A stretch of 59,243 bases of DNA, the filler included. It is 3 parts of 3 records of this genome, joined end to end, with 100 filler letters (N's around TTAATTAATTAA, not from the genome) between each part and the next. Parts side by side here need not be neighbours in the genome. Positions count along the whole stretch, not along the records: positions 23,563 to 48,691 come from DRR723986_10191; 2 more parts are not named here. One strand, 5' to 3'. This document shows positions 1 through 59,243 of this stretch, piece by piece (the stretch's first letter is position 1; each line of letters begins with the position of its first letter). The notes beneath the pieces were generated by a model, which was given only the letters and a program-made list of their open reading frames with translations, was not told the DNA's origin and made no database searches. Position numbers and translations under genes: made by a program.

Positions 1-2
1 TT

Positions 3-578
3 CTAGCTCGGGTAAAAACCCAGCTGAAACGTAAGCGATTTGCGGACAAGCTTTGGGAAAATTTCCATATCTCCATGCAGTTGGCCACCACTGATGCTGT
101 GACAGGCCTATACAACAGGCACTATCTTACAAGCCATATGGACACCCGTATGAAGGCAGCACAAAAGCAGGGCAAGGCCTTATCGGTTATGATGATGGAT
201 ATAGATCATTTCAAGCTCGTGAATGATAACTACGGCCATGCTGTAGGAGATATGGTGTTAAAAGAGTTTGCAACGCGTATAGGCCGTAATATTCGCGGTG
301 TAGACCTTGCAGCACGCTACGGCGGTGAAGAGTTTGTCGTGATGATGCCAGAAACGCCCACTGACTGGGCGCTTATGATTGGTAACAGGCTCCGCGAAGA
401 AATTGCCGATAACACGTTTGATTTTGACCTTACAGAGGGCCCCATCGCGATTACAGTTTCAATTGGTGTTGCGACAAGTATCGATGGGCAAACGCCAGGG
501 CAGCTGCTTGAGGCGGCAGACAAGGCGTTATATGAGGCTAAAGCAACGGGCCGAAACAAGGTTGTTGTTGCGCAATAG
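3..578 (+). CDS. pleD: PleD-family response regulator/diguanylate cyclase, C-terminal part (5' truncated by window)
   Basis: Frame is open from base 3 (LARVKTQLKRKRFADKL..., the PleD receiver-GGDEF linker). It has DxxTGLYNR, DIDHFKxVNDxYGH, the RxxD I-site (RGVD) and a GGEEF active site. It is convergent with rpmG, the usual alphaproteobacterial arrangement. Confidence 0.85.
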   Translation, partial: LARVKTQLKRKRFADKLWENFHISMQLATTDAVTGLYNRHYLTSHMDTRMKAAQKQGKALSVMMMDIDHFKLVNDNYGHAVGDMVLKEFATRIGRNIRGVDLAARYGGEEFVVMMPETPTDWALMIGNRLREEIADNTFDFDLTEGPIAITVSIGVATSIDGQTPGQLLEAADKALYEAKATGRNKVVVAQ

Positions 579-630
579 CATACTCGAAAAGTAGGGGGAT
601 AAAGCCTTGGTTTGCGGGAAGTGTGCATAT

Positions 631-664
631 AAAAAACGCCGCAGCCAAGAAGGCGCGGCGTTTT
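631..664. terminator. Bidirectional intrinsic terminator between pleD and rpmG
   Basis: AAAAAACGCCGC-agccaagaaggc-GCGGCGTTTT: GC stem flanked by A and T tracts, between convergent genes. Confidence 0.75.
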
Positions 665-687
665 GAATGATCAAACGGCAGTCAAGA

Positions 688-855
688 CTACTTAATCTTG
701 GCTTCCTTAAACTCTACGTGCTTGCGAACAACCGGGTCATACTTGCGTTTAACCATTTTCTCAGTCAGTGTCCGCGGATTCTTTTTGGTCACATAGTAGT
801 AGCCGGTATCCGCAGTGCTAACCAGCTTGATCTTGATGCTGGAAGGCTTCGCCAT
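688..855 (-). CDS. rpmG: 50S ribosomal protein L33 (Zn-free type), 55 aa
   Basis: Translated by hand: [62 protein letters not shown] upstream. Below the ORF-track length cutoff. Confidence 0.97.
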
Positions 856-914
856 CTTATTCACTCCAAGAAATCAGTAATCCAGACCGCACATCGCGGC
901 CACGTTGAGGGCGC

Positions 915-942
915 AAAATACCTATGGGCGACGGTAAGTCAA
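915..942 (-). promoter_or_regulatory. Putative sigma70 promoter for rpmG
   Basis: Minus strand TTGACT-N16-TATTTT, about 60 nt upstream of the rpmG ATG. Confidence 0.45.
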
Positions 943-1016
943 GCGGAGTTTGCTGTTTTATTGATAAATTATGGTTTTTTAGCGATTTTGAGCTTGGGCT
1001 TCATACTTTTCCGTTT

Positions 1017-3281
1017 TTAACGGCTTCTGGAGCGGCTGCTTCTGCTAGAGTCTTGGCTGCCGGGGCGCCGCCTACGGTTTCTTGTATGTTGGCCATTTTT
1101 GCGCCTTGGGCCATCTTGGTTCCCGACAAGCTCCAGCTTTAGGCCACCGGTAAACCGGTTGGCTTCGGTCAAACGCACATCAACTTTGTCGCCCAATGTG
1201 AAAGTTTGCCCCATTCGCTCACCCACAAGGGCATGACGAGCTTCGTCGTGATAATAATAGTCGTTGCCTATCTCTGAGATAGGAATCAGCCCATCCCCGC
1301 CTGACGGCTCAAGTGCCACAAATAAGCCAAAGCGTGTAACACCGGTGATTCTGCCAATGAAATCATCACCCACATGGTCGGCGAGATATGCCGCCATATA
1401 CCGGTCGGTCGAGTCTCTTTCAGCGGCCATTGCGCGGCGTTCGGTGCCAGAAATCTGTGCGCCAATGTCTTCCATATCGTCAATTTCGCTATCGGTAAGG
1501 CCGTCATCCCCTAAATTCAGTGCCCGCACCAACCCGCGGTGAACCAATAGATCTGAATAGCGCCTAATGGGAGATGTAAAGTGTGCATATTTCGCAAGGG
1601 CCAAGCCAAAATGCCCTTGATTTTCAGGGGAATAATAAGCCTGGGTCTGAGAGCGAAGAACCACTTCGTTGACCATATGCTCGCGGGTAGTGCCGCGTAC
1701 TTGCGACAGAATGCCGTTAAACAAACGCGGCATCATAACCGCGCCTTTGGTTAATTTCATATCCAGAGTTGAGAGGAATTCACGCAGTGTTTCCAACTTA
1801 TCAAGTGGTGGTTCTTCATGAACCCGGTACATTGCCGCCATGCGTTTGCGCTCTAGCTCCTCGGCGGCGGCAACATTGGCTGCAATCATAAACTCTTCCA
1901 CCACGCGGTGCGCATCAAGTCTGTCGCGAAGGCTAATGCCTTTCACAAGGCCCGCCTCATTCAGTTCAATTTTACGTTCAGGCAAGTCCAGATCAAGCGG
2001 TTCGCGTTTTTCGCGCGCCGTCATCAGGGCTTTAAAGGCCCCGTAAAGCGGCTCTAGCACAGGCTTAAGTAAGGATGCGGTCTCTTCGTCGGGGTTGCCG
2101 TCAATAGCGGCCTGAACTCGCTGGTATGTAATGTTGGCGCGGCTATTCATAAGGCCGCGTACAAATTTATGACGGGTTTTATTGCCGTTCGCATCAAACC
2201 ACATGTGAACGGCCATACAGGCGCGGTCTTCGCCGGGCTGCAGACTACAAAGGCCTGCAGACAAAGCTTCAGGCAACATGGAAACAACGCGGTCAGGGAA
2301 ATAACAGCTGTTGCCGCGCTTTAGCGCTTCTTGGTCCAGGGCGCTGCCAGGCTGCACATAATGAGCAACATCTGCGATGGCAACTATTGTGTGCCATCCG
2401 CCTGGGTTTTTTGGGTCGCTGTCAGGTTCGGCCCAAATGGCATCGTCATGGTCACGGGCATCTACCGGGTCAATTGTTATAAGCGGAATATCTCGCAGGT
2501 CCGCGCGCTCTCCTAGAGTAACGGCTTCAGCTTTGTCAGCTTCTTCGAGCACATGCGCCGGGAATTCGTTTGGAATATCGTGGGCATGAATCGCAATCAT
2601 ACTGATTGTTTTCGCAGCACTTACATCGCCTAGACGCTCTCGCACCCGCGCTCTTTTTGGGCCACTGTCGCGCTTACGGCGCACGACTGGTTCCGCTGTC
2701 ACTAACTCACCATCTTTTGCGCCTGCTACGTCGTCCCGTTCTACCCAATAATCATCACGATTTTTCTTATCAATCGAATGAATACGGCCACCATTTTCAC
2801 TGCCATGAAACACACCGAGAATACTGCGCGGTGCCGCACTTAAAAATTTTAATATTTGTGCGCGGTATGTTGGCGGATTGTCTTTGATAGGAATTAAACG
2901 GGCGAGTGCACGGTCGCCGGGGCCGAGGGCAGGGCGTTTTTTTCTTTTATCGTCAGATAGATAGATGGTTGGAGCAGGAGTGCCGCGTTCTCGCTTAACG
3001 GGGCGCATAAGCACATCGCCGTCTTTATCAAGACCGGCAAATTCCAGTACTTGCACACCAGGCAGACGATCAGCAGGGCGAAGGGCTCTGCCTGAATCTT
3101 GCGCAATCTGCCCGCTATTTATCATGTCGCGTAACAGTTTTTTTAACTGAATTTTGTCTGCACCGGTAATGCGAAAAGCGCGGGATATTTCACGCTTGGT
3201 TATTTTCCCATTGTTATCTCTTAAGAAATCGAGAATGTCTTTCTCGGTTGGGAAATGATCAAACTTTTTATGATGCGCCAA
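1017..3281 (-). CDS. rnr: Ribonuclease R
   Basis: RNB motif TIDPxDARDHDDA, HFTSPIRRYSDL, C-terminal S1 domain and basic tail. Start placed at TTG 3281 behind an AGGA RBS (ORF extends to 3290). Confidence 0.95.
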   Translation of the reverse strand: MAHHKKFDHFPTEKDILDFLRDNNGKITKREISRAFRITGADKIQLKKLLRDMINSGQIAQDSGRALRPADRLPGVQVLEFAGLDKDGDVLMRPVKRERGTPAPTIYLSDDKRKKRPALGPGDRALARLIPIKDNPPTYRAQILKFLSAAPRSILGVFHGSENGGRIHSIDKKNRDDYWVERDDVAGAKDGELVTAEPVVRRKRDSGPKRARVRERLGDVSAAKTISMIAIHAHDIPNEFPAHVLEEADKAEAVTLGERADLRDIPLITIDPVDARDHDDAIWAEPDSDPKNPGGWHTIVAIADVAHYVQPGSALDQEALKRGNSCYFPDRVVSMLPEALSAGLCSLQPGEDRACMAVHMWFDANGNKTRHKFVRGLMNSRANITYQRVQAAIDGNPDEETASLLKPVLEPLYGAFKALMTAREKREPLDLDLPERKIELNEAGLVKGISLRDRLDAHRVVEEFMIAANVAAAEELERKRMAAMYRVHEEPPLDKLETLREFLSTLDMKLTKGAVMMPRLFNGILSQVRGTTREHMVNEVVLRSQTQAYYSPENQGHFGLALAKYAHFTSPIRRYSDLLVHRGLVRALNLGDDGLTDSEIDDMEDIGAQISGTERRAMAAERDSTDRYMAAYLADHVGDDFIGRITGVTRFGLFVALEPSGGDGLIPISEIGNDYYYHDEARHALVGERMGQTFTLGDKVDVRLTEANRFTGGLKLELVGNQDGPRRKNGQHTRNRRRRPGSQDSSRSSRSRSR

Positions 3282-3317
3282 AAGCGACAATCCTATGGTC
3301 TATAGTTAAAGCGCGTA

Positions 3318-5903
3318 TCAAGAAGCTTTTTTACGCGCAGGTTTTTTCTTAGTTGCTGTTTTTTTGGCGGGCTTCTTGGTGGTTTTTTTAGAAGCCTTTG
3401 CAGCAATCCACTCAAGGGCTTGCTCAAGGGTTACCGATGTTGGTTCTGTGCCTTTTGGCAGCGTTGCATTGGTGCGATTATGGTTCACATAGGGACCATA
3501 TCTGCCGTCCAGCACGCGAATGGCTGCGCCGTCATCAGGGTGTTCGCCCAAGTCTTTTAATACAGTTTTCCCACCGCCTTTTTTAGCGGCAGCATCTGCA
3601 ATTGCAGCAACAGCCCTGTTGATACCAACAGTGAATACTTCCTCCGTGGAAGCGAGCTTTCCGTATACCCTGTCATGCATAACATAAGGGCCGTAACGGC
3701 CGATTGCTGCAACAATTGGGTTGCCAGTTTCAGGGTGTTTGCCCACTTCACGGGGCAGAGAGAGAAGTTGCAAGGCCTTTTCTAAATCAACGGACCCAAT
3801 GTCCATATCTTTAGGAATGGTTGCGCGTTTAGGCTTTTCGGCTTTTTCACCTTTTTCGGCCTTTTTGGCCTCTCCAAGTTGAATATACATGCCGAAACGG
3901 CCACTACGAATGGCTATTTCTTGCCCAGTTTCAGGGTCAGTTCCTAAAACAGAAGGTCCGCTTGCACCACTTTCTTCCGCTTCGTTGGCTTTACGGCCGA
4001 AGGGGCGGGTGAAGCCGCAATCAGGGTAATTTGAACAGCCAACAAAAGCACCATATCGGCTGGTTTTAAGGCCAAGGCGACCATCATCGCAGCTCGGACA
4101 TTTGCGAGGATTTTTGCCTTCTTCGGCAATAGCAAACATCATTGGTTCCAGGAATTCGTCAAGTGCATCAATCACCACAGCATTGCGCACGTTGATAATT
4201 TCTTCAGTTTTCGGCTTAAATTCTGTCCAGAATTCGCTGAGAACCTTTTTCCAGTCTTCCTTGCCGTCAGAGACAAAATCTAGCCGCTGCTCCAGATTGG
4301 CCGTGAAGTCGAATTCAACATATCGCTCAAAGAATTTTTCCAGAAACGCGGTAACGAGGCGCCCCTTGTCTTCAGGAATAAAGCGGTTGCGGTCCATAAC
4401 CACATAATTGCGGTCACGCAGCACGGTTAGAATAGAGGCGTAGGTGGACGGACGGCCAATGCCTAACTCTTCCATACGCTTGACGAGGCTGGCTTCTGTG
4501 AAACGGGGCGGCGCTTCCGTGAAATGTTGCCGTGGCTTTACTTCCTTAAGAGCGAGGATTTCCCCTTCGCTCATTTGCGGTAATAGCTTCTCGTCTTCGT
4601 CGGCTTCGTCGTCTTTGCCTTCTTGGTAGACAGATAAGAAACCATCAAATTTGATAACGGTGCCCGTTGCGCGCAGTTCCGCCGTCTGGTCATTGTTCAT
4701 GATGGTGACGGTGGTGCGCTCCATTTGCGCACTTTCCATTTGGCTGGCAATGGTACGCCGCCAAATCAGCTCGTATAATTTCAGTTCATCACTATCAAGG
4801 GCGCCTGCAACATCAGTAGGGCGGCGCATTGGGTCTGTCGGGCGCACCGCTTCGTGGGCTTCTTGTGCATTTTTGGCTTTGGTTTTGTAGACGCGCGGTG
4901 CTGCAGGCAGGAAGCGCGCACCGTAACGATCCTCTATCATGGCGCGGGTGGCGTTTAGTGCTTCTTGCGCAATGCCGACACCGTCTGTCCGCATATAAGT
5001 AATTAAGCCGGTAACCTCGCCGCTAATGGTTTTGCCTTCATACAGGCTTTGGGCAACGCGCATCGTGCGGTTTGCTGCAAACCCAAGTTTACGGGCGGCT
5101 TCTTGCTGCAATGTTGATGTTGTGAATGGGGGTTGCGGATGGCGTTTTGCCGGTTTGCGTTCAACGGATTGAACTTTTAACGGCTCATTTCGCACCAAAG
5201 CGGCCGCAGCCGTTGCTGTAGATTCGTTTGGCAGGTCATATTTACCCAACTTTTTGCCGTTCATAGCAAAAAGGCGGGCAGAGAAGTTTTTGCCACCCGC
5301 TGAATTTAGCGCCGATTCAACGGACCAATATTCTTGTGCAACAAAGCTTTCAATTTCAGCTTCACGGTCACACACCAGTCGCAAGGCAACTGACTGAACC
5401 CGCCCCGCAGAGCGTGAGCCCGGCAGCTTGCGCCATAAAACTGGCGATAAGGTAAAGCCAACCAAATAATCCAATGCGCGGCGGGCCAAATAGGCATTCA
5501 CCAACTCGTTATCTAACTCACGAGGTTCGGCCATTGCCTTTAAAATTGCTGATTTGGTAATTTCGTTAAATACAACACGCTTTACATCAACGTTTTTGAG
5601 GGCTTTCTTTTTTTCCAGCACTTCAAGAACATGCCAACTGATTGCTTCTCCCTCGCGGTCGGGGTCAGTTGCCAGATACAAACGGTCAGCGTCTTTTACG
5701 GCTTTTGCAATCTCGGTGAGTCGCTTATTAGAGTCGCGGTCCACTGACCACAACATCTCAAAATCATTTTCAGGGATAACCGAGCCATCTTTGGCAGGCA
5801 AGTCGCGCACATGGCCAAAGCTAGCTAACACCTTGTAATCTTTACCAAGATACTTATTGATCGTTTTCGCTTTAGAAGGCGATTCCACAATAACAACGTT
5901 CAT
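3318..5903 (-). CDS. topA: DNA topoisomerase I
   Basis: IVESPSKAK, ATDPDREGEAI Toprim motifs, SAGRVQS, catalytic LITYMRTD, a Zn ribbon, GRYGPY repeats and a Lys-rich tail. ATG at 5903. Confidence 0.97.
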   Translation of the reverse strand: MNVVIVESPSKAKTINKYLGKDYKVLASFGHVRDLPAKDGSVIPENDFEMLWSVDRDSNKRLTEIAKAVKDADRLYLATDPDREGEAISWHVLEVLEKKKALKNVDVKRVVFNEITKSAILKAMAEPRELDNELVNAYLARRALDYLVGFTLSPVLWRKLPGSRSAGRVQSVALRLVCDREAEIESFVAQEYWSVESALNSAGGKNFSARLFAMNGKKLGKYDLPNESTATAAAALVRNEPLKVQSVERKPAKRHPQPPFTTSTLQQEAARKLGFAANRTMRVAQSLYEGKTISGEVTGLITYMRTDGVGIAQEALNATRAMIEDRYGARFLPAAPRVYKTKAKNAQEAHEAVRPTDPMRRPTDVAGALDSDELKLYELIWRRTIASQMESAQMERTTVTIMNNDQTAELRATGTVIKFDGFLSVYQEGKDDEADEDEKLLPQMSEGEILALKEVKPRQHFTEAPPRFTEASLVKRMEELGIGRPSTYASILTVLRDRNYVVMDRNRFIPEDKGRLVTAFLEKFFERYVEFDFTANLEQRLDFVSDGKEDWKKVLSEFWTEFKPKTEEIINVRNAVVIDALDEFLEPMMFAIAEEGKNPRKCPSCDDGRLGLKTSRYGAFVGCSNYPDCGFTRPFGRKANEAEESGASGPSVLGTDPETGQEIAIRSGRFGMYIQLGEAKKAEKGEKAEKPKRATIPKDMDIGSVDLEKALQLLSLPREVGKHPETGNPIVAAIGRYGPYVMHDRVYGKLASTEEVFTVGINRAVAAIADAAAKKGGGKTVLKDLGEHPDDGAAIRVLDGRYGPYVNHNRTNATLPKGTEPTSVTLEQALEWIAAKASKKTTKKPAKKTATKKKPARKKAS

Positions 5904-6018
5904 ACGGCTTCTCGTCTCCAAGATTGTTCAGGCACATCGGAATCAGGCCAATGCAGCCGATAACTTTTGTCATCACCTAGAGGGATGCGGCGCTCAATGC
6001 AACGGGATTGTTTATTTT

Positions 6019-7122
6019 TCATACAATTCTACTAAACCTGCCGCCGCTATGACGGGCGATTTTTCCGTCTAGTTCCAACATCTGCAACTCTGCCAATACG
6101 GTGTCTGCGCTCGCGCCTGTCAGCAAAACAATTTCATCAATATGAATAGGACTAGGGCTGAGGATGGTCATTAAGTCTTTTGGGTTTGGCTTTTCGTTTG
6201 GTTCACACGGTGCTGTTGGTTTTTCTCTCCTTTGGCTTTTGGGACTTCGCTTTACCGGCCGTGGCGTTAGGGTCGTGAATTCGCTGATAATGTCGTCTGC
6301 ATTTCGCACTAATATTGCACCGTCTTTAATTAGGCTGTTCGCACCTGCAGAGCGGGGGTCTAAAGGAGAACCAGGCACAGCAAAAATGTCTCTGCCGTGT
6401 TCGCCTGCTAACCGAGCAGTGATCAAAGAGCCGGAGCGAATGGCTGCTTCAACGACTAACACACCGTCTGACAGACCAGAGATAATACGGTTGCGCCGGG
6501 GAAAATGACGCGCTTGAGGCTTGGTGCCAACGGGCATTTCACTGACAATCAGACCTTTAGACCTTATAATCTCATAGAGCTGCTGATTTTCGGGCGGATA
6601 GATATTATCAAGGCCGCCAGCCAAACAAGCAATGGTACCGGTTTCTAGCGACGCAGCGTGTGCTGCAGCATCGATGCCACGCGCCAAACCCGATACAACG
6701 CAAATGCCTGCATCTCCAACCTTTGTGGATAAGCCGCGGGTAAGTTTTAGGCCTGCACCGCTTGCATTGCGCGCACCCACAACGGCGAGCGTGGGCTTTG
6801 TCAGTAGGGACACATCACCAAGGCAATGAAGTATCGGCGGTGGGTCTGGAATAGCGGCCAGGCGATCAGGATAATCAGGTTCACCTAAAAAAAGTGTTGA
6901 TGCGCCTAATCTCTCTGAAGCTGACAGTTCTGCTTTTGCTTTATCAATGGTTGCCACTTTATGGGCTTGCGGGCCGTTCAATAGCGCGTCCAGTGCCGTT
7001 ACAGCATCGCCGTGAAGGGCGAGTAACTTGAGAAATGTAATAGGGCCAATGCCCTGGCTTCGTGCCAGTCTGATATGCGCCAGTCTGATATGAGCAAGTC
7101 GGTCACGATCGCGGTTTGACAT
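6019..7122 (-). CDS. dprA: DNA-processing protein DprA/Smf
   Basis: VVGARNAS, VSGLARGIDAAAH, FPRRNRIISGLS, EAAIRSGSLITA and C-terminal winged helix; plsY-dprA-topA synteny. Confidence 0.95.
   Translation of the reverse strand: MSNRDRDRLAHIRLAHIRLARSQGIGPITFLKLLALHGDAVTALDALLNGPQAHKVATIDKAKAELSASERLGASTLFLGEPDYPDRLAAIPDPPPILHCLGDVSLLTKPTLAVVGARNASGAGLKLTRGLSTKVGDAGICVVSGLARGIDAAAHAASLETGTIACLAGGLDNIYPPENQQLYEIIRSKGLIVSEMPVGTKPQARHFPRRNRIISGLSDGVLVVEAAIRSGSLITARLAGEHGRDIFAVPGSPLDPRSAGANSLIKDGAILVRNADDIISEFTTLTPRPVKRSPKSQRREKPTAPCEPNEKPNPKDLMTILSPSPIHIDEIVLLTGASADTVLAELQMLELDGKIARHSGGRFSRIV
7064..7093. repeat. 15-bp in-frame tandem duplication at the 5' end of dprA
   Basis: GCCAGTCTGATATG occurs at 7064 and 7079, giving RLAHI-RLAHI-RLA in the protein. 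Confidence 0.85.
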
Positions 7123-7130
7123 ATGCAGGC

Positions 7131-7730
7131 TTAGCCCTTTTTGCCAATTTTTGATTCGGTGCCGGCAAGGATGCGGCCAATGTTTTCGCGGTGACGAATG
7201 ATAATGACAATGGTCATACCTGCAAGAAATACCCAGCTATTATTCACCAACATGAAGTATCCGGCAATGGGTGCGGCGGCGGCAGCAAATAGACCGGCCA
7301 GGGAAGACATTCTGAAAAGAACGGCAGTTAAGAGCCAAGTTGCGCCTACTATTAGGCCAAGAACCCAGGAAACGGCGAAAACCGTACCAAAGAATGTGGC
7401 AACGCCCTTGCCGCCATTAAATTTTAGAAAAACAGGGAAGCAGTGTCCAATGAAGGCTGCCATGCCGGAAGCGGCAGCCAGATGAGGCATTTCGAGAATA
7501 TAAATGGTGGCCAGAACTGCGATTGCACCTTTTCCCGCATCTAGCAGAAGCGTGGCAAGCGCTAGGTCTTTACGGCCCGTGCGCAGCACGTTGGTGGCAC
7601 CAATATTGCCAGAGCCAATTTCGCGAATATCCCCCAAGCCACTTAGGCGGGTTATCACCAAACCAAATGGCACGGCCCCCAACAGGTAGCTGGCTATCAG
7701 GATTATGCTGGCGTTTAGGGATAAATCCAT
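7131..7730 (-). CDS. plsY: Glycerol-3-phosphate acyltransferase PlsY
   Basis: YLLGAVPFG, DIREIGSGNIGATNVLR, GHCFPVFLKFNGGKGVAT, RHRENIGR. Confidence 0.96.
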   Translation of the reverse strand: MDLSLNASIILIASYLLGAVPFGLVITRLSGLGDIREIGSGNIGATNVLRTGRKDLALATLLLDAGKGAIAVLATIYILEMPHLAAASGMAAFIGHCFPVFLKFNGGKGVATFFGTVFAVSWVLGLIVGATWLLTAVLFRMSSLAGLFAAAAAPIAGYFMLVNNSWVFLAGMTIVIIIRHRENIGRILAGTESKIGKKG

Positions 7731-7733
7731 CGG

Positions 7734-8975
7734 CTAAGTTCTCTCGAAAACGGATACACCATCAGCGATTGTACGCCAAACTTGCCCTTGAACCGGGAGG
7801 GTATCGAAAGGCGTGTTTTTATCGCTGGAAATAAGAGTGTCTGCATCAATACGCCAAGGTTTATTCGGGTCAAAAATCACGAAATCAGCATAAGAGCCTG
7901 CTTCCAGCGTGCCGGTTGACAAGCCCAGCAATTTTGCCGGGGTGCAGGTTAATGCTCTTAACATGGTCATGAGGTCTATGCCGCCTGCATGAACTTGCGC
8001 CATGCATAATGGTAACAAAGTTTCGAACCCGACAATGCCAGAAGCTGCCTGCGCAAAGGGTAAGCGCTTAACATCAGCGCTTTTCGGTGAATGATCGGTG
8101 ACAATTGTATCGATTGTTCCATCAGCAATAGCAGCAATTAACGCAAGCCTGTCTTCTTCAGCGCGTAAAGGCGGACGAACTTTGGCGAAAGTTCTGTATC
8201 CCTCGATGGCATTATCATTCAGGTGCAAATAATGCGGGGCGGTAGAACAAGTTACCTTCACGCCGCGTTTTTTAGCGGCTCGAACGGCGTCTACGCCGTC
8301 TTTCGATGAGATTAAAGCGAAATGCAACCGCGAACCTGTAAGCTCCGCTAACCGAGAATCTCGGTCAATTTGCATGGCCTCGGCTGCACCGGGTACACCT
8401 GTTAGCCCTAAACGGGTGGCTATCTCGCCTTCATGTGCTATCGCGTCAGCCCCTAGCTCCGTATTTTCAGCATATTGAACCACCAGTGCATCAAAATGCC
8501 CGGCATATTCAAGCAAGCGCCGCATAACTTGGGCATCAGCCACAGCATGGTTGCAATCCGTGAAGGCTACTGCGCCAGATTGTTGCATTTGGCCAATCTC
8601 GGAGATTTGTTTGCCGTTCATGCCCTGTGTTGCGGCCCCCATCGGGTACACACTGACAACTTGGCTTTCAACAGAGCGATGGCGAATACGCTCAACAACG
8701 GCATCTGAGTCGATGGTTGTTGTTTGGTCAGGCTGCAGAATAATGGTTGTGATACCGCCCGCCAGCGCTGAAGCCGCGTCAACAGCGTGTGCGCGCATGT
8801 CAATGAAACCAGGGCATAATATACGCCCCTTGCAGTCTATTGTTTCAGTGACGCCGCTTGTGTCGATGTCAGCGCCGTAGCTGTCAATAACGTTACCTTT
8901 AACGATTAGGGCGCCTTTGGCATCATGGTTAGTTGCCGGGTCTATAATGCGCGCATTTACATAAGCCGTCTTCAT
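7734..8975 (-). CDS. pyrC: Dihydroorotase-like protein, probably the catalytically inactive PyrC' subunit of aspartate transcarbamoylase
   Basis: Amidohydrolase fold (PGFIDM, AGGITT, KVRPPLR, TDHSP, KNTPF); overlaps the pyrB stop. Several metal-binding His are replaced (DMRAH, QYAEN, HFALIS). Confidence 0.85.
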
Positions 8976-9976
8976 AAGGCGGCTCCTGAGCGTAGGTCTC
9001 TGGTTAAGATGTCGATGCAGGCCATGCGAACGGCGACACCCATTTCCACTTGCTCTTCAATGGCAGATCTGTCGAGATCGTCGGCAACGTCTGAGGCAAT
9101 TTCCACGCCTCGGTTCATAGGGCCGGGGTGCATAACCAGCACATCGTCTTTGGCCGCCTTCAACTTTTCGCGGGTTAAGCCCCAAAAACGGAAGTATTCA
9201 CGCAGGGACGGCAAAAAAGCGCCATTCATTCGTTCGCTTTGCAAGCGCAGCATCATAACAACATCAGCGTCTTTTAAGCCTTCATCCATATGGTGGAAGA
9301 CTTCCACGCCTAATCTGTCAACGTCTCTGGGCAGCAGGGTAGGTGGTGCAACGAGGCGCACGCGCGCCCCCATTGCATTTAGCAGGTAAATGTTTGAGCG
9401 CGCCACCCGGCTATGTGCTACATCGCCTGAAATAACAATGGTTTGACCGTGAATGCTGCCTTTGCGCCGCTGGATTGTAAGGGCATCTAGCAGGGCTTGT
9501 GTTGGGTGTTCTGCGCGTCCATCACCTGCGTTGATAACGGCACAATCCATTTTTTCAGCCAGCAGTTTAACGGCACCGCTATCACCGTGCCGCATCACCA
9601 AAACATCGGGGTGCATGGCATTCAACGTGGCGGCTGTGTCCAGCATGGTTTCGCCTTTTTTTATCGACGAATTACCAGTTGCCATTGAAATTGTGTCTAG
9701 CCCCAAACGCTTGCCGGCAATTTCAAAGCTCATCAGCGTTCGTGTGGAGTTTTCAAAAAACAAGTTTATCTGGGTTAGGCCCGCACAGGTTGGCGCAGAT
9801 TTTACGGGCTGACGGTTTAGATCAACATAGCCATTGGCAACATCCAGCAAATGTTTAATGGCTGTTGGGTCAAGTCCCCAAATACCTAGCAAATGTTTGT
9901 ACGGAAAAAGCTTTCCCGACGGCGGATCAACGTCCGCGCGGGGATAAGAAGACTGATCGGTCGAATGCGTGTTCAT
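8972..9976 (-). CDS. pyrB: Aspartate carbamoyltransferase catalytic subunit
   Basis: [45 protein letters not shown]. Confidence 0.97.
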
Positions 9977-9985
9977 CAAGCCCGC

Positions 9986-10014
9986 CTTATAAGCATAAAC
10001 CCTATTGCCCGCAA
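9986..10014 (-). promoter_or_regulatory. Putative sigma70 promoter immediately upstream of pyrB
   Basis: Minus strand TTGCGG-N17-TATAAG; the -10 ends 9 nt before the ATG. Confidence 0.5.
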
Positions 10015-10066
10015 GAAGGTTAGTTAATTTATTATTCTATAAGGAGGCGCGGTTTAACAAATTGCT

Positions 10067-10537
10067 CTACATGGCATGAAGCGCGCCTTGCAGAATGTAT
10101 GCCGCTGCCATTTTATCAACCAGTTGCTTGCGCCGTGCCCGGCTTCGGTCTGCCTCAATTAATGTTCGTTCAACTGCCGATGTGGATAGTCGCTCATCCC
10201 ACAAAGCCTGCGGCAGGTCTATTTTTTCGGCGAGGTTGCGCGAAAATGCCATAGTAGACTGGCAGCGCGGGCCTTCACTGCCATCCATGTTAACAGGCCA
10301 GCCCAAAACAAACCCACCTACTTTTTGTTCGACTACAATTTGGCGCAGGCGCTCAACATCAACCTTGAACTTGGTGCGTTTGATTGTTTCCATTGGTGTA
10401 GCAATGGTGAGGGTAACATCCGACAAGGCAAGGCCGATAGTTTTGCTGCCAATATCAAGCCCAAGCAAACGCTGACCTGTCTTAATTTTTGACCTTAAGG
10501 CCGCAATTGCAACTGGTTTTTGATCGTTTCCGCTCAT
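10067..10537 (-). CDS. ruvX: YqgF/RuvX family resolvase-like pre-16S rRNA nuclease
   Basis: [45 protein letters not shown]. Confidence 0.95.
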
Positions 10538-11676
10538 GGATTGGCAGTTTTCCAGGTGGCGGCGCGAAGCGCGGCGTTGTTGCGAACATTCATATAAAAC
10601 ATATGGTAATCATACACATGATAGTTTTCACCGGCCATTTTAAGGTCTTGCCATGCCGCGCCGGGTTCACTTTCAAGGTACAGAAATCCGTCATCGCCGC
10701 AACGGACACCATTGAAAGCGGGAATAGGCTTGCCTAGTTGTGCATCATCATCAACACGTTCCAGTGCGCCTTCATGGCTCTCTGCGGGGGCTGTATCGTC
10801 AAGCATCCATGTCAGCGGATTACTGCATAACATTTTAGTGCCTTTTCGCGGCATACCTCCAAGGCCCACAGTGGTTTCAAAATATACTTCCAGGCTACTT
10901 GTGTCGCCTTGTGGGCCAAATGTTTGGTATGAGACCACACATTGAAGGTCGGTAGGAGACATGCAGGCATCAATGTCATCTAGGGCGCCAAGGTCAGCTT
11001 CCATGCTAACTGGCCACCCGATGATATACGCTGCAATCATACGCTCTGCCAGCGGTGTACCGCTAATGCGCTGCTTCAATAAGGCCAGTGCATGTAATGA
11101 CCCTTGGCTATGGCCCGCTAAAATAAAGGGGGTGTTATCGTTTCGATTTTTGATGAACTCATCAAAAGCAGATTGTACATCACTGTAAGCATACACAAGC
11201 GCCTGAAGGCCGTCGCCTTCCTGGTCAAAGAAGGCACCAAAGGTCGCTTGCCGGTAGCGCGGCGCATAAATTTCACCAGCCAAATTAAACGCACTGGCCT
11301 GCATTTTCAAAACCCGCTTTTCAATGCGTAGATTAGCGTCTGCATAATCCAGTGGTGCGTTCCATGTGTCGCGGCTAAGGTAGGTTGTTGGATGAATGAA
11401 GAAAACATCCACATCTGGTACAACGGCAACATCCATAATGCCATCCGGTATGGCATTGGCAAATGTGTCTGTCACTGGCAGCGCTGCCCAATTGGCATCA
11501 TCTGAATAATCAAGCTGTTCGCTACTAATGGCAGTGAAAGGTTCGCCGGGTGTGAACGCAACTCTCAGCGCGCGGGCCGGGTCTGCCTGAATCCACAACA
11601 GTCCTGCAATTACGATAACAATAACACTGGCGACTATTGCCAAAAAAATGCCTGCTGGTTTCGCGCGCATTGCCAT
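10534..11676 (-). CDS. DUF3089 family alpha/beta hydrolase with N-terminal membrane anchor
   Basis: [18 protein letters not shown], nucleophile elbow GHSQG, C-terminal YHVYDY..FY.N; hydrophobic N-terminus. Confidence 0.8.
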
Positions 11677-11688
11677 GAAATTATCCTC

Positions 11689-12231
11689 TTATACCATTTC
11701 AACAGTTGATGAATTTGGCCAATATGCCATCAGAATGTCATCAACGAAACGATTATCGTCATATTTTATTGCGCGGCTGCGCGTTCCCTCCACCGTAAAG
11801 CCGGTTTTTGTGTATAGCGCAAGCGCAGCTTTATTGTTTGCGTGTACATGTAGTTCAATTTTTTGTAATCGCGGATTCTCTGCAACCCACCAAATAAAGT
11901 GGTTTAACAAGGAGGTGCCGATACCTTGTCTGGTATGGTTCGGGTGTATTGACATAGCAAAGCTTGTCACATGCTTAACTCGAGCGCGGCGGTCCGTCCA
12001 GCTGTCCAGCATGCCAATGATTGTGTTGTCTGCCAACGCAACAATACAGGTTTCATAGGGGTTTGCGGCTTTGCCAGCGATCCAGAACCTTTGTTTGAAG
12101 GGCCGTGTACGGAACTCATTCGGTTTGGTGATCAAATGGTTACTGGCACTATAAATATGCCGAATATAGGCGTTTAACATGCGGGCATCAGCGGGCTCGG
12201 CGTTGCGGAATGTAATTTTTGCGGAGGTCAT
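11689..12231 (-). CDS. GNAT family N-acetyltransferase
   Basis: Acetyl-CoA binding motif RQGIGTSL and NKAALALYTKTGF. Confidence 0.85.
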   Translation of the reverse strand: MTSAKITFRNAEPADARMLNAYIRHIYSASNHLITKPNEFRTRPFKQRFWIAGKAANPYETCIVALADNTIIGMLDSWTDRRARVKHVTSFAMSIHPNHTRQGIGTSLLNHFIWWVAENPRLQKIELHVHANNKAALALYTKTGFTVEGTRSRAIKYDDNRFVDDILMAYWPNSSTVEMV

Positions 12232-12244
12232 AGCAAATCCCTAC

Positions 12245-12273
12245 TTGCGACAAAGCCTTTGTAGCGTTAAGTT
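12245..12273 (+). promoter_or_regulatory. Putative sigma70 promoter for gatCAB
   Basis: TTGCGA-N17-TAAGTT, about 85 nt upstream of gatC. Confidence 0.45.
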
Positions 12274-12358
12274 TCGCGCTGATTTCAGCAGATTTTATAC
12301 GCAAGTTCCAACTTTATAGTGGAACACGCGGAAATTATACGCCTAACAGGAATTTTTC

Positions 12359-12649
12359 ATGTCCAATATCGATCAGGCAACGGTTGCCAAAATCGCGCGG
12401 TTAGCGCGGATCAAAATTGAAGACGACAAGCTAGAGCCTCTTGCTGGCGAGCTTAACAATATCATCGGGTGGGTAGAGCAACTGGCTGAGGTTGACACCG
12501 ATAATATTGAGCCGATGGCCAGTGTTGTCAGTGCCAAGTTGCGGTGGCGCGACGATACGGTGACAGACGGCGACAAAGCTGAAAGCGTATTAAAAAATGC
12601 ACCCAATGCCGAATACGGCTTTTTTACCGTGCCAAAAGTAATTGAGTAG
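12359..12649 (+). CDS. gatC: Asp/Glu-tRNA amidotransferase subunit C
   Basis: KIARLARI...VEQLAEVDT...NAP...FFTVPKVIE; first gene of gatCAB. Confidence 0.96.
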
Positions 12650-12659
12650 AGGCAGGCAG

Positions 12660-14141
12660 ATGACTGATTTAACCAAATTAAAAATCGCTGAAGCGCGCGA
12701 CCTGATGAAAAAGGGCGACCTTTCGTCTCGCGAGCTAACAGAGGCTTACATCGCCGCGGTGGATGCGTCTGACCAGCTAAACGCTTACATTGTTAAAACG
12801 CCGGAAATTGCCTTGCCGCAAGCGGATGTGGCGGATGCAAAAATCAAAGCTGGCGAACAAAAGGGCATGACCGGTATTCCGGTTGGTATTAAAGACCTGT
12901 TCGCGACCAAAGGTGTTCACACGCAGGCTTGCTCACACATTCTGGACGGCTTTAAGCCGGAATATGAGAGCACAGTCACCAGCAACTTGTGGAACGACGG
13001 CGCGGTTATGCTTGGCAAGTTGAATATGGATGAGTTCGCCATGGGCTCGTCAAATGAAACAAGCTATTACGGCCCGGTGAAAAACCCGTGGCGCGCCACG
13101 GGCAGCAACAACGATTTTGTGCCGGGTGGGTCTTCGGGTGGCTCGGTGGCCTCGGTTGCGGGCTATGCTGCTATGGGTGCAACAGCGTCTGACACAGGCG
13201 GTTCAATTCGACAGCCTGCGTCTTTCACCGGTACATTTGGTATGAAGCCAACCTATGGGCGCTGCAGCCGTTTCGGGATGGTTGCTTTTGCCAGCTCGCT
13301 TGATCAGGCAGGCACTATTACGCGTGATGTACGCGACGGCGCGATTATGCTGGAAAGCATGTCCGGGTTTGACCCCAAAGACAGCACATCTGTAGATATG
13401 CCTGTGCCAAACTTTGAAGCAGCACTGACCGGCGACATCCGCGGTATGAAAATCGGTATTCCTAAAGAATATTATCTGGACGGTATGCCGGCGGACATTG
13501 AAGCGCTGTGGCATAAGGGCATTGAATGGATGAAAGCAGCGGGTGCCGAAATCGTCAACATCAGCTTACCGCACACGAAATATGCCTTGCCGACTTACTA
13601 TATTGTGGCACCAGCAGAAGCCTCATCGAACCTCGCGCGGTATGATGGCGTGAAGTACGGCCTGCGCGAAGTGCCAAACGGCGGTAATTTGGATGACATG
13701 TATTATACTACCCGCGCCGAAGGCTTCGGCGACGAGGTTAAGCGCCGCATCATGATTGGCACCTATGTGCTTTCAGCGGGTTACTATGATGCTTATTACC
13801 TCAAAGCGCAGAAAGTACGCCAGTTGATTTCAGATGACTTCAAGCAGGCGTTTAAACAGGTGGACGCTATTTTGACACCCACAGCTCCAAGTGCGGCTTT
13901 TGCCTTTGGCGAAAAATCAGATGACCCATTAGCGATGTATTTGAATGACGTGTTCACCGTGCCTGCGTCCTTGGCGGGCCTTCCAGGTTCAAGCGTGCCT
14001 GCTGGCTTAAGTAGCGAAGGCTTGCCGCTTGGTTTGCAAGTGCTGGCCAATGCGTGGGACGAAGAGACAGTGCTGACAGTGTCTGGTGTTATTGAACAAG
14101 CAGCGGCTTTCACTGCCGCGCCATCAGAGTGGTGGAGATAG
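12660..14141 (+). CDS. gatA: Asp/Glu-tRNA amidotransferase subunit A
   Basis: Amidase signature [46 protein letters not shown] at 12660. Confidence 0.97.
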
Positions 14142-14144
14142 ATC

Positions 14145-15632
14145 ATGAGTGATTATCGTATTCAAGGTGCCACGGGTGACTGGGAAGTGGTTATTGGCTT
14201 AGAGATTCATGCTCAGGTCACTTCAAACGCAAAGTTATTTTCTGGTGCTTCCACTGAATTTGGTGCTGAGCCCAATACGCAGGTGTCTCTTGTAGATTCT
14301 GCTATGCCCGGTATGCTGCCCACCATTAATGCAGAGTGCATCCGCCAAGGGGTTCGCACGGGGTTGGCACTGGGTGCTGAGATTAATAAATATTCGGTGT
14401 TTGACCGCAAGAATTACTTCTATGCCGATTTGCCGCAGGGCTATCAGATTTCCCAGTTCAAACACCCGATTGTGGGCCACGGTACCGTAATTTTGGACCT
14501 TGAAGATGGCAGCAAAAAAGAAGTGGGTGTTGAGCGCATTCACCTTGAGCAAGATGCGGGCAAGTCCATGCACGACCAGCATCCGCAGCTTACATATGTG
14601 GACCTGAACCGGTCTGGCGTTGCGTTGATGGAAATTGTCTCAGACCCCGACATGCGCAGCCCGGAAGAAGCCGGTGCCTATGTCACCAAATTGCGGACAA
14701 TTTTGCGCTATATCGGCTCGTGCGATGGTAATATGGAGCAGGGCAGCATGCGGGCGGATGTTAACGTGTCTGTACGCAAAGTTGGTGACCCGCTGGGTAC
14801 GCGCTGCGAAATTAAAAACGTTAACTCGGTTCGCTTTGTAAGACAGGCCATTGAGGTGGAGGCACAGCGTCAGGTTGATATTATCGAAGATGGCGGCACA
14901 ATTGATCAGGAAACCCGTCTGTTTGACCCCGTGAAGGGCGAGACACGGTCTATGCGTTCTAAGGAAGAAGCGCATGATTATCGTTATTTCCCGGACCCTG
15001 ATTTGTTGCCGCTTGAATTTGATGACGCCTTCATTGAAGCGGCTCGCGTGAGCTTGCCCGAGTTGCCAGACGCCAAGAAAGCACGCTTTATGGAAGCGTT
15101 GGGCCTGAATGAATATAACGCGAGCGTTTTGGTCGCTGAGCAGGATTCTGCCGCTTACTTTGAAACACTTGTTGCCGCTGTTGCGAAAGCCACGGGCAAA
15201 AGTGAGAGCGACGTGGCTGTAAAAGCGTCTAATTGGCTAACGGGTGACCTGTTTGGTGCACTTAATAAGGCTGGTATTTCTATCACTGAAACGCCAGTGT
15301 CGGCGGAGCAGGGTGCTGGTTTGCTCGCCCTTATTGAGGACGGCACTATTTCAGGCCGTATTGCCAAAGATGTTTTTGAAATCATGTTTGAAACCGGTAA
15401 AGACGCTGCGGTTATCGTTGAAGAAAAAGGCCTGAAACAGGTTTCTGATACAGGCGCAATTGAGGCGATTATTGATGAGGTTATTGCCGCTAACCCAAAC
15501 CAGTTAGTGCAGTACCGCGGTGGTAAAGACAAGCTTATCGGCTTTTTCGTTGGCCAGGTGATGAAAGCAACACAGGGGCAAGCCAACCCTGGTGTGGTAA
15601 ACAAACTTTTGAAACCGAAGCTCGATGGCTAG
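14145..15632 (+). CDS. gatB: Asp/Glu-tRNA amidotransferase subunit B
   Basis: [52 protein letters not shown]. Confidence 0.97.
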
Positions 15633-15651
15633 TTAAGCCAACATATGTTAC

Positions 15652-15682
15652 AAAAAAGCCTGCCATTTTGGCAGGCTTTTTT
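15652..15682 (+). terminator. Intrinsic terminator after gatB
   Basis: AAAAAAGCCTGCCA-TT-TTGGCAGGCTTTTTT. Confidence 0.85.
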
Positions 15683-15767
15683 ATGCCCTAATTTTGCCAT
15701 CTCTGACGGTCACTCTATGAAGATAGCCATGACAGTGCTATACAAGCTTTTCTGCCTTTGCGAGGGG

Positions 15768-15783
15768 GTTCATGTTGTGTTCA
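15768..15783 (+). promoter_or_regulatory. Direct-repeat regulator box GTTCATG-N4-GTTCA upstream of the large glycine-zipper gene
   Basis: GTTCATGttgtGTTCA lies 11 nt before a TAAGGT -10-like hexamer. The same box precedes the second glycine-zipper gene. Confidence 0.55.
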
Positions 15784-15826
15784 GGCAGAAGAGTTAAGGT
15801 GATATCATCTTATGTTGGAGAGTATA

Positions 15827-17170
15827 ATGTTCAAGAAATCTGTTTTGTTACTCGCGACAACAGCAATTATACTGCCCCTTGAGTTTGCTGAAGCCCAAAA
15901 TAGAAAAGATCGTAAAGAGCGTGTTCGTACAGAGCAAAGCGCCAAGCCCGCACAGCGGCGCAGTGCGCGGACAGAAAGACGAACAGAAAGACGCCAGGTG
16001 CGTCAAACGCGTGCGCAGCAACAGCCTTCTGCTCGTCAAGCGCGCCAACCGCGACAGCAAGCCACACAAAGCCAGCGCCGCGAAATAAACGCAGCAACTG
16101 ACCGAAGAGCGAGTGTTCAAGCGCGCCGCGCGACACGACAGGAAGTTCGGCAAACAACGCGTCAGCAAACACGCCAACGGGCTGTGCAGCCCCAGCGTCA
16201 AACGACGCGCCCAACTAATAGACAAGAAGCCAGGCAGCCGGAACGCCAGCGGGCTGTTCAACCTCGACGACAGACCACGCTGCCAAACGTGCGCCAAAGA
16301 GCAGTTCAGCCTGCGCGGCAAACCAGTCGGCCAATCAGGCGTGGTTCGACACGCTATGATTTTGATGATGCCGCGCGTTTTAACGGTGCACGCGGGCGCG
16401 GTGATGCGCGTATTTCTCGTGTAGATCGAGGACGTGACGGTGGCCGCTTCCGTGACCGGAATAACCATCGCCGCCCTGATACTTTCCAGCCGCACATACG
16501 CCGGAATAATTTTTGGAATTTCAGACCATATTTTGGCTCAAACTTCTTTTTTGGATTTGGCGGATTTTATAATGGGCCGCGCATTGCCTTCGGCTTTAAT
16601 GATGGCTTTTGGCCTTATTACGGCTCTTACTACAATGCCTATGATTATTATCGCTTTTACAGCCACTGGCCTTTTGCGCACGGTTATTATGGCCGCCGGG
16701 CCAGTTGGGCATGGGCGCATCGCCATAACCATTATCATTACGGTGATTATTGCCCTGGTTTTGATGCAGGCCATGGCCATCATTATGGTCACAGCAACTA
16801 CCAAGTGGCCAATAGTGGCAACAATGTTGCCGGAACTCTTCTCGGCGCGGTCGTTGGTGGAATAATTGGTGCTGAAATTGATGGCGGGCGTAATAGGACC
16901 GCTGGCGCACTTATTGGTGCTGCTGTGGGGGCAACGGTTGGCAATGCGGCCACGAGCAGTCAGCATGGCCATCACTCCAATCAATCTATTAGCGGTCATC
17001 AGCCCTATTCATCAAGCGCCCGATTTGATGAAAATGGCCGGCACGTATATGAAACCCAAACTTACCAGCCGCCTGAAGAGGTGAGAACCTGCATGCGCTA
17101 TGAATACCGTAATGACAGTTACACATGCACCAAATGGGAAGTTGAATTCGTATACAATGATCAAAATTAA
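15827..17170 (+). CDS. Secreted low-complexity (Arg/Gln-rich, aromatic/His-rich) protein with C-terminal glycine zipper 2TM domain
   Basis: GGAGAG RBS, Sec-type signal (MFKKSVLLLATTAIILPLEFAEA), RQRAVQPxRQT repeats, a Y/F/W/G/H-rich block and GTLLGAVVGGIIGAEI...GALIGAAVGATVG. Confidence 0.8.
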   Translation: MFKKSVLLLATTAIILPLEFAEAQNRKDRKERVRTEQSAKPAQRRSARTERRTERRQVRQTRAQQQPSARQARQPRQQATQSQRREINAATDRRASVQARRATRQEVRQTTRQQTRQRAVQPQRQTTRPTNRQEARQPERQRAVQPRRQTTLPNVRQRAVQPARQTSRPIRRGSTRYDFDDAARFNGARGRGDARISRVDRGRDGGRFRDRNNHRRPDTFQPHIRRNNFWNFRPYFGSNFFFGFGGFYNGPRIAFGFNDGFWPYYGSYYNAYDYYRFYSHWPFAHGYYGRRASWAWAHRHNHYHYGDYCPGFDAGHGHHYGHSNYQVANSGNNVAGTLLGAVVGGIIGAEIDGGRNRTAGALIGAAVGATVGNAATSSQHGHHSNQSISGHQPYSSSARFDENGRHVYETQTYQPPEEVRTCMRYEYRNDSYTCTKWEVEFVYNDQN

Positions 17171-17195
17171 ACAGAGGATAGTCTCTGAACTTTAT

Positions 17196-17224
17196 AAAGG
17201 CTGCCTTGTGAGGCGGCCTTTTTT
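17196..17224 (+). terminator. Intrinsic terminator
   Basis: AAAGGCTGCCT-TGTG-AGGCGGCCTTTTTT downstream of the 15827-17170 gene. Confidence 0.75.
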
Positions 17225-17298
17225 GATGCCCGGTGGTTTCCTCTGAGTTAACGAAGGGTTTTCTGTGATGGTTGCCGCGGTTACGTTAAAGCACATAG

Positions 17299-17324
17299 AA
17301 AAGCCCCGACTGACGCCGGGGTTT
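17299..17324 (-). terminator. Putative terminator of the SlyB-like gene
   Basis: Minus strand CCCCG-N8-CGGGG followed by CTTTT. Confidence 0.5.
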
Positions 17325-17349
17325 GATCAGGGGACTACTCCAGAGTTCG

Positions 17350-17943
17350 TTAAGACCCCTTTGTTGGGTCTGGGGGCAGTTGACCTGACGGTACTTGGTC
17401 AGCCGGAACCTGGTTTGGGGGGATATTGCTGTTTGGCTGGGGGGCGTTTTGGTACTGCGTTGCATTATGGTCAAAAACTACACGGCTTTGGCTGCCGCTG
17501 AACATAATAACCACGGGCGCACCATCAGGTAAGGGGCTGGTGTCTTGTTGAACAATACTAACCAGCGCACCGCTGTTGGTGCGGATCAAATATTCAAAAC
17601 CACCCTTTTTGCTGCCAGATTTTTCGATACTATTGCCTATCAAGCCGCCGAGGAGCGCACCGCCGATGGCACCAATAACATTTTCAGCACCGCGTCCACG
17701 GCCACTGCCTATTGTTGACCCCGCTGCGGCACCAATACCAGCGCCTGCAACAGTGCCGACTCCTGAGCCTCTGCGTTCAATTTGAACCCAACGATAACTT
17801 TCAATTGTGCCGCGTTCAACACGGTTAACTTGCCCAATCGCCCTGCTGTCATAACTGTTCGGCGAATGGTTGGTGCTGCAAGCACCGAGCATTAAAGCAA
17901 CGGGTGCGGCAAGTAACATCCCGGTTTTTCTATAAGTCATCAT
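17350..17943 (-). CDS. SlyB-like outer-membrane lipoprotein (glycine zipper 2TM)
   Basis: Lipobox LGAC, GQVNRVERGTI, glycine zipper GAGIGAAAG..GAIGGALLGGLIGNSIE, EYLIRT..G..VSIVQ; Pro/Gln-rich tail. Confidence 0.85.
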   Translation of the reverse strand: MMTYRKTGMLLAAPVALMLGACSTNHSPNSYDSRAIGQVNRVERGTIESYRWVQIERRGSGVGTVAGAGIGAAAGSTIGSGRGRGAENVIGAIGGALLGGLIGNSIEKSGSKKGGFEYLIRTNSGALVSIVQQDTSPLPDGAPVVIMFSGSQSRVVFDHNATQYQNAPQPNSNIPPNQVPADQVPSGQLPPDPTKGS

Positions 17944-18078
17944 GCACTCCTAATTTGTTTCAGGCCCAGTGAGTAGAAAGCCAGTTGGCCGTTTATTCCC
18001 GCAGTATGCTGACAACGAAAAAGGGCGGCACAAAGGCAACATTTAGCGCCTAATAAGGCATTTATAGACGGTTTCTTT

Positions 18079-18094
18079 TGAACCGGGCATGAAC
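18079..18094 (-). promoter_or_regulatory. Direct-repeat regulator box GTTCATG-N4-GTTCA upstream of the SlyB-like gene
   Basis: Minus strand GTTCATGcccgGTTCA lies 12 nt before TATAAA. Confidence 0.55.
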
Positions 18095-18138
18095 AGGGCG
18101 GCATTATAAGGCGGCTTGTAAGTGCGAGAGACCACATG

Positions 18139-18163
18139 AAAAAAGGCAGCCTTAGCTACCTTT
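18139..18163 (-). terminator. Intrinsic terminator after the zinc metalloprotease gene
   Basis: Minus strand AAAGGTAGC-TAAG-GCTGCCTTTTTT. Confidence 0.7.
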
Positions 18164-18203
18164 CTATCCTTCATGCTCTTTCATTAGTTTGTCTACATAG
18201 CGA

Positions 18204-20972
18204 CTAACTATTTACCTCAAGGGCTTTATCAATCAGGAAGGCTATATGGTCACGGTGTGCCCGCGTGCCAGCATTACCGCGCCACCGCGCCATATTATTG
18301 CGAATGCTCTTCAAGTTTGAGAAAGCATTAGAGCGCGAGATGTGATCATACTGCGGCATGTTTAATAAGTTTATCAGGCCTTTGACATACATAATTTGCA
18401 GAATTTGCCGGTGGCTGTTTACAGCTCCGCGACTATCGTCCTCAAAAATGGCATTTGTGATATCGCGCAGCACCTGGGTGACATCATAGCCATTGCCGTA
18501 AAGGGCGCTGTCTGTCATGCGCTGCATGGTTACAGGATGCAGGATATGGTTAAGAATGTCAGCCTGAATGATGGCAACTCGGTTGTGCAATTTTGGGTCT
18601 TCCGTTGCGCCGCCGTGCAGGAAGCCACGGTGTTGAATAGCCAGATGTTGTAATAATTGCGGGTCAGCGGCAAAGGCGTCTGGCGCAAATATATAATTGC
18701 GCAGCATCTTCATGGCTTGCTGTTGCTTGGCTTTTCCAACGGGCCTGTAGGGCGCATCAGCACCGGGCTGGCCTGCGCGTGCAGTGTCAACATAAACACC
18801 GCCTATGTAGCGCGATGCAACTCTGCCCTGCCAAGCCATGTCTGCGGTGAGAATAAGATAGGCGTTGCGGAGTTCCTGATAGCTATTGCCGTCTTTGGTG
18901 AATTTATTCCTAAGCTTACGCATAGCTTCTTTTGACAGTTTAAGGCGGTCCTCAGCAAAACTTACGGCATCATCTGTCATGTCAAAAATATTCACACGCG
19001 GGTCTATGCCCTTGCCGGGCGCACGCATATCGTCTGCATCATTTCCGAAGCTCAAAGCTTTTTCAGTTGAGCGTGCCAACAGCCTTGCCCGAGCTTCAGG
19101 GTCGTCCATTGCCGGGTCATAGCCGAACTGAATTGCCCAATAGTCATAAGCGCCAGGCTTAATGGGGTAAAAATGCGCTTGCTCTTCGCCAAGAGGGGCG
19201 AAGTTTATTGCCGGATAATCCATCACTGAGCCAGCCAGTCCGTCACTTTGGGCAGATTTATCATGGGCTGTTTCATAAGACCGGGCATATGTGCCCATCA
19301 TATTATGATTAAGTCCAAGCGTGTGGCCTACCTCATGTAAGATCAGGTAATAGAGTGCTTCCTCAACCATTGTGCTGGTAACATCAGCACTTTGGTTCAT
19401 TACGGCGGCGAGAGTTTTGCCCAGCATTGTGTTTTGATGAAGGTGCGCCCCAATGTTACATGTGCGGCTTTGGCGCGCGAGCATGCTGGCAAAGTCAGCG
19501 TTGTTGCTATGGTCAGCTTTGCTGTTTTCGGCTGGAGCAACAACAGCGCTTACGCCGTTTTCTAAGGGTAAGGCTGCTGTCTCAAATATGTTGCGTTGAT
19601 TTAGGCGGTTCGTCAGAAAAGAATATTCCAGCATAATGTCTGCTGCGAGAATTTGCCCTGTGCGCGGGTTTGAAAAACTCGGCCCGTAACCACCAAAAGG
19701 CGGCTGGGGGCTGGAAGTCCAGCGCAGTACATTATAGCGGATATCGCCTGCATCCCATTCGGCATCGTCGGGCTGAATTTTGACCTGAACTGCATTTCTA
19801 AAGCCAGCCGCTTCAAACGCAGGGTTCCATGCTTCTGCCGCTTTTTTAATGATTGGGCGCAGTTCATCTGGCGTAGTGTTTTCAATCCAGTAGGTAATGG
19901 GCTCTATGGGTTCAGACACAGCCGCATTCGGGTCCTTCTTGACTAAGTGCCACCGGTTGATCAAATCACGCCAAGGCGTTGCAGACTGGCTTGTCTGGTC
20001 GTTGACATAGTCCAGAAAATAGCCAATGCGGCTGTCATCTCTGCGCGGGACAAAATCATTTTCTGGCATGGCGACCAGCGTATGCTGAACGCCGACGGTT
20101 ACATTGCGCGCATCGGTAATATCAAACCAATTGCCGCGACTGGTCGGCGAGGGGTTTGAGTATACATAGTCAACTTTAACTGCCGTGTTTTCCGGGTAAT
20201 TGTGAACGTCTGTTACTCGTGTTTTGCCTCGAGACAGCTTGCCCAACTTAAAACCTAAATTGGGCTGCGGGCGAGGGGCACTACTGGGGCGAATTTGTTC
20301 GAAGTTTTCACTTTTAAAGAGGGAATCAACGTTTATCAGGTAAGCTGAATCGTCTTCATTCGTCGCCCGTATACCCGCAACAAAAATCACCGAGTTTGAG
20401 ATATTGGCGTCTTTGGCTTTGGCAAGATTATTTTCCGGGTCGAAGTAAAAATATGGGTTGATCTCAACGAAAAATAACTGCTTGAAACGCTTTTCTATTT
20501 TGAAGACTTTTTGAGACCTGAACTGGCCGCGAAAGTGCCCCCCCTCAACCACACTATCGGTTATGTGGGCATAATAAATAAACTCTTTACCGATTTGATC
20601 GGCTTGAACCTCCATTTGGAGGCTGCCGTTTTCAGCATTGCGGTATAATTTGAATAGCCCTTCGATAGGGTCATAGCCTTTAACAAGTGCGCTGATCAGG
20701 CGTTTTTTCTTTTTCTTTTCGGCTTCTTTCTTCTCGTCTTCCTTTTTTTCAGCGTCTTTCTTATCTACTTTTTCGGCGTCTTTTTCATCCTCATCTTTTT
20801 CATCGTCGTCCTTATCTTCAGGCTCTTCCTGCTTTTTTTCCACAGGTAGCTTTTCAGGTTTGTCATCATCTTGGAAGGCGCGGGCAGACGAAGGCGCTGC
20901 AAGAGCGATAAAAGCGATTGAGAAAAGGGCAGCGGTTGCCAGCGGTTTTGTTATCATTTTGTCTATGCTCAT
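18204..20972 (-). CDS. Secreted zinc-dependent metalloprotease (metzincin, DUF5117/DUF4953-type)
   Basis: Signal peptide, K/E/D-rich linker, PRRDDSRIGYF, WNPAFEAAGF, GDIRYN, HEVGHTLGLNH, Met-turn SVMDY. Start placed at ATG 20972 behind GGGAG. Confidence 0.88.
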   Translation of the reverse strand: MSIDKMITKPLATAALFSIAFIALAAPSSARAFQDDDKPEKLPVEKKQEEPEDKDDDEKDEDEKDAEKVDKKDAEKKEDEKKEAEKKKKKRLISALVKGYDPIEGLFKLYRNAENGSLQMEVQADQIGKEFIYYAHITDSVVEGGHFRGQFRSQKVFKIEKRFKQLFFVEINPYFYFDPENNLAKAKDANISNSVIFVAGIRATNEDDSAYLINVDSLFKSENFEQIRPSSAPRPQPNLGFKLGKLSRGKTRVTDVHNYPENTAVKVDYVYSNPSPTSRGNWFDITDARNVTVGVQHTLVAMPENDFVPRRDDSRIGYFLDYVNDQTSQSATPWRDLINRWHLVKKDPNAAVSEPIEPITYWIENTTPDELRPIIKKAAEAWNPAFEAAGFRNAVQVKIQPDDAEWDAGDIRYNVLRWTSSPQPPFGGYGPSFSNPRTGQILAADIMLEYSFLTNRLNQRNIFETAALPLENGVSAVVAPAENSKADHSNNADFASMLARQSRTCNIGAHLHQNTMLGKTLAAVMNQSADVTSTMVEEALYYLILHEVGHTLGLNHNMMGTYARSYETAHDKSAQSDGLAGSVMDYPAINFAPLGEEQAHFYPIKPGAYDYWAIQFGYDPAMDDPEARARLLARSTEKALSFGNDADDMRAPGKGIDPRVNIFDMTDDAVSFAEDRLKLSKEAMRKLRNKFTKDGNSYQELRNAYLILTADMAWQGRVASRYIGGVYVDTARAGQPGADAPYRPVGKAKQQQAMKMLRNYIFAPDAFAADPQLLQHLAIQHRGFLHGGATEDPKLHNRVAIIQADILNHILHPVTMQRMTDSALYGNGYDVTQVLRDITNAIFEDDSRGAVNSHRQILQIMYVKGLINLLNMPQYDHISRSNAFSNLKSIRNNMARWRGNAGTRAHRDHIAFLIDKALEVNS

Positions 20973-21120
20973 TACTTGGTCGCTCCCTAGACACTGAATA
21001 TTCGACAAAGGTGTTGCCGCATCAGGCTTTATTCTGGCTGTATTACGAGCTTCGTCAATAGCCGCAGGCTTCCACTAAACCCTTGAGGCTCTCGATTAGT
21101 CTCATTTGTATGAAATTTAG

Positions 21121-21480
21121 CTATTGGACGTTTCTGCGCGATCGGTCAAAAACCAAACGAAAATCGCCGCAGCCCCCTTGCGGTTCTTTTACTGAGTAGG
21201 CATCGAGTATGTTTTTAAACTCAAGGCGTGCCAGAATTTTTTCATATTCATCTTTAGCATATGAGGACAGTTTAGCTTCGGCTTTTGCTGTGAAGTCTTC
21301 AATGTCGTCTGGGTCATACTTACAAAACCGCGCACCGCCAGCAATGATTGCGCTTTCACGTGCAAGTGCCAGCAGGCGGTCTTCCTGTGCTGCTACAGTT
21401 GTTGAACTGAGCAGGGCGGTACTGCCAATTAAACCCATTATCAAAACTACCGGAATAGATGTGTGTGCTAAAAACCGCAT
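21121..21480 (-). CDS. Small secreted hypothetical protein (two Cys)
   Basis: Signal-like N-terminus ending VAA|Q; co-oriented with its neighbours; no recognised motif. Start uncertain (ORF extends to 21543). Confidence 0.65.
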   Translation of the reverse strand: MRFLAHTSIPVVLIMGLIGSTALLSSTTVAAQEDRLLALARESAIIAGGARFCKYDPDDIEDFTAKAEAKLSSYAKDEYEKILARLEFKNILDAYSVKEPQGGCGDFRLVFDRSRRNVQ

Positions 21481-21590
21481 GGTATCTCTCATTTGTTTGT
21501 CAGACTTTATCGACAAGATCGCAGTGAGACAAGTCATCAACATGTCAAAAAATCACAAGATACTGTTACTAAAAAAATGTATTCCTAATT

Positions 21591-22127
21591 TCAAAGCGCA
21601 AAATCAAAACTAACAGGGCCAGAGTTTGCCGTTATATCCCCACCTTTACGGATGTTTTTTACGGTTGCCAGTACAGAATTTACTTGCCCGGGAATGTCAT
21701 TTAGGAACATTGAATTCATAAATTCCAGTTGCTCAGGTTTATTGGTCCAATCTGCTTCCAAATAGGCAATTACCGTCTGGCCATCAGTTTCAATACCAAG
21801 GAAAATAAGAGGTAGAGGAATGCCGTCTACTCGTACGGCTATATTTTTAGTAACATATGTGCCGGTTGCTGCTTGTAGTGCGTCGAAATCAGCGTCTTCC
21901 AAAAAACTGAGCCTTCTGTTCAGCATGAGCGACAATTTTGTTTCCAGCTCATGACTGTGAATTTGCATGACAAGCTCAATAGAGCCATCAGCATCATTCC
22001 ATTCAAGTTGGGAGAAAGAGCTGTAAACATTGTGCGCGGTCAATGAAGGAGTGAAGATACACGAAAGCAGTACAGCAAAGGTTGCCGGGGTAAAAAGTGC
22101 TTTAAGTTTTAAAGAAAGGTTGCGCAT
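21591..22127 (-). CDS. DUF6702-like secreted protein
   Basis: Signal peptide followed by AHNVYSSFSQLEWN and ...FMNSMFLNDIPGQVNSV, the pattern of proteins found behind M1 peptidases. Confidence 0.65.
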   Translation of the reverse strand: MRNLSLKLKALFTPATFAVLLSCIFTPSLTAHNVYSSFSQLEWNDADGSIELVMQIHSHELETKLSLMLNRRLSFLEDADFDALQAATGTYVTKNIAVRVDGIPLPLIFLGIETDGQTVIAYLEADWTNKPEQLEFMNSMFLNDIPGQVNSVLATVKNIRKGGDITANSGPVSFDFAL

Positions 22128-22143
22128 CAATACATGCCTTTTA

Positions 22144-22166
22144 GTGAAGGGCATTAAGCCCTTCAC
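22144..22166. terminator. Perfect hairpin between the M1 peptidase and DUF6702-like genes
   Basis: GTGAAGGGC-ATTAA-GCCCTTCAC; no U tract on the minus strand, so it may be an mRNA-stabilising stem instead. Confidence 0.4.
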
Positions 22167-22186
22167 ACGAATTTGGCGCTAGAAGC

Positions 22187-23461
22187 CTACTGGCTTTCGC
22201 TGTTTGTTTCGGCGGGTTTCTTAGCAGGCATTGCCTCTTTCATAAGGTTGCGACCCGGCCCACGTTTGAATAGTTCAACACGACTAGCCGTTGCTTTAGC
22301 AGGCCATGAGTTATTGCTTTTATCGGCGTCAGCAATCTCATGATAAGGGTCTAATGTAATTGACTTAATGGTCTTTTTGCGCACCAAAAGCTTGGTCACT
22401 TCATGGGCATTAGAACGCCATATTTCAGCGGGAACCCGTACATCCTCAGTTGTGCCATCTTCATAATCTACTCTCAATACAAGGGGCATTACCAAGCCGC
22501 CTATGTTTTTGAAGTCTATGAAGTAAAGTTCATGACCGAAATTGAGCAATTCTTTTTCCCAGTCCTTCAGGCCGCTTAGTTTGCCTGCATACGCTTTTTT
22601 CTGTTGATCAGTGACAATATGGTCATCATTTTCATTATAGAAATCCAACAGTTCTGGGAAGCGGTCAACCCGGCGTGAAGCCCCTGATGCCTCGTTTCGC
22701 ATTTCACCAATGTAAACGTTTTGTTTCTCGGCTTTTTCACGGGCAAACTGGTTTTCAACGTCCGGGTTACCTGTGCTGATGCGCGCATGAGTAACGCCGG
22801 TTAGCGCAATGTCTACATGGTCAGTTGTGTAGAACCAACCACGCCAGAACCAATCCAGGTCTTTGGCTGAGGCATCTTCCATGGTGCGAAAGAAGTCTGC
22901 CGGGTAGGGGCGTTTGAATTTCCAGCGGTTTGAAAACTCTTTAAAGGAAAAATCAAACAGTTCGCGGCCCATAACAGTTTCACGCAGAATATTCAGTGCA
23001 ACAGCCGGCTTGATATACGCGTTGGGAAAATAGCCCACAATGCTATCAGACTGGGTCATGATAGGTGTCTGGTTCGGGCTTACCATATAGGAAATAGCCC
23101 GGTCGGGGTGGCCGTAGCGGCTGGGGTAGTTTGCTTCCCATTCGCGCTCGGAAAGGCTTTGGATAAAGCTATTCAGGCCTTCGTCCATCCAAGCCCAATT
23201 CCGCTCGTCAGAGTTAACTATCATCGGGAAATAAATGTGTCCCACTTCGTGGATAACCACAGAAATCAGGCCGTATTTAGCACGCTTGGTGTAGGTTCTA
23301 ACTTCCTCACCGTTTATGGTTTCGATCACTGGCTTGGGGCCATTTGATGTGATCATCGGATATTCCATACCACCGCCGATTGGGCCGTTTACGGACCATG
23401 CAACTGGGTAGGGGTATTCAAAGGAGTAATCGCTGTATGTTTCCAAGGTGTGCGCAATGGC
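22187..23461 (-). CDS. M1 family aminopeptidase, C-terminal part (5' end lost at contig break)
   Basis: GGMEYP exopeptidase motif, HEVGH followed by WMDEG third ligand, AYIKPA; frame open to the contig edge. Confidence 0.9.
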   Translation of the reverse strand, partial: AIAHTLETYSDYSFEYPYPVAWSVNGPIGGGMEYPMITSNGPKPVIETINGEEVRTYTKRAKYGLISVVIHEVGHIYFPMIVNSDERNWAWMDEGLNSFIQSLSEREWEANYPSRYGHPDRAISYMVSPNQTPIMTQSDSIVGYFPNAYIKPAVALNILRETVMGRELFDFSFKEFSNRWKFKRPYPADFFRTMEDASAKDLDWFWRGWFYTTDHVDIALTGVTHARISTGNPDVENQFAREKAEKQNVYIGEMRNEASGASRRVDRFPELLDFYNENDDHIVTDQQKKAYAGKLSGLKDWEKELLNFGHELYFIDFKNIGGLVMPLVLRVDYEDGTTEDVRVPAEIWRSNAHEVTKLLVRKKTIKSITLDPYHEIADADKSNNSWPAKATASRVELFKRGPGRNLMKEAMPAKKPAETNSESQ

Positions 23462-23462
23462 A

Positions 23463-23562
23463 NNNNNNNNNNNNNNNNNNNNNNNNNNNNNNNNNNNNNN
23501 NNNNNNTTAATTAATTAANNNNNNNNNNNNNNNNNNNNNNNNNNNNNNNNNNNNNNNNNNNN
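23463..23562. other. Artificial contig spacer
   Basis: 44 N + TTAATTAATTAA (stops in all six frames) + 44 N. Confidence 0.98.
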
Positions 23563-23741
23563 AGCTCTTTCAATTGATCAACGCCCATACCGCCATACTG
23601 TCTGCGCCAGCGATAATACGTCTGCTCAACAACACCAATTTGTCTGATCGCATCAAGACGGGACAATCCTTGCCCAATCAACACTTCAACTTGACGTAAC
23701 TTTGTAACGATCTCTTCGAGCTTTGGTCGTTTGTTTGCCAT
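23563..23741 (-). CDS. IS3-family transposase OrfA (partial)
   Basis: EEIVTKLRQVEVLIGQG...IRQIGVVEQTYYRWRRQYGGM..DQLKE HTH pattern. Confidence 0.9.
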
Positions 23742-23797
23742 TCATGGTCCTCCGTTTCCTAAACATAGCAGTGGACCGGTTCAGTGGGGGAGGCTCA
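23563..23797 (-). mobile_element. IS3-family (IS407-group-like) insertion sequence, left end
   Basis: Minus strand begins 5'-TGAGCCTCCCCCACTGAACCGGTCCA (TG-terminated IR), then a GGAGG RBS and OrfA; truncated by the contig break. Confidence 0.85.
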
Positions 23798-23843
23798 CGA
23801 TCACGACAAAGATCGTGCCTGTGATCGACAGAATATCAATCAT
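23798..23843 (-). pseudogene. First 15 codons of a probable AEC (auxin efflux carrier) family transporter, interrupted by the IS
   Basis: ATG at 23843 reads MIDILSITGTIFVVI, then the IS terminal TG begins. This resembles AEC N-termini (MxDILxITGPIFxxI). Confidence 0.5.
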
Positions 23844-23890
23844 TAATCGCTTACTTCCCTGCAGCCGATAGAACTTGGGCTGTCCCCCCC

Positions 23891-24142
23891 CTATCGCCGC
23901 GGCATCCCCTTCGGGCGCATCAACCGTTTTTGTGCTGCAATCCGGAATGGCGCGTTTGGCGCGCCGTAGCCGTCATAGCCTTCAATCCGCTGTACGATTT
24001 CGAAGAATAGCCCTCCCGCGAATGGCTTACTGTAGAATTGAAAGAATGCACCATCTACGTCCTCATCATAAAGAATGCTTAGATTTTTCATGTCTTCGAC
24101 GCGAGTTGCGTCCAATCCAAAGCGCGCCTGCAAGTCATTATA
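23891..24142 (-). pseudogene. C-terminal remnant of a QuiC-type dehydroshikimate dehydratase/HPPD-like fusion protein
   Basis: YNDLQARFGL...ILYDED..GAFFQFYSKPFAGGLFFEIVQR..GYDGYGAPNAPFRIAAQ matches the C-terminus of this family. The several hundred upstream residues are absent. Confidence 0.75.
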
Positions 24143-24266
24143 TTCTGACCTTAAGCCATTTTTAGACATACGCACTATCATCTGGCGAGCGCTCGATGAA
24201 TAACGCATGATAAAAAGCCTCGCCTAGATTAGAGACTTTTCAGCTGTCGCCGATAGTTGGTGCAAG

Positions 24267-24941
24267 TTACTCTGTTGAAGCGTGATTGCGGGCTTCCCGG
24301 ATTTCGCCTCGTTCAATTACCAAGGTCCTCTCGGCAAACTTTCTAAGTAAGTCAGGGTTCGACTCCGTGATAATTAGAGTAACTTCACGATCGCTATTCC
24401 GAAGTTTTCTCAGTGCATCGGCATATTTATGTGCCAGCGCGGGCGCCAAACCTTGAAATGGTTCATCAAGCATTATCAGCTTGGATCCGATGACAAGTGC
24501 GCGGCCCAAGGCGACCATCTTGCCTTGTCCGCCGGACACGGCCCCAGCAGGACGTTTTGCCATCTCCTGTAGCTCAGGTAGGATCTCGTAGACGCGCTCC
24601 ATCTTGGCGGCGAGTTCTGCCTCGGAATAGCCAGCGACTTGCCCTGGCATCTTGATGTTCTCTTCTACCGTGAAGCCGGAGAACAGGCGACGATCCTCAG
24701 CGGCATAACCGATGCCCAACCCCGGACGACGCGAAGGCGCCACTTTGGAAAGGACCCCGCCGTCGAACTCAATTTGGCCGGTCATTTCCGTCAAGCCCAT
24801 GATCGTGCGCAGCGTCGTTGTCTTACCTGCGCCGTTTGCGCCGATTAGGGCGACAGTCGACGATTTTTCGATCTTCAGATTGACATTGCGCAGAATCCGG
24901 ATGCCGCCAAGGCGAACCGTTACGTCTTTCAATGCGAGCAT
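24267..24941 (-). CDS. ABC transporter ATP-binding protein (LivF-like)
   Basis: GANGAGKTT, VSGGQ, LDEPFQGLAP. Confidence 0.9.
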   Translation of the reverse strand: MLALKDVTVRLGGIRILRNVNLKIEKSSTVALIGANGAGKTTTLRTIMGLTEMTGQIEFDGGVLSKVAPSRRPGLGIGYAAEDRRLFSGFTVEENIKMPGQVAGYSEAELAAKMERVYEILPELQEMAKRPAGAVSGGQGKMVALGRALVIGSKLIMLDEPFQGLAPALAHKYADALRKLRNSDREVTLIITESNPDLLRKFAERTLVIERGEIREARNHASTE

Positions 24942-25694
24942 TTAAAGCTCCTCCCCGATCACGTCCCGGATCACGTCCGGGTGCTTAAGGATATCATCAG
25001 GCGCGCCCCTGAACAGGACCTGACCACGGTTCCAGACCGCAACTTCATCCGCGAACCGTTCCACGATGCCCATGTCGTGCTCGACAAAAACGGCCGTCAC
25101 CTTCGATTCCTGTAATGCACCCGAGATGATTTCGAGCACCTCAAATTTCTCTGACGAAGCCACGCCAGAGGTCGGTTCATCCATGAACAGGAGCCGGGGC
25201 TTCAGCGCCAGTGCAAGGGCGATGTCGATCAGCTTGCGCTGGCCTTCGGGGAGTTCCGAGACCAATCGGTCGGCCAGATGAGCACATTTGATCATATCGA
25301 GCATATGCAACATCTCGGTGCGCTGCGCGATCCGGTCAATGCGGGTCAGGGGCGCCCAGTTACGGGCCTGCGCCGCCCCGGCCATCAGCATGTTTTCCAT
25401 CACCGTGTGCTCGGTAAACAGCTGCGGGATCTGGAACGCCCGCGCGACCCCCTTTCGGACGAGTTTGCGCGGCGCGATTCCGGTCACATCCTGTCCGTCG
25501 AAGAAGATGTGGCCCGCATGCGGCTTAAGGTACCCGGTGCACATGTTCAGGAACGTGGTCTTGCCCGCCCCGTTGGGTCCGATGATGGCAAGGTTTTTGT
25601 GCTCCATGATCTCGATGTTGATGCCGGAGGCGGCGATCACGCCGCCGAAGCGAATTTCAAGATCCTTGGCCTGCAGAAGAACGGTCCCGCTCAT
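24942..25694 (-). CDS. ABC transporter ATP-binding protein (LivG-like)
   Basis: IIGPNGAGKTT, ARAFQIPQLF, MDEPTSG, VEHDM; ATG at 25694 overlaps the permease stop. Confidence 0.9.
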   Translation of the reverse strand: MSGTVLLQAKDLEIRFGGVIAASGINIEIMEHKNLAIIGPNGAGKTTFLNMCTGYLKPHAGHIFFDGQDVTGIAPRKLVRKGVARAFQIPQLFTEHTVMENMLMAGAAQARNWAPLTRIDRIAQRTEMLHMLDMIKCAHLADRLVSELPEGQRKLIDIALALALKPRLLFMDEPTSGVASSEKFEVLEIISGALQESKVTAVFVEHDMGIVERFADEVAVWNRGQVLFRGAPDDILKHPDVIRDVIGEEL

Positions 25695-26656
25695 TGGCCG
25701 GCCTCCTCTTTCTCGGATCGGCCGCTGCCAAGCCTTTGTGACAGGCCGATAATGCCGCTCGGGGCGAAGAGGATCACCACGAGAAGCACCGCGCCGAGAA
25801 CCAGCTGCCATATGTCGGCGGCGAAGGCGGCTGCGTAGGTCTTGACGAATTCATAGGCCAGGGCCCCGACAAGAGCGCCGTTCACCGAGCCTGCACCGCC
25901 CAGAATGGCGATGAACACGAACTCGCCCGACCGGATCCACCAGGCATATTCCGGCGTGACGATCCCCTGGGCGGTCGCCATAAGTGCACCGCCGAGGCCG
26001 CAGAGCGCGGCAGACAGAACATAGCCGGCCAGAAGTACCGAGCGCGACGAGACGCCGAGATATTCGAGGCGGACTTCGTTTGTCTTTATGGCGCGCATCA
26101 TCTGTCCCAAGGGCGAGCTGAGGAAGCGATGGGTTAGGGCCAGCGCGGCCAGCACGAGGACCAGCGAGCCATAGAACAGCACCCATTCGAACGGCGCACG
26201 CTCCAGCGCCATCCCGAGCACCGTCGGGCGCGGCACGCTCAGCCCGTCGGAACCGCCTGTAATGTAATAGAATTTTTCCAGGAAGGAATAAAAGATCATC
26301 GAGGCCGCGAGGTTCAACATACCAAAGAAGATGTGGCGATAGCGCACAATGAAGAGGCCGACGATCAAGGCGACAACCGATGCGGACGCCACGCCGAACG
26401 CGAGGTTCAGAATTATCTCGCCGCCGCCCATGGACCGTCCCAGAAAGGCCGCCCCATAGGCTGCGACGGCGAAGAACAGCGCGTGCCCGAAAGACACCTG
26501 CCCTGCCTGCAGCAAGACGATGACACCGAGCACCGCAAGCGATTTGGCTAACGCGAGCGTGAGGAGCACTTGCGTGGTCGGCGCCACGACTGGAGCGATG
26601 GCGAGAAGCGCCACGATGATCAGGGGCAACCATCGCTTTGAAAGTTGTGAAGTCAT
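25691..26656 (-). CDS. Branched-chain amino acid-type ABC permease (LivM-like)
   Basis: GQVSFGHALFF, TGGSDG, SPLGQMMRAIKTNEVR, ILGGAG. Confidence 0.9.
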   Translation of the reverse strand: MTSQLSKRWLPLIIVALLAIAPVVAPTTQVLLTLALAKSLAVLGVIVLLQAGQVSFGHALFFAVAAYGAAFLGRSMGGGEIILNLAFGVASASVVALIVGLFIVRYRHIFFGMLNLAASMIFYSFLEKFYYITGGSDGLSVPRPTVLGMALERAPFEWVLFYGSLVLVLAALALTHRFLSSPLGQMMRAIKTNEVRLEYLGVSSRSVLLAGYVLSAALCGLGGALMATAQGIVTPEYAWWIRSGEFVFIAILGGAGSVNGALVGALAYEFVKTYAAAFAADIWQLVLGAVLLVVILFAPSGIIGLSQRLGSGRSEKEEAGQ

Positions 26657-26665
26657 CTGTGCGTC

Positions 26666-27571
26666 CTAAATCTTGCGCGCTTCGATGGCGCCAAACAGAC
26701 CCTGAGGCCGAACCAGAAGCACACCGAACATGATCAGGTAGGGTACGAGGACCTGCATCTCGGGCCAGACATAGACGGCAAAGCTGCGGCCCAGACCGAT
26801 CATCAGGGCAGTGATCGCCGCGCCTTCGATCTGTCCCAATCCGGCGGTCGCGACGACGGCAAAGGACAGCACGATCATGTCCGCGCCCATTCCGGGAACA
26901 ATGGATGTGGTCGCCGATGCCAGGGCACCACCAAGCGCGGCCAGCGAGGCGCCTACGATGAAAGTGATCAGGTAGACCTTTTCGGCATCGATCCCGATCG
27001 TGATCGCGGCTTCACGATCCTCGGTCACGGCGGTGATCAGGCGTCCGGTCAAAGTGCGACGCAGCCCGAGCCTGAGACCGACAAGGACGAGGATCGCCAC
27101 TACCGGGAGGAAAATGAGCTGGTATGCCGTGTATGTGATCCCGAAAACGGACACCGTCCCAAGCTGGTTGAGCGCGGTTGCTTCGAAGAGCGGCTGAACG
27201 CCCCAGACGAGGCGCTGGAAGTCTTCGAGTATCAAGAAGACGGCAAAAGTCACCAGGATCTGCAGCACATCTTCGAGATGGTAGATGCGGCTCAGCAGAA
27301 ATTTCTCGATTGGTCCTCCGATGACCAAACCAACCAGCGCAGCGGCCACGATCATCAAAGGAAAGGCCAGCCAGGACGAAAACCCGGCAGCGAAGATGGC
27401 GCCCCCTACCGAAGCCGTCGTATATGCGCCGATCGCGTAGAAGGACCCATGCGCCACGTTCAGAACGCGCAACACGCCGAAAATCAGCGTCAGGCCGACA
27501 GCCACAAGAAAGACGAGCGCCGCGTAGGAAATGCCGTCAAAAATGGCCAATGCAAAAAGTTGTGCGTTCAT
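26666..27571 (-). CDS. Branched-chain amino acid-type ABC permease (LivH-like)
   Basis: VAVGLTLIFGVLRVLNVAHGSFY, LLVRPQGLFG. Confidence 0.9.
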   Translation of the reverse strand: MNAQLFALAIFDGISYAALVFLVAVGLTLIFGVLRVLNVAHGSFYAIGAYTTASVGGAIFAAGFSSWLAFPLMIVAAALVGLVIGGPIEKFLLSRIYHLEDVLQILVTFAVFLILEDFQRLVWGVQPLFEATALNQLGTVSVFGITYTAYQLIFLPVVAILVLVGLRLGLRRTLTGRLITAVTEDREAAITIGIDAEKVYLITFIVGASLAALGGALASATTSIVPGMGADMIVLSFAVVATAGLGQIEGAAITALMIGLGRSFAVYVWPEMQVLVPYLIMFGVLLVRPQGLFGAIEARKI

Positions 27572-27627
27572 TTCGGCTCCTTCGGTGAACCCCGGCGCGC
27601 CACTGCAGGCACGCCGGGGTACTTGGA

Positions 27628-28926
27628 TCAGTTGCTGTGCTGGAAAGTTTCGACCGGCACGCTGTCGATGAAATCAGGCGTCAGAGTCTGAAGCCAGTCT
27701 GCCGAGATCTGACCGACGGGCGTGGTGATCGGCTCGCCATCGAACATCATCATGTTGTCCAGCAGGGCAAAATCGTAGCCGTCCACGCGGATCGTCGTTC
27801 CCAGAAGCTGGTCTTCGACGCCCTGATGATCCTCGCGGATCGTCACCTCGCGCCCAAGCCCGGCGAAGGTCAGCCCTTCCAGAGCATTGATGACCTGTTC
27901 GTCCGAAGGCCACTCGCCGCCATTGTCAGCCATCGCTTTTTCATACGCGCCTTTCAGAGCCGAAAGTGCCTGGCTAACATGGAACACAGGGTAAGTCGGA
28001 ACGTCGCCGGTCTTTTCCTTGAACGCGTCCACGAACGCGACAAAGGCTGGATCTTTGATCTTCTCGGGATGCAGGAAATAGTGATCGCCCCGCGCGCCAA
28101 CGATATGGCCCGCCGGCAAAGCACTTCCCAGACGTTCTAGCGAACTTTCGCCAAGCGGCAGGACCAGCGTCGACGCGTTGGTCAGGCCGCGCTGCGACGC
28201 CTGGCGGACAAAAGTATCGAGGTCGCCACCCCAGGAGGTCGAAAGAATGACATCAGGGCGCAGAGCCTGAAGGCGAGAGATCTCGGTGGAAAAGTCGGGT
28301 GTGCCAAACTTCGGGAAGAACTCGGCAACTACCTCGACGTCGGGCTTCAGTTGCTTCAGAGCTGCCGAGAAGATGGCCCAGCTGTCGCGCCCCCAGGCAT
28401 AGTCCTGGTTGACGACCGCAATGGTCTGGAAATCCGGTTTGGTCTTTAGGAGATATAAGACCGTCGACAACATTTCCGGTGTCGCATTCGCCTGGGTCCG
28501 GAAGCTGTATTGGAAGTCGTTTTCCTCGAAGACCTTCTGGGTACCGCAATCCCACATGATGTTGAGAATCTTAAGGTCCTCGGCAAGCGGGCCGACCTTG
28601 GTGCAATTGCCCGAAGAAATCGAGGCGAACATCGCATCCACGCCTTCACTTTCAACCAAACGACGATACTCGGAAAGCAGCGCTTCGCCGCCTGCACCTT
28701 CGTCGATGAAGCTGGCTGTAACAGGAACCCCACCGATGCCACCGTTGGCATTCATGTCCGCAATGATCATCTCAGCGGCAGCCTTGGCGGGCTCCCCAAA
28801 GACCGATGCAGGACCCGAAAGAAACGCTGTAATGCCGATCTTGACTTCGGCAGGCTTCTCGTCAGCGATTGCGGCAGTGGCGAACAACGCAAGTGCAGTG
28901 GTCGTATTCAGAATAGTCTTGAGCAT
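27628..28926 (-). CDS. ABC substrate-binding protein (type 1 PBP, aromatic/organic-acid or BCAA-like)
   Basis: Signal peptide, FLSGPASVFGEP, NQDYAWGRD, SWGGDL; GGGAGG RBS. Confidence 0.9.
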   Translation of the reverse strand: MLKTILNTTTALALFATAAIADEKPAEVKIGITAFLSGPASVFGEPAKAAAEMIIADMNANGGIGGVPVTASFIDEGAGGEALLSEYRRLVESEGVDAMFASISSGNCTKVGPLAEDLKILNIMWDCGTQKVFEENDFQYSFRTQANATPEMLSTVLYLLKTKPDFQTIAVVNQDYAWGRDSWAIFSAALKQLKPDVEVVAEFFPKFGTPDFSTEISRLQALRPDVILSTSWGGDLDTFVRQASQRGLTNASTLVLPLGESSLERLGSALPAGHIVGARGDHYFLHPEKIKDPAFVAFVDAFKEKTGDVPTYPVFHVSQALSALKGAYEKAMADNGGEWPSDEQVINALEGLTFAGLGREVTIREDHQGVEDQLLGTTIRVDGYDFALLDNMMMFDGEPITTPVGQISADWLQTLTPDFIDSVPVETFQHSN

Positions 28927-29043
28927 TGATTTTCCTCCCTAAAGGCGCAATCCCACCGCTCCAATCAGCGGATATGGCCTGATGCAAGTATATCCCTGGC
29001 ACAGATTTGCTTCTGTAGGCATCGACCAGTACCTTCGCTGGGT

Positions 29044-29058
29044 ATAGATTTTTCCTAA
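29044..29058. promoter_or_regulatory. LysR-type box, near match (ATAG-N7-CTAA)
   Basis: ATAGatttttcCTAA in the divergent SBP/fumarase intergenic region; T-N11-A. Confidence 0.5.
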
Positions 29059-29140
29059 GGCGAGCCTCGCGAGGCTGCCTGCCAGTTGCCACGTCGGTTT
29101 CTTCCCACCATCATCCTTGCAACAAGCTGGAGGGTGCCAA

Positions 29141-30635
29141 ATGGCAACAGGCACGATCCTTGGTCAGGATATTGCAAAGACGATCCGGGCGGCGCTGCAA
29201 TACATTGCAGTCTACCATACTCCTGACTCCCTGAAGCAACTGACCTTCGCCTACGAGAAAGAGGAAAGCGAGGCCGCGCGTTCAGCAATCGGTCAAATTT
29301 TGGAAAGCTCACGCCTTGCGGCTTTAGGAAACAGGCCCATGTGCCAAGACACCGGCATGGTGACGGTCTTCGCAAAAATCGGCCAGTCAGTCGTCATCGA
29401 GGGCGACAAAACCTTCTCCGAATACGTGAACGACGGTGTCCGCCAAGCCTATCTAGACGAAGGAAACCCTCTTCGGGCCTCGATGGTTGGAGACCCAATT
29501 TTCGAGCGCAAAAACACGCGAGACAATATGCCGACAGTGACTCACGTTGAGATCTGTGTAGGCAACACACTCGAACTGTTGGTTGCGGCCAAACGTGGCG
29601 GATCGGAAAACAAAGCGCGCTACACGATGTTGAACCCTGCCGCGTCTGTCGCAGACTGGGTGGTTGATGCGGTTGCGGGTCTCGGTGCGGACCGGTGCCT
29701 GCCCGGCCTAATCGGCGTCGGCGTGGGCGGCAGCGCTGAAAAGGCGATGTTGCTGGCAAAGCGTGCGCTCATGGACGAGATCGATATCGGCGAACTGCAG
29801 AAACGCGGCCCGTCGTCGAAGGAAGAAGAGCTTCGCCTCGAACTGTACGAGCGGATCAACGCGCTTGGAATTGGGGCGCAGGGTCTTGGTTGCTTGACCA
29901 CAGTGGTCGATGTCAAGTTGGCAACTTATCCGACCCACGCCGCGTCGAAGCCCGTAGCCCTGATGCCGCAATGTGCCGCAAACCGTCATGCAAAAGTGAC
30001 CTTGCGTGGGGATGGCCCGGCCTACCTCGATCCGCCTGATCTCGAAGCTTGGCCGAAGATCGATGGCTCACAAGGTACAGAGGGTATGCTGCGCGTCGAT
30101 GTCGACACCCTGACCCCCGAAGCAATGCAGAACTGGAAACCCGGTGACCGCCTCTTGTTGAGCGGCAAGATACTGACCGGGCGCGACGCAGCGCACAAAC
30201 GTATCGCGGACATGCTGGCAAATGGTGAGCCCCTGCCCTTCTCTCTCAAGAATAGGGTGATCTACTATGTCGGGCCTGTCGACCCTGTTGGAAACGAAGT
30301 AGTCGGCCCGGCGGGCCCAACGACGTCGACCAGGATGGACGGAATACACGCAAATGATGCTCGATCAAGGTGTTTTGAGCATGATTGGGAAGGCTGAGCG
30401 TGGAGCCGACAGCGTCCAACGGATCGCCAAGGCCGGCGCGACCTACCTGATCGCCGTCGGGGGCGCGGCCGTTCTGGTCGCCAAAGCCATTACCAGCGCG
30501 CGACTTGTCGCCTTTGAAGATCTCGGCATGGAAGCGGTTCGGGAGTTCGAGGTCAAAAACATGCCGGTCACGGTCGCTGTGGATGTCGCCGGACAGAGCA
30601 TTCATAAACTTGGCCCCGCGCGATGGCGCAGATGA
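29141..30635 (+). pseudogene. Class I (Fe-S) fumarate hydratase/mesaconase-like gene, frameshifted
   Basis: RPMCQDTG, GSENK, CAANRH, TGRDAAHKR, GPTTSTRMD. One extra base at about 30341 (GAC-G-GAA-TAC); the rest (MIGKAERG, AVGGAA, DLGMEAV) continues in the next frame to 30635. Confidence 0.85.
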
Positions 30636-30752
30636 GGCACTGACCTTGGAAGTAGGGATCTCGTTTTACCTATAACCCTCATACACTTTGCCGACTGTTT
30701 CAACGGTCAGCCTAGGTCTATGTCGTGATCAATCCCCGATATGTGAAGATCC

Positions 30753-32306
30753 ATGAAAACTTACGCGGCAATTTCTCCCGAAACAGTGTCTCCAGAACAT
30801 TTGGCTCGACTTATGAGCGTTGAAGGAGGCATCCGCACCCCACTCGGCGTTGCGCCGACGATCATGGAATCCAGCCTGGTTCCCAGGCAGATTGCGCCAA
30901 AACCGCACGTTGATTGCTCGGCAAAAGTATTGCGTACCTTAGATGAGGTTTTTGAATGTTTCTCGATTTCGGATGGGCAGACACTGTCGTTCCACCACCA
31001 CTACCGAAACGGAGATCGTTTGATCAATGAAGTGTTAATGACGGCATGGCGGCTCGGTATTTGCGATTTGACGATCGCCCCCAGTTCCATATTCCCTGTT
31101 CATGCAGACTTGGTGCCCCTCATCCAGGACGGCACGATAACGAACATCATCACCGACTACATGCGAGGCCCCGTCGCGGATTCCGTGGCGGCAGGCGAAC
31201 TCAAAGGCTCCAGCCTACTTCAGAGCCACGGCGGGCGCGCGCGCGCGATTGCAAGCGGTCAGCTCAATATCGACGTCGCCTTTGTCGCAGCGCCCCTGGC
31301 CTCCCGTAACGGCGACACCACTGGGCGCGGTGGTCGTGTGGCATGCGGACCGCTCGGCTATCCGGCAGTGGACGCTGCCTACGCCGCACATACGATCGTC
31401 GTCACGGATGAGTTGACGACAGGCGCATTGGGCAAAATCGATATTCCCGGCCACTACGTCGACGCCGTCGTGCAGATGGACAAACCTGGCCTGACGGACG
31501 GAATTCAGTCCGGGGCAACCGTACCTTCGTTGACCGATAGTGCCCGCCAAATCGGCGCGATGGTTGCCGCTTGTATCGAGGCCGCAGGTTTGTTGCGGTC
31601 TGGCGTGTCGCTGCAAAGCGGGGCTGGCGGCTATTCCTTGGGCGCGGTGGCTTCGATTGGCGCGCGAATGCAGAAATTGGGGGTGCAGGGCAGTTTCCTG
31701 TCGGGGGGGATCACCGCGTCTCATGTCAAGATGCTGGAAGCCGGGCTCTTTGCCGAAATCAAGGATGTTCAATGCTTTGACCTCGAAGCGGTTCGTTCCT
31801 CGATCGCGAACGAGACCCATCACATGATGACAGCCGCCGAATACGCCAGCCCCATTCAAGACGGGGCTGTCGTCAATGAACTCGACGTTATGCTCCTTGG
31901 TGCCGTTGAGATGGACGCGCGTTTCAATGTGAATGTCGTTCTGGGCGGCGATGGCAGAGTCCTGGGTGGGCCAGGCGGACACCCTGATACGGCAGCTGGC
32001 GCCAAGTTGCGCATCGTCACCACCGAGCTTACGGGCGGCGGCTACGCCAAGCTCGTTCCCGAGGTGCAGAGCGTCTCAACCCCGGGGTGGGACGTCGATC
32101 TGATCGTGACCGACCAAGGGATTGCAGTTCATCCTAGCCGCTCGGACTTGCAGGAACGACTCGTAGCCGCCGGTCTTCCGGTCCGCCCCTTTGCCGAGCT
32201 TTGTGACATGGCGGCTGCACAAGCGACCAAGCAGCCTCAGAGGGCGGATAGAGCCCCTACCGTCTGGATCGAATCTCGGGACGGACGTATTCTCGATTAT
32301 ATCTAG
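30753..32306 (+). CDS. citF: Citrate lyase alpha subunit-like CoA/ACP transferase
   Basis: SFHHHYRNGD, SHGGRARAI, CGPLGY, QSGAGG, DVQCFD, FNVNV..G.DG, GGHPDTAAGAK, TPGWDVD, RDG near the C-terminus. Confidence 0.88.
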   Translation: MKTYAAISPETVSPEHLARLMSVEGGIRTPLGVAPTIMESSLVPRQIAPKPHVDCSAKVLRTLDEVFECFSISDGQTLSFHHHYRNGDRLINEVLMTAWRLGICDLTIAPSSIFPVHADLVPLIQDGTITNIITDYMRGPVADSVAAGELKGSSLLQSHGGRARAIASGQLNIDVAFVAAPLASRNGDTTGRGGRVACGPLGYPAVDAAYAAHTIVVTDELTTGALGKIDIPGHYVDAVVQMDKPGLTDGIQSGATVPSLTDSARQIGAMVAACIEAAGLLRSGVSLQSGAGGYSLGAVASIGARMQKLGVQGSFLSGGITASHVKMLEAGLFAEIKDVQCFDLEAVRSSIANETHHMMTAAEYASPIQDGAVVNELDVMLLGAVEMDARFNVNVVLGGDGRVLGGPGGHPDTAAGAKLRIVTTELTGGGYAKLVPEVQSVSTPGWDVDLIVTDQGIAVHPSRSDLQERLVAAGLPVRPFAELCDMAAAQATKQPQRADRAPTVWIESRDGRILDYI

Positions 32307-32318
32307 TTGGAGTTTGAC

Positions 32319-33143
32319 ATGCAGAGCATACTTTTTGTCCCCGCGGATCGCGAAAAGCTATTCGCCAAAGCCGCCACCGGAGCCGCATCTGTCGTGTGTC
32401 TTGATCTCGAAGACGGGGTCGCGGCCTCGGCCAAAGATCAGGCGCGCGCACAGTTGGCTGCCGCTGTCGCGACGCTCAAGGCCGCGGGCAAGAAGATCGC
32501 CCTTCGCCTCAATGCCGACCTCGACCAGATCAGTTTTGATCTCTCTGCGATCACCGCGGATGTAGACTATGTTGTCGTCCCGAAAGCTGGGTCGAACCAA
32601 ATCCTGTCAGAAGTCGCGAACGCGGTATTCAAGAAGACCGGCAAGGCAATCAAGATCATCGCCATGATTGAAAACGCGACTGGTCTGCATGATCTTGAAA
32701 AGGAGGGGCGCTTACCGGCGTCGGTCTCGTCGCTCGCGATTGGCACCGAGGATTTCGCCGCTGATCTTGGAGTTACCCCGGCCTCACCCGTGATCGCCGA
32801 GGCCTTCAACCGGATGGCGCTGCTTGCAGCACGGTGCGGGGTTGCGCTGCTTGGCTATCCTGGCTCCATTGCGGAAATCAAGGATATCGACGCATTTGCC
32901 GAGACCGCGCGTCGCGGGAAGACCGTTGGCGCAATCGGCGGCTTTGCGATTCATCCGGCTCAGGTTGCTGTGCTCAACGATATTTTCTCGCTCTCGCCCG
33001 AAGAAGAGGCCGCGGCCACGCGCATCGTCGACGCCTTCGAAGCTGCGCTTGAAAACGGTCAAGGCGCCATCAGTCTGGACGGTCGGATGATCGACATGCC
33101 GGTCTATCTGGCCGCCAAGAGATCCCTCGCGCGGCAATCCTGA
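32319..33143 (+). CDS. CitE/HpcH-family CoA-ester lyase (citryl-/citramalyl-CoA lyase-like)
   Basis: SILFVPAD, LDLEDGV, LRLN, VPK, MIE, GTEDF, AIHPAQV, GRMIDMP; GGAG RBS. Confidence 0.88.
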   Translation: MQSILFVPADREKLFAKAATGAASVVCLDLEDGVAASAKDQARAQLAAAVATLKAAGKKIALRLNADLDQISFDLSAITADVDYVVVPKAGSNQILSEVANAVFKKTGKAIKIIAMIENATGLHDLEKEGRLPASVSSLAIGTEDFAADLGVTPASPVIAEAFNRMALLAARCGVALLGYPGSIAEIKDIDAFAETARRGKTVGAIGGFAIHPAQVAVLNDIFSLSPEEEAAATRIVDAFEAALENGQGAISLDGRMIDMPVYLAAKRSLARQS

Positions 33144-33199
33144 GCGCCATCCAATCGGGACCGGATACCCATTGGCAGGCTATTCCACAAGATCCGCGT

Positions 33200-34735
33200 T
33201 CACGCCTTGAACCCGTGCTCTTTTCTGAGCTCTCTACGCAAGATCTTCCCATTCGGGTTTTTCGGCAGGTCTGGCAGCACCTTGAAGATCTTGGGAATCT
33301 TGTAGGCGGCAAGGTGCTGTGCGCAGTGGTCTCGCAACTCGTCCTCACTGATGTCCTGTGACTCGGCGGTCATGAACGCCGCGATCACGGACAGGTCGGC
33401 CCGTACAGGCAGTTCGACGGCCGCAGCACCGGTGACGTGGGGATGGCGCATCAATGCCGCTTCGACTTCCTGAGGCGCGACGCGGTAACCGAGCGCGTTC
33501 ATCTGGTCGTCGCTGCGCCCCTCATATGAAATGTATCCGTCGGCATCCATCATCCCCAGATCGCCGGTTATGAACCAGGGGCCGCGCATTGCGGTTTCGG
33601 TCTCGTCCGGCAGGTTCCAGTAGCCAAGCATCAGACCGGGGTCATTTCGGTCAATTGCGATAATGCCCGTTTCCCCGATCGGCACTGGCCGTTCGTCCCC
33701 TTCGATCGGCAACACAGCGATCTTGCGCCCATGTTGTGGCCGCCCGGCCCGGTTTTCGCGGCGCTCGACTGTGGGAGAAGAAGATAGGAATGTCGAACAT
33801 TCTGTCATGCCCAAAGCATCGTAAATGGGTTTTCCAGTTTCCTTTTGCCATTGTTTACGCACGGTTTCGGGCATGGCCTCGCCCGCCGACAAACCGTGCC
33901 GTAGGGTTTTCATGCCATCCATCGGATAACCCGATTTAAGCAGTTGACGGTACACGCCTGGCGTGGCCGCAAAGAGTGTCGCTCCATATGTTTCAACCAA
34001 ATCGGGCCAACCCCCCGGATCGCGCGGACCGGCGTAAATCAACGAAGATGCGCCTGCCGCCCAAGGGTCCATCAGACCGGCCCCAAGAGTATAGGTCCAG
34101 TTGAAGGCCCCGGCGTGAAGCATCACATCCGACGAGCGCAGACCATACCACCCCTCCCACATCATGCGGCGGGCAAAGGCCGCCCGATGCGCATGGGCCA
34201 CTCCCTTTGGACGCCCAGAAGAGCCGGAGGTGTAGACGATATAGGCGAGATCATTGGCGTGTGTCTTGGCGAAATCTTCGATTGGAGGGGCACTTAGCTC
34301 TGCAGGATTGGCGACCGAAGCTCCCAAACCCGGAAGCTCAAATCCGGGCGAGCAAACTACCAGCTTGGCCCCTGTATCCTGTACAATGAACGCGACCTCT
34401 TCGACGCTTAGAGTAGTCGAGGTCGGCACAGGCACGGCACCCATTGCACATGCCGCAAGAAAGTTGATTGGGAAATCGGTTGAATGCCCAATACGAAGAA
34501 TGACGCGATCGCCTGGTGAAATACCTTTTTCCGCAAGGCCGCCCGCCGTCTCCAAGACCTCGGATCGGATACGTCCGTAAGACAGGCGTTGAACTGGTTG
34601 ACCTTGGCCTGAAGCAACGGTCAGCGCAATCTTTTCGGGTGTCACTGTGCTGAACGCGAGCGTATGGGCCGCGAGGTTGAAAGTCTCAGGAGCCGAAGGC
34701 GCAGGTCCAAGGTCACATAAAGACAGACATTTCAT
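33200..34735 (-). CDS. AMP-dependent acyl-CoA synthetase (benzoate-CoA ligase-like)
   Basis: YTSGSSGRPKG, SAGE, GMTE, TGDLG, GRSDD, LPKNPNGKILR. Confidence 0.9.
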   Translation of the reverse strand: MKCLSLCDLGPAPSAPETFNLAAHTLAFSTVTPEKIALTVASGQGQPVQRLSYGRIRSEVLETAGGLAEKGISPGDRVILRIGHSTDFPINFLAACAMGAVPVPTSTTLSVEEVAFIVQDTGAKLVVCSPGFELPGLGASVANPAELSAPPIEDFAKTHANDLAYIVYTSGSSGRPKGVAHAHRAAFARRMMWEGWYGLRSSDVMLHAGAFNWTYTLGAGLMDPWAAGASSLIYAGPRDPGGWPDLVETYGATLFAATPGVYRQLLKSGYPMDGMKTLRHGLSAGEAMPETVRKQWQKETGKPIYDALGMTECSTFLSSSPTVERRENRAGRPQHGRKIAVLPIEGDERPVPIGETGIIAIDRNDPGLMLGYWNLPDETETAMRGPWFITGDLGMMDADGYISYEGRSDDQMNALGYRVAPQEVEAALMRHPHVTGAAAVELPVRADLSVIAAFMTAESQDISEDELRDHCAQHLAAYKIPKIFKVLPDLPKNPNGKILRRELRKEHGFKA

Positions 34736-34801
34736 CACTCGGCCCAGCTCCGTCGGATGGTCATTGGATTGCTGCACCAATGGCTTGGCTGTCGTCTTGC
34801 T

Positions 34802-35227
34802 TCAGGAACCGGACTGGCCGACTTGCGCGAGATATGCCGCGATGTCAGCTCCACCAGTAGGAAAAGCAAACGGCATCTTGCTGATGTGACCTTCACCCAA
34901 GGTTTCCTCGAGGAAACCGTTGGGGTTCGCCATGAAGAGGGCAAGATTTTGTTCGTCCCAGACCATACCGGACGCGTTGAGCGCACTCAGCCCTTCACTG
35001 AACCGGTAGCCTTCAAGCCCACCAGCCGGGCGACCGATCACACCATAAAGGTTCGGGCCAGCGCGCCCACCCCGACGAATGCGTTTACCACTTTCGGATT
35101 TCAGTTCATGGCAGGCAAGGCAGTTGCGAAACAAGTCTTCGCCTTTGACAGGGTCGCCTTCGGCCACTGCTCCACCTGCGCCAAGGCAAAAGGTGAGGAC
35201 CGATATGATATGGATGGAGTTCTTCAT
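34802..35227 (-). CDS. Class I c-type cytochrome (cytochrome c2-like)
   Basis: Signal peptide, GDPVKGEDLF, haem motif CLACH, GPNLYGVIGR, distal Met in SKMPF. Confidence 0.9.
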   Translation of the reverse strand: MKNSIHIISVLTFCLGAGGAVAEGDPVKGEDLFRNCLACHELKSESGKRIRRGGRAGPNLYGVIGRPAGGLEGYRFSEGLSALNASGMVWDEQNLALFMANPNGFLEETLGEGHISKMPFAFPTGGADIAAYLAQVGQSGS

Positions 35228-35240
35228 AGATAATTTCCCA

Positions 35241-35280
35241 AGAGAAGTGACTGCCGCAACCCAAAAGGCTGCGGCAGTCA
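35241..35280 (-). terminator. Stem-loop between the GMC and cytochrome c genes (terminator or stabiliser)
   Basis: TGACTGCCGCA...TGCGGCAGTCA 11-bp inverted repeat followed by CTTCTCT on the minus strand. Confidence 0.6.
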
Positions 35281-35292
35281 AAGTTCAGACGA

Positions 35293-37008
35293 TCAGGCGT
35301 TCTTGGCGATCATGTCGCCAGCTTTCCAGCCGATCATCATGGACGGGGAGTTGGTGTTCGACGTGGTGATCGACGGCATGATCGACGCGTCCGCGACACG
35401 CAGACCTTCGACACCATGCACGCGCAGTTCCGGATCGACGACCGCCTCTTCACCCACGCCCATGCGGCAGGTCGAGGTCGGGTGGAAGAAGGTGTTGACC
35501 GATTTGGCCAGATAGTCGCGCATCTCCGCGTCGGTCATCTTGCCGGACTCGGGCACCAACGCCTCGCGCTTGCGCACATCCGCGTAGAACTCCGAGTTGC
35601 CGATTTCGCGGGCCAGTTCGGTCGACCACTTGTAGGCTTTCCAGTCCTGCTCTTCCTTGAGGTAGTTGGCCTCGACCACCGGCGCGTCGAACGGATCGGC
35701 CGACTGCAGTTTGACGTAGCCACGCGAATGCGGACGGTTGACCCCGGACAGGACGCAGTAGCCGTTCTGGTAGTCGAGCTTGTGACCGGTCGAAGCGAAT
35801 GGCACCGACACATAGAGCACGGTTGTGTCGGGCGCCGGAAGGCGGCTGTCAGACCGTTCCCACATGTAGACTTCGGAGTGGTTGTAGTGCGAAACCGGGA
35901 TCGCTTCCTTGGTTTCCCAGTTCGGGCCGCCACCAAGGATGTGATCCTGCAGACCCATGCCCACAGGCAGGTCAACAACCGTGTCGATGCCGACCGCCTT
36001 GAGATCACTCGCCATACCAATGCCAGACAGCATCAGCAGGCGCGGCGAGTCGATCGCACCAGCGCAGAGCACGACTTCGCGCGATGCGTTTACGGTCACT
36101 GGCTCGTCATTGTGCAGGTATGTCACGCCCGTGCATTTGGTGCCGTTAATGTTGAGCTTGGTTACCGGGGCGTCGGTCAGGATAGTAACATTGTCCTGGT
36201 CGCGGACCGGGTAGATGAAGGCCACGGCAGAGGACTGGCGACGCTGGTCCTTGATGTTGAAGTCAACCCAAGCCTGACCGGACATGCGGTCCGAATTGAT
36301 GCTCGGCGTTTCCTTGTATCCAAGGGCGGCGCAGCTATCCATGAAGGCCTGAGCGCCGGGGTGCTTGAATTCGTCCTGCGGCTGGCTGATGAACAGCGGG
36401 CCGCTGTCGCCACGGCTTTCGCCGCCCGGCTCGAACGTTTCCATCGCCATGAAGTGAGGCAGCACTTCATCATAGGACCAGCCATAGCAGCCGTCATAGG
36501 CCCAGCTGTCGAAGTCCGAGCGGTGACCGCGGGCAAAGATCATCGCGTTCAAGCAGGACGTGCCGCCGAGCACGTTGCCGCGCGGCCATAGGTGGGTACG
36601 GCCATCGGTGTAGTTTTGCGGCGTTGTTTCGAACCATTTGGTCGCGTCGGTCCCGAGCGCAGCACCCCAAAGGCGGCTATCGTGGACTTCTTCAAGGTCA
36701 TCGTTGCGGCCGGCTTCGAGAACGAGGATACGGGCACCGGTCTTTGCGAGTTGGTGAATGACGGCACCGCCAGCGGAGCCTGTACCGACCACGATGTAGT
36801 CGTATTCGCCATCAGGTTTCGATGCAGTCATCGACGATTGCGCCAGCGCTTCGCCCGTCCAGGAGGTCGCAAGGGCTCCGGCCATGCCAGCCGAAATCCC
36901 CAAAGACATCGCGCGGCGAATAAAGGAGCGCCGGCTCATATGACCACGATTGTATTCCACGACCGCCTTTTCAAGCTCGCCGTCCCTCGCTTTTCCGAAG
37001 TATCCCAT
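35293..37008 (-). CDS. Tat-exported GMC family FAD oxidoreductase
   Basis: Twin-arginine SRRSFIRR + hydrophobic helix + ALA cleavage site; GTGSAG FAD motif, RGNVLGGTSCLN, GAIDSPRLLMLSGIG, catalytic FHP..TCRMG and SNTN. ATG 37008 behind GGAGG. Confidence 0.92.
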   Translation of the reverse strand: MGYFGKARDGELEKAVVEYNRGHMSRRSFIRRAMSLGISAGMAGALATSWTGEALAQSSMTASKPDGEYDYIVVGTGSAGGAVIHQLAKTGARILVLEAGRNDDLEEVHDSRLWGAALGTDATKWFETTPQNYTDGRTHLWPRGNVLGGTSCLNAMIFARGHRSDFDSWAYDGCYGWSYDEVLPHFMAMETFEPGGESRGDSGPLFISQPQDEFKHPGAQAFMDSCAALGYKETPSINSDRMSGQAWVDFNIKDQRRQSSAVAFIYPVRDQDNVTILTDAPVTKLNINGTKCTGVTYLHNDEPVTVNASREVVLCAGAIDSPRLLMLSGIGMASDLKAVGIDTVVDLPVGMGLQDHILGGGPNWETKEAIPVSHYNHSEVYMWERSDSRLPAPDTTVLYVSVPFASTGHKLDYQNGYCVLSGVNRPHSRGYVKLQSADPFDAPVVEANYLKEEQDWKAYKWSTELAREIGNSEFYADVRKREALVPESGKMTDAEMRDYLAKSVNTFFHPTSTCRMGVGEEAVVDPELRVHGVEGLRVADASIMPSITTSNTNSPSMMIGWKAGDMIAKNA

Positions 37009-37132
37009 GTAATTTCCTCCCATGGATGCGGGCGCGCCCGCGTTCTAGCCGGCTACGCCGGCGACAAGAGCCCCCGCCAAGCAAAGGGTTTGGCGACCAC
37101 TTGGTGGGGGTTCACTTTCGAAGGGGTGCTCG

Positions 37133-37882
37133 TCAGATGGTTCTTCCGCCATCTACCTCTAGGATCACACCCGTGATGAAATTCGCCTCATCCGACGCAA
37201 GATAAAGCGCAGCGTTTGCCATATCTTCGGGCTCGCAGAGCCGGCCCAAGGGAATGGTCGACAGGAATTTCGCGCGGTTCTCCGGCGTATCCGGCATTCC
37301 CATGAAGGTCTCCAGCAGAGCCGTGGCGCCCATGACCGGGGCCAGACCACAGACACGCACTTTGTCGGTGGCAAGCTCTACCGCTAGCGTCTTAGTCATC
37401 ATGTTCACAGCACCTTTGGAGCTGTTGTACCAGCTCAGACCGGGACGCGGACGGATGCCTGCGGTGGAGCCGACATTGATCATCACACCGCCACCGATCT
37501 CGCGCCAGTGCGGCACCATTGCGTGGGTCATGTGATAGATGCTGTCGACGTTAATGGCGTAGACACGGCGGAACGTCTCATAGTCGACGTCCATCAGTGG
37601 CTGGTTCTTGTGGCTCCAGCCCGCGTTGTTGATGACGATGTCAATCTGCCCAAAGGCATCTTTCACTGTTGCGACAGTGGCCTGAATGTCAGAGGCGGCG
37701 GACACGTCACATTTGACCGCGATCGCGTTTTCGCCCAGTTCCGCAGCGACCGCTTTTGCGCCCTCGTCGTTCAGATCGACAATCGCAACCTTGGCACCCT
37801 CCTTGACGAAGCGGCGCGCCATTTCCCGACCGAAACCGGAGGCGGCACCTGTGATGATAGATGTTTTTCCCTGAAGGCGCAT
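37133..37882 (-). CDS. Short-chain dehydrogenase/reductase
   Basis: TGAASGFG, NNAG, YNSSK catalytic motif, DGG at the C-terminus. Confidence 0.92.
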   Translation of the reverse strand: MRLQGKTSIITGAASGFGREMARRFVKEGAKVAIVDLNDEGAKAVAAELGENAIAVKCDVSAASDIQATVATVKDAFGQIDIVINNAGWSHKNQPLMDVDYETFRRVYAINVDSIYHMTHAMVPHWREIGGGVMINVGSTAGIRPRPGLSWYNSSKGAVNMMTKTLAVELATDKVRVCGLAPVMGATALLETFMGMPDTPENRAKFLSTIPLGRLCEPEDMANAALYLASDEANFITGVILEVDGGRTI

Positions 37883-37887
37883 ATTTT

Positions 37888-39351
37888 TTATCCGTGATTG
37901 AGAACGATGGTTTTGACCTGGCTGAACTCAAGAAGTGCAGCAAAGCCCTTTTCGCGGCCATGGCCGGACTTGCGGACGCCACCGAACGGCAGCTCGATCC
38001 CACCCCCGGCGCCATAGACATTCAGGAACACCTGACCGCATTTCAGCGCCTTTGCGAGACGCATCTGGCGACCGCCGTCACGACTCCAGACCGAAGCGAT
38101 CAACCCGTAATCCGTATCGTTTGCAATGCGGATCGCGTCCGCTTCGTCCTTGAAGGGAATGCAGGACAGCACCGGGCCGAAGACCTCTTCTTTCGCCAGA
38201 ACGTCGTCTTCAGCGACCGGGCCGAACAGCGCCGGTGCCACAAAGGCGCCTTCGCTAGCGGCATTCTCGGACACCTTGCCACGGGCGATCAACGGCGCCG
38301 AGTCAGTGCCGCCGTTTGAAATGAAACTCTCAACGCGCCCTTTTTGACGGTGCGAAATCAGGGGGCCCAGGTCGAGATCTTCTTCCCATCCGCCGGCGAC
38401 GAGATTTTCGAAGCGCTCCTTCAGACGCGCTGTCACCTCGTCAAAGATCTCAGCTTGGATCAGTGCACGTGAGCCGGCAGAGCATGTCTGGCCGCAGTTC
38501 TGGACGATGGCGTTCACAAGGACCGGTACGGCCGCGTCCAAATCGGCATCAGCAAAGACGATTTGGGGTGATTTACCGCCAAGTTCCAAAGTGCAGCCGA
38601 TATGGTTTTCGGCTGCGGCCTTCTGGATTAGGACACCGACCTCGGGCGAACCTGTGAACGAAAGAAAGTCGACCCCCTTATGGGCCGTCAGCGCAGCGCC
38701 AGCCACGTGGCCATAGCCGGTGACAACGTTGATCGCACCGGCCGGGAAGCCAACTTCGAGCGCCAGCTGCGCTATCCGGATCGGGGTCAGGCAGGCTTCT
38801 TCGGCAGGCTTCAGGACAACTGCGTTGCCCATGGCCAACGCCGGTGCACAGGATCGCCCAATCATCTGCGCCGGGTAGTTCCATGGGATGATATGCCCGG
38901 TGACGCCATACGGTTCATAGATCGTCTGAACCTGAAAGCTGGCCAGGAACGGGATTGTGTCTCCGTGAACCTTGTCGGCAGCGCCACCATAATACTCGAA
39001 ATAGCGCGCTGCAGCGACGATGTCTGCCTTGGCAGTTTTCAAAGGCTTGCCGGTATCTTGAGCCTCGAGCTCCGCCAGTTCTGCAGCATTCTTGGTGATG
39101 GCTTCGCCAAGCTTGTGCAAGAGTCTGCCACGTTCGGTGGCTGTCAGTTTGGACCAGGCGCCACCGTCGAAGGCTTTCCGGGCGGCCTGAACGGCCGCGT
39201 CTACTTGATCTTCGCCGCAAGCGGCGATCCGCGCAATAAGCTGTCCGTTGGAGGGGCTAACAACCTCGATTTCCGGCAATGCTTTGTAGTCGATACTTTT
39301 CCCATCGATCACACAAGGGAAAAACGGTGCAGCACCAGGGCCAGAGTTCAT
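37888..39351 (-). CDS. NAD(P)-dependent aldehyde dehydrogenase
   Basis: PWNYP, FTGS, LELGGKSP, GQTCSAG (catalytic Cys), EEVFGPV, PFGG. Confidence 0.93.
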   Translation of the reverse strand: MNSGPGAAPFFPCVIDGKSIDYKALPEIEVVSPSNGQLIARIAACGEDQVDAAVQAARKAFDGGAWSKLTATERGRLLHKLGEAITKNAAELAELEAQDTGKPLKTAKADIVAAARYFEYYGGAADKVHGDTIPFLASFQVQTIYEPYGVTGHIIPWNYPAQMIGRSCAPALAMGNAVVLKPAEEACLTPIRIAQLALEVGFPAGAINVVTGYGHVAGAALTAHKGVDFLSFTGSPEVGVLIQKAAAENHIGCTLELGGKSPQIVFADADLDAAVPVLVNAIVQNCGQTCSAGSRALIQAEIFDEVTARLKERFENLVAGGWEEDLDLGPLISHRQKGRVESFISNGGTDSAPLIARGKVSENAASEGAFVAPALFGPVAEDDVLAKEEVFGPVLSCIPFKDEADAIRIANDTDYGLIASVWSRDGGRQMRLAKALKCGQVFLNVYGAGGGIELPFGGVRKSGHGREKGFAALLEFSQVKTIVLNHG

Positions 39352-39398
39352 AGGTCATTCTCCGTTTGGTTGCGGAATAACAGCAAGAGTTTGACGTG

Positions 39399-39427
39399 AT
39401 GCTAGAAACTGTCTCAGCCCCAAGCAA
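39399..39427 (-). promoter_or_regulatory. Putative sigma70 promoter of the ALDH-SDR-GMC-cyt c-ligase operon
   Basis: Minus strand TTGCTT-N17-TAGCAT. Confidence 0.55.
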
Positions 39428-39449
39428 TTTCGAGAGTTGGAGGGCAGTT

Positions 39450-39464
39450 ATAGTTTTCATCTAT
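39450..39464. promoter_or_regulatory. LysR-type binding box ATAG-N7-CTAT
   Basis: ATAGttttcatCTAT, centred near -65 of the promoter above. Confidence 0.65.
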
Positions 39465-39479
39465 GGCAACCCGTGGGCG

Positions 39480-40412
39480 TCAAGCGAGCCGACCTCGCCA
39501 TATGCCTCGGGTCACCAATTCCTGGACAACAGCCACCGTCGTGCGCTCGACCTCAAGGGCGGCCCGCGTTCTGACGTGTTTGGGGTTCCGGACCAAGTTA
39601 ACCGGTCGGCTGAACTTCGGATCGACAATGACAGAACTCGCCAGCTCGCCGCGCTCTTCAAAGTCTCCCGCAGCAGCTGGTGCTAGGATGGTGAACGCGC
39701 TTCCCCGCGACACTAAAGACTTAATCTGCGAGAGGGAGTCCATCTCGACGACGACGTTCAGATGCTCTCCGGCAGCACGGCATACGCGATCAATGAGCAT
39801 TCGAAGTCCATGTGACTTGGAGGGGAGCACGAGCTCAAGGTCCCGCAGTTCCTCCAAGCGAATCGGCTCTCCTGGTGGCGACTTGAAAGGCCAAAGATCC
39901 GGAGGGGCATAGAAATGCAAGTCTTCCTCAAGGAGCGTCGTGATCTCCGCGTTCTTCAAGCCAGTTGTTTCGTAAAGGATTGCGAGGTCGACAGATTCTT
40001 CATCAAGCCACTCCTTGATGAAACCGCTCATCGCATCTACGGCGCGCAAGCGCACTTCTGGTAGGTTCAGTCGGATCGTTTCGGCCAATGGCACTGACAA
40101 CACCATGGAAACCGAAGAGGGAAATCCGAAGACCACCTTTCCTGACGGCGTTTCGCCAGCTTGCCGCACGTCGCGCTTGGCACGGTCAACAGAATCCAGG
40201 ATTTCGTGCGCGCGTTCCACGAAAACCGAACCCGCGTCAGTCAGTGTAACACCTCGCGGTGAACGGATGAATAACTGTGTTCCAAGCCGACCCTCAAGGT
40301 TTTTCAATTGAACAGAGATCGATGGTTGCGCGATCCCCACGGCCTCAGCAGCTGCAGCCAGTGAACCGTGTTCGGCAATCGCCAAAAAATACTTGATCTG
40401 TTTAAGTTCCAT
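39480..40412 (-). CDS. LysR family transcriptional regulator (Nac/TcuR-like)
   Basis: MELKQIKYFLAIAEHGSLAAAA...AQPSIS..KNLE..LG..LFIRSPRGVTLT; substrate-binding domain follows. Confidence 0.95.
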   Translation of the reverse strand: MELKQIKYFLAIAEHGSLAAAAEAVGIAQPSISVQLKNLEGRLGTQLFIRSPRGVTLTDAGSVFVERAHEILDSVDRAKRDVRQAGETPSGKVVFGFPSSVSMVLSVPLAETIRLNLPEVRLRAVDAMSGFIKEWLDEESVDLAILYETTGLKNAEITTLLEEDLHFYAPPDLWPFKSPPGEPIRLEELRDLELVLPSKSHGLRMLIDRVCRAAGEHLNVVVEMDSLSQIKSLVSRGSAFTILAPAAAGDFEERGELASSVIVDPKFSRPVNLVRNPKHVRTRAALEVERTTVAVVQELVTRGIWRGRLA

Positions 40413-40441
40413 AGTTGCCGTCCTCCCTCGGCGCCATCATC

Positions 40442-40456
40442 ATAGAAACGATCTAT
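40442..40456. promoter_or_regulatory. LysR-type binding box ATAG-N7-CTAT
   Basis: ATAGaaacgatCTAT in the divergent lysR/CoA-transferase gap, the classic autoregulatory position. Confidence 0.65.
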
Positions 40457-40540
40457 ACCCAATCAAGTGCCGACATGCCTGTTACCGCGAACCTTTCTGT
40501 TGTGAGATGAAGGTTAGTTTCATTCACGAACGGAAAAGCC

Positions 40541-41680
40541 ATGTCGGATCTGCAGAACCTCCTCGTCGTTTCGCTGGAACACGCGGTTGCCGCTCCATAT
40601 GCTTCGTGCAAGCTGGCCGACGCTGGCGCGCGGGTCATAAAGGTCGAGCGACCGGAAGGTGATTTTGCAAGAAACTATGACCATCTAGTACACGGTGAAA
40701 GCGCCTATTTCGTCTGGATTAACCGTGGCAAGGAATCGATCTGTCTTGATCTTAAAACGGAAGCTGATCGCTGTTTGCTCCGGCGGATGATCATTGAAGC
40801 GGATGTGTTCCTGCAAAACCTTGGACCCGGCGTGATCGAGCGGCTTGGCATCGACATTGAAGAAATCCGTAAACAAAATCCGAAGTTGGTTTTTTGCTCG
40901 ATTTCCGGGTACGGGTCGGAAGGACCTGCCAAGGATCAAAAAGCCTATGATTTGCTGATCCAGGCCGAAACGGGCCTTTCGGCGATAAACGGTTTGCCAG
41001 AGGGGCCCGCACGCGTCGGTGTGTCCGTGTGCGATATCGCGGCCGGCATGACGGCATTCTCGGCGATTTTGCAGGCTTTGATCGGGCGCGAAAAGACCGG
41101 AGTGGGCCGTGACATCGAGGTGTCCTTGTTTCACGCCATGGCCGACTGGATGAACGTACCTTATCTGCAATACAAGTATGGCCACCATGAGCCAAAGCGT
41201 ATGGGGCTCAATCACCCGACAATCGCTCCTTATGGGGCCTTCGCCTGTTCAGATGGCAAAGAGATTCTCATTTCGATCCAGAACGAGCGCGAATGGCAGA
41301 ATTTCTGCAGGGTGGTGTTGCAGGACGAAAACTTGCCAACTGTCGAAGGGTGGCGATCCAATTCCGAACGCATCGCAAATAGGACGGAAGTTGACGCCAA
41401 GGTGGCAAGCGTGTTGATCGAGATGACCCGCGATGTGGTCATCGAAAAAGCCAAGCAGGCAGGTATTGCCTATGGCAGGCTTTCGGACATGGATGATCTG
41501 ATCACTCACCCCCAGCACCGATATGTCGGCGTGCGCGTTTGTGACAAGGAAATCGAGGTGCTCGCCCCCGGTGCCCTGATGAAGGGGCAGCCGTGGGTCG
41601 TTCCTTCGGTTCCAAAAGTAGGACAGGACAGCGACCGCCTCAGAGGCGAGTTTGCCGTTGAAACGGCCAACACAGACTGA
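40541..41680 (+). CDS. Class III (CaiB/BaiF) CoA-transferase
   Basis: SLEHAVAAPY, LADAGARVIKVERPEGDFAR, NRGKES..LDLK, YDLLIQAE, catalytic Asp in VCDIAAG. Confidence 0.92.
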   Translation: MSDLQNLLVVSLEHAVAAPYASCKLADAGARVIKVERPEGDFARNYDHLVHGESAYFVWINRGKESICLDLKTEADRCLLRRMIIEADVFLQNLGPGVIERLGIDIEEIRKQNPKLVFCSISGYGSEGPAKDQKAYDLLIQAETGLSAINGLPEGPARVGVSVCDIAAGMTAFSAILQALIGREKTGVGRDIEVSLFHAMADWMNVPYLQYKYGHHEPKRMGLNHPTIAPYGAFACSDGKEILISIQNEREWQNFCRVVLQDENLPTVEGWRSNSERIANRTEVDAKVASVLIEMTRDVVIEKAKQAGIAYGRLSDMDDLITHPQHRYVGVRVCDKEIEVLAPGALMKGQPWVVPSVPKVGQDSDRLRGEFAVETANTD

Positions 41681-41741
41681 AGTCATCTTCGTCGCGCCGT
41701 AAAAACCGAGGCTCCCAGAAAAATGCCCTAACCGACGAACC

Positions 41742-41774
41742 AAAAAAGAGGCAGCGCTTCAACGCTGCCTCTTT
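41742..41774. terminator. Bidirectional intrinsic terminator
   Basis: AAAAAAGAGGCAGCG-CTTCAA-CGCTGCCTCTTT between convergent genes. Confidence 0.85.
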
Positions 41775-41796
41775 CGGTCTGCAGGATGCCCGTGGC

Positions 41797-43254
41797 TTAC
41801 TTCTTGAACATATAAGCCTTGGTATTGGTGAATTCCTCGAGGCCTTCCTTGCCGTTTTCCACGCCCATACCGGACTGTTTGTGGCCGCCGAATGGGATGT
41901 CGATACCGTGGATGTGGATTTCGTTCACCCAGACAGTACCCGCTTCGAGGCGGTAGGCCACGTCGATAGCCTCGGAGCGATCCGGGCCCCAGACAGAGGC
42001 AGCAAGGCCGAAGTCGGTGTTGTTGGCATCCGCAACCACATCGTCCAGATTGCTCCATCGCACCACCGGCAGGATCGGGCCGAAGGGCTCTTCACGCACG
42101 ATGCGGCTATCCCGAGGCGGGTTGTCGACGATCGTGATCGGTACGAAGTTGCCGGCCAGCGATTCATCGATCTCGCCACCAAGGGCAACCTTGTAGCCGT
42201 TCGCTTTGACGTCTGCGAACATGTCCAGAAGCTTACCGTACTGCATCTTGTTCTGGATCGGGCCGAGGTCGGTGCTCGGATCCATGCCATTGCCCACCGT
42301 CTTCTCGGACGCGTAGGCGACGAAATCCTTCAGGAAATCATCGTAAATGCTGTCGTGGACATAGAGCCGCTTGATCGCAATGCACCACTGGCCCGAATTG
42401 CCGAAGGCCGCATCAAAGAGCGCCGGGATCAGGGGCTTGTAATCCGTGTCGGGCAGCAGGATAGCCGGATCGTTGCCCCCCAGTTCCAGCGTCACGCGCT
42501 TGAGGTTGCAGCTCGATGCCGCCATGACCTTCTTCCCGGTCGCGGTGGAGCCGGTGAAAGAGATCTTGTTGACGTCGTTATGCTCGGTAATCCAGGCGCC
42601 CTGCGCGTTGCCACCGGACACGATGTTCAGAACCCCTGCCGGGAGAACCTTCTGCGCGATCTCGCCGAACTTCAGCGTGCCAAGCGGCGTGTAGGGCGAC
42701 GGCTTCATAACCATCGTGTTGCCGGTGATCAGGCAGGGCGCGACCTTCCACAGGCCAAGCAGGATCGGGAAGTTCCACGGTGTGATCGCGCCGACCACGC
42801 CCAGCGGCGTATGGGCGACCTTCACGATGTGCTCCGGCGTGTCCTCAATCACTTCTTCCTCAAGCTTGCGCTTGGCGACTTCGCGCACCCAGTAGATGGC
42901 ATATTCGACCTCGACCGTCGCCATCGAATGGCGCGGCTTGCCTTGTTCGGTGGTCAAGAGAGTGATGATCTCTTCCTTGTGCGCATCAAGCGCATCTGCA
43001 TAGGCGGTCAGGTAGGCCGAACGTTCTTCCCAGCTCAGCGCCGCCCAACCAGGCTGCGCATATTTCGCAGCAGCGATGGCTTCATCGACCTGCTCGCGGG
43101 TGGCTTCGGGCGCGTTGGCGATGACTTCGCCGGTGGCCGGGTTATAGACGTCGAAGGTTTGGTTTGCGCCGACCAGGCGCCCACCAATGCTCATGACATA
43201 AGGGCCGTTGTAGTCGACCTTGGTGTCAGAACTGATGTTGGCTTTTACATTCAT
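41797..43254 (-). CDS. Aldehyde dehydrogenase (second paralogue)
   Basis: ITPWNFP, KPSPYTP, FTGSTATG, LELGGND, NSGQWCIAIKR, EEPFGP; ATG 43254 behind GGGAGG. Confidence 0.93.
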   Translation of the reverse strand: MNVKANISSDTKVDYNGPYVMSIGGRLVGANQTFDVYNPATGEVIANAPEATREQVDEAIAAAKYAQPGWAALSWEERSAYLTAYADALDAHKEEIITLLTTEQGKPRHSMATVEVEYAIYWVREVAKRKLEEEVIEDTPEHIVKVAHTPLGVVGAITPWNFPILLGLWKVAPCLITGNTMVMKPSPYTPLGTLKFGEIAQKVLPAGVLNIVSGGNAQGAWITEHNDVNKISFTGSTATGKKVMAASSCNLKRVTLELGGNDPAILLPDTDYKPLIPALFDAAFGNSGQWCIAIKRLYVHDSIYDDFLKDFVAYASEKTVGNGMDPSTDLGPIQNKMQYGKLLDMFADVKANGYKVALGGEIDESLAGNFVPITIVDNPPRDSRIVREEPFGPILPVVRWSNLDDVVADANNTDFGLAASVWGPDRSEAIDVAYRLEAGTVWVNEIHIHGIDIPFGGHKQSGMGVENGKEGLEEFTNTKAYMFKK

Positions 43255-43279
43255 GGTAGTCCTCCCAAGAGTATTGGTT

Positions 43280-44281
43280 TCAGATTTGGTAACGGATGTG
43301 CGGAGCGCGGGCATAAAGCGCGACCATCGGAAGGATCAGCAGCCCGAACACGGTCTGTTGAGCGGCATAGTTGAGCCCCAAACCCACTAGGAAGGAGGTC
43401 AACACTTGAAGCACCAGCACGCCAACGATGGTGGCCCCATACCCTCCCGATCCACCCAACAGAGAAGTCCCGCCAACGACGACTGCAGCGACGGTCGTGA
43501 AGAGATAGGGATCCCCTACCCCGACAAAGCCGCCTCCAGAGAAGCCTAGCAAAAGCATGCCAGTAATCGAGGCCGTCAGTCCCGAAACCGTGTAGGTGCT
43601 GACCCAGACCTTGAATTCGGAAATGGATAACACCGAGGAAGCCGTTCGGTTGTTGCCAACGGCATACAAGGCACGCCCTGCGCGGTTATTGTGAATCCAG
43701 AAAATGAGGATAGCGGAAACGACAGCCCAGATCAGAACGACGGGCGGAAACGGCATTCCAAAAGTCTTGCCGCTGATTGCCGAGATATTCGAGAACCACG
43801 CCGGGACTTGGCTGAAGACAGTGCCTGAGTATTGCGATCCGAAGGTGGTAAAGATTTGTGCTGCCCCCACCAGCGAGAATCCAATCCCCAGCGTGAGGAT
43901 CAACGCCTGGCCTTGAAGCCTATAGCTAAGTACCCCGTTAAGTGCGCCAATCGCTGCGCCAAGGACAGCAATGATAACGATCCCTAGTGCCGGCGGGATT
44001 GAAGTGCCAAACAGGTAGGCAAGCAAAATGTTCGAGGCTCCGATTACGAACGGAATCGACAAGTCCAGCCCGCCCACAGTAGCAACCAGCGTTTGCCCTA
44101 AAGCGGCCAGCCCCAGAAACGACGCGAGTAGCAGGATTGAGCGCGCATTGTTTGTAGACGCAAAACCATCCACTGACATTGACGCAACGCCGATCAGTAC
44201 TGCCAACAGCACGATTCCGATGATCAAGCTCTTCTGGTCTGAGCCAAGAAGGCTATTTCTAAGCGAGGCTTGTGATGCCAT
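43280..44281 (-). CDS. Sugar-type (RbsC-like) ABC permease
   Basis: GQTLVATVGGLDLS, GRALYAVGNN, AAVVVGGTSLLGG. Confidence 0.9.
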   Translation of the reverse strand: MASQASLRNSLLGSDQKSLIIGIVLLAVLIGVASMSVDGFASTNNARSILLLASFLGLAALGQTLVATVGGLDLSIPFVIGASNILLAYLFGTSIPPALGIVIIAVLGAAIGALNGVLSYRLQGQALILTLGIGFSLVGAAQIFTTFGSQYSGTVFSQVPAWFSNISAISGKTFGMPFPPVVLIWAVVSAILIFWIHNNRAGRALYAVGNNRTASSVLSISEFKVWVSTYTVSGLTASITGMLLLGFSGGGFVGVGDPYLFTTVAAVVVGGTSLLGGSGGYGATIVGVLVLQVLTSFLVGLGLNYAAQQTVFGLLILPMVALYARAPHIRYQI

Positions 44282-44329
44282 TGTCGTCTCCGGGTTTTTC
44301 AGCGGTATTGGCCAGTCCATCTTGGGACC

Positions 44330-45295
44330 TCACGCTGTGCGTAGTCTGGATTGAGTTGTGAGGAGGCTGATCAGCAGGGACAGCACGAGCATCAACCCAT
44401 AGCTGAGTTGTGTCATGTAACCGGAGATCGCACCAAAGTTGAAAGATGAAAGCACCACAAAGACCAAATACATGGCCACGGCCCCCAGAATCGACCCGGT
44501 CACGCCCCCCTTGCCTCCAGACAACGATGTGCCACCCAGCACCAGAGCGGTGATCGCCTGAAGTGTCAGCGTATTGCCTTGCGAAGGATCCCCGGAACCG
44601 ATCATGCCGGTCAGACACAAGGCCGCGAGGCCTGCGAAAACGCCTGCCACCAGATGTGCGGCGATCCGGGCGGCGACGATGTTGACGCCGCTGGTGTAGG
44701 CCGTGCGCTCATCGGCGCCCATCAAACGGATGTGCTGAAACATCGGCGTCCTCTGGAACACAAACCAAAAAGCACAGGCCGCAATCAGAATATAAAGAAC
44801 CGGTCCAAGCAGCTCGGTGCCCCAACCCCAGTCACCCAGCCAATCCGGCGCTAAGCCACCCGGCCGAGGAAGGATCACCAGATTGACCCCCTGTAAGATC
44901 ATGTACCCGGCCAACGAAGCGATAATCGGCGAAATACGCACGTAGATGATGATCATCGCGAGCAAGAATTGCCAAAGACAGGCAATTCCGATGGCAAATG
45001 CAAATACTGCTACGGGGTTTGTGATTTCCAGAGCGCCGAGCCAGACGACGATGGTCACGTTCACGAAGCCGATCATCGGACCAATGGAAAGATCCACGCC
45101 GCCACGACCCGCTATTGCGATGGGCGTGATGGCCATTGCCGCGAGAATCAGAGGCGCTGCGATCAGCACGGCCCCGGCCAGGCCCACATAGGTGAATGTC
45201 TGCGGCGCACGCACAGCGGCCAGAACCCCAAGGATCACGACAAGCCCAAGAGGAACGGCAAGATGATTGAACTGGTTCAGGATTTTTCTGTTCAT
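44330..45295 (-). CDS. Sugar-type ABC permease
   Basis: GGVDLSIG, MGADERTAYTSG, ALVLGGTSLSGG. Confidence 0.9.
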   Translation of the reverse strand: MNRKILNQFNHLAVPLGLVVILGVLAAVRAPQTFTYVGLAGAVLIAAPLILAAMAITPIAIAGRGGVDLSIGPMIGFVNVTIVVWLGALEITNPVAVFAFAIGIACLWQFLLAMIIIYVRISPIIASLAGYMILQGVNLVILPRPGGLAPDWLGDWGWGTELLGPVLYILIAACAFWFVFQRTPMFQHIRLMGADERTAYTSGVNIVAARIAAHLVAGVFAGLAALCLTGMIGSGDPSQGNTLTLQAITALVLGGTSLSGGKGGVTGSILGAVAMYLVFVVLSSFNFGAISGYMTQLSYGLMLVLSLLISLLTTQSRLRTA

Positions 45296-46866
45296 TGCGC
45301 TGCCGCTTGTAGTTGCGTCTCAGAGGGCAATTCCTGTTCCAGAACCTCACTCATTTCTACGGGTTCAGACTGGCCGAACATGGCCCCTAGTATCGTTTCC
45401 TCGCCGATCTGGTCTTCATCGAAGCTGGCAAACAGACCGCTTTCGAAGAACACGTCGGCCCGGTCAGCAAAATTGAAAAACTCTTCGATTTCGGTCGAGA
45501 GGTAGATCACCGCGCCGCCTTCCGCAGCAAAGGCACGAAGGTGCGTATACAGATCCTGTTTCGTGCCGATATCCACACCGCGCGCCGGATCATTCAGGAT
45601 GATGATCCTCGGGTTCAGCGCAAAGGCGCGGGCAATCAGAACCTTTTGTTGGTTGCCGCCGGAAAGCGTGGTGATCTTGTCCGAGCGGCGCCCAAACTTG
45701 ATCGAAAGACGCTCCTTCTCCCTTTGGAAAACGTCATTGAGCGCCTTGTGGTCGATGAACCCGGCTTTATTGGCGTAGCGACCGTAAAGGGCCAGTCCGA
45801 AATTCTCGAGGATCGACAGATTGGCAAAGATGCCCTCTTTCTTACGATCCCCTGAAACATAAGCGATCCGGTTCGACTCTGCAGATGCGAGGTCGGCAAC
45901 CAGATGCTCTTCCCCTTCGTCATCCCATACAGTGACAGTGCCGTGCGGTGCCTTATCAATGCCGGCAAGGATCCGAACGAACTCGGCTTGCCCGGCACCG
46001 TCCAGACCCGCGATGCCGACGATCTGGCCCGGGAAAACCTGAAAATTGAAACTGTGTCCTTTCGTGGACAAAGCGATATCCGACGCTCGCAGCACGGGTG
46101 TTCCGCCACCGAAGACCACGCGATTTTTCGCGACTGACCTGGCCGAATGATCCGTCTTCGCCGACATCAACCGCAGCAGATTTTCTTCGGTCATGTCCGC
46201 GCGTCCGATTTGCCCTACGGTTTCACCGTCGCGCAGAACGGTTGCCTGATCGGCGAATTTGACCAGTTCAGCAATGCGGTGCGTAACGATGATCACGGCT
46301 GTGCCATCTGCTTTGAGCGTCAGCATTTCGTGGTGAAGGCGGCCGGTCGCCTCTAGATCGAGCGCGGCAGAGCTTTCGTCAAACACCAGTACCTTCGGTT
46401 TCTGAAGAAGCGCGCGGGAAATCACGATCCATTGCTTCACGCTGAGCGGAACGGAGGAGACGGGCCAGTCCGGGTCGATCGGGCAATCCGCCAGCCGTTC
46501 CAGGATTTCCTTGGTGCGGCGCTTCTTCTCCGTGACCGAAGAAGAGCGCTTCCAGAAGGAGTCACTCCCAGCAAAGACGTTTTCCCAAATCGTGAGGCTC
46601 TCGGCGAGCATCATTTCCTGGAAGATGGTCGACACGCCTATCGCTATTGCTTCGGTCGGTGAGCTTGGCGTATGGCCCAACACGTCAACCGCACCGCTGT
46701 CGGCAGGCACCACACCCGATATGATTTTTGCAAGAGTGCTTTTCCCGCTGCCATTTTCGCCGACGATGGCATGGATTTCGCCAAAGTTCGCTGCGAGCGA
46801 AGCGGCGCGCAGCGCGCGGGTCTCGCCAAAATTCTTGCTGACATTCTTGACAGAAATCGCGGTCAT
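45292..46866 (-). CDS. Sugar ABC transporter ATP-binding protein (tandem NBDs)
   Basis: GENGSGKST, DESSAAL, LSGGNQQK, NDPARGVDIG. Confidence 0.92.
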   Translation of the reverse strand: MTAISVKNVSKNFGETRALRAASLAANFGEIHAIVGENGSGKSTLAKIISGVVPADSGAVDVLGHTPSSPTEAIAIGVSTIFQEMMLAESLTIWENVFAGSDSFWKRSSSVTEKKRRTKEILERLADCPIDPDWPVSSVPLSVKQWIVISRALLQKPKVLVFDESSAALDLEATGRLHHEMLTLKADGTAVIIVTHRIAELVKFADQATVLRDGETVGQIGRADMTEENLLRLMSAKTDHSARSVAKNRVVFGGGTPVLRASDIALSTKGHSFNFQVFPGQIVGIAGLDGAGQAEFVRILAGIDKAPHGTVTVWDDEGEEHLVADLASAESNRIAYVSGDRKKEGIFANLSILENFGLALYGRYANKAGFIDHKALNDVFQREKERLSIKFGRRSDKITTLSGGNQQKVLIARAFALNPRIIILNDPARGVDIGTKQDLYTHLRAFAAEGGAVIYLSTEIEEFFNFADRADVFFESGLFASFDEDQIGEETILGAMFGQSEPVEMSEVLEQELPSETQLQAAAQ

Positions 46867-46940
46867 CTGGTGTGCCGTTTCGTTAAATTTGTCGAAAGAG
46901 GTCTGGACGCCCGCGCAGGGCAGGCGTCCAGGTTCGTGCC

Positions 46941-48110
46941 TTACTCGGCTTTCCACTCGAGAGGATCGACGGGGCGCAGGAAGTAGGTCGAAGCGACCTC
47001 GTTCGGGAACCAGACGTCAATTCCCGGCTGAATGTAGTCGGTCGAGTCGATCGAACAGTCATTGGGCAGCGCGGCCACATACTCTTCGGCGGGCACGCGA
47101 TAAACGCCACGGAGGATTGACTGGATAATCGGTCCCTGGTTCTGCAGCGTGCGAATGACCGAGTTGATGCCCAACTCCATCTCGTCGCCCGGGGGCCATA
47201 TCTGGAACGCGTGGCTCATCCATTCGGGGTGGTTTTTCAAGTAGCAGGCGGCACCGGCGGACCCTGCAAGGGAGATCGGCATCACCTCACGCCCCGACTG
47301 CAGAACAGCTTTCAGAACACCGGTTTCCTGCGAACCCTGAGCGATGATGCCGTCGATCTGGGTTGGGTTGGTTGCAAGGAACTTCTGCACCTCGGTCTGA
47401 GCGACCTGATCCGTCCAGTTGCCCCAAACTTGGCCAATCAGATTGGCTTCCGGGAATTCCTCCAGCGCGCGCCTAGCACCGGTGTCGAAGCTTTCGGACG
47501 ATGCCGCACCGGCGATGCCGGACACGAGCAGGAAGTTGCCCTTACCGCCCGCTTCCTCGATCAGCGCCTTGGCGATTTCATAGCCACCGAGAGTGTAGTT
47601 CGAAGATGCATTGAGCGCCTTTTCCGAGGTCAAGTACCCGGAGTATGAGAACACGACAACGCCCTTGTCATAGGCATATTCTACAGCCTTATTCAGAGCG
47701 ACGGGGTTGGAACAGCAGACGATGATCGCGTCCACGCCTTGGTCGACGAGTTGCCGCATCTGCTGGATTTGCCGCGAGTCATTGAGGTCGGACTGCGTGA
47801 CGATGACCTCGTCGATCAGGCCGGCTTCCTTGTAAACCGGAAGCATTTCCTCGGTCAGCCGCTTGAGGCCTTCGGCACGCCACGTGTTGCCTGCATAGGA
47901 GCTTGCGTAGCCGATGGTCCACGGCGGGCCGGACCGCGGGGTCCAATCACGATATGCTGATTGCCCAATGGGTTGCCCATCGTCCACGCCTTCATACGCT
48001 GCCGCCGTATCCGCCGGCAGTTCACTGACCGCACTCTGCGCCTGGGCCGTTGCCGCAAAACCAGCAACAGCAAAAGGCAGAGCCGCCAGAAGGGTTTTCA
48101 TATTTTTCAA
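46941..48110 (-). CDS. Sugar-type ABC substrate-binding protein
   Basis: Signal peptide, YAGNTWR, QIQQMRQLVDQGVDAII; TTG start 7 nt after GGGAGG (ATG 48101 is an alternative). Confidence 0.9.
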   Translation of the reverse strand: MKNMKTLLAALPFAVAGFAATAQAQSAVSELPADTAAAYEGVDDGQPIGQSAYRDWTPRSGPPWTIGYASSYAGNTWRAEGLKRLTEEMLPVYKEAGLIDEVIVTQSDLNDSRQIQQMRQLVDQGVDAIIVCCSNPVALNKAVEYAYDKGVVVFSYSGYLTSEKALNASSNYTLGGYEIAKALIEEAGGKGNFLLVSGIAGAASSESFDTGARRALEEFPEANLIGQVWGNWTDQVAQTEVQKFLATNPTQIDGIIAQGSQETGVLKAVLQSGREVMPISLAGSAGAACYLKNHPEWMSHAFQIWPPGDEMELGINSVIRTLQNQGPIIQSILRGVYRVPAEEYVAALPNDCSIDSTDYIQPGIDVWFPNEVASTYFLRPVDPLEWKAE

Positions 48111-48217
48111 TGTACTTCCTCCCTGAAGATGTCTGCCGCACAAAGTGTGTAGCAGTCGTGGAACGAAGCTGACGCATAAGGCGTGGTCAGAGAAGTCAAT
48201 CTGACGATATGATAGCA

Positions 48218-48232
48218 ATAGTTAAAAACTAT
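48218..48232. promoter_or_regulatory. LysR-type binding box ATAG-N7-CTAT
   Basis: ATAGttaaaaaCTAT, upstream of a TTGACT -35-like hexamer (48194-48199, minus) of the sugar-ABC/ALDH operon. Confidence 0.65.
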
Positions 48233-48435
48233 ATGTAGCGTGGGGTTTCGCGGGAACGCGTTCTCCGTATGTGCTTCGGCGACCGCAACAACGCTACAGT
48301 GTGAGCAGAGTATTCGGAGCCCGCGAAACACGGTCCGGGTGCCGGGCTCAAAAGGATTGGAAGAGGCTCATCCGGGCCCGGCGTAGCAGGGATGCTGACC
48401 AAGGCTCGCTCCAAAGCTACCTTAAGAGCAAACGG

Positions 48436-48636
48436 TCATCGCCACCTGGTTATTCTCACCGCCATCGCTATGATCGCGCCGTAGATGAACATTCCAACCC
48501 CGGCCGCTGCGAAGACCAGCCCTAATGGCGCATCGAGCGATGCCGCAAGGAAGCCACCACCCGCAACAACAACCAGTCGTGCCAGCAAACCAATTAATGG
48601 CCAAAATACTTGCGCGGCACCTTGGCTGGCGAAGAA
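48436..48636 (-). pseudogene. C-terminal remnant of a MATE family efflux transporter
   Basis: FFASQGAAQVFWPLIGLLARLVVVAGGG... matches MATE C-termini (YFASQGAG..WP); the sequence upstream is unrelated. Confidence 0.65.
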
Positions 48637-48648
48637 GTGAGGTGCCCC

Positions 48649-48691
48649 TATCCGCTTGGCTGTATGACGCTGCTTGCGATGCACGGCCTTG
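48649..48691 (-). mobile_element. IS21-family transposase (IstA) fragment at contig end
   Basis: Reads KAVHRKQRHTAKRI, the conserved RKQRHTAKRI motif of IstA, then breaks off into the MATE remnant. Confidence 0.6.
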
Positions 48692-48791
48692 NNNNNNNNN
48701 NNNNNNNNNNNNNNNNNNNNNNNNNNNNNNNNNNNTTAATTAATTAANNNNNNNNNNNNNNNNNNNNNNNNNNNNNNNNNNNNNNNNNNNN
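48692..48791. other. Artificial contig spacer
   Basis: 44 N + TTAATTAATTAA + 44 N. Confidence 0.98.
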
Positions 48792-48808
48792 AGCCTGTGG
48801 CTAACAGC
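48792..48808. repeat. Partial copy of the GCTGTTAGC-N5-GCTAACAGC palindrome at contig start
   Basis: AGC-ctgtg-GCTAACAGC. Confidence 0.6.
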
Positions 48809-48853
48809 TGGTGTCAAGATAATGCCAATCCACAACTCTCAACCCAAAAACAC

Positions 48854-48885
48854 AACAGCCGGGCACACAATGTGCCCGGCTGTTT
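48854..48885 (-). terminator. Terminator-like hairpin after the YyaL-like gene
   Basis: AACAGCCGGGCACA-CAA-TGTGCCCGGCTGTT, 14-bp perfect stem. Confidence 0.75.
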
Positions 48886-48929
48886 ATTCGCCTAATTCCA
48901 ACTAAAACGCTCAGCCTCTGAACCACCGT

Positions 48930-51134
48930 TTAGTTTAACAACTCCCGCACTTCTGCCGCCGTCGTTACCGGAGCGTTACACGAGAAATTGCGGCAGACAT
49001 AAACCGTTGGCTCTCCATCGATGCTCGACTGCATCTCCGTAAACTCCGCCAACTTGTTTAAGCGCTGATCGATCGTGCCGTCCTCAACGCGCAGCAATAC
49101 TACCTTGTTCGGGATATACTCCTCGCGGATTGTCTCGATCATGTCCTGCGCACGCTGGTCGCGTTTGTCAACCACAACCACTATCTCGTAGGAAGGTCCA
49201 ACCGCAAATTCAAAACCCGCCAGATACATTGCATACGCCGAAGGCGCGCGGCGCACAGCCTCCGCAAATACTTCACCCAGCTCGCGTGATTTTTTCTCCA
49301 GGTCAATGCGGCCGGTTAAACGCGCCAGGCGCAGCAAGTTTAACTTGGCGACCGAGTTGGCAGAAGGTGTTACACCGTCATGTAGTTTTTTCTGACGTGT
49401 TAACACGTCGGTGGTCTGCACCGCAGACATATAAAAACCGCCGCCATCCTGGTCCCAGAAGTCTTCAACCATCATGTCCTGCAGCTGCAGGGCCGTCTCA
49501 AGATATTTAAGCTCAAAGGTCGTTTCATAGAGCTCTATCAGGCCCCAGGTCAAATGTGTATAGTCTTCCGCCACCGGCAGAATCCCGGCCGAGCCGGCGC
49601 GATAGCGGTGCAGCAGGCGCCCATCACCCGTGCGCAGTTTTGTTAAAATAAAACTGGCTGCCTTCTGCGCCGTTTCCGTTAAACTTTGATCCTGAAACAC
49701 ACGGCCGGCGCGCGCATAGGCAGCGATCATCAGGCCGTTCCAGTCGGTTAACAACTTATCGTCCAGTGAAGGACGCTCGCGTTTGTTGCGCTCAGCGAAT
49801 AACAACTTGCGCGCTGCTTCAAGCTTGTCACGCAGTTCATCCTCGCTCATATTCTGCGCGGCGGCGGCTTCCGCCAAGGTCTGCGCCGTGCGAATAATGT
49901 TAACACGCTCGTCAATTTCATTTGTCCAGTTACCGTCGGCCGGAATTGTGTAAAAGGCCGTAAATATGCTCGCCAGATCGGCCGGCAGCAGCGTGGTAAT
50001 TTCTTCCGTCGTCCAGGTGTAGAACTTGCCCTCCACATCCTCACTCACCGCATTTTCGGCCGAATAAAAGCCGCCCTGCTCAGAAGTCAGATCGCGAGAC
50101 ACATATTCAAAGATTTCCTCCGCCGTGCGCCGGAATTCCGTCAGCCCCGTAGCTTCATAAGCTTCGGTATATGTCAATGCCAGCATCGCCTGGTCGTAGA
50201 GCATTTTCTCAAAATGTGGCACCTTCCACTCGCGGTCCACAGTGTAACGGTGGAAACCAAATCCAACGTGATCGTAGAGGCCGCTGCGACGCATCGCGCG
50301 CAAAGACTCAATTACTACATTCAGCGCGGCCGTGTCACCACTGCGTTTCCAGTTGCGCAGCAGAAAGATATGATCATTCGCGCGCGGGAACTTGGGGGCA
50401 TAGGTCATGCGCCCGCCACCACTGCGTCCAAAACCGCCGTGACGCTCGTCGTAGTTGGCTATCAGGTCAATCCGCGCGCTGTCCAGAATTTCTTCGCCAA
50501 GTGCATCACCACGTTGGTCGGCGGTCGCTTCCAGCAGATTATTCGTCAGCGTCTCAGCATTCGCAACCACACTCTCACGCTCGTTTTTCCAGAGGTTCGC
50601 CAGCTTCGGCACCGCTTCGAGCATGCCCAACTTGTTGCCCTGCGTCTCACGCGCTATATATGTGTCGGCAAAAAAAGGCTTGCCGTCCGGCGTCAGGATC
50701 ACATTCAACGGCCAGCCGCCGCGGCCGTGCATCATCTGACAGACCTGCATAAACTGCTCGTCCAGGTCCGGCCGCTCCTCGCGGTCAATCTTGATATTGA
50801 TAAACTCCTGGTTCATCAGCGCAGCAACGGTGGAGTCGTTAAACGACTCTTTTTCCATCACATGGCACCAGTGGCAGGTCGAATATCCAATCGAGACAAA
50901 GATCAGCTTATCCTGCTCCTTGGCAGCCGACAATGCTTCTTCACCCCAGGGATACCAGTCCACCGGATTGTAGGCATGCGCCAGCAGATATGGACTTTTC
51001 TCGTCTATCAGGCGATTCGCACGCTGTTCTTCAACGGCATCACCGGAAATTCGATCAAGCAGCAGCCATGAGATCGAGAACATCACCACGGCAGGCACAA
51101 TAAAGGCCAGGATTTTTTTGACGGTAGGGCTCAT
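48930..51134 (-). CDS. YyaL/DUF255 (SSP411-like) thioredoxin-domain protein with N-terminal membrane anchor
   Basis: [79 protein letters not shown]. Confidence 0.92.
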
Positions 51135-51437
51135 AATGGCCGTTTCTTCCGACTAGTGGACAAACACGAAAAACACAAACGCGGGATTTAGCGGCAGATT
51201 GTCTCCCAACAGCGCCGCTCACTTCTGCAAGTCCAAACTCAAGCCCGCTATCACGGCACCAATAACTCAATAGCATATTTGAATGGTTCCGCTCTCAAAA
51301 TGACGCAGCACCGCTTCACCAGCAAGTCTAAAAACGCCAATCGCAGGTACAAATGGATGAATTCCACCTCTCGCGTGATCAAAGCGAGTTTTTACGACGC
51401 TTCCAACAAAGGCCAGGCAAACAATCCGCACTACTTA

Positions 51438-51875
51438 TCACTCAAACTTGACACCCAGCAACTGCGTAAACTTGTAAGCATGTTCGCTCGTAACCCCATC
51501 CCGCTCAGCCCTAACGTAGACCGAATCAAAACGCGACTCATCCCAAAACTTGCGTAGCGCCCTGGCCGCCATTTTTTTCACTTTCGGCTCCAGCACTTCC
51601 TGTGTTCTTGTTATATCAAGCGGAATCGCAAACTCAGAACAATCGGATACAGTGATGTGAATCGACTTGGAATACCTATCCAAACCCGTATCACTATATT
51701 TTAACTCAACTGCAATCTTATCGCAGCCGAATTCTTCGCGCAGTTCACCGGCCAGCGCAGTAACATCTTCAACATCTTCCCGCACGCCACAGCCGGCCAG
51801 CCCCAATACAGTCAAAAAGACTCCACTTAACATAAAACACAAAATTGCAGAACTACCCCGTTTAACACTAAGCAT
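51438..51875 (-). CDS. Hypothetical lipoprotein
   Basis: GGAGG RBS, hydrophobic signal and lipobox LAGC; no recognised domain. Confidence 0.7.
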   Translation of the reverse strand: MLSVKRGSSAILCFMLSGVFLTVLGLAGCGVREDVEDVTALAGELREEFGCDKIAVELKYSDTGLDRYSKSIHITVSDCSEFAIPLDITRTQEVLEPKVKKMAARALRKFWDESRFDSVYVRAERDGVTSEHAYKFTQLLGVKFE

Positions 51876-52061
51876 ATCATTAACCTCCAATGCAATAAAA
51901 ACAACACAACATCAGGTTAACACAAGCCTGACTCCTACCAAAACCACCTTTGACCGCTGCGCCCCTTATGAAGTGGCTGGCTTTCTCTTTTTGTTAGTTA
52001 AGGTGTTTAAAACCGCCAACAGTTGAGCCTGCCCAAAACATTCGGGCAGCACATCTTACAT

Positions 52062-52913
52062 TCACTTAACACGCCGCAGCCGCTGCACAACTTTGTTAGT
52101 CTTAGTTAGTCCGCCGTCATCCTGCAGCGTCGATGCATACAAGACCAAAGAGTCCGGCAGTGACGTAAAATAGAGCAATTCTTCGCGGTCCTGCACAGTT
52201 AAACGCATGACGTCTCCCTTGTTAACATCTGAACTCAACAAGAGCTCAAAAGTTCCGGACTGCCCCAACCACGTGGCCTTGCCATTCCCCGTTAACGTAA
52301 CTGTGTTGCCCGAAGAGTTTTCGTAGTCGCCGGCAACCGTGGCCAAACATATCATCTGCTGTAGAATCTCTTCGGAATTCATTCCCTCAGTCTGTTCGAG
52401 CGGCGCAAACATCTCGGATGAGTTGGCAGTTTTCAGCGTGAGGGCGCGTTGCAGCGTTCCGCTAAACAGCGTATCACCGGCCCCTAGGTCAAACGCATAT
52501 TCAACGGGTTCGAACATCGCGAGTATGTCGGAGCTGTCCACATCTACACGGACAGGGTCGATCCAATCCGCCGCACAAATTCTATATTCAAGCTGCGCCC
52601 GCGCACCGGAAATCCGCGTCAGTTTTATGCAGCTGTCCTGCGGGCCGGCAATCAGGAGGCTACTCATTCCATGCTCAGCAAGCCAGCGATTGGCTTTGTG
52701 TGGCGAGCGCGTCTGCCGCAGTACTTCGTAATACCTGTGGTTAATATACGCTCCACTTAACTGTTTGGGAGTGAAGTTGGGTTCTACAGGTTTTACGGGT
52801 TCTACAGCGCCAGACTGCGGCTTTGTGCTCTCACCACAGGCATGTAACAGCAAAAACAAACACAAAGCTGAAACGGCAATCACAAGCGACTGCGTCTTTG
52901 AGGCAACATTCAT
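52062..52913 (-). CDS. Hypothetical lipoprotein
   Basis: GGAG RBS, signal peptide and lipobox LHAC, Pro-rich linker (VEPVKPVEP); no recognised domain. Confidence 0.75.
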   Translation of the reverse strand: MNVASKTQSLVIAVSALCLFLLLHACGESTKPQSGAVEPVKPVEPNFTPKQLSGAYINHRYYEVLRQTRSPHKANRWLAEHGMSSLLIAGPQDSCIKLTRISGARAQLEYRICAADWIDPVRVDVDSSDILAMFEPVEYAFDLGAGDTLFSGTLQRALTLKTANSSEMFAPLEQTEGMNSEEILQQMICLATVAGDYENSSGNTVTLTGNGKATWLGQSGTFELLLSSDVNKGDVMRLTVQDREELLYFTSLPDSLVLYASTLQDDGGLTKTNKVVQRLRRVK

Positions 52914-53115
52914 GTAATCTCCGTGAAGAGGATCGGAAACAGATTCCGCGAGCTGGGGATCAGGAGCTCACAGACAGAAAAGTTTTGGGCGTGGAAAATT
53001 ACGGAATTTGACTCAAAAACTAGCAAAAAGATCAAGAAGCGAGCCGCAGCCAGGATGGCGTGGCGCTGCAAGCCCGGCTACAAATACAAGCACTTCCAGT
53101 TTAACAAAAAGGCAA

Positions 53116-53199
53116 ATACCCAGAGCGTCACCCAGAGAGTCACCCAGAAATGCACCCCGAAAAATTCCTAAAAATGCACCCGGATAAACACCTGGTACA
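53116..53199. repeat. Degenerate 12-bp tandem repeat (core CACCCAGA), about 7 units
   Basis: ATACCCAGAGCG TCACCCAGAGAG TCACCCAGAAAT GCACCCCGAAAA ATTCCTAAAAAT GCACCCGGATAA ACACCTGGTACA. Confidence 0.65.
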
Positions 53200-53249
53200 C
53201 AACGCGAACCAGTGATTAACAAATACGAACCGAGCACTTAACAGAATCC

Positions 53250-55400
53250 TTAAGCGTGCTGACCAATGTCTATCTGCGCAATCACGTCGATTTCCGTGTC
53301 CGACGGCAATTCAGTAAAACTGATGACCGAAACCGAAGGGAAGGCTGTGTGAATCATGCGGTACAAATACGGCCGCACCGTCGCCGAAGTCACAATTAAG
53401 GGATTGTAACCGGCGATGCTAATTTCGTCAATCGCTTCGGTGATTGAATCGTTTAACCTGCGCAGAACATCGGGAGACATTCCAAGTGAAGCACTGCCGG
53501 CCGTATTGCTGTTCTGCAAGGCCTGCTGCATCATTTCTTCCACCTGCGGAGCCAGGCTGACGGCACGCACAACACCGCGCTCGTCCTGATATAAACGTTT
53601 AATTGTATCACTTAAACTATGACGCACATATTCGGTTAACACGTCAACATTTTTGGTAACGGACGCGTAGTCGAGCAGCGATTCAATAATCAGCGGCAGG
53701 TCACGCACGGGAATGCCCTCGCGCAGCATCGCCTGCAGCACCTTGTGCAGAGTTCCCAGCGGCAGCGTATCGCGACTAACTTCTTCAACGAGGGCCGCGT
53801 AATCTTTCTTGAGGTGTTCGAGCAAGGCTTTAACTGCCTGACGATCCAGAATTCTGTCGGCGTAATTGCGCAGAGTCTCAGTTAAATGCGTTGAGATAAC
53901 AGCCTCGGGTTCAACAACCGTAAAACCCATTATTTCAGCATTTTCGCGCTCAGCCGCAGGCAGCCACGTGGCCGGCAGACCAAAGACGGGCTCGGTAACA
54001 CGAATCCCCTGGACTTCACCATCGGCGGATCCGGGATTCATTGCAAGCAACATTCCCGGGTACACTTTATTGGCTGCAACCTGATTACCACGCACCTTAA
54101 GAATATACTGCTCAGCCTCCAGCTGCAGGTTATCGCGCACACGCACCGGCGGAATTACAACACCCAGTTCGGTCGCCAATTGACGCCTTATATTGGTGAT
54201 GCGCTTAAACAAATCCCCACCCTGAACTTCATCGACGAGTGGAATCAGGCTATAACCCAACTCCAGCTCAATCGGATCAATTGTTAAGAGATCCTCAACC
54301 GGTTTTTCCTCGGGCTCTTTCTGACTGTCAGCCGCAGCAAGTTCCTCGCGCAGCTTCTCCTGCGACTCCTGTAAAATCATGCGTTGCCGGTAATATCCAA
54401 GTCCGCCCATGATCGCTGCAAGTACCAAAAATGGCAGCATCGGGAAGCCCGGCAAGACCGCAAAGAGAACCGCCGTACCGGCAGTGAAATACAATGTCCG
54501 CGGGTTATTCGCAAACTGATCTCCAAGCTCGGTTTCGAGTTGTTCACCGGAAGCCGAACGCGTCACAACCAAACCGGCAGCCACCGAGACCAGGAGCGCT
54601 GGAATCTGCGACACCAGACCGTCACCAATCGTTAAGAGCGTATAAGTTGACATGGCCGAAGTCACGTCCATATCACGCTGAAAAACACCAATCGCAATAC
54701 CGGCAATGATATTAACAACCGTAATAATTAAACCGGCAATCGCATCCCCTTTTACAAACTTGGCAGCACCGTCCATGGCTCCGTAAAATTCGGATTCCTG
54801 ATTAAGTTCGCCACGGCGTTTGCGTGCGGAAGCTTCGTCAATAAAACCGGCATTCAGGTCCGCGTCAATACTCATCTGTTTACCCGGTAGGGCGTCCAGC
54901 GTAAAACGCGCCGTGACTTCAGCGATCCTGCCCGAACCTTTGATAATCACCACAAAGTTGATGATTACGAGGATGATGAATATTATGATCCCCACCACAA
55001 AATTGCCGCCGATCACAAAACTACCGAAGGCGGCAATGATGTCACCCGCCGTCGCCTCACTGAGTATAAGGCGCGTAGAGGCAATGTTAAGTCCCAATCG
55101 GAACAGGGTCATGACCAGGAGGATGGTCGGGAAGATTGTAATATCGAGCGGGCTGCGAATGTACAGCGAAGTCATCAGAATCAGTACCGAGAGCAGGATG
55201 CTGATGGACAACATCACGTCGAGCATGAAAGGCGGCAGCGGAATCAGCAACAGGCCCATGATCGCAATGATGCCAAAGGCAATCAGGGCGTCGGACTTGC
55301 CACGCAGAAATTCCAGTCGCGAAAACAGGCCGGCGGCGCCACTGCCTGCTGCAGGCGCAGACCCTCCGCCTGCCGGTGCTAACTGTCTATTTTCAGCCAT
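53250..55400 (-). CDS. flhA: Flagellar export gate protein FlhA
   Basis: FPTILL..TLFRLGLNIASTRLIL, RIAEVTARFTLDALPGKQMSIDADLNAG, FYGAMDGAAKFVKGDAIAG, GDGLVSQIPALL. Confidence 0.97.
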   Translation of the reverse strand: MAENRQLAPAGGGSAPAAGSGAAGLFSRLEFLRGKSDALIAFGIIAIMGLLLIPLPPFMLDVMLSISILLSVLILMTSLYIRSPLDITIFPTILLVMTLFRLGLNIASTRLILSEATAGDIIAAFGSFVIGGNFVVGIIIFIILVIINFVVIIKGSGRIAEVTARFTLDALPGKQMSIDADLNAGFIDEASARKRRGELNQESEFYGAMDGAAKFVKGDAIAGLIITVVNIIAGIAIGVFQRDMDVTSAMSTYTLLTIGDGLVSQIPALLVSVAAGLVVTRSASGEQLETELGDQFANNPRTLYFTAGTAVLFAVLPGFPMLPFLVLAAIMGGLGYYRQRMILQESQEKLREELAAADSQKEPEEKPVEDLLTIDPIELELGYSLIPLVDEVQGGDLFKRITNIRRQLATELGVVIPPVRVRDNLQLEAEQYILKVRGNQVAANKVYPGMLLAMNPGSADGEVQGIRVTEPVFGLPATWLPAAERENAEIMGFTVVEPEAVISTHLTETLRNYADRILDRQAVKALLEHLKKDYAALVEEVSRDTLPLGTLHKVLQAMLREGIPVRDLPLIIESLLDYASVTKNVDVLTEYVRHSLSDTIKRLYQDERGVVRAVSLAPQVEEMMQQALQNSNTAGSASLGMSPDVLRRLNDSITEAIDEISIAGYNPLIVTSATVRPYLYRMIHTAFPSVSVISFTELPSDTEIDVIAQIDIGQHA

Positions 55401-55462
55401 AGTGTTGTTGTTCCTCACCCACTCCAGCTACGAAATGGGGTTTAGCGGCGCGGCTCAGAGAC

Positions 55463-56563
55463 TTAGGTCTCGGCGCTCTGCCCTTCTACATCCTGCCGTG
55501 CGCGGTAAACAGTGGCCAAAATTTGCGCCACAGCCGTAAACAGCGACTCGGGAATAAACTGATCGATGTCCACCATAGCGTACAAGCTTCGTGCCAAAGG
55601 TTTATCTTCGACGATGGGGACGTTGTGTTCGATCGCAATTTTTCGGATTTGCAGTGCCAGGTGGTCTACGCCTTTAGCCATTACACGCGGAGCATCCATG
55701 ACATCCACGTCGTATTTAAGCGCCACCGCATAGTGTGTTGGATTTGTAATGACGACGTCGGCATCTTTAACACGCTGCAGCATCAGGCGCTGCAGGCGGT
55801 TGCGTCCCATTTGACGCATGCGCGCTTTCATCTTGACGTCACCTTCCATCTGCTTGTTCTCGTCGCGCGTTTCCTGTTTAGTCATTTTCATGTCCTTGCT
55901 AAACTTCCACTTTTGGTAGAAGAAGTCAGCCAGGGCAATCACTATGTACGCCAGACCTACCTTATAGACCAGTTCAAAGGCCAGCTCGGTCATGAAGGGC
56001 CCTAACTGAACAAAGGGCATAGTCATGATAACCATGATCGAGTCGGTCCGTGGAGCAAGCACGGAATACACCACCGTGCCGATAATCAGGATCTTAAACA
56101 GGCCTTTAACAAATTCAACTACGATGCGCGAGGAGAAGAAGGTCTGTTTCATGCCTTTAAACGGATTAAACACGCGTTTAAAGTCCACACCTTCGGTAAA
56201 TTTCTTGGAAGCCCAATGCAGCCCGACCTGCGCGATTTCCGCACCAACAGCTACTGCGTAGATTGCCAGTAGGATTGGCAAGATGGTGAAGGCGATAAAA
56301 AATACCAGCTCAAGGTAGTATCCGGAGGTATTGCTGTCGGTCAGCTCGATATAGGCCGAGTTGATGAACATGTCCACCGCAAAGCGGTGCAGCTGATCGA
56401 TAAGGCGGCCGCTGAAAAAATAGACGACAACAACTCCGAGCAGCAGCAGTGCCGCCGTGGTTGTATCGACGCTCTTGGCCACCTGCCCGCGGTCGCGCGC
56501 CTGTTCCAGGCGCTTGGGGGTGGCGTCTTCTGACTTTTCCTGGCCGTCGGCGTTTTCAGCCAT
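55463..56563 (-). CDS. flhB: Flagellar export switch protein FlhB
   Basis: EKSEDATPKRL..AR.RGQVAKS, KMTKQE, NPTH autocleavage motif, PLARSLY. Confidence 0.97.
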   Translation of the reverse strand: MAENADGQEKSEDATPKRLEQARDRGQVAKSVDTTTAALLLLGVVVVYFFSGRLIDQLHRFAVDMFINSAYIELTDSNTSGYYLELVFFIAFTILPILLAIYAVAVGAEIAQVGLHWASKKFTEGVDFKRVFNPFKGMKQTFFSSRIVVEFVKGLFKILIIGTVVYSVLAPRTDSIMVIMTMPFVQLGPFMTELAFELVYKVGLAYIVIALADFFYQKWKFSKDMKMTKQETRDENKQMEGDVKMKARMRQMGRNRLQRLMLQRVKDADVVITNPTHYAVALKYDVDVMDAPRVMAKGVDHLALQIRKIAIEHNVPIVEDKPLARSLYAMVDIDQFIPESLFTAVAQILATVYRARQDVEGQSAET

Positions 56564-56632
56564 CGCGCTGCTGCCTCCCCATTTGTTGGCGGACCAGCCC
56601 TGATTCCAAGCGGTATGTTAGAGTGCAGTGGC

Positions 56633-57436
56633 TCATACGGCGGCCGCCTGCAGGCTTAGAATGACTTCCAGGATATAACCTTCAAACATCTCCAGTGCGT
56701 TTTTGATCACGTAGATAAAGACTGGAGCCGTAATCATTAAAGTCAGCAAACCAATGATGATTTTGAACTGGAAACTTAACACAAAAACGTTTATCTGCGG
56801 AGCTACACGCGCCAGCAAGGCCAGCGCCAAATTTGTAATAAAGAGCGCAATAATTACCGGCGCGGCTATCTTCGTGCCTATCAAAAACATTTGAGTCACA
56901 AGCCGGATCAACAATTCAACCGTTGGGCCGGTCAGATTGAATTCGCCCACCGGCACCGCCTGCACGCTCGCAAAGACCGCCTCAATCAAAAAGTGATGTC
57001 CGTTGAGAACCAGGAACAGCATCAAGGCCGCCAGCCATTGGATCTCTCCCACCAGCGTCGGTGAGTTGAGCTTGATGTTAAAGAGGGCTGCAGTTTGATA
57101 GCCCATGTCAAAGTCGGCCAGACCACCGGCAAAACGCACGGCCTGGAAGACCAGGTTGCTCGAATAGCCGATCAGGATGCCGATCAGTGCCTCTTTGGCT
57201 ACGAGCACCAACAGAAACATCGGCTCCATAATCAGCGGCGCCTGGTCTGCACCAAAGGCGACCGTCATCATGATTGCGATGATGCCCGAGAGAATAACTT
57301 TGATTTTGGTCAGAATCGCCGGATTGCCAAAGAAGGGCGCAACCATCATAAGTGCCGTGACGCGGGCAAAAAACAGAACACCCACAAGGAAGTGCTCCGT
57401 CAGTATTTCCATCGTCATATTATCGGGCAGGGGCAT
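56633..57436 (-). CDS. fliR: Flagellar export protein FliR
   Basis: ARV...APFFG, KEALIG, DFDMG, NGHH, ARVAPQINVF; position between fliQ and flhB. Confidence 0.95.
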   Translation of the reverse strand: MPLPDNMTMEILTEHFLVGVLFFARVTALMMVAPFFGNPAILTKIKVILSGIIAIMMTVAFGADQAPLIMEPMFLLVLVAKEALIGILIGYSSNLVFQAVRFAGGLADFDMGYQTAALFNIKLNSPTLVGEIQWLAALMLFLVLNGHHFLIEAVFASVQAVPVGEFNLTGPTVELLIRLVTQMFLIGTKIAAPVIIALFITNLALALLARVAPQINVFVLSFQFKIIIGLLTLMITAPVFIYVIKNALEMFEGYILEVILSLQAAAV

Positions 57437-57500
57437 AGTTGGCCAATATTATCCAGTAACTTGCAATTGGGGATTGTCAGCAGTCAGGGTCTGATTTTAA

Positions 57501-57571
57501 GCTGTTAGCCTCACGCTGTTAGCTTAAGGCTAACAGCTGTGGATTGAGCTGTGTATTGGGCTGCGGATTGG
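57501..57571. repeat. Repeat cluster in the fliQ-fliR gap
   Basis: GCTGTTAGC (57501), GCTGTTAGC (57515), inverted GCTAACAGC (57529), each 5 nt apart; then three 12-mers GCTG(T/C)G(G/T)ATTG(A/G) at 57536, 57548 and 57560. Confidence 0.75.
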
Positions 57572-57673
57572 AGTCTCACCTCCAGCTCCCAGACCCGGCA
57601 AACGGCACTGATCCCAGGAGCTCCACACTGCCGGCCCAGCGCCAAACAAAAGCGGCTTTATCAAACAAGCGCG

Positions 57674-57940
57674 CTAACCAAGACTCGGAATCAGATTAAA
57701 CAGCTCAATCGTAAAGGCCTTCAGATTCGAGATCATAAACGGCATAACCGCCACAGTCACGATAAAAACCACTATCAGCTTTGGCACAAATGTCAAAGTC
57801 TGCTCCGAAATCGACGTCGCCGCCTGGAAAATCGAAACCGTAAGCCCCACCACCAGCGAAAGCAGCAGCAACGGACCGGCGATCAGCAGCACGTAGTAAA
57901 ACGATTCGCGCGCCAGAAAAACGACCATTTCTTCGGTCAT
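57674..57940 (-). CDS. fliQ: Flagellar export protein FliQ
   Basis: VGLTVSIFQAATSISEQTLTFVPKL; ATG 57940 behind GGGGAG. Confidence 0.96.
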   Translation of the reverse strand: MTEEMVVFLARESFYYVLLIAGPLLLLSLVVGLTVSIFQAATSISEQTLTFVPKLIVVFIVTVAVMPFMISNLKAFTIELFNLIPSLG

Positions 57941-57998
57941 GGAATCTCCCCTTACTAAGTCCGGATTACAGAATTTTTTAAACAACAATCGGCCGCAG

Positions 57999-58823
57999 CT
58001 AAGCGCCCGTCACACTTTCCATCAGCGAGGAAACAATCAAATACCAGCCGTCCACCAGGATAAACAGCAGCACCTTGACCGGCAGCGAAATCAACTGCGG
58101 CGGCAAGAGCATCATCCCAAGAGACATCAGAATACTGGCAATGATCATGTCGATAATCAGGAAGGGGATAAAAATCACAAAGCCAATCTGGAAGCCCGCG
58201 CGCAGCTCACTGATGGTAAAGGCCGGGATAATCGCCAGCAGGCTCACATCATCAATTGATTCCGGTTTTTCGCCGGCCTGCAGCTTCACAAACAGCGCCA
58301 AATCTTCCTCCCGCGTGTGTTTGAGCATAAACTCGCGGAACGGTTTGATCATGTTATCAACGGCTTCAGCCTGTGTAATTTCTTCGTTAAGGTAGGGTTG
58401 CAGGCCCTTCGAATTGGCTTCGTCCAGCACCGGCGTCATCACGAACAGCGTCAGGAACAGCGCCAGGCCAACCAGTACCTGTGCGGGTGGCTGCGTATGT
58501 GTCGCCAGCGCTTGCTTCAGGAAGTGGAACACCACAATCATGCGCGTAAAACAGGTCATCATCACCAGGATCGATGGTGCCAGCGTCAGCACCGTCAGCA
58601 TCATCAGCAGCTGAATTGTCGTCACAAAGTCGTCCGGCGTCTCGGCGTCGTCAACTCCAAACGAGATCGAAGGCAGGCTCAGCGAACTACCACCGGCACC
58701 CGCGCCACTATTTTGTGCCCAGACTTCCGAAACTCCACAACAGAGCGCGGCACATAACACGATCCCGAGAATTATCCCCGTGCTTTTGTGTTTGACCAGT
58801 AATGTCTTCAGCTTGTGCATCAT
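57999..58823 (-). CDS. fliP: Flagellar export protein FliP
   Basis: LTLAPSILVMMTCFTR, PPAQVLVGLALFLTLFVM, PAFTISELRAGFQIG, SLGMMLLPP, KVLLFILVDGW. Confidence 0.97.
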   Translation of the reverse strand: MMHKLKTLLVKHKSTGIILGIVLCAALCCGVSEVWAQNSGAGAGGSSLSLPSISFGVDDAETPDDFVTTIQLLMMLTVLTLAPSILVMMTCFTRMIVVFHFLKQALATHTQPPAQVLVGLALFLTLFVMTPVLDEANSKGLQPYLNEEITQAEAVDNMIKPFREFMLKHTREEDLALFVKLQAGEKPESIDDVSLLAIIPAFTISELRAGFQIGFVIFIPFLIIDMIIASILMSLGMMLLPPQLISLPVKVLLFILVDGWYLIVSSLMESVTGA

Positions 58824-58919
58824 GGCATTTTACCTTTCTGTGCGCCGAGTAATCCGCAATGTCCCCTTAGGTACTCGCACAGAGATCAGCAACTATCGTG
58901 CCGGAAAATGATGTTGTCT

Positions 58920-58984
58920 TCTGGGTGGGAGATCTGGGTGGAAGATTTGGGCCAGAGCTCCGTGTAAGAGGTCTGGGTGGTATT
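58920..58984. repeat. Degenerate 13-bp tandem repeat (core TCTGGGTG, the reverse complement of CACCCAGA)
   Basis: TCTGGGTG at 58920, 58933 and 58972, with degenerate units at 58946 and 58959. Confidence 0.55.
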
Positions 58985-59190
58985 TACGAGTGCTCGTTTT
59001 TGCTGGGGCTAAGCAGAAGACGTCCTTTGTTCCTGCGGTCCCGCTCTTTTCAGCACTTGGTTTGCGCGTGTGGTGCTTCGGAACAGGTCCTTCACAGCCA
59101 TCTTGGTAGTTGTTGGGAGAGAAGCCGGAAGCTGCCGAGTCTGTTGGGAATTTTTGAGTATTGAGTTTGGTGAGAGTCGGTGAGTTTGGG

Positions 59191-59243
59191 GCTGTCCTAC
59201 AAGCTAACAGCTGTTATCCTACAAATGTCCTACACGCTGTTAG
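59191..59243. repeat. GCTAACAGC/GCTGTTAG and TCCTACA repeats at contig end
   Basis: GCTAACAGC at 59203, palindrome TAACAGCTGTTA at 59205-59216, three TCCTACA copies; the contig ends in CACGCTGTTAG. Confidence 0.7.

Follow-up and report, generated by a model that had tools for sequence, protein, structure and literature searches.

The contig at positions 23563-48691 of the window (the whole 59,243-nt stretch of DNA that we analysed) carries genes for two ABC importers, for alcohol and aldehyde oxidation, and for the formation and cleavage of CoA esters. Do these genes serve one catabolic pathway, or several unrelated ones? We favour the first answer, with a probability only a little above one half (about 55%): the contig would encode a single modular catabolic regulon, apparently under its own LysR regulator, that leads from periplasmic alcohol oxidation to CoA-dependent cleavage.

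Origin of the contig

The original prediction described this region as an island bounded by insertion sequences. Both features, island and IS borders alike, arose artefactually when contigs were concatenated. Positions 23563-48691 make up a complete contig from a metagenome bin whose contigs were joined end to end, and artificial linkers (N44-TTAATTAATTAA-N44) form its left (23463-23562) and right (48692-48791) borders; its neighbours in the window are therefore not its neighbours in the genome. The only IS remnant, the N-terminal part of an OrfA transposase of the IS3 family, truncated by the contig end (23563-23741, minus strand; HTH_Tnp_1, 59 aa; PF01527, 29.9 bits, cut-off 24.1), is at the left. 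We found no recognisable IS gene at the right contig end, and no terminal repeats bounding the region. Positions 23891-24208 (minus strand) hold a 105-aa C-terminal remnant of an HPPD/3-dehydroshikimate dehydratase (QuiC)-like protein, which matches positions 551-625 of the 635 in NF042435 (E 5.7e-16, far below the cut-off).

The contig is Loktanella-like (Rhodobacteraceae) DNA, joined by linkers to unrelated contigs of the bin. Its GC content is 57.7%, as against 49.7% and 52.0% in the flanks, and its tetranucleotide signature correlates at 0.86-0.92 with non-homologous Loktanella DNA, versus 0.51-0.61 with the flanks; the GatB encoded in a flank is only 64-66% identical to those of four alphaproteobacterial genomes. 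The contig is colinear with DNA of Loktanella sp. IMCC34160, at 89-93% identity.

Gene content

We assigned families with Pfam and NCBIfam models, applying the NCBIfam equivalog cut-offs. Every gene family named in the original prediction was found in its place by Pfam. No protein of the set reaches an NCBIfam equivalog cut-off, and for that reason we assigned no substrate. Assignments below rest on profile matches unless other evidence is given.

Two importers are encoded on the minus strand. The Liv/HAAT-type system (24267-28926) comprises a LivF/UrtE-like ATPase (24267-24941), a LivG/UrtD-like ATPase (24942-25811; translation probably starts further in, its Loktanella counterpart having 250 aa), LivM/UrtC-like (25691-26656) and LivH/UrtB-like (26666-27571) permeases, and a HAAT-family periplasmic binding protein (Peripla_BP_6; 27628-28926) whose solved relatives are all remote (best E 2e-16). 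The sugar-type CUT2 string (41797-48218) comprises a periplasmic binding protein (Peripla_BP_4; 46941-48218, likely start 48101), a double-domain ATPase (45292-46956) and two permeases (44330-45295 and 43280-44320), and ends with an aldehyde dehydrogenase, ALDH2 (41797-43314). The nearest solved relatives of the CUT2 binding protein, 4rs3 and 4rsm, were reportedly solved with polyols.

An oxidative string on the minus strand (33200-39351) encodes a second aldehyde dehydrogenase, ALDH1 (37888-39351), an SDR dehydrogenase (37133-37882) that is about 81-83% identical in genomes G004, G043 and G411, a GMC flavoprotein oxidoreductase (35293-37023), a mono-haem c-type cytochrome (34802-35281, likely start 35227) and an AMP-forming acyl-CoA ligase (33200-34780). 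The GMC protein has a twin-arginine export signal (SRRSFIRRA), and its best solved relatives are 3t37 ("Probable dehydrogenase", 298.2 bits) and pyridoxine 4-oxidase 4ha6 (297.1 bits). The cytochrome ORF (159 aa) combines a signal peptide with a CLACH haem motif, placing it in the periplasm, and matches CycA weakly. Neither ALDH1 nor ALDH2 has a signal peptide; both are assigned to the cytoplasm. A LysR-family regulator (39480-40412, minus strand) and a class III (CaiB/BaiF) CoA-transferase (40541-41680, plus strand) are encoded between the two strings.

The remaining string (29117-33143, plus strand) encodes a fused class I (Fe-S) fumarase/mesaconase-like hydro-lyase (29117-30635, likely start 29141), a CitF-family CoA-transferase (30753-32306; PF04223, 386 bits; TIGR01584, 401.5 bits, below the cut-off of 501.45) and a CitE/HpcH-family acyl-CoA lyase (32307-33143; best model RipC_Ccl, 132.7 bits, below the cut-off of 375). 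A 1-base insertion at about 30343 breaks the hydro-lyase gene, splitting it into 29117-30397 and 30354-30635. CitF is without an ACP partner: CitD (PF06857) was detected in none of five genomes with a CitF-like gene, with a positive E. coli control, and the contig has no CitD, CitC, CitX or CitG. No close CitE orthologue was found in five cluster-bearing genomes (best identities 30-38%).

Conservation and a common operator-like box

Seven families (LysR, class III CoA-transferase, ALDH, SDR, Tat-exported GMC, class I fumarase-like hydro-lyase and CitF-like transferase) recur together, rearranged, in the alphaproteobacterial genomes G043 and G411, so that the set is found in three gene orders: that of the window and Loktanella, and those of G043 and G411. 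The G043 counterparts are 55-86% identical at the amino-acid level, and G043 also has a sugar-type ABC importer and a second ALDH. There, the binding protein (SBP4), ATPase, permeases, ALDH2, fumarase and CitF genes share one strand and run head to tail, separated by short gaps, an arrangement consistent with a single operon, and are followed by GMC-SDR-ALDH1, LysR and the CoA-transferase. The order in G411 is CoA-transferase, then LysR-ALDH1-SDR-fumarase-like-GMC, then CitE-CitF. G004 has CitF-fumarase in one unit and LysR-SDR-Liv ABC in another. GMC orthologues are found in 3 of 301 family genomes, two of which (G001 and G043) are among the 14 of those 301 with a CitF-like gene. The ligase and cytochrome c are encoded in the window and Loktanella only; these two and CitE are not conserved parts of the set.

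The original prediction had linked the operons into one pathway and had named their independent occurrence in other genomes, with responses to different inducers, as evidence against it. The recurrence of the families supports the link; part of the set does occur independently. It is possible, though rather unlikely, that there is no single pathway, and that the contig represents a plasmid-type accessory region with several independent catabolic operons for different substrates: an AlkJ/AlkH/AlkK-type alcohol-to-acyl-CoA operon, a HAAT importer coupled to a dedicated dehydrogenase, an ALDH-linked polyol importer, and a small operon for dicarboxylate cleavage. The Loktanella counterpart adjoins repABC (within about 3 kb) and is flanked by IS5, IS3 and IS110 genes, and gene content is reshuffled between Loktanella and the window, Loktanella having an extra Zn-ADH and a different ALDH. 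The modules also separate. Two of the four genomes with an orthologue of the HAAT binding protein (G088 and G034) have the Liv ABC and SDR genes (with ALDH, Zn-ADH and CoA-transferase genes) without CitF or fumarase; in 7 of 13 neighbourhoods the CitF-like gene lacks a fumarase gene beside it; and in G268 a GMC relative with internal stop codons lies amid beta-oxidation-type genes. Set against independent operons are the recurrence of seven families in three gene orders, the head-to-tail run of importer, ALDH2, hydro-lyase and CitF genes on one strand in G043, and a box that precedes each unit in four genomes.

This box, ATAG-N7-CTAT, has five perfect matches in the window, where 0.20 are expected, and none of 100 shuffles reaches five; with one mismatch allowed, the count (15, with 9.0 expected) is not above chance. 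The three perfect boxes inside the contig are all in promoter regions: upstream of the ALDH1-SDR-GMC-cytochrome c-ligase string (39450-39464; same position in Loktanella, G043 and G411), in the divergent LysR/CoA-transferase region (40442-40456), and some 115 bp ahead of where the CUT2 binding-protein gene probably starts (48218-48232; same position in Loktanella and G043). An imperfect LysR-type box with one mismatch, ATAGATTTTTCCTAA, lies in the divergent Liv/fumarase promoter region (29044-29058), is identical in Loktanella, and has an 11-mer in common with the box at 40442. Loktanella has four perfect boxes, three at positions matching window sites and the fourth upstream of the SDR gene; all three perfect boxes in G043 and both boxes in G411 are at homologous positions. 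Among the 12 loci examined that are more distant or hold CitF alone, 11 lack the box and L023 has one. Since the box precedes transcription units in the window, Loktanella, G043 and G411, these sequence comparisons support a putative single LysR regulon, and hence a functional link among the units. We infer that the LysR protein binds the box.

Relation to known systems

The gene set had not been recognised as a described pathway, and we likewise found no description of it in the literature searched. In Comamonas testosteroni, TsaR is a LysR regulator, TsaC an SDR alcohol dehydrogenase and TsaD an ALDH. The contig SDR matches TsaC (8sy8, 249 bits; ranked third among the solved matches, almost level with two unnamed Brucella SDRs) and its gene adjoins ALDH and LysR genes, but there is no TsaMB oxygenase and the similarity is family-level only.

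The lower module resembles mesaconate/citramalate cleavage, minus the CitD carrier protein. According to PMC4682846, class I fumarases hydrate mesaconate; they are either found clustered with the genes of citramalate lyase or work together with a citramalate CoA-transferase and a citramalyl-CoA lyase. As in mesaconate cleavage, the contig groups the genes for a class I Fe-S hydro-lyase, a CoA-transferase and a CitE-family lyase, and the predicted products are acetyl-CoA and pyruvate. However, the contig has two unrelated CoA-transferases (CitF-family and class III), its lyase is distant from RipC/Ccl, its hydro-lyase is frameshifted, and these genes come together with a periplasmic GMC/cytochrome c pair, an SDR, two ALDHs and ABC importers. 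PMC4682846 also describes citramalate/citrate lyase complexes (CitDEF with CitC, CitX and CitG) clustered with the mesaconase MesAB in glutamate-fermenting anaerobes. The contig likewise has CitF and CitE homologues adjoining a class I fumarase homologue, but differs from the system as described there in having no carrier or accessory genes and no glutamate mutase or methylaspartase genes, in a CitF that is only 41-43% identical to Firmicutes relatives, and in hosts that are aerobic marine Alphaproteobacteria. The C5 branched dicarboxylate route of the original prediction is plausible by family, though no score separates C5 (mesaconate/citramalate) from C4 (fumarate/malate/malyl-CoA) or tartrate-type chemistry.

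For the upper branch, AlkJ-AlkH-AlkK of the OCT plasmid (PMC8918992) and PegA-PegC-PegE of sphingomonads (PMC11644497) represent a similar operon, with a choline-dehydrogenase-like GMC alcohol dehydrogenase feeding the respiratory chain, an ALDH and an acyl-CoA synthetase. Compared with those systems, the contig GMC carries a Tat export signal and has a dedicated soluble cytochrome c as its partner, an SDR is inserted in the string, alkane hydroxylase and TonB receptor are absent, and a hydro-lyase/lyase module takes the place of beta-oxidation downstream.

A second alternative, which we consider improbable, takes this likeness further: glycols or glycol ethers would be degraded in the manner of polyethylene glycol (PEG), with the periplasmic GMC, ALDH and acyl-CoA ligase releasing glyoxylate. 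The CitE/CitF/hydro-lyase run would then be assimilatory, condensing glyoxylate and acetyl-CoA to malyl-CoA (CitE-like), and yielding malate by CoA transfer (CitF-like) and then fumarate. In the PEG pathway, as set out in PMC11644497, PegA (an FAD-dependent PEG dehydrogenase), PegC (an aldehyde dehydrogenase) and PegE (an acyl-CoA synthetase) lead to glyoxylate, which is turned into malate; a GST gene follows downstream. The same three enzyme families are present in the window, GST genes lie beside CitF-fumarase in G025, G038 and G228, and the CitE-like protein has solved malyl-CoA lyases among its best matches (98 bits). Nonetheless, the window has no TonB receptor, ether-cleaving enzyme or GST, G043 and G411 lack the ligase, the sugar-type binding protein suggests a polyol rather than a polymer, and the direction of the lyase is not readable from its sequence. 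Lastly, and slightly less probable again, oxidation of both ends of a C4/C5 polyol could give a tartrate-type acid, which the hydro-lyase would dehydrate to an oxaloacetate-type product, with the CoA enzymes as a side branch. The two alcohol oxidoreductases (GMC and SDR, plus Zn-ADH in Loktanella) and the two ALDHs would suit the conversion of a diol to a diacid, and this reading also accords with the CUT2-type importer and with the grouping of class I fumarases with (2R,3R)-tartrate dehydratases in one family, FumB converting tartrate to oxaloacetate (PMC4682846), but the hydro-lyase is much closer to fumarate hydratase (246 bits) than to L-tartrate dehydratase alpha models (104 bits), and CitF, its most constant partner, is left unexplained.

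Proposed pathway

We return to the single LysR regulon, for which the substrates and the order of steps are predicted as follows. In the periplasm, the Tat-exported GMC protein would oxidise an alcohol group of a compound that is probably neutral and resembles a polyol or diol, passing electrons to the co-encoded c-type cytochrome. The CUT2 and HAAT importers would take up the compound, its oxidised form, or both, and the cytoplasmic SDR and two aldehyde dehydrogenases would finish the oxidation to a (di)carboxylic acid. A CoA ester may be formed by the AMP-ligase, the class III CoA-transferase, or both. A fumarate- or mesaconate-type acid would be hydrated by the class I Fe-S hydro-lyase, the hydroxy-acid loaded onto CoA by the ACP-independent CitF-like transferase, and the product cleaved by the CitE-family lyase to acetyl-CoA and a 2-oxo acid (pyruvate or glyoxylate). 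The hydro-lyase frameshift is common to contigs from three other metagenomes (X1, X4 and X6) and absent in X10. The gene is a pseudogene in the window's lineage, and because it is frameshifted, the lower branch of the pathway is probably impaired in that lineage.

Gene content of the cluster

The gene families named in the original prediction were all confirmed by Pfam in the middle contig (window positions 23563-48691). The GMC oxidoreductase carries a twin-arginine signal and is hence predicted to be exported, and a 159-aa ORF is predicted to encode a mono-haem cytochrome c with a signal peptide; no signal peptide was found in either aldehyde dehydrogenase (ALDH1 or ALDH2). The GMC, ALDH and acyl-CoA synthetase genes lie on one strand at 33200-39351, with intergenic gaps of 5-109 bp. 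A potential stem-loop with 15 perfectly paired bp and a loop of 3 nt (35248-35280, minus strand) is present between the GMC and cytochrome c genes, overlapping the TTG start listed for the cytochrome ORF, and could be an intra-operon hairpin that influences processing or translation. A scan of sigma-70 promoter-like sites (10 versus 7.2 in shuffles) and terminator-like sites (15 versus 19.5) was not above shuffles.

Curated models assign no substrate to the cluster, since none of the contig proteins reached an NCBIfam equivalog cut-off; a broad subfamily model was passed by the SDR alone. Solved structures were uninformative on the substrate: they gave only remote or unnamed relatives for both binding proteins, the CitE-like protein, the CoA-transferase, the ligase and ALDH2, and the best match for ALDH1 is an unnamed structural-genomics entry. 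The class III CoA-transferase scored similarly against oxalate, glutarate, mesaconate and hydroxymethylglutarate enzymes.

A predicted LysR regulon with modular composition

The operator-like dyad ATAG-N7-CTAT occurs five times in the window, against 0.20 matches expected. Three of these perfect copies are inside the contig: one upstream of the ALDH1 gene string (39450), one in the divergent region between the LysR and CoA-transferase genes (40442), and one ahead of the binding-protein gene of the CUT2 (sugar-type) ABC importer, some 115 bp from its likely start (48218). A copy with one mismatch, in the divergent region between the Liv/HAAT (amino-acid-type) importer and fumarase genes (29044), is identical in the closest relative, Loktanella sp. 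IMCC34160, and has an 11-mer in common with the site at 40442; a scan allowing one mismatch was not above chance. Loktanella has perfect boxes at the homologous positions, plus a fourth upstream of its SDR gene. Perfect boxes are also found at homologous positions in two further alphaproteobacterial genomes, at 3/3 sites in G043 and 2/2 in G411, and 11 of the 12 other loci checked have no box. At the level of sequence, the cluster thus resembles a LysR-type regulon in two respects: the regulator gene is divergently oriented, and the predicted target promoters contain a T-N11-A-type dyad.

We searched for the CitF-like gene in 301 sampled genomes of the family (E <= 1e-20) and in a class-level sample of 401 genomes. 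It was found in 14 of the former and two of the latter, Loktanella included, such that the class-level sample contributed a single new genome, G411. Window proteins were then mapped onto the 20-kb neighbourhoods of the 13 family matches other than Loktanella, and of G411. On a 3.8-Mb contig of G043, the genes for SBP4, an ATPase, two permeases, ALDH2, fumarase and CitF lie head to tail, followed by GMC-SDR-ALDH1, LysR and the class III CoA-transferase; the proteins are 55-86% identical to those of the window, and the gene order is different. G411 has three groups (CoA-transferase; LysR-ALDH1-SDR-fumarase-like-GMC; CitE-CitF), as does G004 (ALDH; CitF-fumarase; LysR-SDR-LivFGMH-SBP6). LysR, SDR, CitF and fumarase genes are accompanied by GST genes in G025, G038 and G228 (loci L025, L027 and L029), and G228 additionally has a CoA-transferase and an HpcH lyase. 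In G025 a SnoaL-like gene is present as well. The GST genes may point to a glutathione-dependent reaction in related forms of the system, for example an isomerisation or the opening of an ether or epoxide. The remaining seven neighbourhoods have the CitF-like gene without fumarase. Because the gene set is conserved through rearrangement and has a common box, there is good evidence for one LysR regulon with a predicted operator.

Other parts of the set occur separately. Orthologues of the HAAT binding protein were found in four of the 301 genomes, and in two of these, G088 and G034, the HAAT transporter is joined to the SDR; G034 additionally has ALDH1-like, Zn-ADH and CoA-transferase genes. 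Neither CitF nor fumarase was found in G088 or G034, in the stretch fetched or genome-wide at E <= 1e-20. The GMC protein has orthologues in three of the 301 genomes; the third of these, in G268, is interrupted by stop codons, and its neighbours are genes for a ligase, a MaoC hydratase, a thiolase-like protein and an acyl-CoA dehydrogenase. Only the window and Loktanella combine the set with the ligase and cytochrome c, and the window CitE has no close orthologue in five cluster-bearing genomes (identities of 30-38%). Since the transporter/SDR and GMC genes occur without CitF, and the ligase, cytochrome c and CitE are not conserved, the gene content describes a modular system with upper transport and oxidation, activation, and lower hydro-lyase/CitF parts that are combined differently from genome to genome. 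Hence, the proposal of one linked system holds in part: the set is kept together through rearrangement and has a common box, but its modules occur apart elsewhere, which counts against a single obligatory pathway.

Loktanella is colinear with the window over 24266-33120, 33223-37883 and 39401-48286, on a 247-kb contig. It differs in having an extra Zn-ADH gene between citE and the ligase gene; moreover, where the window has ALDH1, Loktanella has an ALDH of another kind together with a Pyr_redox_2 fragment and some 1.5 kb of DNA that could not be assigned. In Loktanella (L016:3872-7478 and L014/L016, G001:C18), the cluster lies about 3 kb from repA-repB-repC. IS5- and IS3-type genes are found on that side, the opposite side has genes for an IS110 transposase and a ParB-like protein, and a LuxR/LuxI pair is also found in the surroundings, suggesting that the cluster is carried by a plasmid or chromid. 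Given these neighbours, the relative does have the cluster on a mobile replicon rich in IS elements, although this cannot be seen from the window.

A CitF-like subfamily predicted to lack the carrier protein

The CitF-like protein belongs to PF04223 (386.5 bits) and scores 401.5 against TIGR01584, under the cut-off of 501.45. The CitE-like protein reaches only the HpcH_HpaI family level: it falls short of the CitE equivalog (TIGR01588, 108 bits against a cut-off of 443.4) and of the (S)-citramalyl-CoA lyase model (NF038242 RipC_Ccl, 132.7 against 375), and scores similarly against RipC/Ccl, CitE and malyl-CoA lyases. No CitD or CitC/X/G was found among the 21 contig ORFs scanned, nor did the ORFs tested in the three gene-free gaps of more than 100 bp (23741-23891, 30635-30753 and 48232-48691) match any family. 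A true CitDEF lyase was rejected, given a CitE below the cut-off and no detectable CitD or CitC/X/G. CitD (PF06857) was likewise found in none of the five cluster-bearing genomes checked, with a positive E. coli control. Because CitD is missing from both the contig and the five related genomes, the CitF-like protein would have to act on free CoA esters. With the class III transferase, it is one of two candidates for an (S)-citramalate CoA-transferase, the specific NCBIfam models all being under cut-off.

Scoring 8000 candidates yielded 1448 relatives of the CitF-like protein at E <= 1e-50, mostly from Sulfitobacter and other marine Alphaproteobacteria. They are named solely as "citrate lyase subunit alpha / citrate CoA-transferase", and a protein atlas returned only generic "citrate lyase alpha" clusters. 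Since CitD was found in none of the five genomes checked, the annotation "citrate lyase subunit alpha" is probably functionally wrong for this subfamily. A second, distinct context for the subfamily is seen in two genomes, G286 (L022) and G158 (L023), where a lone CitF-like gene lies directly downstream of a class III aminotransferase gene, beside a GntR regulator and an ABC importer.

The hydro-lyase gene is frameshifted

The class I fumarase-like gene matches both the Fumerase and the Fumerase_C domains, and is frameshifted. Its Loktanella counterpart is intact (500 aa; 92.9% DNA identity); compared with this gene, the window copy contains an extra base at about 30343, which divides the Fumerase_C domain between two frames. 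The same base is present in contigs of three metagenome runs from three studies (X1, X4 and X6), of which X1 and X4 are possibly the source of the window DNA itself and X6 is not flagged as such; it is absent from a more divergent population (X10) and from Loktanella. Because the extra base is common to three runs and three studies, the frameshift is probably real in a natural lineage rather than a one-off assembly error. In the window sequence the gene is a pseudogene.

The middle contig is separate from its neighbours

The original prediction placed the cluster in an IS-bounded island at 24267-48232. Two identical, artificial N44-TTAATTAATTAA-N44 spacers are located at 23463-23562 and 48692-48791. 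Linkers of this type, with stops in all six frames, serve to join contigs of draft or binned assemblies, and so the window must have been put together from three contigs or more. Therefore, the supposed island is the coding part of a separate 25.1-kb contig; neither border leads into continuing host DNA, and any feature or GC jump that spans a linker is an assembly artefact. Nor are there insertion sequences at both ends. The left end has an IS3-type OrfA fragment, no IS family or gene was recognised at the right end, and no terminal repeats were found across the region. Between the IS3 fragment and the Liv operon there is an orphan 105-aa C-terminal fragment resembling HPPD or 3-dehydroshikimate dehydratase (23891-24208, minus strand), probably what is left of a truncated gene. 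At the right end, the final 47 bases (48645-48691) behave like a repeat, which contigs of X1, X4 and X10 fit with differing upstream continuations; this explains the break in the assembly here.

The GC content of the middle contig is 57.7%, versus 49.7% and 52.0% in its two neighbours. Its tetranucleotide correlation is 0.86-0.92 with non-homologous Loktanella DNA, but against the flanking contigs it reaches only 0.51-0.61; for comparison, one half of flank 1 gives 0.92 against the other. The flanks encode housekeeping proteins (RNase R, TopA, DprA, PlsY, PyrB, RuvX, GatA/B) and components of flagellar export, and their GatB has only 64-66% identity to four alphaproteobacterial genomes, Loktanella among them. 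Set against the 89-93% DNA identity of the middle contig to Loktanella, these differences imply either that the contig is mis-binned DNA from a Loktanella-like bacterium, or that it was acquired very recently; it probably comes from a different organism than the neighbouring contigs. The stretch was found in seawater, marine and estuary metagenomes, and less than one fifth of its sampled words were present in RNA runs. A megablast of the contig against a plasmid collection returned a single match (570 bp, 73% identity). The last genes of flank 1 (18204-23446) encode a 934-aa DUF5117/DUF4953 met-zincin, a DUF6702 protein and an M1-family peptidase reaching the contig end, and have no relation to the cluster. 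The first gene of flank 3 (48930-51134) encodes a DUF255 thioredoxin-domain protein; another DUF255 gene (L024:4115-6301) is found at 1 kb from the CitF cluster in G004, probably by coincidence. As a practical matter, an N-TTAATTAATTAA-N linker in a binned assembly shows where contigs were joined, and GC jumps at these positions are not islands.

Candidate pathways

The GMC, ALDH and acyl-CoA synthetase genes found in one operon in the window represent the same three families as AlkJ-AlkH-AlkK and PegA-PegC-PegE, as described in excerpts of PMC8918992 and PMC11644497, respectively; the likeness is one of design, not orthology. Unlike those systems, the window GMC enzyme is predicted to be Tat-exported and is encoded with a cytochrome c of its own. 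That the cluster has two alcohol oxidoreductases as well as two ALDHs suggests that a diol is converted to a diacid. The lower part of the cluster has the design of mesaconate utilisation and citramalate lyase, but without CitD. According to excerpted text of PMC4682846, mesaconate is a substrate for hydration by class I fumarases, which in anaerobes are encoded in clusters with CitDEF-type genes; in B. xenovorans, the hydratase is followed by a citramalate CoA-transferase and a citramalyl-CoA lyase. One reading is an undescribed route in marine Alphaproteobacteria from a methyl-branched C5 diol or polyol, by periplasmic GMC/cytochrome c oxidation, to a mesaconate- or citramalate-type diacid that is cleaved by a carrier-independent "free" citramalate lyase; the CitF-like transferase would recycle acetyl-CoA and the CitE-like lyase would cleave. 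The starting compound may be, for example, a hemiterpene- or isoprene-derived diol, or 2-C-methyl-erythritol. We give this reading a probability of only about 15%. Scores do not separate a C5 acid (mesaconate/citramalate to pyruvate) from a C4 acid (fumarate/malate to glyoxylate).

Several known pathways were rejected because genes that define them are missing from the contig or score under cut-off. Canonical itaconate degradation uses Ict, the itaconyl-CoA hydratase Ich and Ccl (excerpt of PMC13491972), and the MaoC-type Ich is absent from the contig. BetA/BetB choline oxidation is disfavoured by the scores of the GMC protein (TIGR01810, 363.5 versus 732.1) and ALDH1 (TIGR01804, 450.8 versus 668.6), and the predicted export of the GMC protein further counters its identity as BetA. 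Among solved structures, the GMC protein matches 3t37 ("Probable dehydrogenase") narrowly first and pyridoxine 4-oxidase (4ha6) second, at 297.1 bits. Pyridoxine degradation combines this oxidase with a lactonase and a ring-opening oxygenase; the lactonase and flavin mono-oxygenase are absent from the contig. For furan (HMF) degradation, the defining genes are missing or under cut-off.

Significance

All parts of the cluster come from well-known families, and the logic of oxidation, activation, hydration and cleavage is conventional. The original prediction did not recognise the set as a described pathway, and our full-text literature searches found no description of the gene combination. Three points are new, as predicted from sequence: the parts are repeatedly coupled under a single LysR-type box, entry is by a GMC/cytochrome c step in the periplasm, and a subfamily of CitF does without the carrier protein. 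If the C5 reading is true, the CitF-like protein would be the first member of its family with demonstrated function in the absence of CitD. If the linkage holds, it would define an orphan, horizontally mobile regulon of marine Rhodobacteraceae that couples periplasmic flavoprotein/cytochrome c alcohol oxidation to CoA-dependent C-C cleavage, and that may act on an as yet uncharacterised carbon source of algal or atmospheric origin.
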